Notes under the pieces: generated by a model | What the model was told of the DNA's origin: nothing | Seen by the model: the letters and a program-made list of their open reading frames with translations, nothing else | Databases searched by the model: none | Source: Botryllus schlosseri | Lineage: Eukaryota | Reading direction: 5' to 3' | Length of the DNA: 64,000 nt | Assembly (NCBI GenBank): GCA_051294905.1 | Contig: CM119371.1 | Location: 28,646,001 to 28,710,000, forward strand | Position numbers and translations under genes: made by a program | Shown here: piece by piece, positions 1-64,000 of the stretch | How positions within the stretch are numbered: position 1 is the stretch's first letter | Layout: every line of letters begins with the position of its first letter

Positions 1-2100
1 GCAAAATTACTGGTATTGCTCTCGGATTAAAGACGCCGATATTTCTATCATAGACAAGTGTTCCACTTTTAACCACGTTCAGGAGTCGAGGCTTGTCCCA
101 AAGCATAATCGAACCGAGTTTTAGCCAATTCTACCGTCTAGTTCGAGTCGAATTTCATCTCTACTTTTCAGAGAAATTGCACGAGTATCATCACCTGGCC
201 AACGTCTTTCGCAAAATTACTGGTATTGCTCTCGGATTAAAGACGCCGATATTTCTATCATAGACAAGTGTTCCACTTTTAACCACGTTCAGGAGTCGAG
301 GCTTGTCCCAAAGCATAATCGAACCGAGTTTTAGCCAATTCTACCGTCTAGTTCGAGTCGAATTTCATCTCTACTTTTCAGAGAAATTGCACGAGTATCA
401 TCACCTGGCCAACGTCTTTCGCAAAATTACTGGTATTGCTCTCGGATTAAAGACGCCGATATTTCTATCATAGACAAGTGTTCCACTTTTAACCACGTTC
501 AGGAGTCGAGGCTTGTCCCAAAGCATAATCGAACCGAGTTTTAGCCAATTCTACCGTCTAGTTCGAGTCGAATTTCATCTCTACTTTTCAGAGAAATTGC
601 ACGAGTATCATCACCTGGCCAACGTCTTTCGCAAAATTACACGTATAGCTGTCGGATTAAAGACGCCGATATTTCTATCATAGACAAGTGTACCACTTTT
701 AACCACGTTCAGGAGTCGAAGCTTGTCCCAAAGCATAATCGAACCGAGTTGTAGCCAATTCTACCGTCTAGTTCGAGTCGAATTTCATCTCTACTTTTCA
801 GAAAAATTGCACGAGTATCATCACCTGGCCAACGTCTTTCGCAAAATTACACGTATAGCTGTCGGATTAAAGACGCCGATATTTCTATCATAGACAAGTG
901 TACCACTTTTAACCACGTTCAGGAGTCGAAGCTTGTCCCAAAGCATAATCGAACCGAGTTGTAGCCAATTCTACCGTCTAGTTCGAGTCGAATTTCATCT
1001 CTACTTTTCAGAAAAATTGCACGAGTATCATCACCTGGCCAACGTCTTTCGCAAAATTACACGTATAGCTGTCGGATTAAAGACGCCGATATTTCTATCA
1101 TAGACAAGTGTACCACTTTTAACCACGTTCAGGAGTCGGAGCTTGTCCCAAAGCATAATCGAACCGAGTTGTAGCCAATTCTACCGTCTAGTTCGAGTCG
1201 AATTTCATCTCTACTTTTCAGAAAAATTGCACGAGTATCATCACCTCGCCAACGTCTTTCGCAAAATTACACGTATAGCTCTCGGATTAAAGACGCCGAT
1301 ATTTCTATCATAGACAAGTGTACCACTTTTAACCACGTTCAGGAGTCGAAGCTTGTCCCAAAGCATAATCGAACCGAGTTGTAGCCAATTCTACCGTCTA
1401 GTTCGAGTCGAATTTCATCTCTACTTTTCAGAGAAATTGCACGAGTATCATCACCTGGCCAACGTCTTTCGCAAAATTACACGTATAGCTCTCGGATTAA
1501 AGACGCCGATATTTCTATCATAGACAAGTGTACCACTTTTAACCACGTTCAGGAGTCGAAGCTTGTCCCAAAGCATAATCGAACCGAGTTGTAGCCAATT
1601 CTACCGTCTAGTTCGAGTCAAATTTCATCTCTACTTTTCAGAAAAATTGCACGAGTATCATCACCTGGCCAACGTCTTTCGCAAAATTACACGTATAGCT
1701 CTCGGATTAAAGACGCCGATATTTCTATCATAGACAAGTGTACCACTTTTAACCACGTTCAGGAGTCGAAGCTTGTCCCAAAGCATAATCGAACCGAGTT
1801 GTAGCCAATTCTACCGTCTAGTTCGAGTCGAATTTCATCTCTACTTTTCAGAGAAATTGCACTAGTATCATCACCTGGCCAACGTCTTTCGCAAAATTAC
1901 ACGTATAGCTGTCGGATTAAAGACGCCGATATTTCTATCATAGACAAGTGTACCACTTTTAACCACGTTCAGGAGTCGAAGCTTGTCCCAAAGCATAATC
2001 GAACCGAGTTTTAGCCAATTCTACCGTCTAGTTCGAGTCGAATTTCATCTCTACTTTGCAGAGAAATAGCGCGAGTGTCATCACCTCGCCAATGTTTGTC
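1..2100 (+). repeat. Tandem array of a 210-bp unit (10 units in window, runs off the left edge)
   Basis: GCAAAATTAC recurs at 1, 211, 421, 631, 841, 1051, 1261, 1471, 1681, 1891. Units are near-identical; the last degenerates around 2050-2100. Confidence 0.98.
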
Positions 2101-2216
2101 GAAAAATAGCAAAGCATAATGCACACGACGATTGAAAATTGTATTTTTATTGCACAGAAAATGAAAGGATTGCTTTCCGAATATGAATAGCAGTCAACAA
2201 TACCGAAACATTATAT

Positions 2217-2712
2217 TTAGGAAGTACTGGATTTTTCACATTCAGAACAAAACCATAGAAAAGATGGTTCACTCCAAACACCATTCGGAATCGGTTGAGG
2301 ATGGCATTCACCATGATACCATGTGTCACATGCATCACATTTTACCATTTCAGGTTGGGAATGGGCATAAGGCAACTTGCATATACAAAATACTGGCAGG
2401 TTTATAGCTGAGAAGGGGATTGGTGTTGGATCCACGACAAAGAAATCCAGTAAATCGACATGATCTCTTTCAATCATTGTGAGGCACTTCTGCCGAAGTT
2501 GCTGCTCATACACCACCGTTTCTGGATTGAACCCAAAACACAGGCTTATGGCATTGGCTATAGCGAAGACACCGCAATCACTACTATTACTTTGCTGTTG
2601 GACCCTTGGAAATAGTATGCTGAGAGTGCTCGAACGCGGTCTACACAGCATTCCGATCGAACATATAGTTTCATCGTCATATGCCGAAGAATTGTAGGCG
2701 GAATCATACACG
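2217..2712 (-). pseudogene. 3' part of Ulp1/SENP-like (C48) cysteine protease + C-terminal PHD finger gene, interrupted by a transposon
   Basis: ORF 2217..2711 has YDS (catalytic Asp), QQQSNSSDCG (oxyanion Gln, catalytic Cys) and CICK...CDAC..WYHGEC...WFCSEC (C4HC3 PHD). Minus-strand AATAAA at 2146-2151 downstream of the stop. Confidence 0.85.
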
Positions 2713-2859
2713 CAGTGGTGGCTTTTGGGGTAGGCGAGGTAGGCGGTCGCCTAGGGCCCCCCCTGATTGATTTACGCGCTTTCGAGGGCCCCCCTCCTCA
2801 GTTTACGCGCTTTTTTCAACTATTTCTCCGGTTCACGCGCTTTTTTTCAAGTATTACCA

Positions 2860-3925
2860 TTTTCCGAATAACCGCGGAATCCTTGTATCCATAAAGAATC
2901 TTGGTATTGTACCGTAAAGAGGGGTCAAACATCAATCCACTTTTTTTAGTTATCATTTTACGAATAACCACAAAAATCCATGCACCAATGTAGAATATGG
3001 TACCGTAAGCAATTGTCGATCATTAAATTCCTGCACTTGGTGCAAGAGCTCACTTCGATTTTATAATCTCTATCCATTTTGCCATTAGTTAAAGGGCCCC
3101 CCCTCCTACATTTACGCGAATGTTATCATTTTGCAGATAACTGCAAAATACATGTACCCATGTAGAATATAATACCGAAAACAGTAGTCAACCCGCTAAA
3201 AGAGCTTACTTTGATTTTATAGGGGGGCCCCCTCCTACATTTATGCAAATTTTAGTTATCATTTTGCGAATAGCCGTGTGAAAATACATGTAGGTCTACT
3301 GCCTACGTATGTAAAATATGGTACCGTAAGCAGTAGTCGATCATTAAATTTTTGCACTAGTTGCAAGAGCTTACTTTGATTTTATGATCTCTATCCATTT
3401 TGACAGTAGCTAAAGGGCCCCCCTCCTACATTTACGCGAATGCTATCATTTTGCAAATAACTGTGAAAATACATGTACCCTTGTAGAATATAATACCGTA
3501 AACAGTAGTCAATTATTAAATTTCTGCACCCGCTAAAATGGCTTACTTTGATTTTATGAGGAGGGCCTTCCTTCTTCATTTATGCGATTTTTGGTTATCA
3601 TTTTACAAATAACCGTGAAAATATATGTACCCATGTAGCATCTGGTACAGTAAACAGCAGTCGATCATTACATTTCTGCATCAGCTAAATAGCTTGCTTT
3701 GATTTTATGAGCCCCCCCCCCTACATTTATGCGAATTTTCGTTATCATTTTGCGAATAACCGTGAAAATACATTTACCGATGTCGAATATGGTACCGTAA
3801 ACAATCTATCATTAAATTTCTGCACCCGCTAAAAGAGATTACTTTGAATTCATGTGGTCGCCCCCTCCCACATTTATGCGAATTTTCGTAATCATTTTGC
3901 GAATAACCATTAAAATACATGCAGG
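2860..3925 (+). repeat. Degenerate subterminal tandem repeats (~130-190 bp) inside the hAT element
   Basis: Motif TACATTTA(C/T)GCGAA...TATCATTTTGC recurs near 3107, 3236, 3427, 3578, 3722, 3869. Confidence 0.8.
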
Positions 3926-5460
3926 CCTACCGATAATGAAGCGAGGCCACACTGAGCCTGAATATCCAGAATAGCAAAGGAAATAGTCATTTGAAAAGCC
4001 AATGAAAGCATGTAGGCTATTATAGCCTATATATTGTTGTTTACTGAGCCATTGTCATGACTCAACATATTTGTTGTGAATTAGGCCTTTTCTGAATGGA
4101 AATCCATTCTCAGGGTTGTCATGATTTGTTCATTTCTTGTCTGGCAGCTTCCTAAATACTCAAAGGTTATGTATTATGGTGTTTTAAGCTGTTTGCAGGA
4201 ATCTTAAATTGCAACTTTTCTTCATTTTTTCAAGCAATTTTTGCAGCTTTTCGATTTTTCATGCAACTCACTTTTTACTGGAAATATTTGGTACTATATG
4301 TAAATAGATCGCTTGATTATTTCACTGTGGTTTGAATTTGAGGTCATTTCATATTTGACGTACATTCAGGCTAGACCGCCGTAAATTATATTACCACTGG
4401 GTCAATTTTTTCAGGCAATTGATTTTGTCGAAGGCGCTAACACTGAGTTTTGCGACAGTGCCTTGGATACGCATCGATTCGAGTATCTCATACCTTAATA
4501 ATTCCAAGGAACTTATCCATAAATGTACCTTTTTAGTGTAACTGTAGTGAAAAATAAATGCAACTTTCCACGGATTTGACTGCAACCAAGATTTGCCCTA
4601 AGATCAGGTGTTGCATAAGACAATTTTGACCATTACATTCTTTAAATGGGCTACCAGTTCAATATAAATATGACCCGGTAAACAGCATATTAAGTAAGGC
4701 GCACTCGTCAGTTGACAACCGTACACTTCTACGATGAGTTTGGTCACTCATTTAAAAGTTATGTTGTAATTTGTTGCATTAGTATCTCCTAATTACCGTA
4801 CTCTAGTCAAGTATCTGCTACAATGCCGCGAGTACATGCTAAATGTAAGTCAGAATCTCAGAAAAGGAAGTGGTTCAGATTCAGAAAGAAATGACAATGC
4901 AAATTTTGAACTGCTACACAAATATTTTAACAATCAATGTCAGCTCAGGTATGTTCTGCACAAATTGAGGATGATGCTGTTTTCCCAACAACTATAATGC
5001 CTTATGACTTGAATGATGTAATAGTGCTTTCAAATACGTATATGGTATTTGATTGTAGTGGTCTTTTGTATATGCTATTTGTGGCTTTTTACCGAGGGCC
5101 GAATTTCCTGGCAACCCTACTATAGTACCGTATGACCGTATACTTCAAAGTTTGTTGTTGCCATTGTTACAATGCGAATGTCATGGTTTGTGATTTTGAT
5201 TGTTGCATCATACTTTGCCTTTTTGGTTTTGCTTTTAAATCTGTTTAAATCCCTTTGGTGTGCCGTTAACTCCTGAAAAGTGGCACCCGAAAATTCTTTG
5301 AGTGCAAGAAATATTATATTACAATGGATGTTGTATTGAAAGCTATATTCTTACGGATCGTGAAACTAGCTCTTCACAGGTTATACCAGTGCTGATGTGT
5401 TCCTGTGGTATTACTGGTGTTGTACCACGTTGCCGCACATTTTGCTCTATGCCTCTTCAT

Positions 5461-6079
5461 TAGGGCTGTTCAAAAATAACTTTTTTTCCTGAATCTTGCT
5501 GGTTACTTGATTAAATCGTTAGGTTGCCTTAAAAAACGACGCATACCAAATTTGAATTCATTCCGACAAATATTCGCGGGTTACGTAGAGTTTGAAAATT
5601 TAGGATTTGCCCGAAAACGCAAAAAAAATTTTTTCTCAAATTTTTTTGCCAGCCCCATGAAATTGTTGGGCTGTCTTCAAAAACTATGCAAAACAAATTT
5701 GACTCAATTCCAAGCTGTAGAAGCGGAGTTATTTCAGTTTTTATTCGATAATTCTGGGATTATCCTTGATTGGTGGATAATCCAAGAATTATCACCGAAA
5801 AACTGGAATAACTCCGCTTCTACGGCTTGGAATTGAGTCAAATTTGTTTTGCATAGTTTTTGAAGACAGCCCAACAATTTCATGGGGTTGGCAAAAAAAT
5901 TTGAGAAAAATTTTTTTTTGCGTTTTTGGGCAAATCCAAAATTTTCAAACTCTACGTAACCCGCGAATATTTGTCGGAATGAATTCAAATTTGGTATGCG
6001 TCGTTTTTTAAGGCAACCTAACGATTTAATCAAGTAACCAGCAAGATTCAGGAAAAAAAGTTATTTTTGAACAGCCCTA
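5461..6079. mobile_element. Near-perfect palindromic (foldback) MITE
   Basis: TAGGGCTGTTCAAAAATAAC...GTTATTTTTGAACAGCCCTA with ~290-bp arms (mirror ORFs 5507+ and 6033-). Flanks CTCTTCAT/CTATTCAT are an 8-bp TSD with 1 mismatch. Confidence 0.92.
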
Positions 6080-6573
6080 CTATTCATGCAACAAAATCTT
6101 CTTGGTAGAAAAAAGATAGGCCCAATCCAGCACCTGGCTGAAACCTTGACGCGGTGTGCTGGCTTATTACTAATGTCAGCCGACAGCTTTCTGGATTTAT
6201 TTTTATATGGTCCATTTGGCGTGCAGTTGCCTTGGTATACTATTATGTCATGCTACATCCCATAATTCTTCTAAATAGGTGGGCCTCGACAAGCACTATA
6301 GTTCACTTGAGTCACTTGTTTTCAAATATGACAAGTAGTACTTTGGCATGTCATTATAATTATTTAATATGGTTACAGTTTTATCATGATGTACAGACAA
6401 TGTACTGCCGGAAGAGTGCATACGAGGTACACAACAATAAAAACTTCGTTCAGCGTTAGTAAGGGGGGTCTGGGGGGCGTAGCCCCCCAGAAGTTGCGAT
6501 GATGTAGATAAGGGCCCCCCCCAGAAGTTTCGCCTAGGGCCCCCCTAATCGTAAGGCCACCACTGCATACACG

Positions 6574-6749
6574 CATATCTGGCCATCTTCACAAAACATA
6601 TTCGAAACGGTGACCCAATGATTGTTATTTATATTAACTATCTGGATAAATTTTGATTCCTGTGCTGGGGCGAAAACCGGTCCCGCACGGTCCCGACTAT
6701 AATACCCGCAAGACGTCAATCCATCTACTTCAGGAAATTGTGTATTCAT
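6574..6749 (-). pseudogene. 5' part of the Ulp1-like protease gene
   Basis: QFPEVDGL...FIQIVNINNNHWVTVS (catalytic His in NHW). Joins in frame to ...VYDSAY when 2713-6565 and one TSD copy are removed. Confidence 0.85.
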
Positions 6750-7192
6750 AATAATATAATAATATAATATAATAATATTTTGCAGTTTTGTTGACTAGCT
6801 ATTTGCACCGAAGCTCCCAGAAGCATATGTTTGAGTTGTATCGATTCACAGCCTGTTGGGACTTTGTGCTGAACTGGAATCATGTGCATGATAATATGTC
6901 CTTTGTTAGCTCTCTTCTGTTGAAGTGTCTGTGTCCACTACATGACCTTTGGTAATTCCGGTTATTGTTGCTGAGTTCTCTTGTTCTTTTCTTTGAAATT
7001 CTATTGCGGCTCTCAACCACTGTCTGCCCCTGTTTATGATGCTTGGTACAAACATACAGATGCCATAGCCTTGCATGTACAGTACGTATGTGTACAGTTG
7101 GAATAGTGCATTGATATATTGTGCCACTGTTAGTGTTCATTGAATCCATATGCTGCTATTACAAGCATGTTGCCATAACTGACAGTGTTACA

Positions 7193-8206
7193 ATGATAGA
7201 AATATCGGCGTCTTTAATCCGAGAGCTATACGTGTAATTTTGCGAAAGACGTTGGCCAGGTGATGATACTCGTGCAATTTTTCTGAAAAGTAGAGATGAA
7301 ATTCGACTCGAACTAGACGGTAGAATTGGCTACAACTCGGTTCGATTATGCTTTGGGACAAGCTTCGACTCCTGAACGTGGTTAAAAGTGGTACACTTGT
7401 CTATGATAGAAATATCGGCGTCTTTAATCCGACAGCTATACGTGTAATTTTGCGAAAGACGTTGGCCAGGTGATGATACTCGTGCAATTTTTCTGAAAAG
7501 TAGAGATGAAATTCGACTCGAACTAGACGGTAGAATTGGCTACAACTCGGTTCGATTATGCTTTGGGACAAGCTTCGACTCCTGAACGTGGTTAAAAGTG
7601 GTACACTTGTCTATGATAGAAATATCGGCGTCTTTAATCCGAGAGCTATACGTGTAATTTTGCGAAAGACGTTGGCCAGGTGATGATACTCGTGCAATTT
7701 CTCAGAAAAGTAGAGATGAAATTCGACTCGAACTAGACGGTAGAATTGGCTACAACTCGGTTCGATTATGCTTTGGGACAAGCTTCGACTCCTGAACGTG
7801 GTTAAAAGTGGTACACTTGTCTATGATAGAAATATCGGCGTCTTTAATCCGACAGCTATACGTGTAATTTTGCGAAAGACGTTGGCCAGGTGATGATACT
7901 CGTGCAATTTTTCTGAAAAGTAGAGATGAAATTCGACTCGAACTAGACGGTAGAATTGGCTAAAACTCGGTTCGATTATGCTTTGGGACAAGCCTCGACT
8001 CCTGAACGTGGTTAAAAGTGGAACACTTGTCTATGATAGAAATATCGGCGTCTTTAATCCGAGAGCAATACCAGTAATTTTGCGAAAGACGTTGGCCAGG
8101 TGATGATACTCGTGCAATTTCTCTGAAAAGTAGAGATGAAATTCGACTCGAACTAGACGGTAGAATTGGCTAAAACTCGGTTCGATTATGCTCGACTCCT
8201 GAACGT
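7193..8206 (-). repeat. Inverted array of the same 210-bp unit (~4.8 units)
   Basis: Reverse complement of the 1-2100 unit; AATATCGGCGTCTTTAATCC at 7201, 7411, 7621, 7831, 8041. Confidence 0.97.
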
Positions 8207-8975
8207 CTTCTTGCGTATTGTATTTGGTTGAAATAATACTTGCAATAAATCATAGTTGTCTGTTTTGGACATGTTTTACGCGACAGATCCGCATAAAATT
8301 TGGTATGGACAGAGTTGTATATACGTTTTATCATGTGTCAGTGTCCAAATCCGGATACAATATCCGGATACGCCATTGTTTCATCATTTTGGTGATACAA
8401 CCGTTCATGTTGTTATATGTCACATTTAGTAGGTACCCTTCGATTTGTGTGATAGAATTTTGTGTGATAACTTCACTCTGGTCACCCAAAACAGTATCGC
8501 TCAGTGCTTGTTTCAATGGCGTTCAAGGCGATTCGTCGTGTATTTCTTGAAGTTGCGTCGGAATTAGTTAGACAGTTCAACATTTAAGTAGCGGTGGCGA
8601 GTCGTTATGACTAGTGAATAATACTGTGTAGCCTATGTTACATTTCTCACGAGATTGATGTGATATTGCGGCTTTGATCCTTTGTAGAGTTTGCTACGTA
8701 TATGAATATAATGACAGAAGATATAGAATATCTGGTCCGTGTGCATTGGCTATTGTGAGATGAATTCATGGAAAGAAAGACTGAAGAATACTACAAAGTG
8801 AACAAGTGGAAAGATCTTGAACTATGCCGATATGCAATTCACAATATCGTTGATTGAAAATATGTCCTATATTAACTGCAGAAACTCGAGTATGAATATA
8901 ACAAATAATATTGCAACTGTCTTGTGGTCTTATATAATGCCTGTCCGATTACCGCAGAAACTTGAGTATGACTAG

Positions 8976-10284
8976 CAGGACCGTAAGTGCCGCACCCCAA
9001 ACCCCCCAATTGTGGGGGGCCCGAACTCGAAGGGGGCCCAAAATTATTTCGCGAATTAGCATAAATTATGGAGCATTTTTCAAAAATTGATGCAACTTTT
9101 TCAAAAAATTTTCGCGCTGCGTGCGATTTCAAGTTGCCAACTTTCTTAGTTATTTGGTAGCCTACTCTTCCCCAAGACAAAATACGCAATATTTATTGAA
9201 ATGGACATATCGGCGAGACATTCAAAGTTTTAGAACATGTAACATGCGACTCCAAGAAGTGTGCCAGAACGATCGGCAGCGAGAAAACCTGAGCCAAAAA
9301 GGACTGCCCGCTTACGCTGACCGAAAACTTCGGGATATATGCAAAATGCATATAGGTTTAATTGTCCATAGGCGCCTAAATGACTGGCGCCGAATGTTCC
9401 TGTTTTGGCAATCTGAACCTCAGAAGACAAATATCATTCCGCAGGGGAAAATTGTATGCCCGTAAAGAAATACAAATTTGAAATCGTGTGCGTCGTTAGT
9501 CTAGTACATATCGGCAATTTTGTATTTTTTGATAAAACAGACAGGAGATCACGAAATGACATCATGAAACGAAGTCATACCAACGGGGCCGCCCGCCCGA
9601 ATATGTTTAATTATTATTTAGGGGCTCTACAGTTTCCAAGCCACCTGATTCAGCTCTACTGGTAAATCTGACAACGTGAACAGAGAGAACAAGAAATTGA
9701 TAGCAATATATATGCAATTCCCAATATTATTGACCGATTTTATCATGAATTATCGAATATTTTCGCGCTGGCTCACTAAACTGTGGCCCTTATTTCGTGA
9801 CAAAAGCGAACAACGTGATGGGGGGTTATCACCCTATGGGAGTCCGAGACCCAAGTCTTATTGGGGGGTCTGGCCAAGTGCTGTTTCGTTCCTGCGAACG
9901 GGTATACGCCCGAAGATGTTCAATTATTATTGAGGGGTCCTACCATTTCAAACACACCTCACTCAGGTCTACCGTTAAATCTGACTACGTGGGCAGAGAG
10001 AGAGGATAAAAATTGATAACACTATATATTCAATTCCCGATCATATTGACCGATTAAATCATGAATTTTTTCGCGCTTCGCGCGTGTGGACGACCAGTGC
10101 TGCCCCACTAAACGGACGGTGAACACAGATGATGAGTAGCGGTAAACAGAGTATAGCCAATGGAGGTCTGGGGGGCCAAGCCCCCCAGAAGTTCGGTTTA
10201 ATCACCCTATGGGGGGGGGGGGGCATGACCAACGTTTATTTTGGGGGGGGGGCGGGGGGCTGACGAAGTGCTGTTACGGCCCTG
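8976..10284. mobile_element. Non-autonomous hAT-type element nested in the CAC-TIR element
   Basis: TIR CAGGACCGTAA / TTACGGCCCTG; perfect 8-bp TSD ATGACTAG at 8968-8975 and 10285-10292. Confidence 0.92.
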
Positions 10285-10335
10285 ATGACTAGAACAAGCG
10301 CCTTGTGTAATGTTAATGTTCTGCTTGAGCTCGAC

Positions 10336-11602
10336 TCACAATAGCCAGAGCTTACTCCTTGAAAGTGTGCAAAATCGCACTTGAAGGGAACTCGTTGTCA
10401 TTGCCAAGAACACAGGAAGACGTCTGCCGGTCGACATTAGTTGTAAGCCAATGCACCACGTCAAGGTGTCGACCAACGCATTGGTTTCCTTTTTTAGGTA
10501 GGGAACCTCAATGTGGATAGGCAGCATTTGCCACAGAGAGAAAAAACTACCATACTAAAAGAGCATATTGTTCATTTTTTTTTCAAACCATCTCGCAAAC
10601 TTTTGGAAAATTTGGAGGACTTTTTTTGCTTCTCATGCAATGCAAACTTTGCAAAATTGTGAGACAAGATGTTATTCAAGTGTCTCATTGCCTTGTCCAT
10701 GACATCCCTCAACCTCATTTAGGTCTGAGCCAGATTGAAGTGACACAGTATGAATTAATTTGTTATAGAATGGATCACAGTGAATTGCGTCAAGTACCCT
10801 GGAAAAATTGATCTTTTTCAGGGGTTTTGCCATTTCTTTACTGTGGATAACATAAAAGCGGAGAACCATGCCATGAAACTGTTCAGACGGGCTCTTCAAT
10901 CCACCGACTTTCTTCTGCATCACTTTAATGAGGTTTCCCGATGGCGCTGCAGATGTTAGGCATGTGGCAATTGCTTCGTTAGCTTGCTTAGAAATGGCTC
11001 CCAAAAGCACTCCACCAATACATTCAAGTATGTCTAAAAACATGTCAAAGTTTTTCCATGGAAAGGGAAAGTATCAAAGGCTATTAACTTACCAGATTCC
11101 TTGCTGTTGACTCCTCCATCTCTGTGATTGGATCCTGTTCTTTACCGCACATGAGAGAATCAAACTTCTTCAAAAGTAATGCTGAAACTGGCAATTGCGG
11201 CAAACCCAGCAACTTGTTAGCTTGGTGACAGATATTAGAATAATGTTGATAAAATCCGTCAACACCAAGTTTGCAATATTCAGAATGGAGTTGTTTCACC
11301 AATGGAACAGCTTTGGTCACGTCTAGTTCCTCGAATGATGGGGCGCATTCAAAGTATTTTTTGCTATTTACACAAGCCCTCTTTAAAACAGCAATTACAG
11401 CATCCTCAGATATATCCCAAGTACTGGTGGGAACTTTATGGTTTTTGTAATGTTTTTTCAGAGATTTCACAGTCGGAAAGGATGCTTCGCATTCCTCACA
11501 AATCACACCTTTCCAGTTATCGAGTCCTTCGAAACATTCTTCAATTTCCATTTCAGTTAGTCCCTCCCAGTCATCCCAAAGTGATGCAGCTGAATCAGTC
11601 AT
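10336..11602 (-). pseudogene. Spliced, frameshifted gene: N-terminal C2H2 finger plus a domain resembling the C-terminal module of P-element/THAP9-type transposases
   Basis: CEECEASFPTVKSLKKHYKNH (C2H2) in ORF 11084..11602. GTAAGT...TTTTTAG intron at ~11092-11034. Next exon ILECIGG...CLTS...NLIKVMQKKVGGLKSPSEQF. A 1-nt shift just before the donor is needed to join the frames. 3' end approximate. Confidence 0.55.
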
Positions 11603-12392
11603 GATACAGATTTCTATCCGTGACGAAATATGATCTAAACCTGGCGAAAAATAGAACAGGGGCTACACGGTATTATTCACTAGTCATAACGACTCGCCAC
11701 CGCTACCTAAATGTTGAACTGTCTACCTAATTCCGACGTAACTTCAAGAAATACACGAAGAATCGCCTTGAACGCCATTGAAACAAGCACTGAGCTATCC
11801 TGTTTTGGGTGCATCCATCTGACCGTGACCATTCTGCCGGCTAACAATGGGAGAACAATCGAGTCGTCACTCCAGTCATACTCTATAGTTAAATGCATTC
11901 ATTGCTATGGATCAAGCCCTGGCTGGTTCCGACAATAAATGACAACGTTGAAACCGCTGATACCGCTCACCTCGTTGAAATGCGTAAGCAACATAAGTAA
12001 AGTTTCTGCAGTGACGAGATTACTGCTGGATGAGATGAGGACGAAGGCAGGCTGCAGCAAGCGAGCTGCAGAGGTGTTTGTTTTCGAATTCAGTTGTTCC
12101 TCAGATATTGATTCTTATCCTTCCTGTTCATCAGCCATTAGGGTACTTGATATCAGTTGTCAGAATGACAGAAAAGCGACGTGTCGGTGTTGTTGCAGAG
12201 GTAACTGGTGGTTCTGATTTCTGATGATATTTGGAATGATTGTGTGGTGTGGTAATGTATGAATACATGCTGGCATGGTCAATTGGTCATGTTTATGATT
12301 TCGGAAACACTAGAACTGAAGTGCCACCGGTACTCTCTGATTGATTGTGCACATCATCATGCTGATTATATATAATATTATATATATTTCCT

Positions 12393-15016
12393 CAGTGGCG
12401 GCTCGTCCTATAGGGCAACTGGGGCATTGCCCCACCTAAAATTCTGTTCAATAACAATTTAACCATTTATAGACGCACAGCAATCAATATATACCGAGAT
12501 CACAGCGAAACCCGCGTTCTTCTTGTGCTTTCGCTTGCAAATGCCCATACATAGCGCAGTCTGCGAAAATCGAATTCTCTTCTGTGTTTTCGCTTTGTGA
12601 GTGCCTAGCCGGGGCTTGCCCCGGTAGCGCTCATAATAAGCTTTCACTATCTATTCTTTCAAAGCCGCGCACAATAAAGAAACGGTGATTTACTCTCTCC
12701 TATTCGTAAAATGGCCGAGCAACCGGGGCAAATATGCCTGGTCGCCCTTAAGGTGTGATGTAACAATCGTATCTATATCTGAACTCGGTTACCGTAATAT
12801 GCGTTGAGTCGACCTTTGCTGGTATAGGTCGATTTTGACGGTGTTTCGCACCATGATAATTCTTGAAACTTGGTATGATATGTCGTGAAGGTAGTATTTA
12901 ACACTGCTCCAAGTTTCAGGCTTGCTACTTAGAGATAAGGGTAGTAATTCCGTTTCCGAAGTTCAGTGTGTGCTGATCTATCATGTACATAGTACAGCAA
13001 ACAGATTTTACTCAAAAGCCGGTATTGGTCTCCATTGATTTTGACGATGTTCTATACCGAGATCGGTCATGACATTTGGCACGGTAACTGTTAGTATCGA
13101 CCGCTGTAACAAGTTTTAAGTTTGTCACTGAACTATGTGGGTGGTAATTTCGTTTCCAAAGTCGAGTAAGAGCTGACTCTTCATTTATCGCTAATAAATT
13201 TACGCAAAAGCCGTTATTGGTCTCTAACGATTTTAACGATGTTCCATACCTAGATCTGTCATGAGCTTTTGCACGGTATGTCTTGATTTTAGTATCGAAC
13301 GCGGTGCCAAGTCTTAAAGTTGACACTCAATGATTGAGGCAGTTATTTCGTTTTCGAGGTCGAGTATGGTAGAGATGCGCGCTGATCTGATACTTGGCCT
13401 ACCTACGTCATTGCGGATCTCACGCAAAAGCCGGTGTCGGTCTGTGCTAATCTATAGTCTGCGTTCCATAACGAGATCGGTGATGATATTTCCAATGGTA
13501 TATCTCGATGATCGCATGAAACAGCTAACCAAGATTCTCGGTTTGCATTCAAATATTCACATAATTTTATGTTCGCCAATGTCCATTTCACTGTGGAATT
13601 GTCAATTGTGGCCTTCAAACCATTTGCTTACAATCCCCTGTCAAATGCGATAGCTATTTCATTTTCGATGTCGGCTAACAGCTGATCATTCGATCAGCCT
13701 ATTCCTCGATCTATTTTACTCAAAGTTCGGCGTTCGTCTGTTTGTATTGATTTTGACAGTGTACCATACCGGAATGGGTTATGAGATTGCGTATGCTACT
13801 TCTCGATGATTTCTTGTAACAGTATACTAAGTTTACGGCTTTTATTCATGTATTTATTGATTGATATATATTCCAACGGCGATTTCGCAGCAGACTTATA
13901 GACAGTAAGCCGTATGTGTTGTGTCACAGTCTCCAGTTTCAAGGCCAAAATGTCCTATGTTGTTCCGAGACCGAAGTTCCGAGGCTGCTGTCCTTATAGT
14001 TCTTCAAAGACAATTCAAATTGATGTTCTGGATTCAATATGACAGGCCCGTTCTATGAGATAACAATTGTATATGTGTCCGAACTCGTTGACCTTTCCAG
14101 TTAGGCTTACGCAATCTCTCGAGTTCTAGTCATTGGAATTAGTCAGGTCAAGTCAAGTGCGAACATGAATCGTATTGAATCTTTGCTCCGTACGTAGTTT
14201 ACGCAGTTGCCTTTATAGAGCGAAAATGAGAGGTCTAGAAGTTGCCAAGTCCATTGATCCAATCGTACGCCGGGTGCCTCCGCTTTGGTTGCTATTATCA
14301 CCTGGTCGTAACCAGAGATGGCCACAGTCCGGTTCGGGAGCCGGAGCAGGATTTCAATGTTTTTTTTACCTGGCCGGACTGGATCCGGATTTTGAATTTG
14401 GGGTGACGGTCTGATTTTAGCCGGATTTTTTTGCTGTGATATGATTAATTAGCATTGTTCTGGCAGGATTTTTTCGGATTCCGAACTGGACATTCACCAG
14501 CCGGATTTCTTTGGACTCTGAATTTCCAATTGCCAGCCGGATCCGGATAGATTCGGATCCCGAAATTTTGGAATCCGCCCATCTCTGGTCGTAACCACCA
14601 GCTCAGTGGTCGTAACACACCAGGATCGTGTACGAAACACTTTCGGACGGGTTTAGAAAAATTAGGGTCTATCGATTTGCGTAATCTATAACTCTACCAT
14701 GAAATCATAACGCATGCTACTAAGGATGACCTGATACTTGATTCGTGGCATAGGGACGATTCTTAGGTCACGTACATTTTGTAAAATAATCCTTTGATTA
14801 AAAATAAATGAATAAAACATTTGTTACCACAGTTCAAGTCACGGCTCGCCGGCAAACCTCTCGCGGCACCTACGTTAAAATCACTGTTGTCGGGAAATTC
14901 ATGTGACCATCATAAGGTTACCTTTTTTACGTTGGAAACGCCATTGTGACGTCATGTTGATAAAAGTCGCTCGCAGCCCTTGCCCCACCACCCGATATTG
15001 TCACGAGCCGCCACTG
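12393..15016. mobile_element. Non-autonomous hAT-type element
   Basis: TIR CAGTGGCGGCTCGT / ACGAGCCGCCACTG; perfect 8-bp TSD TATTTCCT at 12385-12392 and 15017-15024; degenerate ~200-bp internal repeats at ~12810-13800. Confidence 0.93.
14313..14587. mobile_element. MITE (CAGAGATGG ends, CCGGAT-rich)
   Basis: TSD GTCGTAAC at 14305-14312 and 14588-14595; a partial related copy lies at ~15450-15567. Confidence 0.9.
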
Positions 15017-15970
15017 TATTTCCTATTCATTGCTGCTCTATCAAGTGATCATTTTGTTTGATACATGTCTGTTCTGTGACTATGCCACTTCTTGTGAAAA
15101 TTAAGTTCCATTCTTCAGTGGTAATATAGGCCTAGTTGTCTTGGCCAAGTCACAATCCACAATATCTGATTTTGTTGTTGGCATCATGGCATGCCTGGGT
15201 TACTATGTTTACCCTCTCCGTAAAGCAACTAATATTGCTTTCTCTGTTCTCACAGTCTTTTTAACTCATTTCCCCTGCCTAGTTCCTACTACTCGCATCT
15301 ATATTCAAGATATATACCGTACCTAACATAATTGATTCGAAATGTGATATAAATAAACCCTTGTAAGGCATTACTTGATACTAATTTGTTGATTATAATG
15401 TTCATATCTGTTTTGCAGGCTATATTTAGTGTGAAATAGCATTAAAGCAATAGCAGGATTTTTTCGGATCCTAATTTTGTTGCTTAACTGTCGGACTCCG
15501 AAATCCTATTTGACTGTCGGATCAGGACGGATACGGATTCCCAAAATTTGGAATCCGCCCATCTCTGATGTGGACATGCTCGTCGACTGTCGGATAGCCG
15601 GCGGATTGCCCATGAGAGAGAGAGAGAGTATTTATTTTCATCCAACCAAAATACATAACACACGGCAGTGGTGGTGGTACAGAAAATATGCATGCACATT
15701 TGCAAAGTATTCGGTATTAGATAGGAATGATCGATGAGACCGTGAAGGTCATCCAGTCTGATCACACCAGCATCAAACAGGTACACTTGACTCTAAACAG
15801 CCTGGCTGTAAAAAATGTTACGGTAGTTAAAAAAATAAAATGAAAGAAAAATTAAACGATGGTAGCAAATGATCAATGAAGCAATCTCTGGGCGAGGTAG
15901 GGCAACTGTGTTAGTGTAACGACAAGAGGTGATCAAGTAGGGCTTTGTCTTTGTAGGGCCATGTCGTTGA

Positions 15971-16494
15971 TAGGGCTGGGCAAAATCGAGTACCTGAGTG
16001 ATTCGATTCTGAATCACGTAAAATGCTTCGAGTCGAGTAAGCGAGTATCACTCATTATGACGTCATAGCAGAATATTATTTGTCAAAGTTCAAATATGTG
16101 CCTTTTAAGCGACCACAAAGAATATAATGCCTGTTATCCATCATATTAAGGATACTTTGTTATTTTTTTCGACCATACCGATTTCATTGCACTTGGTGAC
16201 AATATTGTGGGATGATCATGACTTCGGAAATGTGCTATTTCCAGTAACGTTCGTAGCTTTGTACTTCATGTTTCGTATGCTACGATACGGCCAATCAAGG
16301 TTTCAAGGCTTCAACAGTGAAATTAGCATAAACTCGTTGATTGTTGATAAACTCCTCGTTGATAAATCAACTTTCAGTGGTGAGGAGCGTATAATTTCAG
16401 TACTCGAAAAAATCGTATTTTACTACTCGACTCGAATCATTAAAATTAATACTCGATTCAGATTCGAGTACTCGAATCATTGTGCCCAGCCCTA
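15971..16494. mobile_element. MITE (TAGGGCTGGGCA ends)
   Basis: TIR TAGGGCTGGGCA / TGCCCAGCCCTA; TSD GTCGTTGA at 15963-15970 and 16495-16502. Confidence 0.92.
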
Positions 16495-17198
16495 GTCGTT
16501 GATGTTTTTCAAATTCCACCTCGGCAATGCATTGAAGTTTGTTATTAGGGATTAGAAATAGTTGTGGAATGCTGAAGCCAGCTCAGTCCAAGTTCATACA
16601 AAACATCGAAGTAAACAAACAGAAAGTCACTTTCATGCACTAGAAAATCCTGTCCTCGCCTGATCCAGCAGTCGGGCAGGCAGAAATGTGAATCCGGATC
16701 CGATCGTGTTTGAGAAAAATCTGCCGGGTTCCTGTCTGGTTAGAATGCAAAATCCTGATCCTTTACATCTGTGTCTTGGCCACATAGATATCTCAATGGC
16801 CGATTGTTCCGCTCTCACCTTCTTCCGATCCTTATAGGAATCCGCATTTTGGACCCTCTCCGCTGTTTCCGCGTTTTAGTGCCCGTTGTACGCTGTCTCC
16901 GCTTTTCCGTCTTTTAGGGATCCCCATAACAATAACAATGTCTTGGCTTGTTGTTGCGTTGAAATCATGATCAGATTGCAGACTTCGACGTACTGTACCG
17001 TACGACCTTAGCATTATGGAGGACATCCTCCATAGTAGCATACCTCACCCTAATTTTCTTCTGATGCAACCTGTCTGTTCTGCCTAGTGCAGTCTAACAT
17101 TATACTACAATTGGTATGTATGGTGAGTAAGGGCGTAGTGATATCTTTTGACCTCGGTAGTCGGTACAGACGTACAGTGATGATTGACCAATGACCAT

Positions 17199-17620
17199 CA
17201 GAGATGAGCATGGATTAGGATTAGGTTTTGAAAAAACAGGATTTGTGAAATTTTGTCGGATTTAGATTGGATTTGGATTAGACATTTTTTTCAGAACGGA
17301 TTAGGATTTGGATTGGATTTACCTATTTTTCTGGGAGATTGAAATGTCGTGTGGCGAATGGCGACAAACTTTATTCAGATCAGTTATTAATGTACTTATG
17401 GTTACTAAGTTATCTTGAATCAAGTGAATCGTTGGTTGTGAAAGAAAATTTTCGAATCCCTCCATTGCATAAATTAGTATTTTTTCTGAATTTCCAGTTA
17501 GAATCGGATTAGGATTGGACATGGACTTGAATAAGAAAAAGTTATGGATTAGGATTTGGATTTGAAGGTTCGGATTTGGATTGGATTAGGACATAGAAAT
17601 TTCAAATCCGCTCATCTCTA
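17199..17620. mobile_element. MITE (CAGAGATGAGCA ends, GGATT-rich)
   Basis: TSD ATGACCAT at 17191-17198 and 17621-17628; close relative at 44645-45074. Confidence 0.92.
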
Positions 17621-17943
17621 ATGACCATCCATAGATAGGACGTCGTCTTGCGACATTGGGACGCCATTTTCTCATAATGGTTTACGGTTGGACTCATTTC
17701 TGGATATTATGCATATTTTTACATATATCATCATACGAACTTACTGTAAAGCGGCGTTACTTTGGACGTGAGGTGAGGTAACTTGGCACTAAGCATGAGC
17801 AGTGAGCAGTAAAACATTTAGGCCTAATAATGCCAATGATTATAGGTTTTTGATGGTAAAGTATTCCCGCTGAAGGAGGTCCAATTCTTTTTCATGAGGC
17901 AACGGTGAAGTAGGCTAGTCTCAATAAAAGTTAATTTCCTACA

Positions 17944-18515
17944 GGGTTGGTGTGATTGCATGCAAACTCATTCACGACATGACATGCAAAATATGGTCAT
18001 TCACGACATGACATGCAAAATAAGGTCTGGTCTACTTTCCTACCCACAATGAAAAGTGTTACCAATGACTACCACTTATCAGTGTTCCCTATGAATATGT
18101 CTAAATGTAAAGTGTTTCACCATTTCATCACCTGTCCTTCCACTACACTAGATGTTAGCTTATATCAATAAAGATTAATATTATAGAGATATTTTATAGA
18201 TATGGGTGAAAAACCTATGGTGCAATTAACCATGCAAATAAAAACGTGTGGTAGGCTATTACCAAGGTAAGAATTATGTACCTCAGACGACAGAGGCTAC
18301 ACGTTTTTTATTACAGACTTATTAATAGTAATGACTATAACCCCAGCCATAAGGACCCTCACCCCTACCCTAAACAGTAAACACGCTAACCTTCAACCCA
18401 AACATTATGGTGACTGACCTTATTTTGGATGTCGCGACCTTATCTTGCATGGATGTGACTGACCTTGTTTTGCATGTTGCGACTGACCATATTTTCCATA
18501 CAATCGCACCAACCC
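17944..18515. mobile_element. Older TIR element (GGGTTGGTG ends) predating the duplication
   Basis: GGGTTGGTGTGATTG...CAATCGCACCAACCC; flanks TCCTACA/TCCTCCA; also present at ~45984-46555. Confidence 0.7.
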
Positions 18516-20137
18516 TCCTCCAGATAAAACGTAACCCATCATTGATAAATTAATGGCGAGGTCAATTTCATAAAAATGATAGCATCTGAGCAATGGATTC
18601 AAAAATTGACAGTCGCAGAACAGACTTCCAAAGAGAGATGGCAACGCGCAAAATAATTAATTTTGACATTTATAATTTTTGTCATGTTCTTGGGAATCTT
18701 TAACTGCTGGTCATGATGAACATTGTTTGATGTCTGGCTGCTATCGAAAAAGCCCCATTCACATCAACTTGCACAGCTTGGTACATGTTTCGTGTGCTGC
18801 AATATATCCAATCGAGGTTATTAGGCTTCTGCAGTGGAAAATGTGTCAAAACTATATTCGTGGCAGATAAATTAATAATGAGTAATCGTACTGGTATTCG
18901 ATTCAGATTAGAGTACCCAGCAATAGTTAACAGGGGGATATGTGTATTTGAGTTGAACTGCTCCAGGACATTAATTATTTATGTGTTAAGTAAAGTTAGA
19001 TGCTTTCAGTTGCTCAGATTTTTATAAATGTGATTTATTATACTTCAGCCTTCTGTGCCTTATCTCACATATGTAATGCAAATTCCCCAGCTGTGTTGTA
19101 CATTTCGGTGGTTACAGTGTGTTTCGAATTTAATTTACCCCGTGCTAATTTATTTCAGTATAATTTACCGAATATAGGAGTGGGTCAGATCATGTCAGGT
19201 GATCCAGAAAAATTTCAAAATGTACCTCCACCATCTCAGATTGTCATTAAAATTGGCATGGTTAGAAAACTTTTACTTCTGCTTTCAAAAAAATAAATTC
19301 CATCGAAATCGGATGAGTAGAACCAAAGATATGGCCGTTTAAAAATTGCTGTTTTTGTGATCACTGAAGCGGAAAAAATGTCAGAAATTTATACATGTAA
19401 TTTGAATTTGCTACAATTCGTTCAAATTAGGGTTGTTGAAGGTAACACTTTCACATTTGTTCATTTATGTCCTGCTTGACACTTTTTCGCCTTCTTTGAC
19501 ACCTGGGGTTGCATAGTCTGACCTTTAACCTCGCTTTTTGTTCGTGTATTTGAAAATCACTCATGCGTGACTTCATTTTTGATTGCAAATATCTCTGGTG
19601 ACCAGGTGATGTCATCAAGTGTAAGGTATCATTGGAAAGCTCTTGACAAGAGCTTTTAAAAGCAAAAATAACATTAGTTACTTTTGAATCGTAACATACC
19701 ATAAGAGCGCCATGAAGCAAGCTTGCAAATTTATTCAAAATCTTCCCCCTTTTCAACAAGAGCAAACTCTGTAAAGCAACTCATTCCACCTTTATTCTAT
19801 ACACAGTACCATGCCAAGTGTTTTATACATAAGGTAGTCAGTATAACTCAGACAGATAATTGCTGACATCAATTATGCTGACAATAATTTGAGATATTTT
19901 TGAAAATTTGAGAAAATTTTGCTACACAGTTTGATGTGACACACAATACTTCACTTCAGAATTCACTACTGAAAGGATAAGATGCGATGTTTTATGTACT
20001 CTACACAATACATTCGGGCAACGATCAGCACTAAACAATGAAAGGAACAATGACAATCAAAATCAATATAAGGTCCTGCGGGTTCATTAGTTTTCATACT
20101 ATTAGATAATAACTATTTGCTCATATCAGATATCTAT

Positions 20138-21772
20138 TTATCTTTGATGATATTTCTTCCAAACTTGTATGACTTTCAGTGCTGATTCCTTTGTCAGTTG
20201 GTATTGTCCCCGATTATTAAATAAACAAGGAACGTCAACTGTGCACAAAATGTGCTGGAACGGTGTCCAGCAAGAATCTTTATTTTGAGGCCAGTGAAAA
20301 AACTCTGATGGGCCTTTTGGGTGCATGAATTCAACTAAGGCATCGTTGTTTGGCTTGTCAATTTCTGTGACCATGCCAATGCACCAGTTTTCATCATAAA
20401 CGCAGCATACAAATTTGTTTATGATAATTTCAATTTGAAGTACATTTTCTTGGTTTGAGTCTTCATCTAATTCAACTTCCAATACATAGTGTTTGTCTTG
20501 ACTGACACGTTTTGCTCCCAGTTTGGTTGATGACAATGGCCTAAAATGATGGAATGCCCGAATACCTTTGACTGTGGTAGCGAGCCGAAATCGCTGTTCC
20601 AAAAAAGCTCTCGTAGCATCCAATTCGTCTTTGAGCAAATTAATAAATTTTATTTTTTGGAGATTTTTCACGCAAGAGGACATCATTTCTTCCACGTTCA
20701 AAAGCTGACCATTCAGTTGGCGTCTCAGACTTTCCATTGCTGTAGCTCGTTTTACAGTGCCACCAATGCCATCACATGGCGATTTACCATGGCTCGAGGC
20801 AAAAAAGGACCACGCAGCATCCACTTCGAAGTCAGCTTTGTGCTTGCACAAATTGTAAAATGATTTTCTGTTTTTGTACTGGGCAGCGCAACCATCGCTA
20901 AAATATTCCACATTGTCCAAGTTGTGAATTGTACTTTTGAGAACTTCAATTGTCTTTTGCTGAATCAGATACACCATTACTGCATCGTGCAACAACTCTT
21001 CCGATAAAAAGCATATATTTAAATGCAAAGTATTGTTGCTTGCAGACTTGTAGTAGCAAACTACCGGGTGCACAGTGCAGCATTGGTGAGTCCAATGATA
21101 CCCTTGCGCTTCATCTTGAATGTGGAAAGAATAATTTTCCGCAAAATCCATTAATACAAGAGCTGTTTGCTGATCCATATCTTGTTTTCGTTTTTTCAAA
21201 TATAAAGACTGTGAATGCGAAATGTGATGATGTGGTGCTAAATCTGCAAGCTTTTTTAATATCAACTGAATAAATTCAGTTATGGTTAAGGTTTGAGTTA
21301 TTAGATCAGTTCGGTCAACTGACACCCACTGTTTGAACGAAATAAGTTCATCCACATCCTCAAATTTTGAGTCAAGCAATTCCTGAACGGGTTGAAATCC
21401 GGGACAGTTTGGGTAACGCTGTAGCATGCAGTCTCTATTTTCAATATTGCAGACTGCCAATTGAAGCAAATCTTTATAAGTTTCTTCAATGCGGGCAGCA
21501 TGCAGCAAAAGAACAACATTTTGATGTATGGTACAGACACATACGGCATGTGTTCCAGATGATCCTGCACTAACACACCATTTCGGCCTCAATTCACAAA
21601 ATTTTGTGAATCCAATTTTTGCATCCGGGTTTTGCTGTTTATACAGGGTATGGAATTCTTTCAGAGTACATAAAAGTAGACGTTTTTGTTGATACACATT
21701 CATTTTAATGCTAACTCGGTCCTTCATCCCTGGCATCAACCTGCTATGTTCGTTGTTTTCATAAAATTTCAC
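20138..21772 (-). CDS. Sola2-type DDD transposase, 5'-truncated
   Basis: 544-aa frame with LRPKWC..CVCTIHQN, MDFAENY..Q.YHW, FSDGCAAQYKN, HGKSPCDGIGGTVKR. It starts at GTG directly against the inner edge of the right TIR, so the N-terminus appears deleted. Confidence 0.8.
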   Translation of the reverse strand: MKFYENNEHSRLMPGMKDRVSIKMNVYQQKRLLLCTLKEFHTLYKQQNPDAKIGFTKFCELRPKWCVSAGSSGTHAVCVCTIHQNVVLLLHAARIEETYKDLLQLAVCNIENRDCMLQRYPNCPGFQPVQELLDSKFEDVDELISFKQWVSVDRTDLITQTLTITEFIQLILKKLADLAPHHHISHSQSLYLKKRKQDMDQQTALVLMDFAENYSFHIQDEAQGYHWTHQCCTVHPVVCYYKSASNNTLHLNICFLSEELLHDAVMVYLIQQKTIEVLKSTIHNLDNVEYFSDGCAAQYKNRKSFYNLCKHKADFEVDAAWSFFASSHGKSPCDGIGGTVKRATAMESLRRQLNGQLLNVEEMMSSCVKNLQKIKFINLLKDELDATRAFLEQRFRLATTVKGIRAFHHFRPLSSTKLGAKRVSQDKHYVLEVELDEDSNQENVLQIEIIINKFVCCVYDENWCIGMVTEIDKPNNDALVEFMHPKGPSEFFHWPQNKDSCWTPFQHILCTVDVPCLFNNRGQYQLTKESALKVIQVWKKYHQR

Positions 21773-22185
21773 AACTTTTTAACTGCTCTTGTTGAAAAGG
21801 GGGAGGATTTTGAATAAATTTGCAAGCTAGCTTCATGGCGCTCTTATGGTATGTTACGATTCAAAAGTAACTAATGTTATTTTTGTTTTTAAAAGCTCTT
21901 GTCAAGAGCTTTCCAATGATACCTTACACCTGATGACATCATCTAGTCACCGAAAGATATCTGCAATTGACAATGAAGTCACGCGTGAGTGATTTTCAAA
22001 GACATGAACAAAATCACAAGGTTAAAGGTCAGACTATGCAACTCCAAGTGTCAAAGAAATCGAAAAAGTATCAAGCAGGATATAAATGAACAAGTGTGTA
22101 AGTATCACTCTCAACAACCCTAATTTGACCGAAATATAGCAAATTTAAACTACATGTATAAATTCCCGATATTTTTTCTGCTTAA

Positions 22186-24023
22186 CCGATTGGCGCCGGC
22201 TGCAATTTTCGAAAAATTTTACTTCAATTTTCCAAGTCGAAAAACTGTACCTTAATGGGATTGGAACACGTCAAACAAGGTGTCGTTCGATTCAGAACTT
22301 CAGCGCGCATCCGATTGCGCCACTCAAATCATTTCGAGCACTGTGTCTGGCCACTTATATCAAGAGCAAGCCGAGAATTCGTTGATGAGAAACGTATTAC
22401 ATTTACTGTACTCTTTATAAACCTAAACATGGATATCTGGTGACATAGGCTTCTTGTGAATCATATCGGCGAGGAAATCATGATCATGGAGATGGCTCAG
22501 TCGATCTAATACGCCCTAATATAGCCATCATCCAATAGATACAGTTCTGAGGGTTTGCACAATAAACACGCGCCAGACCGCAGAGTGGATGAGTCATCGG
22601 CGAGTGAGCAAGTGACGCGCGTGTATTTATTTGGTAGCGTAGCCTTCCAGGGCATTTACAAAGCTTATAGAGCACGTAAATGGGTCACTTTAGTATTGAT
22701 AAATGGAGATTGTCAAGACCTAACCATAAGGACAAACCACAAACGCATATCTTACTACTACGTAAGGTTTATGACGTTAGTTGGTAGCACTTCATACAGA
22801 CATGATACACACGTTTGCGGGGAATACACAGCGTGTAGAATTGGTCTTGTTGCGATATATACATCACTATTAGCTGTTAGTCTGATGTAGATATAATCTT
22901 ATGGGCATGTACTCTCCACAGAAACAATCTAAGAATGTCTACTACCGATAAAATTCAGGATATAACACACTATGTTACAGATATTCGTCCCTGCGTTTGA
23001 TACTAGTGTGGTAGTCTGCAGGAATTCTCTTCACGATTTTTAGAAGCGGCCTTGGGGTGACATAGGCATAACTAATGTTGTTTATTTTGGCCTTGAAGGT
23101 GGAGATTGGCTAGTTCTATTGAAAGAGACCTTTCATTACTACAACGAAAGATATATATCGTTATACGACAGCTCTTTGTATGTCCAGATGAACACTTTTG
23201 CGTAGGTATATGCGCTGAGTAATATTGTATTTATTCCGAATTATACTTGACTATTAGCCATTATTTAGAATCGTATAGGCAGCAACTATTCACAGACACG
23301 ATCTATGAAGGTATATCACTATTAGAACTCGATACATATCCCGTTTTGTGACCAGTATTCATCCATCTGCTTGAAGCTGGTACGGTAGGCTGCGAGAATT
23401 CTCTTCCCGGTTTTCAAATGCAACCTTGAGCGATGCAGACATAACTAGTATAGTTGTTTTAGCAAGAAAATCAGAAGCTGACAAGTACTATTCATAGAAA
23501 CAAACTACAACAACTGGCTATGACGAATCAAACCAAATATACGACAGGGTATATGATGGGTATCGGGAACGCGCGTTTCCGCGAAATGATGCGGTCGGCG
23601 GATATCTTTGTCACGCGGCCTATCACATAGATTTATAACACCTTATATGTAACTAATATCAGATACGAAGATATGTGTGAATTGGTATGGACACTAGCTT
23701 TTCACAGAAAGAAACAACTATGCTCTAAGACGGCTAGAACAAAACATACAGTACGTTATCTGAGAGTGGTCAAGGACGCGCGTGTTGCCGAGACAGTGTA
23801 TTTTGCAACATATTTATCTACGGTATTTGATATCCGATTTCGACGTCTTAGATATAATATATACCAAATAATATGGTATCAATGAACTGGCACAAACAAT
23901 ATCTATCCGCAGACATGAACAGCAGCGACCTAGCACGATTAGAACGGGATATATAGTGGTTCTAATACAGTACGCTTCCCTCTAACGGCAATGGGTAAAA
24001 ATACCCACGCCGGCGGGAGACGG
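22186..24023. mobile_element. TTAA-targeting (piggyBac-like) non-autonomous element inserted in the Sola2 right TIR
   Basis: TTAA at 22182-22185 and 24024-24027; imperfect TIR CCGATTGGCGCCGGC / GCCGGCGGGAGACGG; removing it restores the Sola2 TIR. Confidence 0.8.
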
Positions 24024-25649
24024 TTAAGCGATCACAAAAATAGCAATTTTTGGACGGTCGTAGCTTCGGTTCAAGATGACCTTTTTTGATGAAATATGAT
24101 TTTCTGAAATCAGAAAACACACCTCTGTAAGGCAGCCTATCTTCATGACAATCCAAGATGGTGGAAATATGGCCTGTATCACCTGACATGATCTGACCCG
24201 AGTTGTAATTGGCTGATAAACCGAAATTGAGCCTAATGTTCTCCGCGTTTGGCTCCAACTTGAGGTGCTATGTCATTGTATTACCTTAGTCCAATTTTGC
24301 TAGGTTTGTGCTGAAATGAACCTGATATCTATAAGAATAGGACGTGCTCTATTTCTGTCCAATTGAGTAATACACTAAGCCCGATTTGTCAGCAAGCTCT
24401 AGACACAAATCCTCCTGACTGAACACTGTACATTGAGTGTCGCTACCGCACGCCTACTTACCGTAACTTAACCGCAGTGGTGTGTAAGACATAATTTCTA
24501 CTGACAACAATATAACGCTCGCACAGCCGCGGCAGCTGGAGTGGAGCGGCCCCTCTCCAAAATTCATTCAATTGAAGCTCCATTACGGTGGCTTTCTGAG
24601 GAAAATGGCGGTTTTATCTCAATCTGCGCTCCAATTTGAGACCAGAGCGCAGTGCCTTTTAAAACGAGTTGCAAGCTACTTTTATGCAGCCTTGCACATT
24701 GCCTGTTGCATTTTTACTTGAAATAATTTGAAGGCAGACCAGGAACTCTATGCATCATGCCAGAAGATATTCTAAATGACCATACATTCTCAATTTCTGA
24801 GTAAGTTTGAGTCATATGGTGTTATCTAATTTTAATAGTGAAAAGCCCTCAACCTCAACCAATTGAGCAATGGCGCCAAGCGGGTTTCTGTGAAAAATTT
24901 TGCTTCGCTTTACAAAACTTGAAAACAAGACATGAATGGAATTCGAAACCAGCAAGTAATATATCGTTGGACGCAGAATGTCAACACGTAACCAACAATG
25001 CCACAAAGCGAGATTAAGAAAATAGGAAAACCCTGTTAAAGAAATGTCCAAGTGTTGGTTACTTCCTTATACAGTCCACTACGTATACGTAGTGTGGATA
25101 AGTATGTGCTGTTCACTGCGACAGAGATGACATCTTTTGAACCAGACATGAGTGACCGCTTCTGCCCAACTTATGCGCTACTATCAAAATACTGAAGCGT
25201 CTCACCGAAAACCGCAGTCTGACTTGTGGGTAAGCGTAGCGTAACGTTGTACTACGCATCTACATTTTGATGACGTTGATAGAAAGCTGCTTATCAATTA
25301 AGAACATGGGAGCTATGACATTGTTTTTAATTTGAATTTGCAATCGTGAATGTCACTTCCAAGGCAGTTTTTTCTCGGCGTAGTTCAGGAAGACAACCTA
25401 TTTTCGAATGCTGCACTGTCCTATAAGCGTCACCATGTCTGCCATTCTCTTTGATCAATCAAGGTATCGTGCAATCCAAGATTTCGAAGCAGGCGATGCC
25501 GGCTAGATCGAATTTGCGAATGGTGTTATTCGCTGGCGCCCCAGCAACTCAGATTTTGGGATTTTGAAAAGATGGTGGCACGAGCCCTTAGCCCTGGATA
25601 CCCCACTGTCTTGACCTCTCAAAGACATGTGTATGCTGCCACGAGAATA

Positions 25650-26352
25650 CTGTAATTTTCCAAGTATAGTACGCCCCTATGTAAAATACGCATCCTTAAA
25701 ATAGCATGTAATATCTGTGAAAAAGCCTGTACCCGAGTATGGTGCGCACCCTGCAGTCGCGGTACATGAATAGCTGTGTTTTAGTATATGATGTCTGCTT
25801 TACGATGGCACTGCTCAACAATCATGACATAACTATCGCTAATCATTATGCAATTAATGGTATCGTCTCTAAACGATAGTAGAGAGCAACCAAAGCCTGC
25901 AAGGCTGGCGACGCGACATCTTGCGCACTAGGGCAGATGCGATTGCTAAGGTCAGCGGTTATGTCGTGCACACACGCCTGTTGGAAGTGCGACTGATTAC
26001 GGAAGCGATTGGATTTTTCGCAAATGGCCTGTCATTGAAGCGATGAATTAGCAAGAATTGCGCGCGCGTGCGCAGCAATCAATGAATGAACTAATTCCGC
26101 TCGCAAGCAAAAGGCAAACCAACTCAACAGGAGATTGCTAATTGGCAGCGCGCTACACTGATAATACGAATTACTGGGTACGATGGCTGAAAGTGATACA
26201 CGATTAGAAACAAACATGAAGAAAGGTGTGATTTCAAGTTTTTTATCGAGGGAGAATTTTTTAAGCGTGTTGTTCCCATGTATAATACGCACCCCCATAT
26301 TTTAGAACAAAAAATCGTGAAAATTTTGCGCGTAATACATGGAAAATTACGG
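25650..26352. mobile_element. Tc1/mariner-pogo-type MITE (TA TSD)
   Basis: TA|CTGTAATTTTCCA...TGGAAAATTACGG|TA; paralogous site near 51993 is empty with a single TA. Confidence 0.85.
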
Positions 26353-26559
26353 TAATTATTCTGGCCATCATAAAACTTCCGAACAAGTTGCTGCAATATT
26401 GATAAATTAAGTACAAAATTAAAGGTTACTTGTCAAAGAGCCATATCTTATACTCAAAAGAGCCATAGGTTCCCGACCACTGCCATATGGTTTGTTCAAA
26501 CCTGTTTTGATGACATTGTTACAATTACACGCTCCGTGTTTCAAAGCGTTACGTGACAC

Positions 26560-27281
26560 GCTTCCAAATCCCAAATTTGTAAAACGAGTCAATCAGTGCT
26601 TGTGATTAAATGATGAACGGGGAACGGGAGGACACGTGTCAAAAAAGGAAAGATTTGGGCCGTCGGCCGAAATTCCAAGAAGGTCCGGAGCACTAAATCT
26701 TCGTTAACTGGATTCAGGGGCGAATTTGTTCTTTTAGTTTGTGGCTTGCAGGTTGCTGTGGAGTATAATTTAAGTCGTTATTACGGCAAAAACACGAAGG
26801 CAGACACTCGGCTAAAACACCAAGCGAATTGCGGAAGCACTTCTAGTTTCCATCAACAACAAGGCTATTTCGCCTGGACACTAGGGCTGTTCAAAAATAA
26901 CTTTTTTTTTGGATTCCTGCCATTCAGTCATTAAATTGTCAGATTATCCTAAAAAAAGGCTGCAAACCAAATTTGGTTCAATTCTAACAAGTATCAGGCT
27001 CCGCAGATCTGTTTGTCTGTCTTTGGGTTGAAAAGGGTTTAAAATGTATCATGTTAACCATATTTTCCATTATGACTGCAATACAATATTATTCATTGTT
27101 GGTAAATTGTCTATTTCTCATTGCCTTCCACCCCGAGCAGCATGTATTAACAATGTAACTACTTTCAATTTACAAATACAATTAATACGTTGCATAATAT
27201 AGTTTAAAATTTTTACTTGGCCCACCAACGTATTTTCTGATTCTCATTTAACCTGCATGGAAAAATAATTGCCCATCCCTG
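26560..27281 (+). mobile_element. Decayed Buster/Charlie-like hAT remnant (N-terminal zinc-finger region), in both duplicated blocks
   Basis: Paralog ORF 52252..52503 reads K.KV....R....W...LFT...G..V.LVCGEQVAAEYNV.RYY, like the GTF2IRD2/SPIN-type N-terminus; ends ...TTGCCCATCCCTG at ~27281. Confidence 0.5.
26882..27010 (+). mobile_element. Truncated fragment of the 5461-6079 MITE family
   Basis: TAGGGCTGTTCAAAAATAACTTTTTT at 26882; not present in the paralogous block. Confidence 0.7.
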
Positions 27282-27661
27282 GTCTATATGGACTATTATT
27301 CCCGGAGCAATTTTTCTATTGATGTATTTGATGTATGGCAGGGGTTCTTAACACGGTGCCCGCACATAATTGTTTTGTGGCCAATAATTTGGACAATTTT
27401 ACATGCGAAGTTGAGAACATCTGTTGTATGATATACTGGTACGACAATTGAGCAGACGACTATCTAATAAAGTTCTTCCTTTAATTTAGTTTCACACTTT
27501 CATACATGTTAGGTAGTATAATACTATCATCGAGCCAAGTTATATGTGCCTAATTTAGTTGGTATAATTTGTGCCGAACACATTGGACTACAAGGACTTC
27601 GAACTCCGCGTAAAGAGTTTCCTGGAGTCAAATATTTCAATTTTTGACCACCTCAAGCTTC

Positions 27662-29194
27662 ATGGATATGAATGGCATCAAATATCATGAATGTGATATA
27701 CGCGGGAAAGAAATCCGCGGCAAAAGTCTTTTTAAGCGTCATATGGATGGGCATTCCGACATCAGAAATCATGAGTGCGATATATGTGGGAAAGAATTCC
27801 ACCGCAAAGATCATTTCAAGCGTCATATGGATGGACATTCCGACATCAAAAATCATAAGTGCGATATATGTGGGAAAGGATTCCACCGCCAAGATCACTT
27901 CAAGTCTCATATGGATTCACATGCTGACATCAGAAATCATAAGTGTGATATATGTGGGATAGAATACCGTTGCATACAAAACCTCAAGCGTCACATGAAT
28001 AAACATGCCGGCTTCAGATATCATAATTGTGAAATATGTGATAAAGCATTTATTCAGGAGCATCAAATCAAGTGTCACATGGATATACATACTGGCTTCG
28101 AAAATCATGAATGTGAGATATGTGGGAAAGAATTCCGTCATAAAAGTGACTTCAAATGTCATATGGATGTACATGCTGGAATCAAAACTCATGGGTGTGA
28201 TATATGTGGGAAAGAATTCCGTACAAAAATACACCTGAAGTATCATATAGATGTACATGCTGGCATCAGAAATTATAAGTGTGATATATGTGATAAAGCA
28301 TTCAGTATGAAGCAACAACTCAAGCGTCACATGGATGTACATGCTGGCATCAGAAATTATAAGTGTGATATATGTGATAAAGCATTCAGTACGAAGCATC
28401 AACTCAAGGGTCACATGGATTTACATGCTGGCATCAAAAATCATGAGTGTGATATTTGCGGGAAAGAATTCCATACGAAAAGTTATCTCAAGCGTCATAT
28501 GGATATACATGCTGGCATCAGAAATCTTAAGTGTGATATATGCGGGAAGGACTTCTGTGAGAAAAGTGAACTCAAGCGTCACATGGATGTACATGCTGGC
28601 ATCAAAAATCATAAGTGTGCTATATGCGGGAAAGAATTTTATGAGAAAAGTGTTTTTGAATGTCATGTAAATGTACATGCCGGCATCAAAAATCTTAAAT
28701 GTGATATATGTGATAAAGCGTTTAGTCAGAAGAACCTACTTGAGGTTCACATGGAAATACATTTTGACTTCAACAATCATAAATGCAAAATTTGTGGGAA
28801 AGAAGTCTGCCAGAAAAAAAATTTCGATCGTCATATGAGTTTACATGCTGGCATCAGAACTTATAAGTGTGATATATGTGGTAAAACACTGAGTCGAAAG
28901 AGTTACCTCAATCTTCATATGGTTATGCATGCTGACTTCAAACAACAAAAATGTGATATTTGTGGGAAAATATTCACTCAGGAAAATTACCTCAAGACTC
29001 ATGTGACGATACATGCTGATATCAAAGATCACAATTGTGAAATATGTGGGAAATCATTTACTTTGAACCGGTACCTCAAGAGTCATATGAATGTTCACGT
29101 TGGCATCAAAAATCACAAATGTGATATATGCGGGAAATTATTTACGCGAATAATTGGCCTCAAGGCTCATTTAAATATACATGCTCGCATCTGA
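27662..29194 (+). CDS. Tandem C2H2 zinc-finger protein, copy 1 (18 fingers, first degenerate), prematurely truncated
   Basis: 28-aa CxxC-x12-HxxxH repeats with HAGIRN-type linkers; first ATG at 27662; TGA at 29192-29194 where the paralog has AGA. Confidence 0.88.
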   Translation: MDMNGIKYHECDIRGKEIRGKSLFKRHMDGHSDIRNHECDICGKEFHRKDHFKRHMDGHSDIKNHKCDICGKGFHRQDHFKSHMDSHADIRNHKCDICGIEYRCIQNLKRHMNKHAGFRYHNCEICDKAFIQEHQIKCHMDIHTGFENHECEICGKEFRHKSDFKCHMDVHAGIKTHGCDICGKEFRTKIHLKYHIDVHAGIRNYKCDICDKAFSMKQQLKRHMDVHAGIRNYKCDICDKAFSTKHQLKGHMDLHAGIKNHECDICGKEFHTKSYLKRHMDIHAGIRNLKCDICGKDFCEKSELKRHMDVHAGIKNHKCAICGKEFYEKSVFECHVNVHAGIKNLKCDICDKAFSQKNLLEVHMEIHFDFNNHKCKICGKEVCQKKNFDRHMSLHAGIRTYKCDICGKTLSRKSYLNLHMVMHADFKQQKCDICGKIFTQENYLKTHVTIHADIKDHNCEICGKSFTLNRYLKSHMNVHVGIKNHKCDICGKLFTRIIGLKAHLNIHARI

Positions 29195-29900
29195 AATCAT
29201 GAATGTGTAATATGTGGGAAGGTATTTACTCAGGAAAATGACCTCAAAGCTCACATGGACATGCATACTGGCATCAAAAGCCATAAATGCGATGTATGCG
29301 GGAAAGTATTTACCACAAAGAAAAACCTCGATCATCATGTGGATATGCACGTTGGTGTCAAAAGTTATAAGTGTGATGTATGTGGGAAAGTATTTATTTG
29401 AAAGAGTAACTACAACCAACATATAATTATACATTCTGGTGTAAAAAAGCATAAGCCATAAATGCGATGTATGCGGGAAAGTATTTACCACAAAGAAAAA
29501 CCTCGATCATCATGTGGATATGCACGTTGTTGTCAAAAGTTATAAGTGTGATGTATGTGGGAAAGTATTTATTTGAAAGAGTAACTACAACCAACATATA
29601 ATTATACATTCTGGTGTAAAAAAGCATGAATGTGAAATATGTGGGATAGCATTTACTAGACCGGGTCACCTCAAATGTCATCTGGATATACACATTGGCG
29701 TTGAAAGTCACAAGTGTGATATATGTGGCAAATCATTTAATAGGAAGGGTGGCTTCATGGTTCATATGGATTGACATGCTGGTACCAAAAAACCATAAAT
29801 GCGATATATGTGCGGTTGCTTTTTCTGAAAAGTGCTACCTCAAACACCGTGTGGACAAGCATGAGGGTGGAAAATTATATAAAATGTATGTTTGTATCAT
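29195..29900 (+). pseudogene. Disabled 3' remainder of zinc-finger copy 1
   Basis: Fingers continue past the stop, with TGG>TGA, a ~175-bp frameshifting tandem duplication (~29279-29453 repeated at ~29454-29628) and a further indel near 29770. Confidence 0.85.
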
Positions 29901-30469
29901 TGTTCAGGTACAATTGCCCTTGACATGAATCTTGCTAGCCCGAATGCATTTACTCAGGAAATTGAACAAAATTTTCATGCCGAAATCAATCCGAAAATTT
30001 TCGGCTGATTACCAAATATGATGTCACCGGCATGATCATTTCTTCTATACACCAACCAAGTTTGTGTAAACAACAGGAGTTCGTGTATCATTTAAAGATA
30101 TTACATTGTACTCAAACAAACTGTTTGCCTCGACTTTATTGTACTAGTGTCTTCAAGATTCACATGAATATGCAATTATGCATGCTGGCATCAATATCAT
30201 TATTGTGCGTTGCATTTTCTCCGTATTGCGCGACATGTTGATATACATGCACAATGATAAATGTTGTGTAAGGGGGAAAGGATTCTATTGTCAATGACCA
30301 TGAATGTAAGCTTTGTGACAAAAATAAAATTGAAGTGAAAATTTCGTTTCGTTGCTGTTATTTCATGGATTATCCGTTAATTTCAAGTATGTCAATATTA
30401 TCTCAATTTTCTTTGAATAAATTTTGTTGTCGGAATATTTCTTGATGAAAATCATTTTCTTGCATCGTT

Positions 30470-30792
30470 TTGGACGTCCAAATGTCCTCTTTTTTGATAA
30501 TTTTGGTTCAATATTGGGCAAAATTCGACTGAGATACAGTAAATCAGCACTGAAGAAACGCTCCGGCGGCTATTTCTGGAACTGGGCTGGAACGTTGACC
30601 TTTTATTTTTTAGTCAACCAACTGATAGTGTGAAAGAAAAACTGTATTTCGGGAGATGAGCCCCAAGGTTGACTTTTTTTTAGTCAACCGACCACGAAGT
30701 GGGAACAATTTACCATTTTTGAGCATTCTCCTCTGGTTTGGCAAGTCTGAAAAAGTGTCCTATTTTCAGATTTCCAAAATATGGCAACCCTG
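30470..30792. mobile_element. Partial MITE of the (T/C)AGGGTT(G/A)CCATA family
   Basis: Ends CAGATTTCCAAAATATGGCAACCCTG; similar to 62103-62491 and 63484-63945. Confidence 0.75.
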
Positions 30793-31698
30793 CCATATTT
30801 GAACTAATAAAATCTAGGTGAAAGTTCGAATAATGCGTTTCAAGCCTACAACAGAAAAAACACCATGAAAATCATTCATGGCCTTCTCTCGACGAAGGAC
30901 ATCGACGCCATAAATATAACAAGTTCCATAGCTTCAACCTTGGAGTCAGAATTTCCGCCTTTGATTAGTAAGTCCGAACTAAATCACCAAGTGCGTGTTG
31001 GTTCGGAATTATATCCATGTCAGAGATGTTGAAGTTGTCATGACTGTCAATATCTGTATCTTTAAGCCCTGTGGAGTCTTTTAGAGCATTTATTCCTGAT
31101 AGTTTGGGCAGTGAAAACTTACTGTAATACGAAACAAGTGCTTAAAAGGAGATGGCACATCAGGATATGCAGTGTCAAGTCATTTTTTAGTTATTCTAAG
31201 TCTTGGAATGTCACCCATACAGAAATAACAGCCTTCTATAAGGTCTCAAATTTCCCTTCAGAGTCTTTAATGGCAAATAACACTGAATGCCGATATCCCC
31301 TCAACCATCCATATTTCATCGGTATGTTTCGCAGATTACATGAAATGCCCAGTTGTTATCTTTGTCTCAATTTTCATGCCAAAGTAAGTCAAATGAAAAG
31401 CCTTACTTCTATCTATATTTAGTACTTAACTTGTTTCCAACAGATATACAGACCACAGATATAGCAAAACAGCCAGCAGGCAGATTACATTTGTGATGTT
31501 GACATTAATGATGAAATTAGACTCTCTACATCCGCAATCAGTGCATTAAAAGAACATTATGAAAAGGAATTTGAGATTGCTTTCTGTAGCCAATACTGAC
31601 TAACTGAGACGATGATTGTTATACTAACATACAACTATTATGAATTGAATTATGAATCAATGGGACGTCACAGTTGATAGGAAATTCAATAAAGGAGC

Positions 31699-32564
31699 CA
31701 GTGTTGGGATCAAGTCACTACCTTCGGGTCACGAGTCATTGCACATTTTGACTCGAGTCAAGTCAAGTCAATCGATTTTCAAAGGTGACTCAAGTCAAGT
31801 CACTCGATTTTTGGAGGTGACTCGATTCAAATCGAGTGGAGTCAAGTCACATTTCAAGTCAAGTTGCCTTTTCGAAGTATGAGGCATGATTACGTCATTG
31901 CAATTTGCTAGCTGTCTGAAATACAGATTGAGTGGTCATTGATTCCGAACCGATAAACGAATATAGAGTTAAATACGCACGCAAGAAGACGCTGCATCGC
32001 TCACATATACGTAAAACTATTAGACTACGTAAGTAATTGCATAGCCTCAGTTTATAGTTACCAGCCAAAATAGAGAATAGACAAACAAATTGATAAGATG
32101 CAATACATTACCCATTTACAAATAGATATGATAAAATTCGAGCATGCGTCGAGGACAATATAAACTATATTCGAATTCAATTCAAATAAAACAAGAGGTT
32201 TGGTAAAGGTAAAAGAACAGAATTAGACATTTTGCTATTTTAATACTACTAGAGTGAACGACAACGTAAGCTTCGATCACTTCGTTTGCGGTCAATTTAT
32301 TTATGAGAGAACAATCATGGCTCAGTGAAACGTTCGATCATTGAATGATTGATCGCTTTCAAGGGTTACACCGAACATATGCAAGATACAGTGATTTTTA
32401 TCGACACCGATTACTTGATGACTTGAAATTGACTCGTGAATTTTGCTCCGAGTCACGAGTCAATCCACATTTCTGATACGTCGAGTCAAGTCAAGTCATA
32501 CGAAAAAAGTGACTCGAGTCTGACTCGAGTCAAGTCATGATCGACTCGAGTCATCCCAACACTG
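31699..32564. mobile_element. MITE (CAGTGTTGGGAT ends, GACTCGAGTCAA-rich)
   Basis: TSD AAAGGAGC at 31691-31698 and 32565-32572; same family as 36457-42631. Confidence 0.93.
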
Positions 32565-34250
32565 AAAGGAGCTTGAAATATATGGTGCGGACAGACAGAC
32601 AGATTCTTTATTCGTACAATGAGAGTTCTCACAAATATGTAAACAAGACAAACACAGCTATACGACCACATCAAGATGTGTAGTCTTCAAGTCAGCTGTA
32701 GTCAAGGCGTAACGTTAGTAGCCTACATTTATATCATGCACCTGTCGGTCAGTAACACTTCAACAAATGATTAAACAGCAAAACGCAAAACAGTTGTAGT
32801 AGAAAAAAAAAACTGTAACACTAGTTCAAAATAAATAACAGATCATACTCTCGGATCTCTCGGTACTCTCGCATCTCAATATGTAGAAATTAGTTGAGAC
32901 TTAAAATTCCGACAGAATGATGCAAATGATAAACCTCTGTGCTCTATTGATAAGGATTAAGGAGTTCCAAATCCTTGGACTATAGAAATTAAACATGGAA
33001 CGGCAACGACCGATTTTGCAGCTTCGTTTCGCTTCGCCGGGGCTGGAGTGGAGAATTGTTTTGCGTAAGCGACTGTAGGATTTCTGGCAATCCAAACGCT
33101 ATCTTCCCGAGCGCAGTAATTATTTAATCTGGTCTTGATCGAAAGCTACTGTTGCACCGATTCCGAAAATATAAATTAAAATAATTATCAGGCGCTGATC
33201 CACCTAGAATCCGTCCTCTAAATCTGAAATATCGCCATTGTTCTCAAACAACTAGTGAAGAAATAGGGTCCTGATTTTGCTAGCAATGACATGAAATCAG
33301 TCATAAGGGCTGTAGCAGTAACTAAGAACTCATACGCTCGCATTAAAGCGTCGCCAGAAGGGAAAATAATGAGATTGCCTCTGCTGACAATGCTAGCCTT
33401 ATGGAGGCGAAATCACTCTGGCCAACCGTCCACAAGGGGCGCTAAAGCGGTGAGAATCGTTCATTCACCATGGTGATATCGGTCGGTACATGGTCTTGGC
33501 AATTTCATAGGTGCAGAGGTCGCGTACTTTCAATATGCCTAGGGATTTATATCTTGGAGAAAGACGCCCGTATCGGCCCATGCCACTTACAAACGGATAG
33601 CCCTATTTTGGAGAACTGCGATGTGATTCAAGTAGGTATCGTAAGTTAACCCCCAAAAGATGATTCCATAGTCGATGTGATAATGAAAAATATATATCTC
33701 TTAGTACAGATCTAGGGAGAATATGTCGCAAGCGAGCTATAATACCTACTGCCTGCGCTAATTTGCTGGCAAGAGCTGCTAGTTATGGCTTCCAACTCGA
33801 ATCTTTGTCAATACATAGTCCCAAATATTTGACATTATAGGGACTGCTGATAGTTTAACTTTGTCGATGGTCAAAAATGGAGAAGGTAACAAGATCTTAG
33901 GTCTGACATTGATAAGAAGGACTTGAGTTTTTGTTGCATTGATATTCAATTTATTGAGGCTCATCCAATGACAGATTTTTTTCATCTCAATATTGACTGA
34001 GTCTTGTAGAATACTCAAATTGTGGTCAGATTTATATAGGCAAGTGTCATCAGCTAATAAAGTAGTTGAGAATTTAGAGGCACCTGGTAGGTCGATTATG
34101 TAAATGATAAAGAAAAGGGGGCCAAGAGCTGAACCTTGAGGAACACCGCAAGTAATTTCGCTTAGCTCAGATTTCGTACATTGGTCACCAACAAATTGTT
34201 TGCGGCAATTTAGATATGACTTGAACAAGGCTAGCGGTGTCCCTCTAACC

Positions 34251-35355
34251 CAGGGGTGGGCAAACTACGGCCCGCGGGCCGCATGCGGCCCGCAACACCG
34301 TTCTGTGCGGCCCGCGAGAGTCTAAAGAAACTTTTTTTTTAATATTGATAAAATGCGTACTAAAAATCGAATTAACTATTTCTTAGTATATTTCACCATG
34401 ATAATTCTAAGACAGTGGTTCTCAAACTGGTGGGCTCGCTCCCCTTGGGGGTGTGAAAGCATCTGAAGGGGGACGCGAAGCTGAGCGCAACTGAAAAATT
34501 TTCGCGCTCCGCGCGATTTACATCGAATTCAAAGTTTTTGCTCTGTATTTAGTCTGAATTACGTATATTAAAAATCTCTCATCCACAGTCGTAACCTTCC
34601 ATGTCATCAAACTATCCGTTAGGTTTGCTAGCATCCTGGTTGCGTTTTGTGATATGACGATAAGGGGCGCGAAATCTTTTACCATCATAAAGGGGGGGGG
34701 GGCGTGTCTTAAAAGGTTTGAGAATCACTGATCTAAGGTAAATACTTAATATCACAGCGGGATAGCTGCAACGAGATTGACATAATTTGGATCACGAGTG
34801 GGATTTCAGATTGACCACTCCATTTTTAATTATTTCAGTGTTGTGCTTATAAAAAACGATTCGGGCGTGTCTTAGGTAGATTCGTTTGTATGCGTAGAAT
34901 TGGGGTAATTATATTTTATCTACACATAGTAGAAGCGTGTTTGAAGCTAACATGGTTATGATGCTGTCAGCATTGTGTGTCCTGGAACTTAACCAAAAGT
35001 GGAATTAGTAAATCTATGTACAGATCGCTGCTCACAGATTTAAATTTCAATCATGTTCTAAGAATCGGGCCAACCGACTTTCATCTCATCTCTATAGTTT
35101 TGACAATTTGGTTATTGAGGTCCGCCACCCTATGAAATCTCGCCACTACATGTTTTTGACGCGTGTACGATATCATCAAAGCAATGTTTGACTTATTTTA
35201 AATAAGCACTTACGTATATTATCTCCATGTCCTCACTATATAATCAAATATCAATATTGCGTTTTGGTTAATAATCCCAATTTTATATAGTGCGGCCCGC
35301 GAATGGATTCAGATGATGAATGCGGCCCGCGAGCTCAAAGGTTTGCCCACCCCTG
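34251..35355. mobile_element. Buster/Charlie-type hAT non-autonomous element
   Basis: CAGGGGTGGGCAAAC / GTTTGCCCACCCCTG; TSD CTCTAACC at 34243-34250 and 35356-35363; subterminal GCGGCCCGC motifs. Confidence 0.93.
34413..34730. mobile_element. Charlie-type MITE nested in 34251-35355
   Basis: CAGTGGTTCTCAAAC / GTTTGAGAATCACTG; imperfect TSD TTCTAAGA/ATCTAAGG. Confidence 0.8.
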
Positions 35356-36911
35356 CTCTAACCCCATTATGCCATAGTTTATTCCAGGGGTGGGCAACAT
35401 ACGGCCCGCGGGCCGGATCCGGCCCGCAAAGGGATTTTGTCCGGCCCGCGTACAGTTTTTCGTCTTACATGATAATGTGGCCCGCCGGCCCCAGTCTTCC
35501 GAGATTCCCCACTACTTGCTCACATACATTTTAGTGATTGTATGTTTTTATACATACGTATGTACCGCGAGCGAGGGGGGGGAGCTTACGCGTAAGTTCG
35601 TCGAAGCGAGAAGGCTTGCATTATCGGCATTATGATGCACTGAACCCTAATGTCATTTGTGGTAATAATGGTGTTTGTTGACGACAATGGTCAGGCCGAT
35701 ATTTCCTATTTTTGATTCTGTAACCGCCGACTTGTAGCACGGCGCACACTTCTAGGCTTTTGTAAGACACCGATTATGCCAGGTGTTGCCAACTGAAAAC
35801 GGGTCGCGGGTCAATTTCAAATTTCGAGGCCGCGACCGGCATGAATTCAATATCGAGATAGACAGGCCGCTCAGTTTAACAACCACGCTATCTCGTAACC
35901 TACTTAACCCTAATGCATTGATATCTTGGTAAGTTTGGGGTACCGGGCTTATTGAACGTCTTGAAATCTTAATGATGGATTGCACCGTGTGTTGATTGAT
36001 CAGAGAGAAGCAGACATGGTGGTACCTGTATGACAGGGGTGGCCAACCTGCGGCCGTAGAAGCAAATTTGTGCGGCCGTGGACACGTAATTCAATTAGTA
36101 GGTGGTGGCAGCCGTCGACGTGTAATTTGAATTTAGGAATTGACTCCCGATTTCTTGAAAGATTTTAATTATTCTTGTAAGTTTCTTCAATGCGACTTTA
36201 TTTTTCGATTTTGATATAGTTGCGCACTTTGCAATCAGAGCCCCACAGTACAGTTGCGAACAGATCCACTACATATAGAAACACCAACTCGGAATCGTGT
36301 ACTCCTCACTACATCGACAATCCTGACGGGAGGTCAAGACATGCAAAGAACAGCATGCAACAAAGTGACTAATAATAATTGACCTGCCCTGACTGACCCT
36401 CCACCAACTCTACCGGTGAATCTGATCACATGGGATGAGAAATAATACGTAGAACTCAGTGTTGGGATCAAGTCACTACCTTCGAGTCACGAGTCATTTC
36501 GAGTCATTGCACATTTTGACTCGAGTCAAGTCAAGTCAATCGATTTTCGAAGGTGACTCGAGTCAAGTCAAGTCACTCGATTTTTGAAGGTGACTCGAGT
36601 CAAGTCGAGTCAAGTCAAGTCAAGTCACGAGTCAAGTCACATTTCAAGTCAAGTTGCATTTTCGAATGCCTACGCCATTGCATTTTGCTAGCTGTCTGGA
36701 ATACAGATTAACTGGTCATTGAATTTGAACCGATGAACGAATATGAAGGTAAATATAAACGTAAGACGGCGCTGTATCGCTTACATATACGTAGAAATGC
36801 TGAACTACGCAAGTATAACGGCAAAGCCTCAGTATATAGTTACCAGCCAATATAGAGAATTGATAAGAAACGAATTGATAAGATGCAATACATTACCCAT
36901 TTACAAATGAA

Positions 36912-37148
36912 TGTGTGAATATCTCTTGCTGCTATCACTCTCTCTCTACTAGTATCCTTAAACGCATGAGCGATCTCGTCTTCTTGTTGTTGTGATTGCG
37001 CGACGTGTGTGCATGTATGTATCAGCACCCACGTCTTGTGAGTTATTGGAGTAATAGGGATTAGGTTAGTCGATGCAACTGTTCTTTTGTATTTCAGTTT
37101 GATCATTTATTACGGTATTTAACCTATGAATAAATGCAAAGTTGCACA
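36912..37148 (+). repeat. 5' LTR
   Basis: TGTGTGAATATC...AAAGTTGCACA; Inr-like TCAGTT at 37094-37099; AATAAA at 37129-37134. Confidence 0.96.
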
Positions 37149-37158
37149 TGATCAAACT
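37149..37158 (+). promoter_or_regulatory. Atypical primer-binding site complementary to LTR-internal sequence
   Basis: TGATCAAACT directly follows the LTR, lacks TGG, and is the exact reverse complement of AGTTTGATCA at 37096-37105. Confidence 0.75.
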
Positions 37159-37173
37159 TGATACAGATTAACA

Positions 37174-40100
37174 ATGCCGAAGCTTTCTTGCCCAATCCAA
37201 GACTGCGAGTATGAGACTGAATCCGAAGACGCGGCAGGCGCCGCCGCACAGCTCAGAATCCATGCTACAATCCACACAACAGGTCATCCTGTCTCGCGTT
37301 CGAGACCCCCTGTCATGGAACGACCCATCATTTCGCGTGGCTCCACTGCCGAGGAATGGCAAATATTCCTCAGAAAATGGGACGATTTTAAAAAAGGGAC
37401 CGAGATACCCGACAATCTGATCAAGAGCCACCTTTGGCAATGCTGTGAGATAACTTTATCGAATGACCTCTTCAAGCAAGTCGGTGACTTCAATCAGGTC
37501 AGTGAAGGTGATATGCTGAAAGCTATTGAATCTCTAGCAGTTGTCAAAATCGCCACAAGCATGCGCACCGTTGCTCTATTTTCGGCCCAGCAGGATCAAG
37601 GGCAATCCTTTAGTGCATTTCTGGCCGAAGTTAAATCGTCGGCAAGAATTTGCTCATTCCAAATGACTTGTACCAAGCATGACTGCACCCAAGTCAACGA
37701 CTTTTCTGATAGAATTGTTAAACATATTGTCATCGCCGGCCTGGCTGATGATGAGGTTCAGCGGCAAGTCCTTGGTGTTGCAAATCTCGATGCAAAATCG
37801 CTAGACGAAACTGTCCAGATTATTGAAAACAAGGAACTGGCGCTCCGTGCCACCTCCTTCCAGACGAGAAATCAGCATGACTCTAGCGTCGCAGCCAGCA
37901 GTTTAATTGGCACGCCTTCGCCCGATCTCTCTCAAGTCGTCCAATGTAGCAAATGTGGCAATGTCATGAAGAAGTATAAATTCTTGCACGGGAAGTTTGG
38001 TAAGCCGAGGTTGCGCGAGTTTAAACAATGTCTAGCCTGCTGGAGAAAAAGCAAACAATCGGAGACGCCTAGTACTGGCACCGCTTCTAGTATCGATATC
38101 GCTTCAGTATCAAACCGTACCAATAGCACTGTCGAATCTCGTGCTTCGGAAGTCATATTGGACCACCACATATTCGATGGCACGTACGGTTGGTTGCTGA
38201 AAGACTGCAAGGCACAACCAACCATTGATCTTTTGGTCTCAACCCGGCAAGCCGATTATGCCCAGTTCAATATCCAGCGTCCCAAAATATCGCCCAAGAA
38301 GATAAAAGCGATATCAGACACTGGTGCACAATCATCCTTGATGGGATTGAAACTGTTTCGAGCATGCGGCTTCAAAGACCAGCATCTCATCCCGGTGAAG
38401 AAACGCTTGGTGGCAGCTAATGATGAGTGTATCCACATCCTGGGCGCTGTGTTTCTGCGACTTTCGGGTGCGGCAGTTTCTGGTGATGTCATAGAAACCG
38501 CTGAGATGGTATACATTACGGACTCTACGAAACTCTTCTACCTTAGTCGAGATGCCATGCAGAAGTTGGGCATCATTGGGCCCGATTTTCCTCAAATTGG
38601 GGCAGCCGCACTGCACGCGACACAAGAGTCAACCCTTGAGGGTAACCCGCATCAAACATGTAGCTGCCCACGGAGGTCCACGCCTCCTCCACGCCCCCAG
38701 CAACTGCCATTCCAGCCTTGTGCGGAGAATGTTGATAAAATGAAGCAGTGGCTACTTGAGAGGTATGCATCATCCACATTCAACAAGTGCAAACACAGCC
38801 CACTACCAACCATGACTGGGCCGCCTATTTCCATTCATATCGATCCGTCAGCGAAACCGACTGCAGTCCACACACCGGCTCCCATTCCACTTCATTGGAA
38901 AGAGGAAATTGAGAAGCAGTTGGAGGCGGACGTAAAATTAGGGGTGATTGAAAAAGTGGAGCCGAACACGCCAACGACCTGGTGTCATAGGGCCATATGG
39001 GTCCGCAAGGCAGATGGCAGCCCGAGGAGAGTTGTTGACTTCCAATCGCTGAACCGCTTCTGCTCTCGAGAAACACACCATGTTGTGGCTCCTTTCAAAC
39101 AAGCACGTTCGATACCTCCAAACACTTACAGGTCTGTCACAGATGCCTGGAATCGTTACCATTCCGTGCCCGTGCGTGAAGAGGATAGACACCTTCTGAC
39201 ATTCATCACTGAGTTCGGGAGATATCGGTATAGAGTGGCCCCGCAGGGATACCTGGCCAGTGGCGACGGGTACGCTTACCGCTACGACAGCATCATTGCT
39301 GACACACCACGCAAAACGAAGTGCGTGGACGACACGGTCCTCTGGGACGATGACCTTGCCACGCACTGGTGGAGAATGATTGACTATCTAGAATTAATGG
39401 GCCGTGAAGGTATCATCTTAAACGCCTCCAAGTTCCAGTTCTGCCGCAGACACATCGAGTTCGCCGGCTTCGAAATTACTGCTGAGAATGTTCGCCCTCT
39501 GCCCAAATATTTAGAGGCAATACAGTGCTTCCCACGGCCAACAAAAATAGCAGATATACGTGCATGGTTTGGGCTGGTCAACCAGGTATCCCATTATGGC
39601 CGGCTTTCTACCATTATGGCACCATTCAAACCGTTACTAAGCCCGAAAACTCCATTTTGCTGGACTTCCGAACTTGATGACGCATTCGCGAACTCCAAGC
39701 TGGAGCTCATCAACGCTATCAAAGATGGAGTACGGATCTTTGACCCCACTAGAAGAACGTGCCTGACCCCGGACTGGTCAAGGTCTGGCATTGGCTACTG
39801 GTTGCGACAAAAGCACTGCAAATGCGTTTCCTTGACTCCCGACTGTTGCGACCATGGGTGGAAAATCACTCTCGCTGGCTCAAGGTTCCTTCGATCCGCC
39901 GAACAACGTTATTGTTCTGTAGAGGGCGAGGCGCTTGGAATCGCATGGGCATTGGAAGATACGAAGTTCTTCACCCTAGGATGTGACGATCTCATCATCT
40001 GCACTGACCACAAACCTTTGGTAAAAATCTTTGGGGACCGCTCCCTTGATGAAATTACTAACACAAGGATTTTTCGTCTGAAGCAGCGCACATTGTCATG

Positions 40101-41784
40101 GCGCTTCCGTGTCGTCCATGTTCCTAGCAAGCTCATTCCTGCGTCTGATGCATTTTCCAGGCACCCTGCTCCCTTGACTCCAGTGGAGGACATGCCATTG
40201 GACCACTGCGACAGTATAGTAGCTGCCCATGAGGACACCAATCTGATTGAAATCAGCATCGTGGCCGCCTCCCGAGCATCATTGAATGCCATTGAAGTTG
40301 TCTCCTGGGACGATGTAAAGCGTAGTACCGCATACGATCCTATCCTCAGTGAGTTGAAAAATCACATCATCTCAGGATTCCCCGACAAATCGGACAAACT
40401 GCCTTTTCAACTACAATCATATTGGCGGTACCGCGACAACCTATCGATCGTAGATGATGTTGTCATGTATAATGACCGGATCGTCGTTCCCCCGCCGCTG
40501 CGAGGGGTTATTTGTGAAATCTTACACTCGGCACACCAAGGGACTGCTGCCATGTCACAGAGGGCACAGGCCACAGTATTTTGGCCTGGGATGACTGAGT
40601 GTATAGCACGTACACGAGCACGTTGTGACAACTGCAGTAAAATGGCACCGAGTCAAGCATACATGCCTCCGGCCGAGCCATTCATACCGACCTACCCTTT
40701 CCAAGCTGTTGCTGCTGATTATTGCACCGCCGCAGGCCACCACTATTTAGTCGTTGTTGACCGCTTCAGCAACTGGCCAGCGATATTCCATGTGAAGCAT
40801 GGTGGGCAAACGTCTGGAGCCCTCGGACTCCAAGATGCATTACGAAGTTACTTCGGCACGTTTGGAGTGGCCGAAGAACTTAGCAGTGACGGGGGACCCG
40901 AATTTGCTGCGCACAGCACTCGGGAATTTTTTCGAAAATGGGGGGTGCGCCACAGGCTCTCGTCGGCTTACCACTCCCGGTCAAATGGCCGTGCGGAGGC
41001 CGCGGTGAAATCGATGAAACGACTCCTTCTCGGCAACATTTCGCAGGGTGGCAGCATTCGGACCGATGCAATTACTCGGGCGTTGCTACAGTTTCGCAAT
41101 TGCCCCGACCCCGCGAACGGACTCTCCCCTGCAGAAATAGTATTTGGCAGGACTTTGAAAGACGCGCTGCCGATCAAAGCATGGGTCCCAGTTTTCACCC
41201 AGCGCAATATAAGGCCATTATGGAGAAACCTCTGGCGGAGTCGCGAGCACACGTTGCGTACCAGATTTGCGAAGCAGCTGGAATCTCTGTCGTTGAACAC
41301 TAAGCCATTATCACAGCTTCTTGAAGGTGATGTCTGTCGCATTCAAAACCAAAACGGTCGTTATCCCCTTCGCTGGGACAGAACCGGCACTGTGGTTCAG
41401 TGCCGGGACCATGACCAGTACCTCGTGAAAGTGGACGGTTCCGGCAGATTGACGCTGCGTAACAGGAAATTTCTGCGCAAGATTGAGCCGTACTTCTCGA
41501 ACCAGAAGCACCAATCTTTTCAGCCAACGGTCTCGTCTCCCGGCACAGCTACGCCTCCTCAAGTCGTTTCGCCACCCGCTCGAAATGGGCAGTCAAATGA
41601 GGTAGACCCTGGCGTGCTGCGATCCGCCGAATCGAGTGCAGGAGATCATCTACCAGTTGAAGTACCGATCGACGACACTAGTGTTGCAGCACCGCCTAAT
41701 GAGAGACGCCAGCGCTCTGGCAGAAATGTTACTCCTCCAGTATGGCACAAGGACTATGTTATTGGGGCACAAATTTTATGTTGA
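37174..41784 (+). CDS. Gag-Pol polyprotein (Gag, aspartic protease, RT, RNase H, integrase) in a single frame
   Basis: 1536 aa; protease ISDTGA; RT DAWN.YH, PQG, CVDD; RNase H DWS..E..TDHKPL; integrase HSAH..CDNC, ADY, SDGG, E; PR-RT-RH-IN order. Confidence 0.96.
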   Translation: MPKLSCPIQDCEYETESEDAAGAAAQLRIHATIHTTGHPVSRSRPPVMERPIISRGSTAEEWQIFLRKWDDFKKGTEIPDNLIKSHLWQCCEITLSNDLFKQVGDFNQVSEGDMLKAIESLAVVKIATSMRTVALFSAQQDQGQSFSAFLAEVKSSARICSFQMTCTKHDCTQVNDFSDRIVKHIVIAGLADDEVQRQVLGVANLDAKSLDETVQIIENKELALRATSFQTRNQHDSSVAASSLIGTPSPDLSQVVQCSKCGNVMKKYKFLHGKFGKPRLREFKQCLACWRKSKQSETPSTGTASSIDIASVSNRTNSTVESRASEVILDHHIFDGTYGWLLKDCKAQPTIDLLVSTRQADYAQFNIQRPKISPKKIKAISDTGAQSSLMGLKLFRACGFKDQHLIPVKKRLVAANDECIHILGAVFLRLSGAAVSGDVIETAEMVYITDSTKLFYLSRDAMQKLGIIGPDFPQIGAAALHATQESTLEGNPHQTCSCPRRSTPPPRPQQLPFQPCAENVDKMKQWLLERYASSTFNKCKHSPLPTMTGPPISIHIDPSAKPTAVHTPAPIPLHWKEEIEKQLEADVKLGVIEKVEPNTPTTWCHRAIWVRKADGSPRRVVDFQSLNRFCSRETHHVVAPFKQARSIPPNTYRSVTDAWNRYHSVPVREEDRHLLTFITEFGRYRYRVAPQGYLASGDGYAYRYDSIIADTPRKTKCVDDTVLWDDDLATHWWRMIDYLELMGREGIILNASKFQFCRRHIEFAGFEITAENVRPLPKYLEAIQCFPRPTKIADIRAWFGLVNQVSHYGRLSTIMAPFKPLLSPKTPFCWTSELDDAFANSKLELINAIKDGVRIFDPTRRTCLTPDWSRSGIGYWLRQKHCKCVSLTPDCCDHGWKITLAGSRFLRSAEQRYCSVEGEALGIAWALEDTKFFTLGCDDLIICTDHKPLVKIFGDRSLDEITNTRIFRLKQRTLSWRFRVVHVPSKLIPASDAFSRHPAPLTPVEDMPLDHCDSIVAAHEDTNLIEISIVAASRASLNAIEVVSWDDVKRSTAYDPILSELKNHIISGFPDKSDKLPFQLQSYWRYRDNLSIVDDVVMYNDRIVVPPPLRGVICEILHSAHQGTAAMSQRAQATVFWPGMTECIARTRARCDNCSKMAPSQAYMPPAEPFIPTYPFQAVAADYCTAAGHHYLVVVDRFSNWPAIFHVKHGGQTSGALGLQDALRSYFGTFGVAEELSSDGGPEFAAHSTREFFRKWGVRHRLSSAYHSRSNGRAEAAVKSMKRLLLGNISQGGSIRTDAITRALLQFRNCPDPANGLSPAEIVFGRTLKDALPIKAWVPVFTQRNIRPLWRNLWRSREHTLRTRFAKQLESLSLNTKPLSQLLEGDVCRIQNQNGRYPLRWDRTGTVVQCRDHDQYLVKVDGSGRLTLRNRKFLRKIEPYFSNQKHQSFQPTVSSPGTATPPQVVSPPARNGQSNEVDPGVLRSAESSAGDHLPVEVPIDDTSVAAPPNERRQRSGRNVTPPVWHKDYVIGAQILC

Positions 41785-41871
41785 TTCCCGCTATCGCCAT
41801 TGGAGTATTTGGTTGAACGTTCTCTATACGCGGTATTTTGAACTCCTCACTCAATGCACATTGATTTCGTT

Positions 41872-41886
41872 AGGAGTTGGGGGGGA
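41872..41886 (+). other. Polypurine tract
   Basis: AGGAGTTGGGGGGGA immediately upstream of the 3' LTR. Confidence 0.85.
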
Positions 41887-42123
41887 TGTGTGAATATCTC
41901 TTGCTGCTATCACTCTCTCTCTACTAGTATCCTTAAACGCATGAGCGATCTCGTCTTCTTGTTGTTGTGATTGCGCGACGTGTGTGCATGTATGTATCAG
42001 CACCCACGTCTTGTGAGTTATTGGAGTAATAGGGATTAGGTTAGTCGATGCAACTGTTCTTTTGTATTTCAGTTTGATCATTTATTACGGTATTTAACCT
42101 ATGAATAAATGCAAAGTTGCACA
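41887..42123 (+). repeat. 3' LTR
   Basis: Direct copy of 36912-37148. Confidence 0.96.
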
Positions 42124-44644
42124 ATGAATATGATACCATTCGAGCCTGCGCCAATGGTCGAGGACTATATAAACTATCTTCGAATTTAATTTCAAGAAAG
42201 AGGTTTGGTTCAGGTACAGAGAACAGTAATAGACATTATTCTATTAAAATACATTACCATACTAGTTTACGACAGCGTAAGCTATAAGCTTCGATCACTT
42301 CGTAAGCGGTCAATTTATTTGTGAGAGAACAATGGAGGCTCAGTAAAACGCACGATCATTGAATGATTGGTCGCTCTCACGAGTTACACCCGCGTTTTGC
42401 GAACAATCCGATTGCAAGATACAGTGATTTTTATCGACATCGATTGCTTGATGACTTGAAATTTACTCGTGAATTTTGCTTCGAGTCACGAGTCAATCCA
42501 CATTTCTGATACGTCGAGTCAAGTCAAGTCAAGTCATTTTAACAAAGTGACTCGAGTCAAGTCAAGTCATACGAAAAAGGTGACTCGAGTCTGACTCGAG
42601 TCAAGTCATGACTCGAGTCATCCTAACACTGGCTAGAACTACTAATTTTAGTGACGAAATTCATGAATGAATCTGAAAAAGTTTTCGCGCTTGGCGCGAT
42701 TATGAACAGCCTACATTATTTAATAAATTAGTACGGAGTTCGCCGGAAATGAACATAGACACTTTAACATGAGTATTTGGCATCCTGCTAGTTCATTACG
42801 ACTATTCCCTGGAATGCGGCCGTAGGCTACATGAGTAGTCGAAATGCGGCCGTGACTGGCAAAAAGATTGGCCACCCCTGCTGTATGACAGTGCTGTTCT
42901 CAAATCCACATTGTCTTCGTCATTATTGGCGAGAAATAGCTTTGAATTTGCATTGCTGTCGTTAAAATACATTCATTAAATACGATTTATTCCTTGTATA
43001 CGTGGATAAATGGGCGAATAATGTATCGATTCAGCAATCCGGCCCACCAAGTACTTAATTTTCCTATATCCGGCCCGCCGACTTGGAGAAGTTGCCCGCC
43101 CCTGGTTTATTCAGAAGTATTGAATGATCTACCGTATCAAATGCTTTTTTTCAAGTCAAGAAATATGGAGCAACCGACCTCATTAGATATAATTATTGAT
43201 TGGTACTTGAGCAGTAAATCTAGAATGGCATGTTGAGTATTGTGATGAGTTCGAAAGCCGAATTGATTGGGCCATAATATGGTTTGAAGAAATTCGGAGA
43301 GCCTTGAGTGTAAAAGCTTTTCAAAAAGTATTGCTAAGCAAGATAAGACTGATATTGGTCGATAATTATTCATTGACATTCTGTTTCCTTTTTTGTGTAC
43401 AGGAACTACTCTGGCTATATTCTTTAAGAGCTTCAGGAAAGATTCCTAAAGCCATACAGTAACGAAAATTTGACGTAGTAAGTAAGCCGTAGGGAATCCC
43501 AGCAGACTGGGGCCATGGGTCACATTCAGACATGGGGTAATCGCGATTAGTAATCGTAATCGATTACGACGATTACAGCATTTGCAAGTAATCGCAATCG
43601 ATTACATTCGAAAAAATTCCAAAGTAATCGTAATCGACTAATTCCCGTATCTTATCGATTTCTTTGTGAGAGAACGGTTACTTTTTATTTGTACAAGGAC
43701 ATACGACATAAACTGAACATTCGTGAGCAAGGAAGAGATATTATACCAGGCTAGTGATAGCACAAACGTATGATTTTCAAACGCCACTGCTCATTATTAC
43801 GTCAGAAGTATTAGCTTTGCTCGTCATTGCGTAAGAAGTACCCACATGTAGTAAATAGATATTCGATTCACTGTATATTGTAACGTGATTGCAATAACAC
43901 CCGTCATGGTGTATACCTGGTTATCAATACACTCCAGACGCCACTACCTTGCAGCAGCAGCAGCAGAATAATAAGCGCCACTCTTCCTAGTTTCAAATAG
44001 CAGCTTATGTGTGGATGTTAGGTTATGCTTAATTAAGCTAAAGATTGCTAAACTACGGCTACAGTAAGTTAGTAATCGATAGCTAAACGCAGTTTGACTG
44101 TTACTGCTTGGCGAGCAGTAGGCATCTGTACGTACGAAAGAACACCCGACAAAGATGTGAAATTTTGTACTCGTCAAATGAAACATTACGATTTCCACAA
44201 CGAGGCAATAAATCAACAGCTGCTGATATATATTATAACCGAGCCGTTTCTCGCAATGGTAGCTTGTAATATATGTATTAAGTGGAAGGCAGATTTTATG
44301 TTAACAATATCTTATTCTCATTGTAATATATCTCTCTTTAGCCGAGACCCTAACATGCAGACAAGTGATTGTGAGCGAAAGTTCCTTTATTACTCTCATG
44401 ACGTTAACTTAAATACGAACGAGAACACAAGACACCAATTATTAGGACTACGTATATCACATCCTTTTTCACCCCAAGATGCTTAAGTTACGTAGTCCTC
44501 CAAGTATTTAGGTTTCCTCGGATACGCTCTGATCTTCGTGGTATGTGTTGCGGTGTAGTGGGTATACTGGTTGCTTCATCAGCAACCACGGAGGCAGCTA
44601 CGTCATTGAAGCACGACGGTTGGGCGACGTCGACGTCCTCTCGG

Positions 44645-45074
44645 CAGAGATGAGCATGGATTAGGATTAGGTTTTGAAAAAACAGGATTTGTGAAATTTT
44701 TGTCGGATTTGGATTGGATTTGAATTAGACATTTTTTTTAGAATGGATTAGGATTTGGATTGGATTTACCTATTTTCTGGAAGATTGAAATGTCGTGTGG
44801 CGAATGGCGACAAACTTTTTTCAGATCGGTTAATAATATACTTATAGTTACTAAGTTATCTTGAATCAAGTGAATCGTTGGTTGTGAAAGAAAATTTTCG
44901 AATCCCTCCATTGCATATAAATTGGCATTTTTTCTGAATTTCTAGTTGGAATCGGATTAGGATTGGACATGGACTTGTATACGAAAAAGTTATGGATTAG
45001 GATTTTGATTTTGATTTGAAGGTTCGGATTTGGATTGGATTAGGACGTAGAAATTTCAAATCTGCTCATCTCTG
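44645..45074. mobile_element. MITE, same family as 17199-17620
   Basis: CAGAGATGAGCA / TGCTCATCTCTG; TSD CCTCTCGG at 44637-44644 and 45075-45082. Confidence 0.93.
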
Positions 45075-45082
45075 CCTCTCGG

Positions 45083-45500
45083 GTATAGTCGTTTCCACAA
45101 CCGGTTCCAGCTTCAGTTCCACATCAGTTACAAGTTTCCGCAGGTGTCTCCGGTTTCTTTTTATAAGCATGCCGGATTCAAGTCGGATGAGGTATCTTCT
45201 TTCGTCATCTGTACCTTGGCCATATAGATATCTTAATGGCCGATTGTTCCGCTCTCGCCTTCTTCCGATCCTTTGGAATCAGCATTTGGGACCCTCTCCT
45301 CTGTTTCCGCGTTTTAGTGTCCGTTGTACGCCGTCTCCGCTTTTCCGTCTTTTAGGGATCCCCATAACAATAACAATGCCTTGGCTGTTGGCTTGTTGTA
45401 GCGTTGAAATCGTCATCAGATTGCAGACAATCCAGACATCGACGTACTGTACCCGTACCGGGCGACCGTAGCATTATGGAGGACATCCTCTATAGTAGCA
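45083..45500 (-). pseudogene. Possible decayed LINE ORF1 fragment (partly duplicated at ~16765-17040)
   Basis: Minus strand reads IVIVMGIP...RIGRRRERNNRPLR with stops, reminiscent of CR1/L2 ORF1; same strand as and upstream of the RT relic. Confidence 0.4.
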
Positions 45501-47472
45501 TACATCACCTTGATTTTTTTCTGATGCAACCTGTCTGTTCTGCCTAGTGCAGTCTAACATTATACTACAATTGGTATATAACTATGTATAGTAAGTAAGG
45601 GCGTAGTGATATCTTTAGACCTCGGTAGTCGGTACAGTGGTGATTGACCAATGACCATTGACCATCCATCGATAGGACGTCCTCGTGCGACATTGGGACG
45701 CCGTTTTCTCATAATGGCTAATACGGTTGGACTCATTTCTGGATATTATGCATATTTTGAACATATATTATCATACGAACTTACTGTAAAGCGGCGTTAC
45801 TTTGGACGTGAGGTGAGGTAGCTTTGCACTAAGCATGAGCAGTGAGCAGTAAAACATTTAGGCCTAATAATGCCAATGATTATAGGTTTTTGATGGTAAA
45901 GTATTCCCGCTGAAGGAGGTCCAATGCTTTTTCATGAGGCAACGGTAAAGTAGGCTAGTCTCAAAAAAAGTTAATTTCCTACAGGGTTGGTGTGATTGCG
46001 TGCAAACTCATTCACGACATGACATGCAAAATATGGTCATTCACGACATGACTTGTAAAATAAGGTCTGGTCTACTTTCCTACCCACAATGAAAAGTGTT
46101 ACCAATGACTACCACTTATCAGTGTTCCCTATGAATATGTCTAAATGTAAAGTGTTTCACCATTTCATCACCTGTCCTTCCACTACACTAGATGTTAGCT
46201 TATATCAATAAAGATTAATATTATAGAGATATTTTATAGATATGGGTGAAAAACCTATGGTGCAATTAACCATGCAAATAAAAACGTGTGGTAGGCTATT
46301 ACCAAGGTAAGAATCATGTACCCCAGATGACAGAGGCTACACGTTTTTAATTACAGACATGTAAAGTGTAATGACCATAATCCCAGCCATAAGGACCCTC
46401 ACCCTTACCATAAACAGTAAACACGCTAACCTTCAACCCCAACATTATGGTGACTGGCCTTATTTTGGATGTCGCGACCTTATGTTGCATGCATGTGACT
46501 GACCTTGTTTTGCATGTTGCGACTGACCATATTTTCCATGCAATCGCACCAACCCTCCTCCAGATAAAACTTTACCTATCATTGATAAATTAATGGCGAT
46601 GTCAATTTCATAGAAATGATAGCATCTGAGCGGTGGATTCAAAAATTGACAGTCGCAGAACAGACTTCCAAATAGAGATGGCAACGCGCAAAATAATTAA
46701 TTTTGACATATATAATTTTTGTCATGTTCTTGGGAATAAATAGCTGGTTCGTGGAACAGACCGTATGTCCGAATACTTCATAGTTTGTTATTGTTGCCAT
46801 TGTTACGATGCGAATTTCATGGTCTGTGATTTTGACTGTTACGTCATACTTTGCCTTTTTGGTTTTGCTTTTAAATCTGTTTAAATCCCTTTAGTGTGCC
46901 GTTAACTCTTGAAAAGAGGCACCCGAAAAGTCTTCGAGTTCAATAAATATTATTTTACAATGGATATTGTATTGAAAGCTATGTTCTTGGGAATCTTTTA
47001 TTGCTGGTCATGGTGAACATTGTTTGATGTCTGGCTGCTATCGAAGAAGCCCCATTCACATCAACTTGCACAGCTTGGTACATGTTTCGTGTGCTGCAAT
47101 ATATCCAATCGAGGTTATCAGGCTTCTGCAGTGGAAAATGTGTTTTATATTTCTGGTAGATAAATTAATAATGATTAATGGTACTGGTATTCGATTCAGA
47201 TTAGAGTACCCAGCAGTAATTAACAGAGTGATATCTGTATTTGAGTTGAACTGCTCCAGGACATTGATTTTTTATGTGTTGAGTAAAGTTAGATGCTTTC
47301 AGTTGCTCAGATTTTTATAAATGTGATTTATACTTTAGCCTACTGTGCCTTATCTCACATATGCAATGCAAATTCCCCAGCTGTGTTGTACATTTCGGTG
47401 GTTACAGTGTGTTTCGAATTTAATTTACCCCGTGCTAATGTATTTCAGTATAATTTACCGAATATAGGAGTT

Positions 47473-49288
47473 GAGTAATTCCCTGTCAACATGCAAATGT
47501 TTTTTAAATCCGTCTCCACACCCTCTCAGATTTTTCTCTAAATTTATATATAACTAAAGCATCTAGTTCTGAGTACAACGAAATTTATTTCGGACAATTT
47601 CGTTGAACGGCTCCTGAGTTATTGCAGTTTGAAAAATGATGATTTTGTGATTACGCAACCATGAAATTTGGCAACACAAAACCTGTGTATGATTGTAACT
47701 GATATAGCTCAGAGGTTACGTATAGTTAAGGTTTGAATGTTATTTAGCAATAATTGTTGGTACATGTTCTTCACTTACCACGAATTTCCCCGCTCCACAG
47801 TACTGGGTCAGGATTCAAAACGCGATTTCAAAATTGGCATATGTTAAAATCGGTGATTTTCAACTCATCTGGTGCAATTCTATTTAAACCAAAATTCACA
47901 AGCAAGGTGTCATTTGAAAGCTGTTTTTAACTAGAATGCACAAAACCTAGTTTTATTATTGATATTTGACAGCAACATGGTTAAAAATATAATATGGTGC
48001 ATAATGCAAAATAGGTCATTTTTTAATTAATTTTAATTATATTAATTCAGTGATTATCTGATTTTGCCATTATGCTACTCCTTATATGATAATGTGTTTC
48101 AGTAGATAGCCTAATTATTGCCATACTCAGAGAGTACTTTTATTTATTACACGTGCATTATACTTGCAAGGGTGCTTCTGGGTTTACCGACTGTCAGTAA
48201 TTCAAGTCAACATCCAAATAATATTTCAATTCGTCTTCACACCCTCTCAGATTTCTCTGCAATATCATGCACAACTAAAGTACTCAATTTTGAGTAGAAT
48301 AGAATTTAATTAATATAACTTTATTGATCGGTTCTTGAGCAATTGCAGTATGAAGAATGAGGATTTCGTGCTTACTCAACCATGAAATTTGCGTATAATT
48401 ATAACTGCTAAAATCATTACTTATACAGGCTGCAGGTAGTAATGCTGGTAAGCAATGACTGGTGGTACATGTTCTTCACTCACTAGGAATTCCCCTCCGC
48501 ATTACAGAATCAAGGTTCAAATCTTGATTTGAAAATTGACATACCAGTATGTTAAAATCAGTGATGCGTGACGATATTTCTGAACTCTCTGGCACGACTC
48601 TATCTAACTCAAAATTCATAAGTAAGGTGTCATATGAAAGCTGTTACCAATTAGAATCCATCAGAATTGGTTATGAATTGAATATAAGACAGGAACACGG
48701 TTAAAAATATACTTTGACACATTATGCAGAACACATCATGCACTATTTAGAGCACATCTTTTCAATGAAGTTTTAGACAAGTGGCAGTCAAATGTCACAT
48801 GCAATACCAATTCAGCAACGTTCTACTCTTTCCAAGCTTCCATTTGACACCTTCCTCGAAAAAATCGGTTTAAATAGAATTACGCTAGGCAGAGTTGCAT
48901 ATTTATTACGCATGGCTGATTTTGAAAACATGATGACTTTGAATTGACATTTGACCCCTAACCCCCATTAGTAAAGTTGAAAATTTAGGTCTATCACAAT
49001 AAGCATATACCAAAATATCTTACTACAGAAATTTAAGTCTGCCCGGCAGCAATTTGATCACTATAATGTTAATTACAATTAGACACAGGTTCCAAGCGGT
49101 ATAGCGTCACAGCCGAGTGAGCACAAAATGTCATTTTTCAAATTGCAATAACTCTGTAACGAATTGTCCGATTTTCTTGAAACAAAATTTGTTATGCACC
49201 AAATTTAATGCCTGATCGATGTGAAAATTTTCAATTTGATCTGAGATGGTGTGGAGACGGGCGTTTGCATGTTGAGAGGGAATTACTC
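47473..49288. mobile_element. Non-autonomous Sola2-like element (GAG termini)
   Basis: GAGTAATTCCCT(G/C)TCAACATGCAAA at both ends; 4-bp TSD AGTT at 47469-47472 and 49289-49292; subterminal CACC(A/C)TCTCAGAT and AAGGT.TCAT.(T/G)GAAAGC motifs shared with 19182-24199. Confidence 0.85.
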
Positions 49289-52200
49289 AGTTGTAATGGA
49301 CTGATAAACCGAAATTGAGCCTAATGTTCTCCGCATTTGGCTCCAACTTGAGGTGCTATGTCATTGTATTACCTTAGTCTCATTTTGCTAGGTTTGTGCT
49401 GAAATGAACCTGATATCTTCTGCACGATGTCTATAATGGTCATTGGTCAAGCAGTGTCCAATTACGATGAGCCATAGTTGATGCAAGAAATATTTTTCAG
49501 ATGTTACATCAGTAGGCTACTTCTCATTCTGAAAAGGCAAAACTTGATCTTTAAACATTGCAGCAAAACCAGGCTATAATCAAAATGAGCCTAGCCAGAT
49601 GAGCCAATGGTGTGCTGTACTAGTGTTGTTCAAAATTTTTACTTCAAATTTTAGTGGCTGTCCGATGGAATTGTTAGGTTGCCTAAAATCACAATGGTTA
49701 ACAAATTTGGTTCCATTCCTACTGGCAGAAGCGAAGTTATTGCAGTACAGACCATTTTGGATATGTGTTTGGATAGTATTTACTGTGTAAAATTCTACCA
49801 TTGTGCTATGCCGAAAAATTGTTACTCAGTGTGTGTGAACGGGAAGTAGCCTACCGTAATGCTTATTTGTGTATGTCTTGATCTTTATAATCGCCCATAC
49901 GCCCGAATATTGCCATTATATTTAAAATGAATTTGATACCAATTCTGTAATAAGAAGTAGATTTTATCGAAAGAAAAGTCACAGCAACATTGTTATTAGC
50001 CAATAGTAAATCAGTACCTACTTACAACTTGTTAAAACCACCCACTCAATTTTGAAAGAAATGCAACTTTGCTCTAAGCTAGATTCTATGATGCCATCGG
50101 ATGCCGCCAGCGGTCCGTGGACATATGAGCATGTGACACTTCATCATGCGACAATTGGGCATGCGACACCTGAGCATGTGGGAAAAGGTTCAAGTTAGGG
50201 ACGGGCAAGGCGTAGATTGAGGATTGGGTTAGGCTTGGGTTTGGGTCGTTTTAGGTTAGGTTTTTTTCATTGTGTCACATACTCATACGGTATGTCGGCC
50301 AACTTGTACTGTTGGATTTCGTCAAATACTGTTTGAAAAGATTTCTCAGGTTTTGCATGTTATTGGTCTTGAAGGGACACTGTGCTCTAAAAATGATGTG
50401 GTCTCAGATTGAAGCACGGATTGAAAAATTTATTTTTTGACCGCAGCTGTTTTCTTCAGAAAGCCAATGTAATGGAGCTGCAATTGCATGAATGTTGGTT
50501 AAGAGCCGTTCCACTCTGGCTGCCGCGGCTTCCCATTGCAAAATTTCGGGCGATTAGGCAGTCACACAGAGAATGAACTTTAGATATTTGTCAGCCGATA
50601 TTATGAAGGAACTATTTGATGGTGAATTGGTGATGATCATGTTTATATAAAAGAACAGGACGTGATCTATTTCTGTCCAATTGAGTAATACACTAGGTCC
50701 GATTTGTAAGCAAGCTCTAGACACAAATCCTCCTGACTGAACATCTTTCGTTGAGTGTCGCTACCGCACGCCTACTTGCCTACTTACCGTAACTTAACCA
50801 CCGTGGTGTGTAAGACATAATTCGTACTGACAACAATCCAACGCTCGCGCGGCAGCTGGAGTGGAGCGGCCCTTATCCAAAATTCATTAAATTGAAGCTT
50901 CATTACGGTGACTTTCAAGAAAATGGCGAAGGCCAAAAATTTTGTTCAGTCTACGCTTCAATTTGAGACCAGAGCGGAGTGCCTCTTAAAACGAGTTGCA
51001 AGCTACTTTTATGCAGCTTGGCACATTGCTTGTTGCATTTTTACTTGGAATAAGTTGAAGGTAGCCTATACCACGAACTCTATATATCATGCCAGGAAAT
51101 ATTCTAAATGACCATACATTCCCAATTTCCGAGTAAGTTTTGAGTCGTATGGTGTTATCTAATTTTAATAGTCTAAAGCCCTCAACCAATTAGGCACCGG
51201 CGCCCGGCGGGTTTCTGCGAAAAATTTTGCTTCACTTTACAAAACTTGAAAACAAGACATGAATGGGATTAGAAATCAACAAGTAATATATCGTTGGACG
51301 CAGAATGTCAACACCTAACCAACTACGCCACAGAGCGAGACACCGCGTGTATATATAATTGAGAAAATAGGAAAACCTTGTTAAAGAAATGGACAAGTGT
51401 TGGTTACTTCCTTATAGAGTCCACTACGTATACCTAGTGTGAATAAGTATGTGCTGTTCACTGCGACAGAGATGATATCTTTCGAACCAGACATGAGTGC
51501 CGCTTTTGCTCAACTTATGCGCTACTATCAAAACACTGAAGCGTCTCACCGAAAACCGCAGTGTGACTCGTGGCTAAGCGTAGCGTAATGTTGTGCTACG
51601 CATATACATTTTGACGACGTTGATAGAAAGCTACTAATCAATTAAGAACATGGGAGCTATGACATTGTTTTTAATTTGAATTTGCAATCGTGAATGTCAC
51701 TTCCAAGGCAGTTTTTTTCTCGGCGTAGTTCAGGAAGACAACCTGTTTTCGAAGACTGCACTGTCCTACAAGCGTCACCATGTCTGCTATTGTCTTTGAT
51801 CAACCAAAGTATCGTGCAGTCCTAGATTTCGAAGCAGGCGATGCCGGGTAGATCGAATTTGCGAATGGCGTTAAGTCGCTTGCGCCCCAGCGACTTAGAT
51901 TTGAGGATTTTGAAAAGAGGGGACACGAGCCCTTAGCCCTGGATACCGAACAGTCTTGACCTCTCGAAGACATGTTTATGCTGCCTCGAGAGTAATAATT
52001 ATGGCCGGCATGAAACTTACTAACAAGTTCCTGCAATATTGATAAATTGAGTACAAAATTGAAGACTTGTCAAACAGCCATATCTTATATTCAAAAGAAC
52101 CGTATATGGCTCACAAGACATAGGTTCCTGACTGCTGCCATTTAGCTCCGTTCAAACCTTCTTTGTTGCCACTGTCACGTTTACACACTCCGTGCTTCAA

Positions 52201-53321
52201 AGTGTTACGTGATGCGCTTCCAAATCGCTAATTTGTAAAACGAGTCAGTCAGTGCTCGCGATTGCTGTAAATAATGAACGCGTAACGGTCAGGCATGTCA
52301 AAAAAGAAAAGGTGAGGGTCCGGGGCCGAAATTCCAAGATGATATGGAGCACTAAATCTTTGTTTACTGGATTCAGGGGCGAATTCGTTATTTTAGTTTG
52401 TGGCGAGCAGGTCGCCGCAGAGTATAATGTCGGTCGTTATTATGGCAAAAACACAAAGACTGACACTCAGCTAAGGGATGTCGAATTGCGGAAGCACTTC
52501 TAGATTCCATCAACCACAAGGCTATTTCGCCAAGCTGCACACTGCTCGGGAGATATAGGCTAGCGAGCAAGTCAAGCTAATACTTGTAGTATCCTAATTA
52601 CATTTTAATGTCCTAATACAAAAACTTGTGTGTGGGTTAAAGAGTTTAAAATGTATCTTGTTTACCATTGTTTTCAATTATGACTGCGACAAAATATTAT
52701 CCATTGTTGATAAATTATCACTTTCTCATTCAACCCCGAGCAGCATGTATTAACAATGTAATTCACTGCTTTCAATTTACAAATACAATCACTACCCTGC
52801 TTAATATAGTTAGAATTGTTGACTCAGCCCACCAACGTATTTTCTGATTTTCATTTGGCCCGCATGGAAAAATAATTGCCTACCTCTGGTCTCTATGGAC
52901 TATTATTTCTGGAGCCATTTTGATTATGACAGGAGCTGACAACACGGTGCTCGTGGATGATTGTGTTGTGGCCATTGATGTGCTCCGTTTTACCTCAATA
53001 GTTAAGAACATTTGCTGTATGACATACTGGTACAGCATTTGCGCAGACGGCAATCTAATGATGTTTTTTTCTTGATTTAGTTCCACACTTTCATACATAT
53101 AAGGTAGTGTGATACAATCATTTAGCCAAGATATAAGTGCTGACTTTAGTTGACATAATTAATTGTGAAATTTGTGCCGAACACTTTGAACTACAAGGAC
53201 TTCAAACTCCACGAAAAGAGTTACCTGGAGTCGAATATTTCAATTCTTGACCACGACCAGAAATATCGTGAATTCAATATTTCTAACAAAGCTTTTTCTC
53301 GGAGCAGTAACCTCAAGCTTC

Positions 53322-55538
53322 ATGGATATGAATGGCAACAAATATCATGAATGTGATATATGCGGGAAACAATTCCTTGGCAAAAGTCATTTCAAGCGTC
53401 ACATGGTGGTACATGCTGACATCAGAAATCATAAGTGTGATATATGTGGAAAAGAATTCTATCGCAAAGATTCTTTCAAGCGTCATGTGGATGTACATGC
53501 TGACATCAGAAATCATAAGTGTGATATATGTGGGACAGAATTCCGTCGTATAGGCCCCCTCAAGGGTCACATGAATATGCATGCCGGCTTCAAAAACTAT
53601 AAGTGTGATATATGTGATAAAGCATTTATTCAGGAGCATCAACTCAAGTGTCACATGGATATACATACTGGCTTCAAAGATCTCGAATGTGAGATATGTG
53701 GGAAAGGATTCCATCGCAAAAATTCTTTCAAGCATCATATGGATGTACATGCTGGCATCAGAAATCATAAGTGTGATATATGCGGGAAAGAATTCTATGA
53801 GAAAAATAATCTTAAGCATCATATGGATGTACATGCTGGCATCAGAAATCATAAGTGTGATATATGCGGGAAAGAATTCTATGAGAAAAATAATCTTAAG
53901 CATCATATGGATGTACATGCTGGCATCAGAAATCATAAGTGTGATATATGTGATGAAGCATTCAGTCAGAAGCGTCACCTCAAGGGTCACATGGATATAC
54001 ATGCCGGCATCAGAAATCATAAGTGTGATATTTGCGGGAAAGAATTCTATACGAAAAGTATTCTCAAGCATCACATAGATATACATGCCGGCATCAGAAA
54101 TCATAAGTGTGATATTTGTGGAAAAGAATTCTATACAAAAAGTATTCTCAAGCATCACATCGATGTACATGCTGGCATCAGGAATCATAAATGTGATATT
54201 TGCGGGAAAGAATTCTATACGATAAGTAATCTCAAGCATCATATGGATATACATGCTGGCATCAGAAATCATAAGTGTGATATATGCGGGAAAGAATTTT
54301 ATTGGAAACGTGTTTTTGAATGTCATGTAAATGTACATGCTGGCATCAAAAATCACAAGTGTGATATTTGCGGGAAAGAATTCTATACGATAAGTATTCT
54401 CAAGCATCATATGGATATACATGCTGGCATCAGAAATCATAAGTGTGATATATGCGGGAAATACTTCTGTAAGAAAAGTGAACTCAAGTGTCATATTGAT
54501 GCACATGCTGGCATCAAAAATCATAAGTGTGATATATGCGGGAAAGAATTTTATGGGAAACGTGTTTTTGAATGTCATGTAAATGCACATGCTGGCATCA
54601 AAAATCACAAGTGTGATATATGTGATAAAGCATTTAGTAAGAAGAACCTACTCAAGGTTCACATGGATATACATTTTAACTGCAAAAATCATAAATGTGA
54701 TATTTGTGGGAAGGAATTCTGCCAGAAAAAGAACTTCGATCGCCATATGAGTTTACATACTGGCATCAGAACTTATAGGTGTGATATATGTGGTAAAACA
54801 CTGAGTCGAAAGGGTCACCTCGATCGTCATATGATTATGCATGTTGACATCAAACAACAAAAATGTGATATTTGTGGGAAAGTATTCACTCAGGAAAGTT
54901 ACCTCAAGGCTCATATGACGATGCATGCTGACATCAAAGTTCACAGATGTGAAATATGTGGAAAGTTGTTTACTTTGAACAGTTACCTAAAGAGTCATAT
55001 GAACGTACACGTTGGCATCAAAAATAACAAATGTGATATATGTGGGAAATTATTCACGCGGAAAATTAACCTCAAGGCTCATTTGGACGTACATGCTCGC
55101 ATCAGAAATCATGAATGTGAGATATGTGGGAAAGTATTTACTCAGAAGAATTACCTCAAAGCTCATATGAACATGCATACTGGCAGCAAAAGCCATACAT
55201 GCGATGTATGCGGGAAAGTATTTGCTACAAAGAAAAACCTCGATCATCATGAGAATATGCACGTTGGTGTCAAGAGTTATAAGTGCGATGTATGTGGGAA
55301 AGTATTTACCTGGAAGAGTAACTTCAACCAACACAAAATTATACATTCTGGTGTAAAAAAGCATGAATGTGAAATATGTGGGATAGCATTTACTAGACCG
55401 GGTCACCTCAAATATCATCTGGATATGCACATTGGCGTTAAAACTCACAGGTGTGATATATGTGGGAAAGCATTTAATCGCAAGGGTAACCTCAAATGCC
55501 ATATGGACAAACATAAGAGTGAAATAGGGGGAGAATGA
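53322..55538 (+). CDS. Tandem C2H2 zinc-finger protein, copy 2 (26 fingers, open frame)
   Basis: 26 consecutive 28-aa C2H2 units with HAGIRN/HAGIKN linkers; first ATG at 53322; no effector domain seen. Confidence 0.92.
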   Translation: MDMNGNKYHECDICGKQFLGKSHFKRHMVVHADIRNHKCDICGKEFYRKDSFKRHVDVHADIRNHKCDICGTEFRRIGPLKGHMNMHAGFKNYKCDICDKAFIQEHQLKCHMDIHTGFKDLECEICGKGFHRKNSFKHHMDVHAGIRNHKCDICGKEFYEKNNLKHHMDVHAGIRNHKCDICGKEFYEKNNLKHHMDVHAGIRNHKCDICDEAFSQKRHLKGHMDIHAGIRNHKCDICGKEFYTKSILKHHIDIHAGIRNHKCDICGKEFYTKSILKHHIDVHAGIRNHKCDICGKEFYTISNLKHHMDIHAGIRNHKCDICGKEFYWKRVFECHVNVHAGIKNHKCDICGKEFYTISILKHHMDIHAGIRNHKCDICGKYFCKKSELKCHIDAHAGIKNHKCDICGKEFYGKRVFECHVNAHAGIKNHKCDICDKAFSKKNLLKVHMDIHFNCKNHKCDICGKEFCQKKNFDRHMSLHTGIRTYRCDICGKTLSRKGHLDRHMIMHVDIKQQKCDICGKVFTQESYLKAHMTMHADIKVHRCEICGKLFTLNSYLKSHMNVHVGIKNNKCDICGKLFTRKINLKAHLDVHARIRNHECEICGKVFTQKNYLKAHMNMHTGSKSHTCDVCGKVFATKKNLDHHENMHVGVKSYKCDVCGKVFTWKSNFNQHKIIHSGVKKHECEICGIAFTRPGHLKYHLDMHIGVKTHRCDICGKAFNRKGNLKCHMDKHKSEIGGE

Positions 55539-56524
55539 TTTAAAATGTATGTTTGTATTATTGTACAATTGCGCTCGACATGTATCCTGTTAGCCCAAAT
55601 GCATTTACTCGGAAAATTGAACAGAATACTTGCATTAGAATCAATCGGAAAATTATCGGCTGACACCCGTCATGGCTTGATCGTCAGCAACTAGTAGAGA
55701 ATTTAGAAGAACATTTTATATCAACAAATGTATTACCAAATATGACGTCACCGACATGATCATTTCTTCTATTCACCAACCAAATTTGTGCAAACAACGG
55801 GAGTTCGTGTATCATTTAAAGATATTACATTGTACTCAAACAATCCGTGTGCCTCGATTTTATTGTACGTGTGCCTTCAAGCTTCACATGAATATGCATG
55901 TTGGCATCAATATCATTATTGTGCGTTGTATTTTCTCAGTATTGCGCGACATGTTGATGTACATGCATAATTATAAATGCTGTGTAAGGGGGAAAGGATT
56001 TTTGTATGGGTCATGATTCTAGTGTCAATGACCATGAATGTAAGCTTTGTGACGAAAATAAATTTGAAGTGAAAATTTCGTTTCGTTGCTGTTATTTCAT
56101 GGACTATCCGTTAATTTAAAGTATCTCAGTATGATCTCAATTTTCATTCCTTTTCGTTGAATAAATTTGGTTCGCGGAACATTTCTTGATGAAATCATTT
56201 TCTTGCATCGTTATGGAAAGCTCTCCCCAGAATTTTTGAAGGTCAGTGTGCGTGGAGAGGTCTGTTTTTTGTATGCGGTTAAGATAGACCTTTTTATGGT
56301 TATGATCAATTTCCCAGTGATGTTTTTGTCTACAGTTGAACTTGCACCAGACATGCGCCAAGTCCTTCACAATTACACCAGGCATGTATCCTGTTTTCCA
56401 TCAAATTTCGACAATAGTGGATACTCCATTTCAACTACTGTGTTAATATTTTAAATGTGTGACGTGTTTCATTTCAAAACAAACGTGATTGGAATTATGC
56501 ATCTGCATGTCAGAAACAGTTACA

Positions 56525-57150
56525 GCGAATGCACGCATAAGCTTATTCCTGACTACAGTCCTTTAGGAGATTTTAGCCAAATGGTGATCTTTTGGTATTC
56601 GAAAATTCCAAAAATAACAGTTTTCTCTGGGTTCCCGTGGTGTGACAGCGAAGGTTCTTGTGTCTGATTGTATAACTTCAAGAGTTGCATCGAAGGCACG
56701 CAGAAGCTTATTCCTGACTACAGCCCATAGGACATATCGGCCAAATTGGACATTTTTTTGGAACACAAAAATAACAGAGTCTTCTCTAGGTTCCCGTTCG
56801 GACAGCTAAGTTTCTAGTGTTAGATTGTATAACTTCAAGAGGTACATCGGTTGCACGCATAAGCTTATTCTTGACTACAGCCCTTTAGGAGATATTGGCC
56901 AAATTGGTCATTTTCTTGGTATACCAAAATAACAGTTTTCTCTCGGTTCCCATGGACTGACAGCGAACTTTCTTGTATCAGATTGTATAACCTTGAGAGT
57001 TACATCGAATACACGCATAAGCTTATTTATGACTACAGCCCATTATGAGATATTGGCCAAATTGGTGATTTTTTGGTACACACAAATAACTTGAGTCTCT
57101 CTAGGTTCCCGTGGTCTGGCAGCGAAGTTGCTTGTGTCAGATTGTATAAA
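56525..57150 (+). repeat. Tandem repeat, ~160-bp unit x4
   Basis: CACGCA(T/G)AAGCTTATT..TGACTACAG near 56532, 56697, 56854, 57012. Confidence 0.88.
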
Positions 57151-57406
57151 TTTAAAATACGTGATCGTGCTCTTCAAATCTGATACTTTGATTTCCTATG
57201 AACGGGAGCCCGAAATTTAAAAAAGATAGTTTGGGGAGGGGACGGAATAATAGCGCGTAACGCTATTTTGCAAAGATTGCTTAGTTACCTTGATCGGCAA
57301 TGTTGTAAAGCAGAAAGTCGGCCTATAGTTTGCTGGGTAGGCCAGTTAACGGCACTTTCATGGGTGTATGATCGTGATCGTAACAGCTCTAAGCCAGCCA
57401 AATAAC

Positions 57407-59417
57407 CAGGGTTGCCATCTACATGGACCTAAAAATAAGGACAGTCGAAAAATTAGATTAGCATGAAAAGCGTTTTTGTACATACTTTGTATTTATACGA
57501 GCCGTGGCATACTTTTCGTCAGAAACAATCTGCTCCAGCAACTCCTTGCTATTAGAATGTGCGTCTCACGAGTGGATCTCACGAGTGCTCATGTCTAGGT
57601 TTGCCTTTACTCAGGGCCGAAGCAGCACTTCGTCAGTCCCTCCAAAAAACCGTTAGTCTTGACCACCCCCCACAGGGAGATAAAGGCCGTACACCAAGTT
57701 TAGACGAAATCATTTTTGAGTGTATGGTGCAAAAACTCCAGTAACAATGCTTGTAGTCTTGATCCTGGCCTAAGAAAACTTATTTGCGATGTTGGAATCG
57801 GGGATATTGCTTTGAACAATTGCGACAATGTGCAATCGTTGGTGAGGAATGATTGCTGTGTTTGACAGTATGGTATACCCAGGTACCCTCCGCAGCAGCT
57901 GCCTTGCAGTCTGTGGACGTCGTTGGTGCTGACCGACTTGTGGAAAAATTATTCATCGACTGACTCAAATTAATCATCATCACACACTTCTTGTGTTTTG
58001 GGGTATCAATGTGAGTTGAAATAGCGGGTTTTCCTAAGGCCTCCGGGTTAATGTCACAATTGCAGATATTGTAATGTGCGAAACACTCGCCCTTCAAGCT
58101 TCGTTAGGTACCTTTGAATTCTCTCTCAAAATCGTCACGAAAAACGTTTTTACGCCTATTCATTTTAACCAGGGTTGGGCAAACTTTTCAGGTCGCGGGC
58201 CGTATTCAACAACTGATTACAGTCGCGGGCCGCACAATGGTAAAATCGTATTTTTAAACCAAAACGCAAACTTTTACTCGATTATATAAAGCAATGGTTC
58301 CTAAACTATTTTGACTGCTATCCAAATCCGAGATTTATCGGCATCTCGCGATCCAAGCCTAGCACATCAAATCTTATAGATTTTAAATATAACTATGCTA
58401 CATTTTATCGGCATGTATACAATATAAGGAGAACACACATACATCAGTCGTACGCAATGCTGCTACATGGAACATGTCTGACTCGGCACGCTTTCAAATA
58501 AAGGTTTATTATTTGACCATACGGGTCGCATTTGTCCTACTCCTGTCTACACTCAGTCTCAGACTATTCACTACCGACTATTTCGACGACCGGACATATC
58601 AATATCGATGGTATCAGCCAGCCAGAAACGGTCATTTTAGCCAGGGTTTTATCGCCACTAATCACTCAGCTGGTTTATTAATATTTTCATCGTTTCAAAA
58701 TATTTTAAGAAAAAGATTAATCAATTCTCTCTAGTAATTTGATTCTTTACTGCAAAGTTTTATCAATATTTGTATCACATTTCTCGATGCCTTAGCGGGC
58801 CGCATGCGGCCCGCGGGCCATAGTTTGCCCACCCCTGATTTAAACTAATCAGATTTAGCCTTATTAGTAGCTAAAACTAGATGCGCTAGTGCAATATAAA
58901 TTTAGAACAATTTATCAATTATTTATAGCTTTACTACTTTTAACCAATGTGTCGACTGCACTGCGCCTTTTTTCACTATGCAATAAATGCTGCCTTCTCC
59001 ACAGCTTGAGCTTATTCTTCTGTAGACTAAACACCAGGAACCTGGTACTACTGTTTTTGCTAAAATGACATCCGCTGGGGTAGCTTGGTACAGACGAAAC
59101 TGCTATACCACCACTCACATGCCCTAGCTATCTCACCACTTAGAAGTCAAATCTTGGTGTGTGTGTGTACGTCATGAGAGTTCCTTTTATTTATGATGTC
59201 ATAAAATCTCGACAAAAAAGCATAGTTTTAGAATATTATGCACCACAGATACCAGAGGAAAACGATCGAAGTTTTGTAGTGGCTGAAAATAAGACAAAAT
59301 AAGGACGCAAGTCGAAAATAAGGACATTTCTTAGAAATAACGACGGTTGAGGTTTCTAAGACGTGGCCCTTCAAAATAAGGACAAATCTTAGAAATGAGG
59401 ACGGTATGGCAACCCTG
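57407..59417 (-). mobile_element. Internally deleted hAT element with transposase N-terminal remnant
   Basis: CAGGGTTGCCAT / ATGGCAACCCTG; TSD CAAATAAC at 57399-57406 and 59418-59425; ORF 57780..58097- has C..GK.AI..HI.T.KHK and AAEGTWVYHTVKH. Confidence 0.88.
58170..58837. mobile_element. Buster/Charlie-type MITE nested in 57407-59417
   Basis: CAGGGTTGGGCAAAC / GTTTGCCCACCCCTG; TSD ATTTTAAC/ATTTAAAC. Confidence 0.87.
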
Positions 59418-59491
59418 CAAATAACCCTTGTATCTCGATACCTGAATGTATTTTTGAAAATAGCACCTATGTTCGTAGTGTCGTTATAGTC

Positions 59492-60606
59492 TAGGGTTGC
59501 CATACGTCCGGAATTTCCCGGATATGTCCGGAATTTCACTGTTCAAACTAGCGTCCGGGAGGAATTTCTAAAATATGCCAAATGTCCGGAATTTTGAAGA
59601 CTTGACGTGGGCTCATAATTCTTTCGTAAATCAACATAAAAACAATATTTTTTGGGAATATTTATGCTGATGCATAATATTTTTCTTCGCGCTGAGGGCG
59701 ATTTACTATCACATTTATTGACTTTAATATGCAGACTACCACCATCGCAAAAACTGCAATAAAATATAAATTAAAACAACCTTCATTTACTGGAATAAGC
59801 CTAATTGTGATCGCAATTATAGGATAACGGTAAATTCCTAGAGATCGTTAAGGTTGTTTAAATGCTTTATTCAAAGATAATGGTTCCAAACGGGGGGTCG
59901 TTTGCCTATATTCTGGGGTTTGCGAATATGTTGAACGCAATCAGCTTTCAAAATAGGCCTAGCCCGTGAGTAAGTCTGGGCAAAGGTGCTGACTTCTTTT
60001 AGTAATCAGCTTGTCAAACTTTGATCTGGGCCACGGAATATTGTCAAATTGGAGATGGAGTCGCGACCATAAATGGTTGGAAACCACTGGATGTGGGGTG
60101 TTTATAAAGCTCCGTGGTGCGCACCGGCATACGGCTGATAAAAAATCTAATCGGTAGGACATGAACATGACTAAACGATGTGCAATTACGCTCCCTGTAT
60201 TTTCGAACTCATCATCCTCCACCAGCTCTACCGCTAACTCTGATCATGTGGGCGGAGAGTAGTATCTATATAGTAATATATGAAACGACCAGTATTATTG
60301 ACAGAATTCATTCAAACAATTTAACGACCAGATGCATATAGAAACCGGATTCATATAGCAAGCACCCCCCCCCCAGAAGTTGCATCGATTATCCTATAGT
60401 GTGAGCTCAAAATCATTGTTTATTTGGGCGGGAGGGGGCTGAACATATGTGCGTTTGGTCCCGGTTACACAATGCACAGTCACATCGTGACCACCTCTGG
60501 ACTATGACCAAAGATTTGCTACTCTGACGTCATGACTCATTTTGAAATCCACTAGTGGGCGCTAAAGAGTGTCCGGAATTCGGGTTGCTGAAATATGGTA
60601 ACCCTA
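59492..60606. mobile_element. Non-autonomous hAT-type element
   Basis: TAGGGTTGCCATA / TATGGTAACCCTA; TSD TTATAGTC at 59484-59491 and 60607-60614. Confidence 0.92.
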
Positions 60607-61152
60607 TTATAGTCGCCAAGTGCATTATGTGAGTTCGAAAGAAGCCACCTTCGATTATCTGCTAAAATTATGCGAACTCTCGATCAGATCTACCATTTCA
60701 AACTGCATACTCGAGTCGCCTACTTCTCCGGACTTCGCGTTCTCCTTCCATTTAAAATAGCTTTTACATGTTTTTGAAGTCAATACTTCTATTTCTAACT
60801 GCGTAGAAATTTATTGACATGGTAATTCTATCTCCAATATCCACGTGAGTTCATTGGGAATTAAGCAAGCAATTGTTGTCATGCTGTTGCGTTTCGACTG
60901 AACAATATGATGACACTTTTTCTGAGCTGAAGCCTCGTCTGAACGGCTTCCACCATATGCCAAAACTAAGCGAGGTGTCTCGAAAATGCTGAAGTAATCA
61001 AGATTAGGTCGAAGCGCAGCATGCTTTTGGAATAAATCAGAGGCGGCTAGTTGAAATTGGTCGATGCAGCATCGTGGCTAACATAAAATGAGCAATGACA
61101 ACGCAAATAGGTGCACGCTTCGAAAAAATAATGAGTTCCCAACTGAGTTTGT

Positions 61153-61699
61153 CAGGGTTGTAATAACTCGAGTCACGATTTTCTGATGACTCGACTTGAC
61201 TCGAGTCATTTTCTCAAAATACGGAAATGACTCGACTCGACTCGAGTCAATCTGTGTATTGACTCGACTTGGACTCGAGTCATTGCGCATGACTCGAACC
61301 AAGTCATATGACTCGAGACTCAGACGGCCAAGACCGACATTGCATTGTAATTTCGAAGAATAGTAAAGTAACCACCTTATTGGGATTACGTTGATTGGCA
61401 CCGGTACTTGAAAATGTGACCAGAAACTGCTAAAAGTGAGAAAATTACTATATCATAAATGCTAACCATTCGATATCACCAATCAGAGTGGGTTTAACAA
61501 GACTTTAACTGCAAATTGAGCAATGAGCAGTCAACACATTGACTTGGACTCGAGTCATAATACCATGACTCGGACTCGACCCTCTTCTCGATGACTTGGA
61601 CTCGTGGTGAATTGAAAATGACTCGACTTGACTCGAGTCAAAACTATAAAAGTGAGATTGACTTGTGACTCGGAGCCTTGTGACTTGGTTACAACCCTG
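61153..61699. mobile_element. MITE (CAGGGTTGTAA ends, GACTCGAGTC-rich)
   Basis: TSD GAGTTTGT at 61145-61152 and 61700-61707; inverted partial relative at ~61925-62070. Confidence 0.92.
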
Positions 61700-62102
61700 G
61701 AGTTTGTAATGACAAATTAACTTGCAAAAGTGATGCAAAGTTATAAAAAGTATTCCCTAACACTGTTAAGCAGAAGAAGTTTGAAGAGCTTCCTGGAGGT
61801 ACAGAACTATCGATTAGTATATTCAAAATTAATATTGAAATGAACCTGAATATTTTCGGCTGACAGTAGTCACAGAAATCGTCAGTAAATAGAAGAGAAT
61901 GGGAAAGAACATTATATACATATCACTCACTTTTATAGTTTTGACTCGAGTCATTTTCAATTCACCACCGAGTCAAGTCAGCGAGCAGAGAGTCGAGACC
62001 GAGTCATAGTATTGTGACTCTAGTCCGAGTCATTGTGTTGACTGCTCAGGTTCCAGTTAAAGTCTTGTTCAACTCACTTTTTATAATTTTGTTTGGTGAT
62101 AC

Positions 62103-62491
62103 TAGGGTTACCATATTTTGGAAATCTGAAAACAGGACACTTTTACGAAATTTTCAGACTTGCAAAACCCGAGGAGAATTCCCAAAAATTGGTAAATTTT
62201 CCCTCTTATGTAGTCGGTTGACTGAAAGGTCAACTTTCTCGCCCAGCGCCCGAAATACAGTTTTTTACTTCACATTGTCAGGTGGTTGACTAAGAAAAAT
62301 CGTCAACCTTCCACTAAGTTCCCGACATACCCATCGGAGCGTCACCTGGGTGCTGATTTACGGCACCTCAGTCGAACTTTGCTATGAATATGACCAAAAT
62401 TACCTAAAAAGAGGACAAAGGGGTGTCCTCCGAGGACACTTTCAGAAAAGATGACAAATCCTCCTAAAAGAGGACGTATATGGTAACACTA
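62103..62491. mobile_element. MITE (TAGGGTTACCATA family)
   Basis: TAGGGTTACCATA / TATGGTAACACTA; TSD GGTGATAC/GGTGATAT. Confidence 0.88.
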
Positions 62492-62513
62492 GGTGATATC
62501 GAATGGTTCACAT

Positions 62514-63469
62514 CAGATGAGTTGGATCAATTACAATAATTCAGTTGAATTACAATTACTCACTTGCATGTTTGTTTCAATTACATTACAATTACTCAAT
62601 GCTAAAAATATCAAATTACAATTACAATTAAACATGTATTTAATTACAATTACAATACCAATTATAATTACTGTTAAACATGTAATTGATTCGGCAGAGA
62701 GGTGTTCTTAGACAACCGTAACGACGTAATTAGCAACAATCTCAAGCTATTCATGTTTCATACAAACACAGAAAAATGTTTCAAGCTACTAACAACCAAA
62801 AGTTTGAGCGACTAACAGCGTATAGGCTACATGACAGTCAATGAAATGTAATCAAACGATTATAGGCTACTCAGAGCTGAGTGAGGATAATGAAATGTAA
62901 TTGGTAAGACGTCAGCGATAAGGATGATACCGATAAGATGTGTAAAATTAAAATAAATGCAAAAAGAAAGAACCTCCTCTTAACTACGAATTAGGCTACA
63001 ACATTTTGGTTCGCATTTACATTTTCACTTGCTTGGATGAACATTAGGGTGCGAAAATTTCTGGCCCAAGTAAATTTGATCAAGATTGGAGGTAAGATTG
63101 GGATAACATCTCGACAAATGCGTGATCAAGTTTGATGAAGCCTTGGTTGGAAACTTGAATTTCTTTTTGCAATTGTTGCAGCAAGCCTCGGTACTGGTCA
63201 AAGATTTAAAAATAAAACTCTGACCGTGGTGTAGGAAATGGTTCAGCACAGGATTTAGAAGAGTTTGGCTGTTTATCCATTTTTGAAATATTAGGATTTA
63301 GTTTAGCCCACTAGTTCTCTAACTTTTTTAGACACGCACCCCTTTATGACAGTGAAATATTTCAAATTTTCATCAAATTACAATTACACAAAATAGAAAT
63401 GCTTCAATTACAATTACATGAAAAATGCGATTTATTACATTCAGCTCAATTACAAATGATCCAACTCTG
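62514..63469 (-). mobile_element. Deleted hAT (Ac-like) element with BED-finger remnant and AATTAC subterminal repeats
   Basis: GAGTTGGATCA / TGATCCAACTCTG; TSD GTTCACAT at 62506-62513 and 63470-63477; ORF 63025..63249- has CNNCKK...SSNLITHL. Confidence 0.85.
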
Positions 63470-63483
63470 GTTCACATGTATAT

Positions 63484-63945
63484 TAGGGTTACCATACGTC
63501 TTTTAAGAGGATTTGTCCTCTTTTTTGAAAGTGTCCTCGAAGGACGCCCTTTTGTCCTCTTTTTTGAAAATTTAGGTCAGATTTAGAGCAAATTGCGAGT
63601 GATATGTCGTAAATTAGCAAAGAAGTGACGCTCCGGCGGGTATTTCGGAGTGAAAAACGGTGATTTTAGCTCTGAGCGAAAAGTTGACCTCATTTTTTTA
63701 GTCATCCACCTAGCAATACGGAGAGAAAAACGGTATTTTGAGCTCTGAGCGAAAAGTTGACCTTTTTTTTTAGTCATCCATCTAGCAATACGGAGAGAAA
63801 AACGGTATTTTGAGCTATGAGCGAAAAGTTGACCTTTTTTTAGTCATCCACCTAGCAATACGGAGAGAAAAACGGTATTTTGAGCTCTGAGCGGAATTTC
63901 TGAAAAAGTGTCCTCTTTTTAGATTTCCAAAATATGGTAAGCCTG
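63484..63945. mobile_element. MITE (TAGGGTTACCATA family) with expanded internal ~70-bp tandem repeat
   Basis: Flanks ATGTATAT/ATATATAT; unit GAAAAACGG..TTTT.AGCT.TGAGCG repeated ~4x at 63650-63893. Confidence 0.85.
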
Positions 63946-64000
63946 ATATATATCATACTTATATTCCTCACTTTTAGCAGCTCCTGGTCTCATTTCCCAG

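Follow-up and report, generated by a model that had tools for sequence, protein, structure and literature searches.

Facing arrays of a 210-bp tandem repeat around a protease and PHD-finger gene remnant in Botryllus schlosseri: possible remains of a foldback DNA transposon

Two arrays of a 210-bp tandem repeat face each other in inverted orientation around the remnant of a predicted protease gene in a 64,000-nt stretch of DNA from Botryllus schlosseri (GCA_051294905.1 CM119371.1:28646001-28710000; this whole stretch is called the window, and positions are counted from its first letter). The best explanation of this arrangement, to which we give about an even chance, is a dead, deleted copy of a cut-and-paste foldback DNA transposon with tandem-repeat arms and an architecture like that of Tetris and Rehavkus. 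A preliminary description of the sequence had proposed that the arrays are the two arms of one foldback-type transposon. This was retained as the best single reading, and it stands somewhat better than even if a variant in which the gene is a passenger is counted in. The core with its protease and PHD tail speaks for it, but neither a terminus nor a target duplication was visible.

Tandem Repeats Finder detected the 210-bp unit in 10.0 copies at 1-2107 and in 4.8 copies at 7193-8192. The left array lies on the plus strand and the right array, which extends to 8206, on the minus strand (Table 1). In the best register of the two arms, 312-1311 against 8192-7193, 6 mismatches were found in 1,000 bases (99.4% identity), while the next-best registers gave 11, 14, 16 and 18 mismatches. 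Since no 16-mer of the unit occurred elsewhere in the 64-kb window, the inverted pairing of the arrays is not due to chance, and the facing arrays of the preliminary description were confirmed. The left array runs past the left edge of the window. Arrays of C2H2 zinc fingers are also present in the 64 kb and, together with the transposon content, suggest an animal-type genome.

Table 1. Features of the left part of the window, with putative identities
Feature	Position	Strand	Description
Left array	1..2107	+	Ten 210-bp units; type A in L1-L3 and type B in L4-L9, while L10 decays towards its end
Spacer after stop codon	2108..2216	-	AATAAA (minus strand) at 2151
3′ gene piece	2217..2712	-	Second half of predicted Ulp1-like (C48) cysteine protease domain, C-terminal PHD finger
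Nested insertion, presumably hAT-type, 3,853 bp (3.85 kb)	2713..6565		Short inverted ends and 8-bp target duplication
Palindromic MITE, 619 bp	5461..6079		305-bp arms, 96%; inside hAT-type insertion
5′ half of predicted Ulp1-like domain, with His motif	6574..6755	-	Joins 3′ piece in frame without the insertion
Decayed upstream sequence	6756..7192	-	All three frames interrupted by stops; weak linker-like matches
Right array, 1,014 bp	7193..8206	-	Both ends abrupt
Piece of moderately repeated family	8207..8482		Other copies continue with different letters at both ends

Two unit types, A and B, are separated by six fixed differences at unit positions 11, 12, 17, 62, 90 and 121. As described before, type A lies outside and type B inside on both sides, giving both arrays the same A-to-B polarity. 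In the left array, units L1-L3 are mutually identical. From the outside inwards, the right array starts with a partial A unit and then another A unit; three B units (R2-R4) follow, and finally 51 bases from a fourth. The partial A unit comprises unit bases 75-210 and carries a 13-bp deletion at 8192/8193, 16 bases inside the outer junction of the array. Public contigs from four runs (X1, X2, X15 and X5; three samples, with X1 and X2 both from sample S1) were aligned over 7995-12392 only. The full, undeleted unit was seen in loose contig ends of all four runs, indicating that the 13-bp deletion is private.

The mirror-like order of unit variants noted previously was found to consist of a single A-to-B switch. 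Beyond the sites that define A and B, the B units vary at seven further sites. In the mirror register, R2-R4 against L4-L6, 5 sites differed, and 51 of the 120 ordered triples of left B units differed from R2-R4 at 5 sites or fewer (mean 5.8). Private variants in L6 and in R2 (170T) had no partner on the opposite arm. Because the mirror order of the B units was no better than random, the symmetry comes down to one shared switch. One such switch would be expected for the two arms of one element and equally for any two copies of one array. Its polarity is most simply inherited from a founder copy or from one past event of copying from arm to arm; no sign of ongoing symmetry keeping was detected in the unit comparison.

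The further claim that the arms are kept symmetric is not supported: the mirror is a single switch, and the right arm is cut short on its outer as well as its inner side. Symmetry was likewise missing at the inner ends, where the left array fades and the right array is cut at unit base 51 without wear. L10 differs from L4 at 10 positions, 9 of them in the last 43 bases of L10, and the inner edge of the left array is a worn natural edge. Beyond the units, no inverted match between the inner ends of the arms and thus no matching inner arm domain was found, which could be explained by a later deletion. Flanking the right array, no target duplication of at least four bases was detected. When metagenome, viral and prokaryote contigs were searched with a 26-base word of the unit, no match was obtained, and Rfam gave none within 1-13,000.

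The sequence between the arrays had been taken for a unique core. Instead, 3,853 of its 5,085 bases belong to a nested insertion and the rest to a gene remnant. The ends of the insertion start CAGTGGTGGC, with 12 of 14 end bases matching, and are flanked by a perfect 8-bp target duplication (2705-2712 and 6566-6573); short inverted ends with an 8-bp target duplication are what we take to define a hAT-type element. Within the insertion lie a degenerate tandem repeat of ~147 bp at about 2943-3930 and a MITE, whose own 8-bp target duplication matches at 7 of 8 positions. The region as a whole is a stack of nested insertions. Once the hAT-type insertion is left out, the arrays are only 1,224 bp apart.

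Without the insertion, the core is a ~1.2-kb remnant of a minus-strand gene predicted from sequence comparison to encode an Ulp1-like protease with a PHD finger. Its stop codon lies at 2217-2219. In Pfam, the 3′ piece matched the PHD finger with an E value of 1.7e-07 and Peptidase_C48 weakly, with an E value of 0.0062 that is below the curated cut-off. A search at E<=0.001 gave 1,984 relatives, with 78% identity for the top one and 28-48% for the others. A profile of 28 relatives aligned with its positions 346-407 to 6574-6755 (29.5 bits) and with positions 402-569 to the 3′ piece, and by a strict count both pieces were matched in order by 55 of 150 relatives. Reading across the empty insertion site, the frame is open for ~225 codons and keeps His, Asp, Gln and Cys motifs, which we take to be those of an Ulp1-like protease. 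Upstream of 6755 the frames are broken because of an ATAAT microsatellite at 6751-6778 and stops in all three frames. No transposase domain was left in the core according to the profile search, and upstream of the protease this copy offers neither room nor a match for a MULE-type DDE domain. A SWIM-Ulp1-PHD profile, which lacks the DDE domain itself, reached at most 0.8 bits there. On the downstream side, the left array starts ~110 bases past the stop codon and ~45 bases past the AATAAA, and the intervening spacer has no significant likeness to the 210-bp unit.

A protease and PHD tail is typical of several DNA-transposon groups. Judged by its relatives, it leaves the superfamily undecided, as similar tails end MULE, GPY-motif (Ginger-like) and other proteins. 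Relatives of the tail with a recognisable front end comprised the Hydra MULE transposase P0197, with the order MULE, ZSWIM RNaseH-like, Ulp1 and PHD, furthermore SWIM-bearing proteins, two GPY-motif proteins and a third type that has no Pfam name. The best classifiable match was the GPY-type protein P0045 (34% identity, 131 bits), followed by a match of 123 bits. A quick tree with 36 rows left the window's protein unplaced beside P0001. None of 116 candidates was a long close relative of the tail, which is weak evidence by the tool's own note, and searches of viral, metagenome and genome contigs confirmed no locus for the tail or for P0045. In Zisupton or KDZ elements, a KDZ transposase lies upstream of an Ulp1 and PHD tail. 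A literature search found no paper joining a MULE transposase with SWIM, Ulp1 and PHD, or Zisupton with a SUMO protease.

According to the available part of PMC2836005, Ulp1 and PHD domains occur in both Ginger1 and Mutator transposases, Ginger1-9_HM ends in Ulp1 and PHD, and Ginger1 elements have TGTNR ends, inverted repeats of 40-270 bp and CCGG or CCGT targets. Inward from 7192 the core begins with TGTAA, which fits TGTNR. An inverted partner of this end was not found in 2001-2720 (within 5 mismatches of 16), nor a Ginger1 target site at the junction, where the adjoining four bases are ATGA and not CCGG, CCGT or ACGG.

At the outer side of the right array, a terminus had been suggested at 8419-8424. 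Because X1, X15 and X5 each have contigs that span this position and reach 8482-8484, the proposed terminus is unsupported; it also has no partner in the window. Where the contigs stop matching, at 8482-8484, a different repeat begins. One X5 contig matched 8209-8347 without a difference and continued leftwards into 26 other letters, not into the array, and a second X5 contig matched 8318-8484 with 105 other letters to the right. Contig comparison thus indicates either that 8207-8482 derives from the interior of a moderately repeated family not usually adjoining the array, or that junction sequence was lost in this copy. The segment may be an outer arm domain, an intron or an unrelated repeat. 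Neither the profile nor the open plus-strand frame, used as a query, gave protein support for it. A gene running on through 8207-8482 and 11812-12390, into which the right array had inserted, was also considered and is not supported, though it may still apply if that part is intron: the individual matches did not exceed chance (E 0.01-0.4), profile scores ranged from -0.7 to 0.8 bits, and the query with the plus-strand frame found nothing (Atlas 0.77).

Contig depth was compared between the unit and its surroundings. The summed depth of the unit was 198, 213, 33 and 48 times that of the flank in X1, X2, X15 and X5, respectively, a poor measure that, by the tool's warning, is no copy number. 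Relative to the repeat at 10.3-11.7 kb the values were 67, 96, 12 and 9 for the same runs, two of which represent one sample. In X1 and X2 the unit was at least as deep as an abundant hAT-type repeat; in X15 and X5 it reached a tenth of that repeat. Relative to neighbouring repeats, the unit was ~10 times deeper in S1 (X1 and X2) than in X15 and X5. The 33- to 213-fold excess over the flank is larger than arms of 5-10 units would account for. Together, the depths only hint at an abundant and variable unit.

If the arrays are the arms of a dead foldback element, the 210-bp unit would have formed subterminal arrays in its two inverted arms, and a single gene would have ended in an Ulp1-like protease and PHD finger just before one of these arms. 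A deletion may have removed the inner ~3.8 units of the right arm together with the 5′ part of the gene, including the transposase domain. After or before that deletion, the protease domain would have been split by an incoming hAT-type element; the right arm probably suffered damage at its outer end too. By analogy with Galileo and Muta1, the tandem units would act as extra transposase-binding sites, and their number would vary independently in each arm. The present copy is unable to move by itself and can probably not be moved at all.

The foldback interpretation is favored by the 99.4% likeness of the inverted arms over 1 kb, their distance of 1,224 bp without the insertion, the restriction of the unit to these arrays within 64 kb and the shared A-to-B polarity. 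The worn edge of the left array, ~110 bases past the stop codon, would correspond to the place of the Rehavkus minisatellite as given in the accessible text of PMC6446971. The same protease and PHD tail stands at the end of the Hydra MULE P0197 and, according to the part of PMC2836005 at hand, occurs in Mutator elements. Moreover, foldbacks with comparable arm units of ~210-220 bp are on record in the excerpts available for Tetris, Galileo F and Rehavkus. Against it stand the unseen terminus and target duplication, the left end being outside the window, and the lack of a remaining transposase domain. At least two extra deletions are needed at the right arm. The tail does not fix the superfamily, with the GPY-type P0045 as best classifiable match and a tree that leaves the protein unplaced. 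Furthermore, the X5 flank at 8209-8347 continues into 26 other letters rather than the array, and the unit is 33-213 times deeper than the flank in all four runs, as far as summed contig depth, a poor measure, can tell.

The last two observations would suit a different origin, in which the right array strayed there from an abundant 210-bp satellite, or from the arm of another element, as a piece of 1 kb inserted or copied in inverted orientation near the end of the left array amid old transposon debris. The arrays would then never have been working ends, and A-then-B would be the order of the family. Depth far above the flank and ~10 times higher in S1 than in X15 and X5 is what a variable satellite would give. 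The right array is abrupt at both ends with a 13-bp deletion 16 bases inside its outer junction, a mirror at the level of single units is absent, X5 has the flank without the array, and the region is a pile of nested insertions. On the other hand, no target duplication of at least four bases surrounds the right array, and a random piece would have had to land in inverted orientation at ~1.2 kb from the one further copy that the 64 kb contain, and to span the A/B switch. At -0.7 bits, the profile likewise failed to assign 8207-8482 to the gene of the core. We regard a stray satellite piece as the chief alternative and as rather unlikely.

Keeping the arrays as arms of one foldback, the gene may be a mere passenger: a Ginger-like (or Zisupton-like) element would have inserted in the right arm, and the far end of that element would later have been deleted along with the middle that belonged to the foldback. 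The TGTAA at 7192, which fits the Ginger ends given in the available part of PMC2836005, the Ulp1 and PHD end of Ginger1-9_HM in the same source, and the rank of P0045 (131 bits against 123 for the next match) are consistent with this. However, the 7192 end has no inverted partner in 2001-2720, its adjoining bases ATGA are not CCGG, CCGT or ACGG, the ~430 bases from this end to the protease are too few for an integrase, and tree support is nil. The TGTAA motif was noticed post hoc (~1% by chance at one junction, by our own estimate). A passenger gene seems improbable. Less probable still are facing arrays produced by a local inversion or by an assembly error at the repeat. Near-identical tandem arrays are prone to both, and no contig piece bridged 8206/8207 among the matches listed (32 of about 140,000), although such a hole proves nothing. 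With 170T in R2 and the 13-bp deletion, the right array carries variants of its own, and the left array has a worn edge that belongs to it alone; the right array is therefore no collapsed copy of those left units that the window shows. Moreover, a plain inversion would not explain the matching A/B polarity.

Among published elements, Tetris of Drosophila virilis has long inverted arms in which the number of ~220-bp tandem units varies and which also include non-tandem domains, outer and inner; it has target duplications of 8-10 bp and a non-coding middle, and most of its copies are rearranged or fragmentary (PMC4079207, in the part available). The present arms resemble it in being long, inverted and partly built of tandem units, here of 210 bp with 99.4% identity over 1,000 bases. 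Unlike Tetris, the middle holds the remnant of a protease and PHD gene, inner arm domains do not match, and 8207-8482 lacks a terminus. Rehavkus, placed in or beside the Mutator/MULE superfamily, combines tandem repeats in inverted termini with a PHD finger and a 9-bp target duplication as for MULEs (PMC6446971 and PMC12581902, as far as their available text goes); it carries a minisatellite just past the gene, before the 3′ end (PMC6446971, same part). Compared by description only, the present locus shares with Rehavkus the PHD finger (Pfam E 1.7e-07), the tandem inverted arrays and an array ~110 bases past the stop codon, whereas no DDE domain is left in it.

Galileo F of Drosophila mojavensis has a ~210-bp tandem repeat in long arms, with repeat numbers that differ between arms; the subfamily has only 2-3 repeats, and Galileo belongs to the P-element superfamily with a THAP domain (PMC3573991, accessible part). 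Unit length and unequal repeat number agree with our arrays, whereas there is no sign of a P-type or THAP transposase here. Arm tandem units were proposed as extra transposase-binding sites for Galileo (PMC3573991) and in the discussion of Tetris (PMC4079207), in the portions of both papers at hand, and Muta1 has a tandem-unit arm layout with short units (PMC5225508). Ginger1 is similar in its Ulp1 and PHD C-terminus, as in Ginger1-9_HM, and in TGTNR, which fits the right end of the core. In contrast to Ginger1, neither short inverted ends nor a CCGG or CCGT target nor an integrase is found here, and tandem arms are not described for Ginger1 in the available part of the source. By analogy, the architecture would work like that of Tetris and Rehavkus elements, and we place it in neither.

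That such elements could seed satellite DNA, as the preliminary description suggested, is already published: Tetris units also form long satellite-like arrays and are a source of satellites (PMC4079207), and arm repeats of Rehavkus expanded into satellites of up to 80 kb in Tribolium (PMC12581902), both according to the parts available. For Botryllus, a transposon family with a protease and PHD tail and 210-bp arms may likewise be seeding a satellite. Its unit would have escaped the arms, one individual now having ~10 times as much of it as other members of its own or a close species, and A and B would stand for amplification waves that swept one after the other through both arms; we consider this quite doubtful. 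The striking part of the earlier reading, an actively maintained mirror order, did not hold. If the arrays are indeed arms, the window would hold one more, badly damaged, foldback whose tandem arms can become satellites, as is already known. If the tenfold difference in unit abundance is real, it would offer a within-species test of the birth of a satellite from transposon arms.

To the right of the facing arrays, an inverted repeat pair of 188 bp (89% alike) was found at 8483–11811, which encloses a minus-strand remnant with two frames. No clear target duplication was found for this pair. In public contigs the element was multi-copy, and depth remained similar as far as 12392. The adjoining minus strand of 11812–12390 displayed a faint SWIM-like motif and a helical stretch. 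This region was collinear with a MULE-type (SWIM-Ulp1-PHD) profile, at a score of only ≤0.8 bits. Four further insertions in the window have short inverted ends, and each is flanked by an 8-bp target duplication without mismatches.

Features in and around the repeat elements and other coding regions
Feature	Position	Strand	Remark
Insertion, short inverted ends, perfect 8-bp target duplication	8976–10284		Very abundant family
Second frame of minus-strand remnant	10672–11073	-	Within 8483–11811 element
C2H2 finger of minus-strand remnant	11084–11662	-	Within 8483–11811 element
Insertion, as first row	12393–15016
Insertion, as first row	14313–14587
Insertion, as first row	15971–16494
Open frame, 546 codons	20138–21778	-	Within 19360–22190 element
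Gypsy-type gag-pol frame, open, 1,540 codons	37162–41784

The inverted ends of the element at 19360–22190 comprise approx. 400 bases in three pieces that are 86–96% alike. Judged by eye, its 546-codon frame looks like a DDE-type transposase; a Pfam search of this frame returned nothing below E 0.069. Elsewhere, two related tandem C2H2 zinc-finger genes (27614–29627 and 53190–55538) consist of 84-bp units, with about 20 fingers per gene, the former gene harboring an internal 175-bp duplication close to its end.

Relative to neighbouring repeats, the 210-bp unit of the facing arrays (7995–8141) was approx. 10 fold deeper in the public sequencing runs X1 and X2, which derive from the same single sample, than in runs X15 and X5. 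This difference could be due to copy-number variation or library bias.

Follow-up and report, generated by a model that had tools for sequence, protein, structure and literature searches.

A front-truncated Ulp1-like protease-PHD finger gene, split by a hAT-like insertion, between satellite arms in Botryllus schlosseri

Two open reading frames lying between inverted arrays of 210-bp units in Botryllus schlosseri raise the question of whether they once formed a single gene, and whether that gene belonged to the host or to a transposon. We analyzed the 64-kb stretch of DNA that contains them (hereafter, the window), whose features are collected in Table 1. The original prediction held that an Ulp1-like protease gene with a PHD finger is reconstituted when an insertion is taken out, and the split gene proved to be real: removal of 3,853 bp together with one copy of an 8-bp target duplication leaves one frame. 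The duplicated sequence, CATACACG, has exactly two occurrences in the window, those listed in Table 1. The gene pieces, at 6567-6749 and 2220-2711 on the minus strand, translate without stops and abut at ...GQICV/YDSAY. A profile built from 63 homologues matches the former with columns 18-91 (E 3e-14), the latter with columns 83-245 (E 1.9e-40), and no other part of the 64-kb window. A protein 79% identical to that of the window (P0003) is continuous across the junction. The joint 2704->6566 is also present in DNA contigs of two sequencing runs, X1 (two contigs) and X5 (three contigs), the shorter side of the joint measuring only 23 letters, less than the bridging threshold of 31.

Table 1. 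Features of the element and of its interrupted gene, in window coordinates
Feature	Position	Strand	Basis
Left arm of 10 or more 210-bp units in tandem, the innermost degenerate; the window start cuts the arm	1..2107	+	sequence
3' untranslated stretch running into degenerate arm unit	2108..2216	-	contigs of X1, X5
Gene 3' piece: catalytic Asp, oxyanion Gln and Cys, PHD finger, stop	2217..2712	-	profile, Pfam
Target-site duplication, left copy	2705..2712	+	CATACACG
Non-coding composite insertion, hAT-like; 8-bp duplication, short inverted ends	2713..6565	.	sequence
Degenerate ~147-160-bp tandem units within insertion	2943..3930	+	sequence
Nested palindromic MITE-like element, 305-nt arms, 96%	5461..6079	.	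sequence
Target-site duplication, right copy	6566..6573	+	CATACACG
Surviving gene 5' piece: QFP..GL, FIQI, catalytic His-Trp; starts at an internal Met	6566..6749	-	profile
AT-rich microsatellite-like run; uninterrupted copies depart from the window beyond here	6745..6783	.	contigs
Filler of foreign origin, part of another, transcribed sequence	6784..7192	.	RNA reads
Right arm, 4.8 inverted 210-bp units	7193..8207	-	sequence
Possible outer non-tandem domain of right arm; a left partner would fall outside the window	8208..8482	.	

A recent insertion, hAT-like in kind, separates the catalytic His from the catalytic Asp. Its ends are identical over 10 of 10 bases (11 of 12); this exact 10-mer is found in the window at those two ends only, and the ends are highly repeated in the sequencing runs. 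The combination of an 8-bp duplication with short terminal inverted repeats (TIRs) is presumably a hAT mark; 8-bp duplications occur in other superfamilies as well. The longest stop-free frame within the insertion is 118 aa, and contigs show the joint 5452->6080, without the nested MITE-like element. The window holds a second, related element of this make-up at 12393-15016, likewise with an 8-bp duplication.

As predicted, the joined frame carries a full His-Asp-Cys triad and a C4HC3 finger free of stops. H72, W73, D90, Q125 and C131 (profile positions) are all present in the order HW...D...Q....DCG, as are all ligands of the finger. Conservation at H..Q..DCG among the homologues is by construction, because the 63 profile members were selected for this motif. 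In Pfam the PHD finger scores 31.5 bits (PF00628, cut-off 24), and the C48 protease domain, sought in the 3' piece alone, reaches 16.9 bits against a cut-off of 20.7 (PF02902). P0003 also falls below the latter (17.4 bits), which is passed by 15 of 30 long homologues; P0005 scores 24.7. This last protein, taken as a stand-in for that of the window (alignment A2), has a predicted fold of pLDDT 95.1, and the model resembles a CE-clan protease: 142 positions align with SENP5, at Z 12.0 and rmsd 2.8. Its Z scores are equally 12.0 for NopD, then 11.6 for SENP3, 11.4 for the NEDD8 protease and 11.0 for both XopD and OtDUB; with six matches within 1 Z unit, SUMO, NEDD8 and ubiquitin are inseparable as substrates by the modeled fold. 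Ranked by profile against sequence, SENP1 (3.5e-8) is slightly ahead of SENP8 (2.8e-7).

The nearest solved relatives of the PHD finger are PHF2, BPTF, PHF8 and DIDO, several of them solved with H3K4me3. The residues F-Y-M-W of the window align with Y-Y-M-W of PHF2, four positions that we take to be the aromatic cage. P0003 keeps the cage residues too, and across the 63 homologues the W is found in 62, the M in 50 and Y/F/H at the first position in 61, with Y/W at the second in only 15. Judged by sequence, the finger appears to be of the H3K4me3-reader type. With such relatives, the chromatin target invoked by the original prediction would be active promoters, to which the finger points rather than to heterochromatin.

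The reconstituted gene is not complete but truncated at its front: columns 1-33 of the 246-column profile are absent, and the Met at 6749 stands at column 34, where the family has a conserved Leu. Among the absent columns are W21 (present in 34 of 47 homologues), L22 (45 of 47) and D24 (40 of 47), and with them the N-terminal W-L-x-D helix of the C48 catalytic domain, which we take to act as a lid above the substrate Gly-Gly. The motif aligns with SENP1 WLNDEII, an alignment that is non-significant by itself. No upstream frame restored columns 1-33 better than random DNA did, the best of nine variants scoring 195.4 bits against a 95th percentile of 194.9 and a maximum of 198.8 bits in controls (n=200). 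Searching longer proteins for words of the 61-aa 5' piece gave no candidate, which is weak evidence. The window copy has lost everything from the first protease helix to the inner right arm, and the lost stretch appears to have been replaced, presumably through a deletion, by about 450 bp of foreign DNA. Within the filler at 6784-7192, RNA reads consistently differ from the window and continue elsewhere past 7184. A GIY-YIG or LINE 3' end and the missing protease helix were considered for the filler and found no support: Pfam gave only DUF7676 at E 0.06 and no protein family, the ten RNA-read differences are mostly synonymous in no frame, and the upstream frames scored like random DNA.

Uninterrupted copies were found in the X1 and X5 contigs and in P0003; the DNA upstream of intact copies was unreadable. 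The contigs of these copies run upstream on DNA unlike that of the window, for ~510 and 640 nt in X5 records 15 and 16, extensions that show no fit to the window among those listed; X5 depth is zero at 6962-6981. Contigs covering the open reading frame match the window except at 1 of 483, 1 of 357 and 2-3 of ~177 bases. Their depth is 78-107 in X1, where the lowest listed pieces have 10-17, and 193-241 in X5, where the lowest have 33-63; these values are not a copy number. Given so few differences and the elevated depth, the family looks young and repeated. Record 16 represents an 88%-alike subfamily. In the portions of two RNA runs that were covered (6% and 3%), no read crosses the 2704->6566 joint and RNA depth on the pieces of the reading frame is at most about 2, in insertion-free bins; none of the listed holders of the stretch is recorded as RNA.

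The two 210-bp arrays mirror each other and form the arms of a single foldback-type element. The right arm is identical to left-arm positions 312-1311 at 994 of 1000 bases, and the unit variants form a mirrored gradient, with six diagnostic changes that the outer left units, L1-3, share with the whole right unit lying farthest out and that are absent from the inner units. The right arm breaks off inwardly at position 51 of a unit and has no degenerate inner unit. That the gene belongs with the array, as had been proposed, is supported by contigs that join its 3' end to the degenerate inner unit (X5, 2082-2250, depth 241, 0 differences; X1, 2085-2235, depth 78). A single AATAAA lies about 65 nt past the stop codon, within the 3' untranslated stretch. 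Two X5 contigs lead from the degenerate end of the arm, at 2111, into different sequence, and this loose end resembles, when compared by eye, a further degenerate arm unit. In agreement with the first description of the locus, MULE, KDZ/CxC and integrase queries found no transposase between the arms. Over the 64-kb window, the MULE queries had no match in this deleted copy, four KDZ/CxC queries had none at E 0.01, and the integrase queries matched only a Gypsy element near 40.9-41.2 kb. We ascribe the absence of a transposase to an internal deletion, because the window copy has lost both the front of the gene and the inner end of the right arm. A search of the window against Rfam gave nothing at gathering scores, and a 30-nt piece of the 210-bp unit had no exact match in metagenome contigs.

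Relatives of the gene fall into 2,019 divergent clusters, the named ones being "uncharacterized" or "predicted", and include families present in several copies, which have discrete ends flanked by target duplications. The proposal that the protease and PHD finger are accessory domains of DNA transposons is supported at 60 of the 80 relatives' loci, which carry a Ginger-type, KDZ, MULE or YqaJ gene; no transposon gene was seen at the remaining 20. Among loci of at least 10 kb the proportion is 39 of 44, and KDZ is the best transposon match at 12 of the 80. The module ends long proteins with MULE and SWIM domains (P0133, P0193) or a Ginger-type integrase (L039, L023), as well as an unclassed transposase-like protein (P0039), and at L033 a MULE with the module stands between inverted arms containing tandem units. 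L073 and L060 carry the module as a gene of its own, convergent with a KDZ gene, and at the ISL2EU-like L061 the protease is carried on the YqaJ gene; fusion to the transposase is therefore not the sole arrangement. On a quick tree the window protein groups with P0003 only, on a long branch outside every labelled superfamily, and the labels (Ginger, MULE, KDZ, ISL2EU-like) interleave. No long protein close to that of the window was found, the best long matches being ~30% identical. Tandem arrays of at least 100 bp occur at 8 of the 80 loci, and none of these arrays was seen to form paired inverted arms around the module; 36 of the 80 loci are shorter than 10 kb, too short to show such arms. 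Viral contigs yielded 17 pattern matches and 0 confirmed relatives. No transposase of the window's own family was seen, and neither the element's outer ends nor its target duplication are visible within the window; together with the tree position, the KDZ and YqaJ arrangements, the scant RNA and the 23-letter side of the junction, these observations count against the explanation given below.

We think it likely that the locus derives from a young cut-and-paste transposon of the foldback type, present in many copies, and is now dead; the last gene of the element would end, with the protease-PHD module, just inside one arm. In intact members the module would most likely be the C-terminal tail of the transposase, and we give slightly better than even credence to our best guess of a MULE/Rehavkus-type element, for which the layout of L033 and the termini and PHD finger of Rehavkus were counted. 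In such a transposon the arms, with their 210-bp units, would supply many transposase-binding sites, and the PHD finger would bind H3K4me3 nucleosomes and tether the protein at active promoters. There the His-Asp-Cys protease might strip a ubiquitin-like tag from chromatin or repair proteins. The tag would probably be SUMO, with ubiquitin an unlikely candidate and NEDD8 a still less likely one. Integration into open chromatin would be favored, and SUMO-dependent silencing of the new copy may be blunted; an anti-silencing role of the module is possible.

It is unlikely, in our estimate, that the module is instead, in line with the original prediction, a separate accessory gene, beside a transposase gene like those of KDZ and ISL2EU-like elements or alone in a non-autonomous family, encoding a trans-acting, H3K4me3-tethered deSUMOylase that protects element promoters from silencing. 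The convergent genes of L073 and L060 and the lack of a transposase between the window's arms fit this reading, as do the triad and cage kept in the window (the cage also in P0003) and, in the available part of 10.1101/533091, the requirement of Drosophila piRNA silencing for SUMO. However, the deletion explains the missing transposase, the reading frame is almost without RNA coverage, and the modeled fold ties SUMO, NEDD8 and ubiquitin proteases as a guide to the substrate. For transposon-borne ULP-like genes of plants, the accessible text of PMC6117577 describes weak expression and considers action on SUMO unlikely. Slightly more doubtful is the bolder idea that the 210-bp-armed family encodes a "reader-eraser", free-standing and trans-acting, that docks at H3K4me3 promoters, strips SUMO and counters SUMO-dependent piRNA silencing. 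On this idea, to which the interleaved labels of the tree lend themselves, animal transposons of the Ginger, MULE, KDZ and ISL2EU-like kinds would exchange the module as a cassette for promoter targeting and anti-silencing.

We regard as improbable a passive, Pack-MULE-like capture of the 3' end of another transposon's gene, amplified as inert filler. Heterogeneous interiors are described for MULE derivatives (PMC5225508, in part), the window copy already holds foreign filler, and the arm end at 2111 leads into different sequence in two X5 contigs; but that loose end looks like a further arm unit, the stop codon and AATAAA lie right inside the arm as in a resident last gene, and the 88%-alike subfamily and P0003 suggest that a gene lineage has kept the frame over time. 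That a host gene (SENP/NEDP1-like, with a PHD finger) was duplicated or broken and lies by chance between satellite arrays is largely refuted and very improbable: the fold does match host SENP and NEDD8 proteases and 20 loci lack a visible transposon gene, but the relatives are divergent, multi-copy, bounded by discrete ends and target duplications and mostly linked to transposon genes at the longer loci, and the window gene looks repeated and tied to the arm.

If the locus is a dead transposon copy, it is debris that points to a young family. The uninterrupted copies of that family, almost identical to the window's, could be used to test the purpose of transposon-borne Ulp1-like proteases, an open question since 2010. 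An H3K4me3-type PHD finger predicts that module-bearing insertions lie nearer to active promoters than insertions of module-less relatives. If this is true, a targeting or counter-silencing device would be common to several animal transposon superfamilies. Literature searches, with Repbase Reports and most subscription journals outside their scope, returned no paper joining transposon, Ulp1, PHD finger and terminal inverted repeat, nor any joining transposase, PHD finger, H3K4me3, target site and Mutator; PMC12730594 leaves Ulp1, PHD and SUMO unmentioned.

Among known systems, Kaonashi ULP-like MULEs of Arabidopsis likewise have an intact C48 domain amplified on Mutator-like transposons, its function unproven, but they are plant elements, and PHD and satellite arms go unmentioned in the available text (PMC6117577). 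The Kyakuja-Dileera-Zisupton (KDZ) elements L073 and L060 also end a gene with the C48 and PHD module inside a TIR element; they differ in their short TIRs (133-140 bp in L073/L077), in a KDZ gene on the opposite strand, and in modules forming their own clade (99) that excludes the window protein. Tetris of Drosophila virilis resembles the arms by description only, with TIRs of ~220-bp tandem units that can grow satellite-like; as far as PMC4079207 was available, it is apparently non-autonomous, with no protease or PHD gene reported. Rehavkus, a MULE/MuDR group or sister thereof, shares foldback-type inverted termini with tandem repeats and a PHD finger (PMC6446971, where Table 1 lists the finger; PMC12581902), and in Rehavkus-like Tribolium elements the tandem-repeat termini exceed 11 kb (same sources, in part). 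Its given TIR range of 26-400 bp (PMC6446971) is shorter than the window arms, the consulted portions of both papers mention no Ulp1 domain, and it has a DDE core and a 9-bp duplication, whereas the window has no DDE core and its outer ends are not visible. Ginger1 and Mutator transposases share the layout of the gene, with a PHD finger placed after a C-terminal Ulp1/C48 domain (Bao et al. 2010, PMC2836005, in part). The window copy differs in being without the Gypsy-like integrase core, and its arms of at least 1.0 and 2.1 kb contrast with Ginger1 TIRs of 44-270 bp (Table 1 of that paper). The available part of the same paper already shows the protease-PHD module in Ginger1-9_HM and in aligned Mutator transposases, and proposes a role of the protease in transposition or repair. 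The module is thus a known kind of transposon cargo, of which the window family is a new member.

The window contains two copies of the octamer CATACACG, at 2705-2712 and 6566-6573, which are separated by 3,853 bp of non-coding sequence, 2713-6565, whose ends match at 10 of 10 bases and are very repeated in the sequencing runs. By its 8-bp duplication and short inverted ends, we take this insertion to be probably hAT-like. Judged by the ends, it has a sibling in another CAGTGG-ended element, which lies at 12393-15016 and is flanked by an 8-bp duplication of its own. The minus-strand frames on either side of the insertion are free of stops, one ending in ...HWVTVSNMFCEDGQICVY and the other beginning with VYDSAY..., and together they encode a C48/CE-clan (Ulp1-like) protease domain followed by a PHD finger. 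A family profile of 246 columns, built from 63 motif-filtered homologues, matches the 5' piece at columns 18-91 (E 3e-14) and the 3' piece at columns 83-245 (E 1.9e-40), with no further match in the window; joined with an X at the break, the pieces score 191 bits. The homologous protein P0003, 79% identical, is continuous across the junction, and the joint 2704->6566 is present in DNA contigs of two sequencing runs (two from X1 and three from X5), with a short side of only 23 letters, below the 31-letter bar for bridging. P0003 and these contigs indicate that the uninterrupted state exists in nature. The octamer duplication, the profile matches, the homologue and the joints thus bear out the original prediction that removing the insertion restores a split frame.

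The restored gene is not complete. Its first Met, at 6749, falls on column 34 of 246, where the family has a conserved Leu, and columns 1-33 are absent from the window copy, including W21 (34/47), L22 (45/47) and D24 (40/47), a motif that in a relative aligns weakly with WLNDEII of SENP1. An AT-rich run (6745-6783) lies directly upstream of the Met, and the frames beyond it raise the score by no more than random DNA does. The window copy is unable to make an active protease. Both pieces have almost no RNA coverage, and none of the RNA reads examined, 6% and 3% of two runs, spans the joint. Contigs carrying the uninterrupted 5' piece part from the window upstream, judged on depths, with 6745-6783 masked and few pieces displayed: X5 record 15 continues for ~510 letters past this piece and X5 record 16 (88% alike) for ~640, neither with a listed fit to the window; X5 depth is zero at 6962-6981 versus 244-331 over the ORF piece; and X1 record 8, with a depth of 83, cannot be contained in the 69 that match the window at 6833. 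The filler at 6784-7192 looks like a piece of another, transcribed locus. Its coverage by bulk RNA reads reaches a depth of ~90 over 6904-7076; the reads show many fixed differences from the window and part from it at 7184, beyond which 35 of them continue elsewhere. A 26-nt inverted match (77%) between 2192-2217 and 6771-6796, which brackets the gene remnant and sits at the filler junction, is probably due to chance.

Two arrays of 210-bp units, at 1-2107 and 7193-8192, lie in opposing orientation and are identical at 994 of 1000 positions in the best register. Their variants are mirrored, with six changes common to units 1-3 of the left array and the outermost complete unit of the right array and absent from the inner units. 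The left arm finishes in a degenerate unit; the right arm has no such unit and breaks off at unit position 51. Together the arrays form the pair of arms of a single foldback-type element. Its right arm has lost the inner end, and its left outer end lies beyond the window start. The stop codon and AATAAA of the gene are at most ~110 nt from the left arm, and depth is raised to the level of the ORF in contigs that link the gene end with the degenerate unit (X5 241, 230, 193; X1 78, 107, 83; the lowest of the listed pieces are at 33-63 and 10-17, respectively, depth not being equal to copy number). This raised depth and the near-identity of an ORF contig to the window (1 difference in 483) fit a young repeated family. 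The predicted link to a satellite-armed element therefore stands, since contigs tie the gene end to the arm; what is linked is a front-truncated relic, not a complete cargo gene.

P0003 has relatives in 2,019 clusters at E <= 0.001, none of them close. The module is terminal in the proteins P0133 and P0193, after MULE+SWIM cores, and at the loci L039, L023, L046 and L037, after Ginger-type integrase parts (L023 and L026 have TGT...ACA ends with 4-bp duplications); in P0039 it follows an unclassed transposase-like region. Among 64 long proteins, with a sponge, cnidarians, amphioxus and insects as the named hosts, 22 contain YqaJ and four MULE-type domains. Transposon genes were found at 60 of 80 fetched loci (36 integrase-type, 12 KDZ, 8 MULE, 4 YqaJ) and at 39 of the 44 loci of >= 10 kb, counts in which queries came partly from the same 80 loci, matches may belong to a neighbouring element and 43 loci derive from one assembly. 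The Ginger-type, KDZ, MULE and YqaJ genes fit the known occurrence of Ulp1/PHD accessory modules on several DNA transposon groups. The window feature is real: it is what remains, truncated and interrupted, of a module already described in a number of animal DNA transposon groups, and we think it likely to be a dead derivative of an armed transposon family. Two further arrangements were observed, an element in which a YqaJ gene, with a C48 domain at its end, and a THAP+DDE_Tnp_4 gene face each other (L061:4393-10818) and, in P0178 (1,015 aa, 29 members), the same module plus an ADP-ribose reader (Macro domain, C48, PHD).

In intact members the module would, by a slight preference, be the tail of the element's transposase, as in the terminal arrangements. 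In the KDZ elements L073 and L060 (L073:5199-16830, L060:2735-17874) it forms a gene of its own that is convergent with the transposase gene, and a coding minisatellite precedes the protease; a separate accessory anti-silencing gene is an unlikely reading of the window copy. Passive capture is improbable, and a host gene, beside the arm linkage and raised depth, is scarcely credible. A quick tree mixes the Ginger and MULE labels and places the window protein with P0003 only, so sequence does not fix the parent superfamily. Because of the foldback arms, the parent transposase of the armed family was probably MULE/Rehavkus-type; at L033, a MULE carries the module between arms holding short tandem units.

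The stand-in P0005, folded from alignment A2, is predicted to be a CE-clan protease (pLDDT 95); its structure matches tie at Z 11-12 (SENP5, NopD, SENP3, NEDD8 protease, XopD, OtDUB), and the fold thus does not single out a substrate. The best solved PHD matches are PHF2, BPTF, PHF8 and DIDO, several crystallised with H3K4me3. The window PHD has F-Y-M-W where PHF2 has Y-Y-M-W, positions that presumably form the aromatic cage; across the family, W is conserved in 62/63 and M in 50/63. The PHD would most likely tether the protein to H3K4me3 promoters, where the protease would strip SUMO or another ubiquitin-like tag, which would help integration and repair and possibly weaken silencing. That the module is instead a deSUMOylase on its own, tethered to H3K4me3 and countering silencing, is unlikely.

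Other features of the window
Feature	Coordinates	Strand	Details
Inverted-end element	8483-11811		188-nt ends, 89%, starting CACCC
C2H2 ORF in the inverted-end element	11087-11662	-	
546-aa open frame	20138-21778	-	DDE transposase-like by motif SHGKSPCDGIGG
Single-frame C2H2 zinc-finger array	27614-29194		84-bp period
Gypsy-type LTR element, young	36911-42123		238-nt terminal repeats, 100% identical
Single-frame C2H2 zinc-finger array	53190-55538		84-bp period

The inverted-end element also holds a 133-aa ORF and shows no duplication at four end positions tried; its CACCC start is common to L060 and L073. The 546-aa frame has no real Pfam match. The zinc-finger arrays, 73% alike across ~3 kb including flanks, are probably paralogues, and the Gypsy-type element encodes RT, RNase H and integrase in one frame of 1,540 aa.

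Literature searches, Repbase Reports being outside their scope, found nothing that links such a PHD with TIR elements or with targeting by H3K4me3; term searches of PMC6431247, PMC13359780, PMC4438587 and PMC12730594 contributed nothing to the comparisons. SUMO is required for piRNA silencing in Drosophila (10.1101/533091), the premise of the anti-silencing reading, and plant transposon ULPs are reported to be weakly expressed and doubtful as SUMO proteases (PMC6117577). Ginger1-9_HM has Ulp1 and PHD, both aligned with Mutator transposases, and a role in transposition or repair was proposed (PMC2836005). MULE derivatives have heterogeneous interiors (PMC5225508), and foldback-like elements may be unrelated to each other (PMC3169594). 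Rehavkus elements, from arthropod and annelid hosts, have a PHD and 9-bp duplications (PMC6446971) and are foldback elements with tandem repeats inside inverted termini (PMC12581902); Tetris carries 220-bp units in its TIRs (PMC4079207).

What the first reader, a model, noticed from the sequence alone, without database searches (positions are those of the whole stretch)
19178..49292. Two different Sola2-like elements inserted 1 bp apart at the paralogous site
Seen: the ancestral site is AATATAGGAGTTGTAAT. Copy 1 holds a 5.0-kb GGG-terminated element with TSD GAGT (19182-24199). Copy 2 holds a 1.8-kb GAG-terminated element with different TIRs and TSD AGTT (47473-49288). They share subterminal motifs but are distinct families. 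Inference: two independent hits within 1 bp in a ~10-kb duplicated unit imply strong target-site specificity or a structural hotspot, possibly within another repeat.
Basis: partly seen in the sequence, partly recalled or inferred. Interest (0 to 1): 0.72.

Follow-up and report, generated by a model that had tools for sequence, protein, structure and literature searches.

The report
Two Sola2-type transposons one base apart
Two related jumping genes sit one base apart at the same spot in two copies of a duplicated DNA stretch, and the spot is empty in other sequenced chromosomes; they likely landed there separately through a mild target preference plus chance, a pattern already known for other transposons.

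Summary
In detail: a GGG-ended element (TSD GAGT) and a GAG-ended element (TSD AGTT) lie 1 bp apart at the matching site. They are independent insertions. Flanks differ by 4-5%, the element ends by about 40%, and contigs of runs X1 and X5 cross the site empty. The 5.0-kb element is really a 3.2-kb Sola2 deletion derivative with a 1.84-kb TTAA-flanked element nested in its right TIR. Strong site specificity is not supported. Other copies' flanks are unrelated, the flank is low-depth rather than a repeat, and no hairpin, palindrome or RNA gene was found. Twenty-nine Sola2 ends from other organisms show only a weak, cross-validated AT-phased preference; AGTT ranks in the top 1-4% of local sites, GAGT is average. 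Chance per such tract is about 0.1-0.8%. Best reading: weak preference, an insertion-rich patch and chance, like the parallel insertion sites of carrot Stowaways. The scan noted a similar two-LINE coincidence in another genome, nothing on this DNA. In vivo hotspot strength remains untested.

The parts
18684..19181 (.). Left flank of copy 1, ending in TSD GAGT (19178-19181)
   Evidence: 24 mismatches in 491 columns to 46981-47471
19182..24199 (.). E1, composite: 3,176-bp Sola2 deletion derivative plus nested insert
   Evidence: 22-bp identical ends and 4-bp TSD; structure
19182..19764 (.). E1 left long TIR (583 bp)
   Evidence: 487 of 572 columns identical to the right TIR once the nested insert is left out
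20138..21778 (-). 5'-truncated Sola2 transposase frame, 546 aa
   Evidence: 62% identical to residues 315-851 of 856-aa P0001; DFAENY, SDG and HGKSPCDG motifs as in the Sola2 alignment of PMC3627910 file S10 (compared by eye)
21784..22181 (.). Inner part of E1 right TIR
   Evidence: 90% inverted match to 19369-19764
22186..24023 (.). Nested 1,838-bp non-coding element, TTAA at 22182-22185 and 24024-24027, termini CCG..CGG; piggyBac-like by TSD
   Evidence: borders; depth about 980-1,430 against 186-452 over the transposase in X1; longest ORF within it 121 aa
24028..24199 (.). Outer part of E1 right TIR
   Evidence: about 69-73% to the left end
24200..24330 (.). TSD GAGT (24200-24203) and right flank of copy 1
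   Evidence: 5 mismatches in 130 columns to 49289-49418
46981..47472 (.). Left flank of copy 2, ending in TSD AGTT (47469-47472)
   Evidence: X1 contig with 0 differences over 47294-47473 runs on into the right flank
47473..49288 (.). E2, 1,816-bp non-autonomous Sola2-like element
   Evidence: ends 24 of 25 identical, 69% over about 177 bp; no ORF of 100 aa or more; multi-copy by depth and other flanks
48196..48739 (.). Degenerate second copy of E2's left end
   Evidence: 70% direct match to 47474-48019
49289..49418 (.). TSD AGTT (49289-49292) and right flank of copy 2
27614..29194 (+). C2H2-type zinc-finger repeat frame of copy 1 (context; label read from the translation)
   Evidence: 73-83% to the copy-2 array
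53190..55538 (+). C2H2-type zinc-finger repeat frame of copy 2 (context; label read from the translation)

Best explanation
E1 and E2 are separate insertions of two related Sola2-type families into a low-copy site that is empty in other sequenced chromosomes, and their 1-bp offset likely reflects a weak AT-phased target preference, an insertion-rich patch and chance. Shown: TIRs, 4-bp TSDs, E1's truncated Sola2 transposase, homologous ends, empty contigs, multi-copy families, and a weak preference among Sola2 relatives (A/T-rich in the TSD and 8-12 bp from the element end). Inferred: a Sola2 transposase supplied in trans made a 4-nt staggered strand transfer in each case. E2 took the AGTT register, a good match to the preference. 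E1 took the neighbouring, average GAGT register on another flank lineage. A TTAA-specific element interrupts E1's right TIR. The two flank lineages differ about as much as two types within one run, so they were probably allele-like before standing in tandem.
For: Independence: flank divergence 24/491, 5/130 and 42/1076 against 120/197 identity of the element ends. E1 contigs differ from the window by 0.3-1.2% in the 8 closest listed pieces (2/397, 4/343, 1/383, 3/280, 4/346, 3/339, 5/740, 4/500; more distant pieces at 7-12% are also listed). Empty site: X1 record 4 (231 letters, 180 laid with 0 differences, 51 loose) and X5 record 11 (308 letters, 210 laid, 98 loose); the loose 30-letter consensus matches the right flank at 28 and 29 of 30, counted by eye. 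No long consensus: three single E2-family flanks match the site's 30-nt flank at 7, 10 and 13 of 30 by eye; 29 relatives' flanks reach 7-16 of 30 at best. Weak preference: A/T 90 of 116 at -4..-1 and 115 of 145 at -12..-8 against 0.64; leave-one-locus-out rank 0.67-0.76, p 0.002 or less in 6 of 6 models; AGTT in the top 0.8-4.4% by four-letter models. Insertion-rich patch: copy 2 has two more private inserts about 490 bp upstream and 130 bp downstream. Chance 0.09-0.14% for one Sola2 pair and 0.5-0.8% counting 2x3 inserts over 2.1-3.5 kb. Precedent: 292 of 18,518 carrot Stowaway sites are parallel sites (PMC6881990, passages).
Against: The preference does not explain E1: GAGT ranks only in the top 26-68% (four-letter) or 16-60% (W/S). 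Predicted enrichment of a 1-bp-offset coincidence is 0.4-0.6 with four-letter and 1.2-3.0 with W/S models, fitted in sample. Most of the coincidence is therefore left to chance at about 1 in 300 to 1 in 1,000 per tract. The model comes from other organisms' families. Only 5 E2-family flanks (4 rows, 5 rows hidden) and no E1-family flank were seen. The number of eligible tracts in the scan is not known.
Confidence: 0.65

Rival explanations
1. The site is a strong in vivo hotspot set by chromatin or DNA shape (for example an accessible, bendable spot near a zinc-finger gene's promoter), used by Sola2 transposases with 1-bp register wobble.
For: Two related families at one spot; AGTT is a top 1-4% site; four private inserts within about 620 bp of ancestral sequence across the two copies. 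Promoter-near hotspots are reported for P (PMC5932611, passages) and Mu (PMC2774946, passages).
Against: No hairpin (fold rank 151-195 of 173-195 windows), no palindromy (16-100% of positions as good), average A/T. The contigs that cross the site in X1 and X5 are empty, and no third insertion is listed.
Confidence: 0.2
2. Site memory or homologue-guided targeting: an element resident on one flank lineage, or its excision site, drew a related transpososome to the matching position on the other.
For: Related ends in the same orientation (left-left z 9.4, left-right z 3.9). The two flank types look allele-like: X5 holds two types (depths 50, 47.7) that mix copy-1 and copy-2 letters.
Against: No excision footprint at either site; copy 2's closest relative in X1 is empty with 0 differences over 180 bp; the target does not resemble the element ends (39-100% of background windows score as well). 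Gap-repair replacement would keep the TSD (recalled).
Confidence: 0.07
3. Strict sequence-specific targeting, or targeting of a repeat or RNA gene.
For: The coincidence itself.
Against: Different registers; unrelated flanks; low-depth flank; 0 Rfam matches at E 1 on either flank and 0 tRNAs in the window.
Confidence: 0.03
4. One insertion before the duplication, later diverged or replaced in one copy.
For: The ends are homologous.
Against: Each element has its own self-matching TIRs and its own TSD; ends about 40% apart against 4-5% for flanks; no internal similarity above shuffles (229 and 235 against 188-231, 5 shuffles); empty contigs exist.
Confidence: 0.02

Closest known systems
Parallel insertion sites (PIS) of carrot DcSto Stowaway MITEs (PMC6881990; passages read)
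   Same: Different families of one superfamily at one position, with empty variants segregating; families with more similar ends co-occur more often there.
   Different: PIS are at exactly the same base in different genomes and have a fixed TA target; here the offset is 1 bp, the TSD is a variable 4-mer, and both copies stand in one assembly.
Sola2 DNA transposons (PMC3627910 passages and part 1 of 2 of file S10; original description not held)
   Same: Transposase motifs, 4-bp TSD; GRG..CYC termini (recalled).
   Different: E1 lacks about 315 N-terminal codons and carries a nested element; E2 has no ORF and starts GAG where all 29 relatives' ends found start GGG (the search was seeded on GGG ends); neither TSD is AWWT.
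Double insertion at preferred sites, P-element dimers (PMC5932611; passages read)
   Same: Repeated use of a site through target preference.
   Different: There both elements sit in tandem on one chromosome around one shared TSD; here they are alternatives on two copies.
Near-parallel retroposon insertions (PMC4494050; search listing only)
   Same: Independent insertions a few bases apart at a homologous locus.
   Different: Retroposons, not cut-and-paste DNA transposons.

Membership tests
Sola2 (E1) | Transposase similar to Sola2 transposases | tested here: met
   Motifs match the published Sola2 alignment by eye; D211 and D336 invariant, D295 at least 90% conserved in 34 homologues; no Pfam match, as reported for Sola (PMC5751038, passages)
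Sola2 (E1, E2) | 4-bp TSD | tested here: met
   GAGT and AGTT; two E2-family flanks end in A before the first G, so the TSD is not a 2-bp GT; 4 distinct relatives with 4-bp TSDs GTTA, AAAG, ATTT, TGAA
Sola2 (E1, E2) | GRG..CYC termini (recalled; source paper not held) | tested here: met
   GGG..CCC and GAG..CTC; under a matrix built only from relatives E1's ends rank 1-2 in the window and E2's left end 5th, E2's right end scores 10.4 and is not in the top 8
Sola2 (E1, E2) | AWWT-type TSD as reported for amoebozoan Sola2 (a preference, not shown to be defining) | tested here: not met
   GAGT and AGTT are not AWWT
Sola2 (E2) | Repbase rule for non-autonomous elements: same TSD length and terminal 11 bases with at most 1 mismatch (PMC4455052, section 5 read) | tested here: not met
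   By eye: 5 of 11 against E1, at best 9 of 11 against held relatives (L029, L045). E2 is therefore called Sola2-like, on end homology (z 9.4)
Sola2 (E2) | Own transposase | not testable with these tools
   No ORF of 100 aa or more and no tblastn hit below E 0.7 from 120 homologues; its autonomous partner was not found
Parallel insertion site (PMC6881990) | Different elements at exactly the same position | tested here: not met
   1-bp offset; works like a PIS but is near-parallel
Parallel insertion site (PMC6881990) | Empty variant exists | tested here: met
   Bridging contigs in 2 of 3 runs laid; X6 has no cover there
Target-specific DNA transposons such as Dada (recalled) | Copies share one target sequence, in an RNA gene or repeat | tested here: not met
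   Unrelated flanks, low-depth site; no RNA family or tRNA
piggyBac (nested insert) | TTAA TSD, termini not RR..YY as in Kolobok (PMC9587614, passages) | tested here: met
   TTAA on both sides, CCG..CGG
piggyBac (nested insert) | piggyBac transposase or match to a classified family | not testable with these tools
   No long ORF; no transposon library on hand; label stays piggyBac-like

The most novel reading that the evidence does not exclude
Sola2 transpososomes are steered to a position already used by a related element on the paired homologous copy (homologue-guided or site-memory targeting), landing within 1 bp of it.
Probability: 0.07. Interest if true: 0.75.

Novelty: new member of a known kind. 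Interest (0 to 1): 0.3.

Why it matters
As read here it is a clean example of near-parallel insertion by a little-studied superfamily, and a warning that presence/absence scoring would merge two events. The by-product is a first rough Sola2 target profile (A/T-rich TSD and A/T-rich band 8-12 bp out). I found no paper on Sola target preference in the held library (0 papers; searches listed none by title or abstract start), but the original Sola paper and Repbase reports could not be read. If the site proved to be a repeatedly used hotspot, or homologue-guided, Sola2 target choice would become directly testable at a defined locus.

Tried and rejected
No genome is held, so no genome-wide flank logo. 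The first lay (17600-27700) was swamped by high-copy repeats at 24340-27035: 260 joints and 1,880 loose ends were hidden, and no E1 flank or E1-site joint was shown. RNA run X23 gave too little depth on the flank to say whether the site is intronic or exonic; no RNA holder was listed. X6 has no cover at the site. E1's 22-bp end: 0 matches in metagenome contigs. Transposase in viral contigs: none. Blind TIR/TSD searches were dominated by palindromes inside long TIRs and were replaced by a terminus matrix. Of 48 ends in 37 of 92 loci, 19 were dropped (12 duplicate flanks, 4 short flanks, 3 tandem ends in L090). The same-site enrichment figures (3-187) are overfitted and not used. Hairpin, palindrome, A/T excess and end mimicry at the target: none. 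A 2-bp GT TSD parse for E2 was rejected. Reading copy 2's left junction as an E1 excision footprint was rejected, because those letters are part of E2's self-matching TIR. Earlier-finding look-ups by sequence and by 'Sola' in this genome returned nothing.

Full report
Observation. The window holds two related segments, about 16766-30474 and 45206-56217, each ending in a zinc-finger repeat frame. At the matching point copy 1 carries E1 (19182-24199; ends identical for 22 bp; TSD GAGT) and copy 2 carries E2 (47473-49288; ends 24 of 25 identical; TSD AGTT), one base to the right. The flanks differ at 24 of 491 columns on the left, 5 of 130 on the right and 42 of 1,076 further left. Divergence rises to 8%, 15% and 16% towards the zinc-finger arrays.

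Anatomy of E1. The minus strand has a 546-aa frame (20138-21778) with 1,134 homologues among 5,460 candidates. It matches residues 315-851 of an 856-aa relative at 62%, and none of 120 homologues finds the missing N-terminal part in the window. Its DFAENY, SDG and HGKSPCDG motifs match the Sola2 alignment in file S10 of PMC3627910 (part 1 of 2 read, compared by eye). The stretch 22186-24023 is flanked by TTAA on both sides; leaving it out restores a 574-bp right TIR that matches the 583-bp left TIR at 487 of 572 columns. Summed contig depth over that stretch is about 980-1,430 in X1 against 186-452 over the transposase, which fits a separate family, although such depth is no copy number. E1 proper is thus 3,176 bp with a nested 1,838-bp piggyBac-like element (TTAA TSD, termini not RR..YY as in Kolobok; PMC9587614 passages).

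Anatomy of E2. It has no ORF of 100 aa or more, inverted ends 69% alike over about 177 bp, and a decayed second copy of its left end at 48196-48739. Its left 200 bp align to E1's left 200 bp at 120 of 197 columns (z 9.4; 0 of 300 dinucleotide shuffles), while the interiors score like shuffles. It fails the strict Repbase 11-base rule (PMC4455052 section 5): 5 of 11 against E1 and at best 9 of 11 against relatives, counted by eye. I call it Sola2-like.

Independence. Each element has its own self-matching ends and TSD, and the ends are about ten times more diverged than the flanks. The eight closest listed E1 contig pieces differ from the window by 0.3-1.2% (pieces at 7-12% are listed too). The closest listed E2 pieces differ by about 3% (2/65, 2/60, 3/107, 3/82). 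Laying 47150-47600 on three runs, contigs of X1 (231 letters, 0 differences over 180, 51 loose) and X5 (308 letters, 98 loose) pass straight into the right flank; X6 has no cover. X1 holds both window flank types letter for letter (0 differences to copy 2; 8 of 8 copy-1 letters) plus a third type. It may not be independent of the window, so X5 is the independent witness. X5 shows two flank types at depths 50 and 47.7 that mix copy-1 and copy-2 letters, so copy 1 and copy 2 differ here about as much as two types in one run. I infer an allele-like, probably copy-number-variable tract; a haplotype-merging assembly is less likely given three types in X1, but is not excluded. No listed contig bridges either occupied junction; contigs drop rare variants, and 5 loose-end rows and 56 pieces were hidden.

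Target specificity. The flank is not a repeat: one contig per run covers 47326-47453 (13.6 in X1, 82.2 in X5) against 442-2,396 and 1,928-16,295 inside E2. Five other E2-family junction contigs appear in four rows. Three single ones end in CTTA, AATT and ATTA and match the site's 30-nt flank at 7, 13 and 10 of 30 by eye; the two pooled ones agree at 0.6. No Rfam match (E 1) lies on either flank and no tRNA in the window. The empty site has no hairpin, palindromy, A/T excess or likeness to the element ends.

What Sola2 relatives prefer. An alignment of 34 transposases fetched 80 metagenome loci (best 80 of 285) and 12 genome loci. A terminus matrix seeded on three relatives found 48 ends in 37 of 92 loci; 29 remained after dropping 12 duplicates, 4 short flanks and 3 tandem ends. 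Four distinct elements have both ends and 4-bp TSDs (GTTA, AAAG, ATTT, TGAA); two other paired loci, L001 and L005, show none. Flanks are A/T-rich at -4..-1 (90 of 116) and -12..-8 (115 of 145) against 0.64; the bands were chosen after seeing the table. Leaving out one locus at a time, true flanks rank 0.67-0.76 among decoys (p 0.002 or less in 6 of 6 models). E2's register ranks in the top 0.8-4.4% of the local tract by four-letter models and 3-14% by W/S models. E1's register is average (26-68% and 16-60%). Predicted enrichment for a 1-bp offset is 0.4-0.6 or 1.2-3.0. A real but weak preference makes E2's site a good one and says little about E1's.

Chance. For one Sola2 pair over 2,137-3,460 alignable bases the chance of lying within 1 bp is 0.09-0.14%; counting two inserts in one copy and three in the other it is 0.5-0.8%. 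Copy 2 has further private inserts at 46738-46980 and 49419-50643, so the patch takes insertions often. In a scan of this size such coincidences should turn up (inference; the number of eligible tracts is unknown).

Mechanism. Shown: ends, TSDs, truncated transposase, nested insert, empty contigs, weak preference in relatives. Inferred: two cut-and-paste events by Sola2-type transposases acting in trans, each with a 4-nt stagger, on two flank lineages; E2 at the favoured register and E1 one base off. I give this 0.65, a strong chromatin or shape hotspot 0.2, homologue-guided targeting 0.07, strict specificity 0.03 and a single ancestral insertion 0.02.

Comparison with what is known. Carrot Stowaways show different families at exactly the same base at 292 of 18,518 sites, more often when their ends are similar (PMC6881990, passages). 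P-element dimers arise by double insertion at preferred sites (PMC5932611, passages), and Mu has genic hotspots (PMC2774946, passages). This case works like a parallel insertion site but is offset by 1 bp. Searches listed no paper on Sola target choice; the original Sola description was not held, so the GRG..CYC rule is recalled and a published target profile may exist.

Verdict. Real, two independent insertions, a new instance of a known phenomenon. Interest 0.3.

Noticed in passing
window 17199-17620, 45651-45665 and 44645-45074: A MITE with an 8-bp TSD (hAT-like, label recalled) sits at 17199-17620 in copy 1. Copy 2 lacks it there but shows the TSD plus 7 repeated bases, like an excision footprint, and carries a 95% identical MITE about 580 bp upstream with a different 8-bp TSD: likely excision and a local hop.
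   Followed up: partly
window 22186-24023: Abundant non-coding TTAA-flanked element with weak TIRs and an internal 65% direct repeat (22752-23083 / 23136-23459); no match in the 92 loci.
   Followed up: partly
window 46738-46980 (related copy at 5127-5352): 243-bp insert private to copy 2 with a target duplication of about 15 bp; retroposon-like.
   Followed up: no
window 49419-50643: 1.2-kb insert private to copy 2, 130 bp from E2, without obvious TIRs.
   Followed up: no
window 25650-26352: About 700-bp insert private to copy 1 inside a high-copy repeat; many contigs skip it (joints).
   Followed up: no
window 36911-42123: LTR retrotransposon with 100% identical 238-bp LTRs and one 1,540-aa frame with RT, RNase H and integrase matches; noted before as e1-7804060.
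   Followed up: no
window 16766-30474 vs 45206-56217: Identity falls in steps from 96% at the 5' end to 73-83% in the zinc-finger arrays, and X1 shows three flank types where X5 shows two; suggests a recent conversion or copy-number-variable 5' tract.
   Followed up: partly
L025:4446-8759 and L088:5819-9818: Two of the four complete Sola2 relatives are inserted inside minisatellite arrays.
   Followed up: no
L081-L092: Sola2-like transposases in 12 contigs of bacterial MAGs, several with the same terminal motif; likely animal DNA binned into the MAGs.
   Followed up: no
L002, L031-L033, L044, L046, L079: Ends 69-72% identical to E1's first 190-210 bp, and a 70% identical transposase in L002/L003: close relatives of the E1 family in other records.
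   Followed up: no

Follow-up and report, generated by a model that had tools for sequence, protein, structure and literature searches.

A predicted self-primed Ty3/gypsy retrotransposon without a visible chromodomain in Botryllus schlosseri

To our knowledge, self-priming of reverse transcription has been shown experimentally only in elements of fission yeast, and it is predicted for the Tf1/sushi group, for Tcn1 and for some plant copia elements. Tf1 uses an 11-nt primer, has a single ORF and makes a 5-bp duplication. The Tf1/sushi group is chromoviral and membership in it is set by RT/IN phylogeny. According to the available text of one report, Tf1 and Tf2 from Schizosaccharomyces pombe and Tj1 from S. 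japonicus carry, directly after the 5' LTR, a primer binding site (PBS) that is complementary to a 5' segment of their own mRNA and not to a tRNA (PMC4600332). The available portions of two further sources describe the Tf1/sushi elements Maggy, Skippy, Cft-1, Boty, Grasshopper, Afut1 and sushi-ichi, from fungi and vertebrates, as self-priming and without a tRNA PBS (PMC6934838; PMC6317226), and the second of these, in the same portion, presents the Tcn1 chromoviruses and the plant TAR elements of the copia type (Houba, Osr-1) as predicted self-primers whose PBS is complementary to their own LTR (PMC6317226). The fungal GalEa copia elements have a Conserved Hairpin Site and no tRNA PBS; the accessible text places both arms of the hairpin downstream of the LTR, with pairing from the last A of the 5' LTR onwards, and states that the authors saw no complement inside the LTR (PMC5445492). 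As far as its accessible text goes, a survey of errantiviruses sought only tRNA sites. Pipelines that seek only such sites will call self-primed elements PBS-less. The literature covered, which lay outside subscription journals, did not reveal any description of self-priming for gypsy elements that come from invertebrates or have no chromodomain.

Here, we analyse a stretch of 64,000 nt from Botryllus schlosseri (assembly GCA_051294905.1, contig CM119371.1, positions 28,646,001-28,710,000, forward strand), referred to below as the window. An earlier note on this DNA had interpreted a gypsy element within it as a candidate self-primer of the Tf1 type. Comparison of the element with its relatives supports that interpretation, and we regard Tf1-type self-priming as the best reading of the locus and a probable one, in which priming and cleavage are predicted from sequence.

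The window element and its complementary arms

The window element is a young, apparently intact 5.2-kb Ty3/gypsy LTR retrotransposon (Table 1). It has the hallmarks of this class, with two LTRs, a target-site duplication and a polypurine tract, and the identical 237-nt LTRs, the 5-bp duplication and the one ORF of 1536 aa bear out the intactness claimed in the earlier note. The direct repeat as computed spans 36911-37148 and 41886-42123 at 100% identity, and the LTR proper was set at 36912-37148 by its TG..CA ends. Domains in the ORF follow the Ty3/gypsy order of protease (weak), RT, RNase H and integrase: aspartyl-protease matches at aa 372-426 are weak, and Pfam places RVT_1 at aa 611-768, RT_RNaseH at 857-966, Integrase_H2C2 at 1105-1159 and rve at 1190-1268. 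The best solved relative of the polyprotein is Ty3 Gag-Pol (E 2e-40). Consistent with the previous remark that no chromodomain was visible, none was detected when the whole ORF was searched at E<=0.01 and its last 264 aa at E<=5. The C-terminal integrase chromodomain of the Tf1/sushi group was thus not found. Mag and SURL have short LTRs and a single ORF, and the window element fits these traits. At the N-terminus of the polyprotein (window 37174-37270) is a conserved M-P-x3-C-P-x3-C-x-Y motif followed by histidines; this zinc-finger-like motif is common to relatives down to 41% identity and is covered by no Pfam family.

Table 1. Features of the window element, in window coordinates
Feature	Position	Strand	Evidence or remark
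Target-site duplication ATGAA, left	36907-36911	+	same 5 bases at 42124-42128
5' LTR, 237 nt, TG..CA ends	36912-37148	+	100% identical to 41887-42123
U3 (predicted)	36912-37095	+	all sequence upstream of the predicted RNA start
Initiator-like TCAGTT	37094-37099	+	sequence; putative RNA start at A37096
5' arm, putative self-primer AGTTTGATCAT	37096-37106	+	exact complement of 37148-37158; invariant in 23/23 copies; covaries with PBS in sister families
R (inferred), 53 nt, U5 ~zero	37096-37148	+	poly(A) loose ends directly after 37148
AATAAA poly(A) signal	37129-37134	+	inside the 41-nt loop; 14 nt upstream of the poly(A) site seen in the reads
3' arm, putative primer binding site ATGATCAAACT	37148-37158	+	last LTR base A + 10 internal bases
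Single gag-pol ORF, 1536 aa	37174-41784	+	Pfam domains
Polypurine tract AGGAGTTGGGGGGGA	41872-41886	+	adjoins 3' LTR; similar runs at the same place in sister families
3' LTR	41887-42123	+	100% identical to 5' LTR
Target-site duplication ATGAA, right	42124-42128	+	matches left copy

The element is nested inside another repeat. Where copies of that repeat are uninterrupted, RNA and contig reads derived from them continue across the site of insertion, with loose ends at 36908. The host repeat has a unit of ~4.8 kb that contains runs of GAGTCAAGTCAAGTCA-like short repeats. Its spacing is 4758-4780 nt where the element is absent and 10018-10038 nt across the one unit that carries it (window 31668-32540, 36426-36815 and 42285-42611). 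Two copies of a G+C-rich segment of 67 nt, 84% alike and with internal palindromes (GGCCCGCGGGCC), lie 1134 nt apart at 34250-34316 and 35384-35450.

The feature that sets the reading of this locus is found at the 3' edge of the 5' LTR. The sequence that directly adjoins the LTR, TGATCAAACT, does not begin with the TGG of a tRNA-type site. Instead, ATGATCAAACT, which joins the last LTR base to the 10 internal bases that follow it, is the exact 11-nt reverse complement of AGTTTGATCAT inside the LTR. The letters and coordinates of both arms agree with those given in the earlier note, as do the non-TGG start of the internal region, the initiator-like TCAGTT at the start of the 5' arm and the AATAAA located 33 nt after 37096. 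Pairing is limited to 11 bp because C37095 and T37159 cannot pair. When folded as RNA, the segment 37096-37176 forms an 11-bp stem that closes a 41-nt loop, at -15.1 kcal/mol (z -2.3); 6 of 200 shuffled sequences fold equally well.

Covariation of the arms among relatives

We searched the genome (495 Mb in 219 contigs) with the 5' LTR and the first 152 internal bases as the query. This query matches 43 places, 20 of them over its full length at 87-100% identity. Neither 11-mer varies in any of the 23 aligned copies that reach the PBS, a set that includes the window copy and whose members are 87-100% alike, and the divergence among them lies mostly outside 37060-37200, the stretch printed. At the protein level there are 15 matches of at least 96% identity over the whole RT-IN query, and eight of these have an open frame of 1540 aa. 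Since invariance of the arms within a family provides no covariation, we examined more distant relatives.

Family B shares 75% amino acid identity with the window element in RT-IN and has LTRs of 184 nt with the LTR arm AGCTTAATCAT. In one of its four copies the last LTR base A is followed by TGATTAAGCT, which gives an exact 11-nt complement that differs from the window arms by two compensatory double changes. The other three copies have TGATTAAACT, TGATTAAACT and TGATTAAATT after this A; an 8-bp core is kept in all four, and in these three the pairing is broken once or twice among the outer 2-3 positions despite identical LTRs. Family D is more distant (50% amino acid identity), and here CTAGTCAT faces A then TGACTAG in five of five copies, with 8 bp paired and three more compensatory changes. 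The loop in families B and D is 40-45 nt, like that in the window. The length of the complement is therefore variable, with 8 bp in most B and D copies, and 11 nt is not universal. Given the outer mismatches in family B and the 8 bp in family D, priming may use fewer than 11 nt, or the PBS is not always rewritten from the primer.

Family G, which is 34% identical to family D, has a canonical TGGCGTTGTCGG site and no self-complement of at least 5 nt, and tRNA-type sites therefore exist among the gypsy elements of this genome. The LTRs of family G are 162 nt long and its TGGCG-starting site lies at L084:808-825, with the same site in L086. An LTR pair was not found in family F and in four truncated copies. 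As a separate observation, the PBS arm is followed by CTTAATAC or a near variant (window 37157-37166) in two families, A and B, as well as in L195, a short D-like copy that is non-coding; family D proper has CTCTAATAC at the position of this motif.

Family D is unusual in a second respect. Its 5' LTR is 85 nt and its 3' LTR 220 nt in five of five sequenced copies at different sites (L061:1451-1535 and L061:6361-6580, L076/L077, L078/L079, L080/L081 and L082/L083), each of which is flanked by its own perfect 5-bp duplication, and coordinates suggest a sixth copy. The extra 135 nt of the 3' LTR is bounded by a 9-nt direct repeat, TCATCCTTT, and contains a second polypurine run. The ends of this segment can pair: folding as DNA gives z -2.1, a value equalled by 6 of 200 shuffles, and folding as RNA gives z -0.2. 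An older D relative has the long form ahead of a PBS. Standard reverse transcription should yield like LTRs and does not account for this systematic asymmetry.

To extend the comparison beyond this genome, we used a profile of 12 polyproteins, which identified 80 metagenome loci with 35-59% amino acid identity. Two LTRs are present in 15 of these loci, and nine of the 15 have an exact complement of at least 10 nt within 3 nt of the BLAST-defined LTR end, each found in at most 1 of 500 shuffles. At L102 and L116 the BLAST LTR end was over-extended by chance, and 11-nt arms are present at the corrected ..CA/TG.. junction. We also scanned without an anchor: within 400 nt upstream of each match, the inverted repeat of greatest length was taken, with its form unconstrained. 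In the first such scan 57 loci reached the N-terminus, 11 of them with less than 100 nt upstream, and among the 46 others there were 27 with arms of at least 10 nt, two with 9-nt arms and 17 with none; many of these misses were due to wrong ORF starts. In the second scan the start was set by the conserved N-terminal motif. Here, 36 of the 80 loci were without the motif or an open frame and five had less than 120 nt upstream, leaving 39 that were testable. Arms of 10-19 nt with loops of 36-81 nt were found in 35 of these 39 loci (each in at most 2 of 100 shuffles) and 9-nt arms in one. The three testable loci without arms are L114, which has 11 nt with one mismatch, L137, whose 5' arm lies off the contig, and L166.

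The 35 loci with arms represent 29 distinct arm sequences. In 33 of them the 5' arm ends in CAT and the 3' arm starts with ATG, the A of which is the last LTR base, and an ATGG start occurs in none of the 35; neither property was imposed by the search. Indeed, in all families with mapped LTR ends the 3' arm begins on the final LTR base. The compensatory covariation that the earlier note had predicted for relatives is therefore found, both in families B and D and in the 29 different arms of 35 of 39 metagenome loci. The observation that it had named as contrary evidence, relatives with a canonical TGG site and no conserved arms, is not the one made here, as a TGG-type site is present in 0 of the 35 relatives with arms and in neither of the sister families B and D. 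As in the self-primed class, the window element has no tRNA-type PBS and carries a putative PBS whose complementarity to its own LTR is kept through sequence change in relatives.

Two metagenome loci depart from this pattern. In L098 and L099, the closest metagenome relatives (54% amino acid identity), LTRs are present, but the arms are missing and no ATG stands in frame ahead of the conserved N-terminal motif (L099:539-790, and similarly L098); they may represent a rearranged or dependent lineage.

These comparisons bear on two alternative explanations of the match. The simplest is that it is a chance inverted repeat. Arms of at least 8 nt anchored at the LTR end arise in 694 of 20,000 shuffles of the LTR, and short arms alone would be compatible with this idea. 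However, a complement of at least 11 nt within 2 nt of the LTR end arises in 11 of 20,000 shuffles, and the feature recurs in nearly all testable relatives with different sequences. Chance is effectively refuted by these comparative data. The second alternative is that the primer is a host RNA, such as a fragment of a tRNA or a different small RNA, annealed to 37149-37166, with the match to the LTR being secondary. Half-tRNA primers are known in copia-type elements, according to the available part of one source (PMC6317226), and our tRNA comparison spanned only four anticodon types. Against this, the 29 different PBS arms are each complementary to their own LTR and none is of the TGG type. Moreover, the longest complement to 37148-37173 in the 20 host tRNA genes sampled (only Lys-UUU, Ala-UGC, Arg-UCG and Ser-GCU) is 6 nt, Rfam has no match in 36850-37250 and no tRNA was found within the 64-kb window. 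We therefore consider a host primer very unlikely, mainly on the evidence of the arms in relatives.

Transcript ends and the start of the 5' arm

To relate the arms to the ends of the transcript, we aligned three raw RNA runs and one contig set to the window, including the single-cell RNA datasets X22 and X23. Among the reads whose match to the window stops at 37148, poly(A) follows in 29 from X22 (agreement 0.57) and 26 from X23 (0.59), with a consensus agreement that is low because other flanks are mixed in. As polyadenylation thus falls on the final LTR base, R ends there and U5 is ~zero, in line with the very short R/U5 proposed previously. Reads spanning the internal 3' region into the LTR number six in X22 and two in X23, and X23 covers the entire element at a depth of 1-7. 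The coverage of the element, the reads that cross into the LTR and the poly(A) tails together indicate that the family is transcribed and that its R ends at the last LTR base.

A third alternative gives the stem a role in regulation or packaging, as a hairpin in the 5' leader, and leaves priming to something else. Such a hairpin could, for example, hide the promoter-proximal AATAAA and cleavage site, and it would be confined to the 5' end of the RNA, since the LTR does not contain the 3' arm. The AATAAA and the poly(A) site of the window element do fall within the loop or stem, and a functional hairpin would covary just as a primer and its binding site would. However, in every family with mapped ends the 3' arm sits exactly at the last LTR base, a placement that a masking stem does not need, and that fits a primer site since the end of the LTR is set by the point at which minus-strand synthesis starts. 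Furthermore, the loops of L129 and L155 have no AATAAA, and no other primer site is seen: the LTR and the ATG are just 25 nt apart, and TGG is present in no relative. On balance, we judge a hairpin with a role other than priming to be unlikely.

Self-priming of the Tf1 type would place the 5' arm at the extreme 5' end of the RNA. The depth of RNA reads just downstream of the 5' LTR is 0 in X24 and X22 and 1-5 in X23, and at this depth of 0-5 none of the read begin-sites listed is at 37096. Sequence comparison points indirectly to a start at the arm. CAG or TAG (YAG) occurs within +1 to +3 of the start of complementarity in 18 of 26 lineages, compared with a background of 9% in the same regions, and often lies within TTTCAG or TCAGTT; eight of the 26 lineages are without YAG at this place. 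This pattern fits an initiator with the A as first base and the arm as the extreme 5' end of the RNA. A reading of the YAG as a splice or trans-splice acceptor was set aside, as the pairing includes the AG itself in many lineages.

Other ends in the data are noted here in their own right. Three metagenome contigs begin inside the 5' arm or within 2 nt of it (L092:1-6, L120:1-7 and L140:3-9), which would fit assembly from RNA beginning at the arm, and L120 runs past its 3' LTR into another PBS. In X24, reads with the template-switch oligo directly before 40837 and 41107 (four reads each) mark internal RNA 5' ends or broken RNA in the integrase region.

The data on arm starts are also relevant to a different form of self-priming, by an internal segment of the RNA. 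Transcription might start upstream of 37096, with a cut after 37106 freeing a longer 5' primer, or two packaged RNAs might prime in trans. The absence of YAG at the arm start in eight of 26 lineages is compatible with this idea, as is the distance of ~180 nt between arm and PBS in the older D relative L193. However, complementarity ends at or within 2 nt of CAG or TAG in 18 of the 26 lineages, as expected if the RNA begins there, and we hold priming by an internal segment to be quite unlikely.

A model for self-priming and its relation to known systems

We envision the following scenario for Tf1-type self-priming of the window element. RNA polymerase II would start at A37096 in the TCAGTT of the 5' LTR. 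The RNA, as the reads support, would be polyadenylated at the last base of the LTR, so that the LTR consists of U3 and a 53-nt R with essentially no U5. The first 11 nt of the RNA would then fold back onto 37148-37158 across the 41-nt loop, through the pairing whose complementarity, conservation and covariation are documented above. By analogy with Tf1, RNase H would cut after U11, that is, after the CAU, and the freed 3' OH would prime a minus strand that copies 37147 back to 37107, giving a strong-stop DNA of ~41 nt, and then jumps to the R at the 3' end. The plus strand, started at the polypurine tract 41872-41886, would copy U3-R and the primer, thereby rewriting the PBS. Retention and copying of a single primer base on the minus strand would explain why the duplex always includes the A that ends the LTR. 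Integration yields the 5-bp duplication that flanks the element.

The same architecture appears to span a broad clade without the chromodomain, represented in an animal-type genome and by numerous contigs from marine metagenomes. We offer, tentatively and with considerable doubt, the wider proposal that a large and hitherto undescribed clade of chromodomain-less Ty3/gypsy elements of marine eukaryotes primes itself, that its LTRs are U5-less with a last base written by the primer, and that family D undergoes a non-standard strand transfer. The unequal ends of family D could arise, for example, if the polymerase skips the 135-nt segment bracketed by the stem, or if the jump occurs through R homology as the PBS duplex is only 8 bp.

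If the self-priming reading is correct, tRNA-independent priming would be a common strategy and not a fungal oddity. The window family is young, multi-copy and transcribed, and its RNA start, poly(A) site and strong-stop cDNA can be read directly.

Among the described systems, GalEa differs from the window element in the placement of its arms, both of which lie downstream of the LTR, whereas the partner arm of the window element lies inside the LTR as in Tf1. The Tcn1 and TAR elements are identified by the same kind of sequence evidence, but they belong to other lineages and another kingdom, and TAR is of the Ty1/copia type. The Tf1/sushi group resembles the window element in being without a tRNA PBS and includes vertebrate elements; it is chromoviral, whereas the window element has no visible chromodomain. 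The closest likeness in the arrangement of the primer site is to Tf1, Tf2 and Tj1, in that the putative PBS directly after the 5' LTR complements the element's own 5' segment rather than a tRNA. Compared with Tf1, the window element has no visible chromodomain and resides in an animal-type genome, its R extends to the last LTR base, the arms vary between 8 and 19 nt across the clade, and its self-priming is a prediction from sequence.
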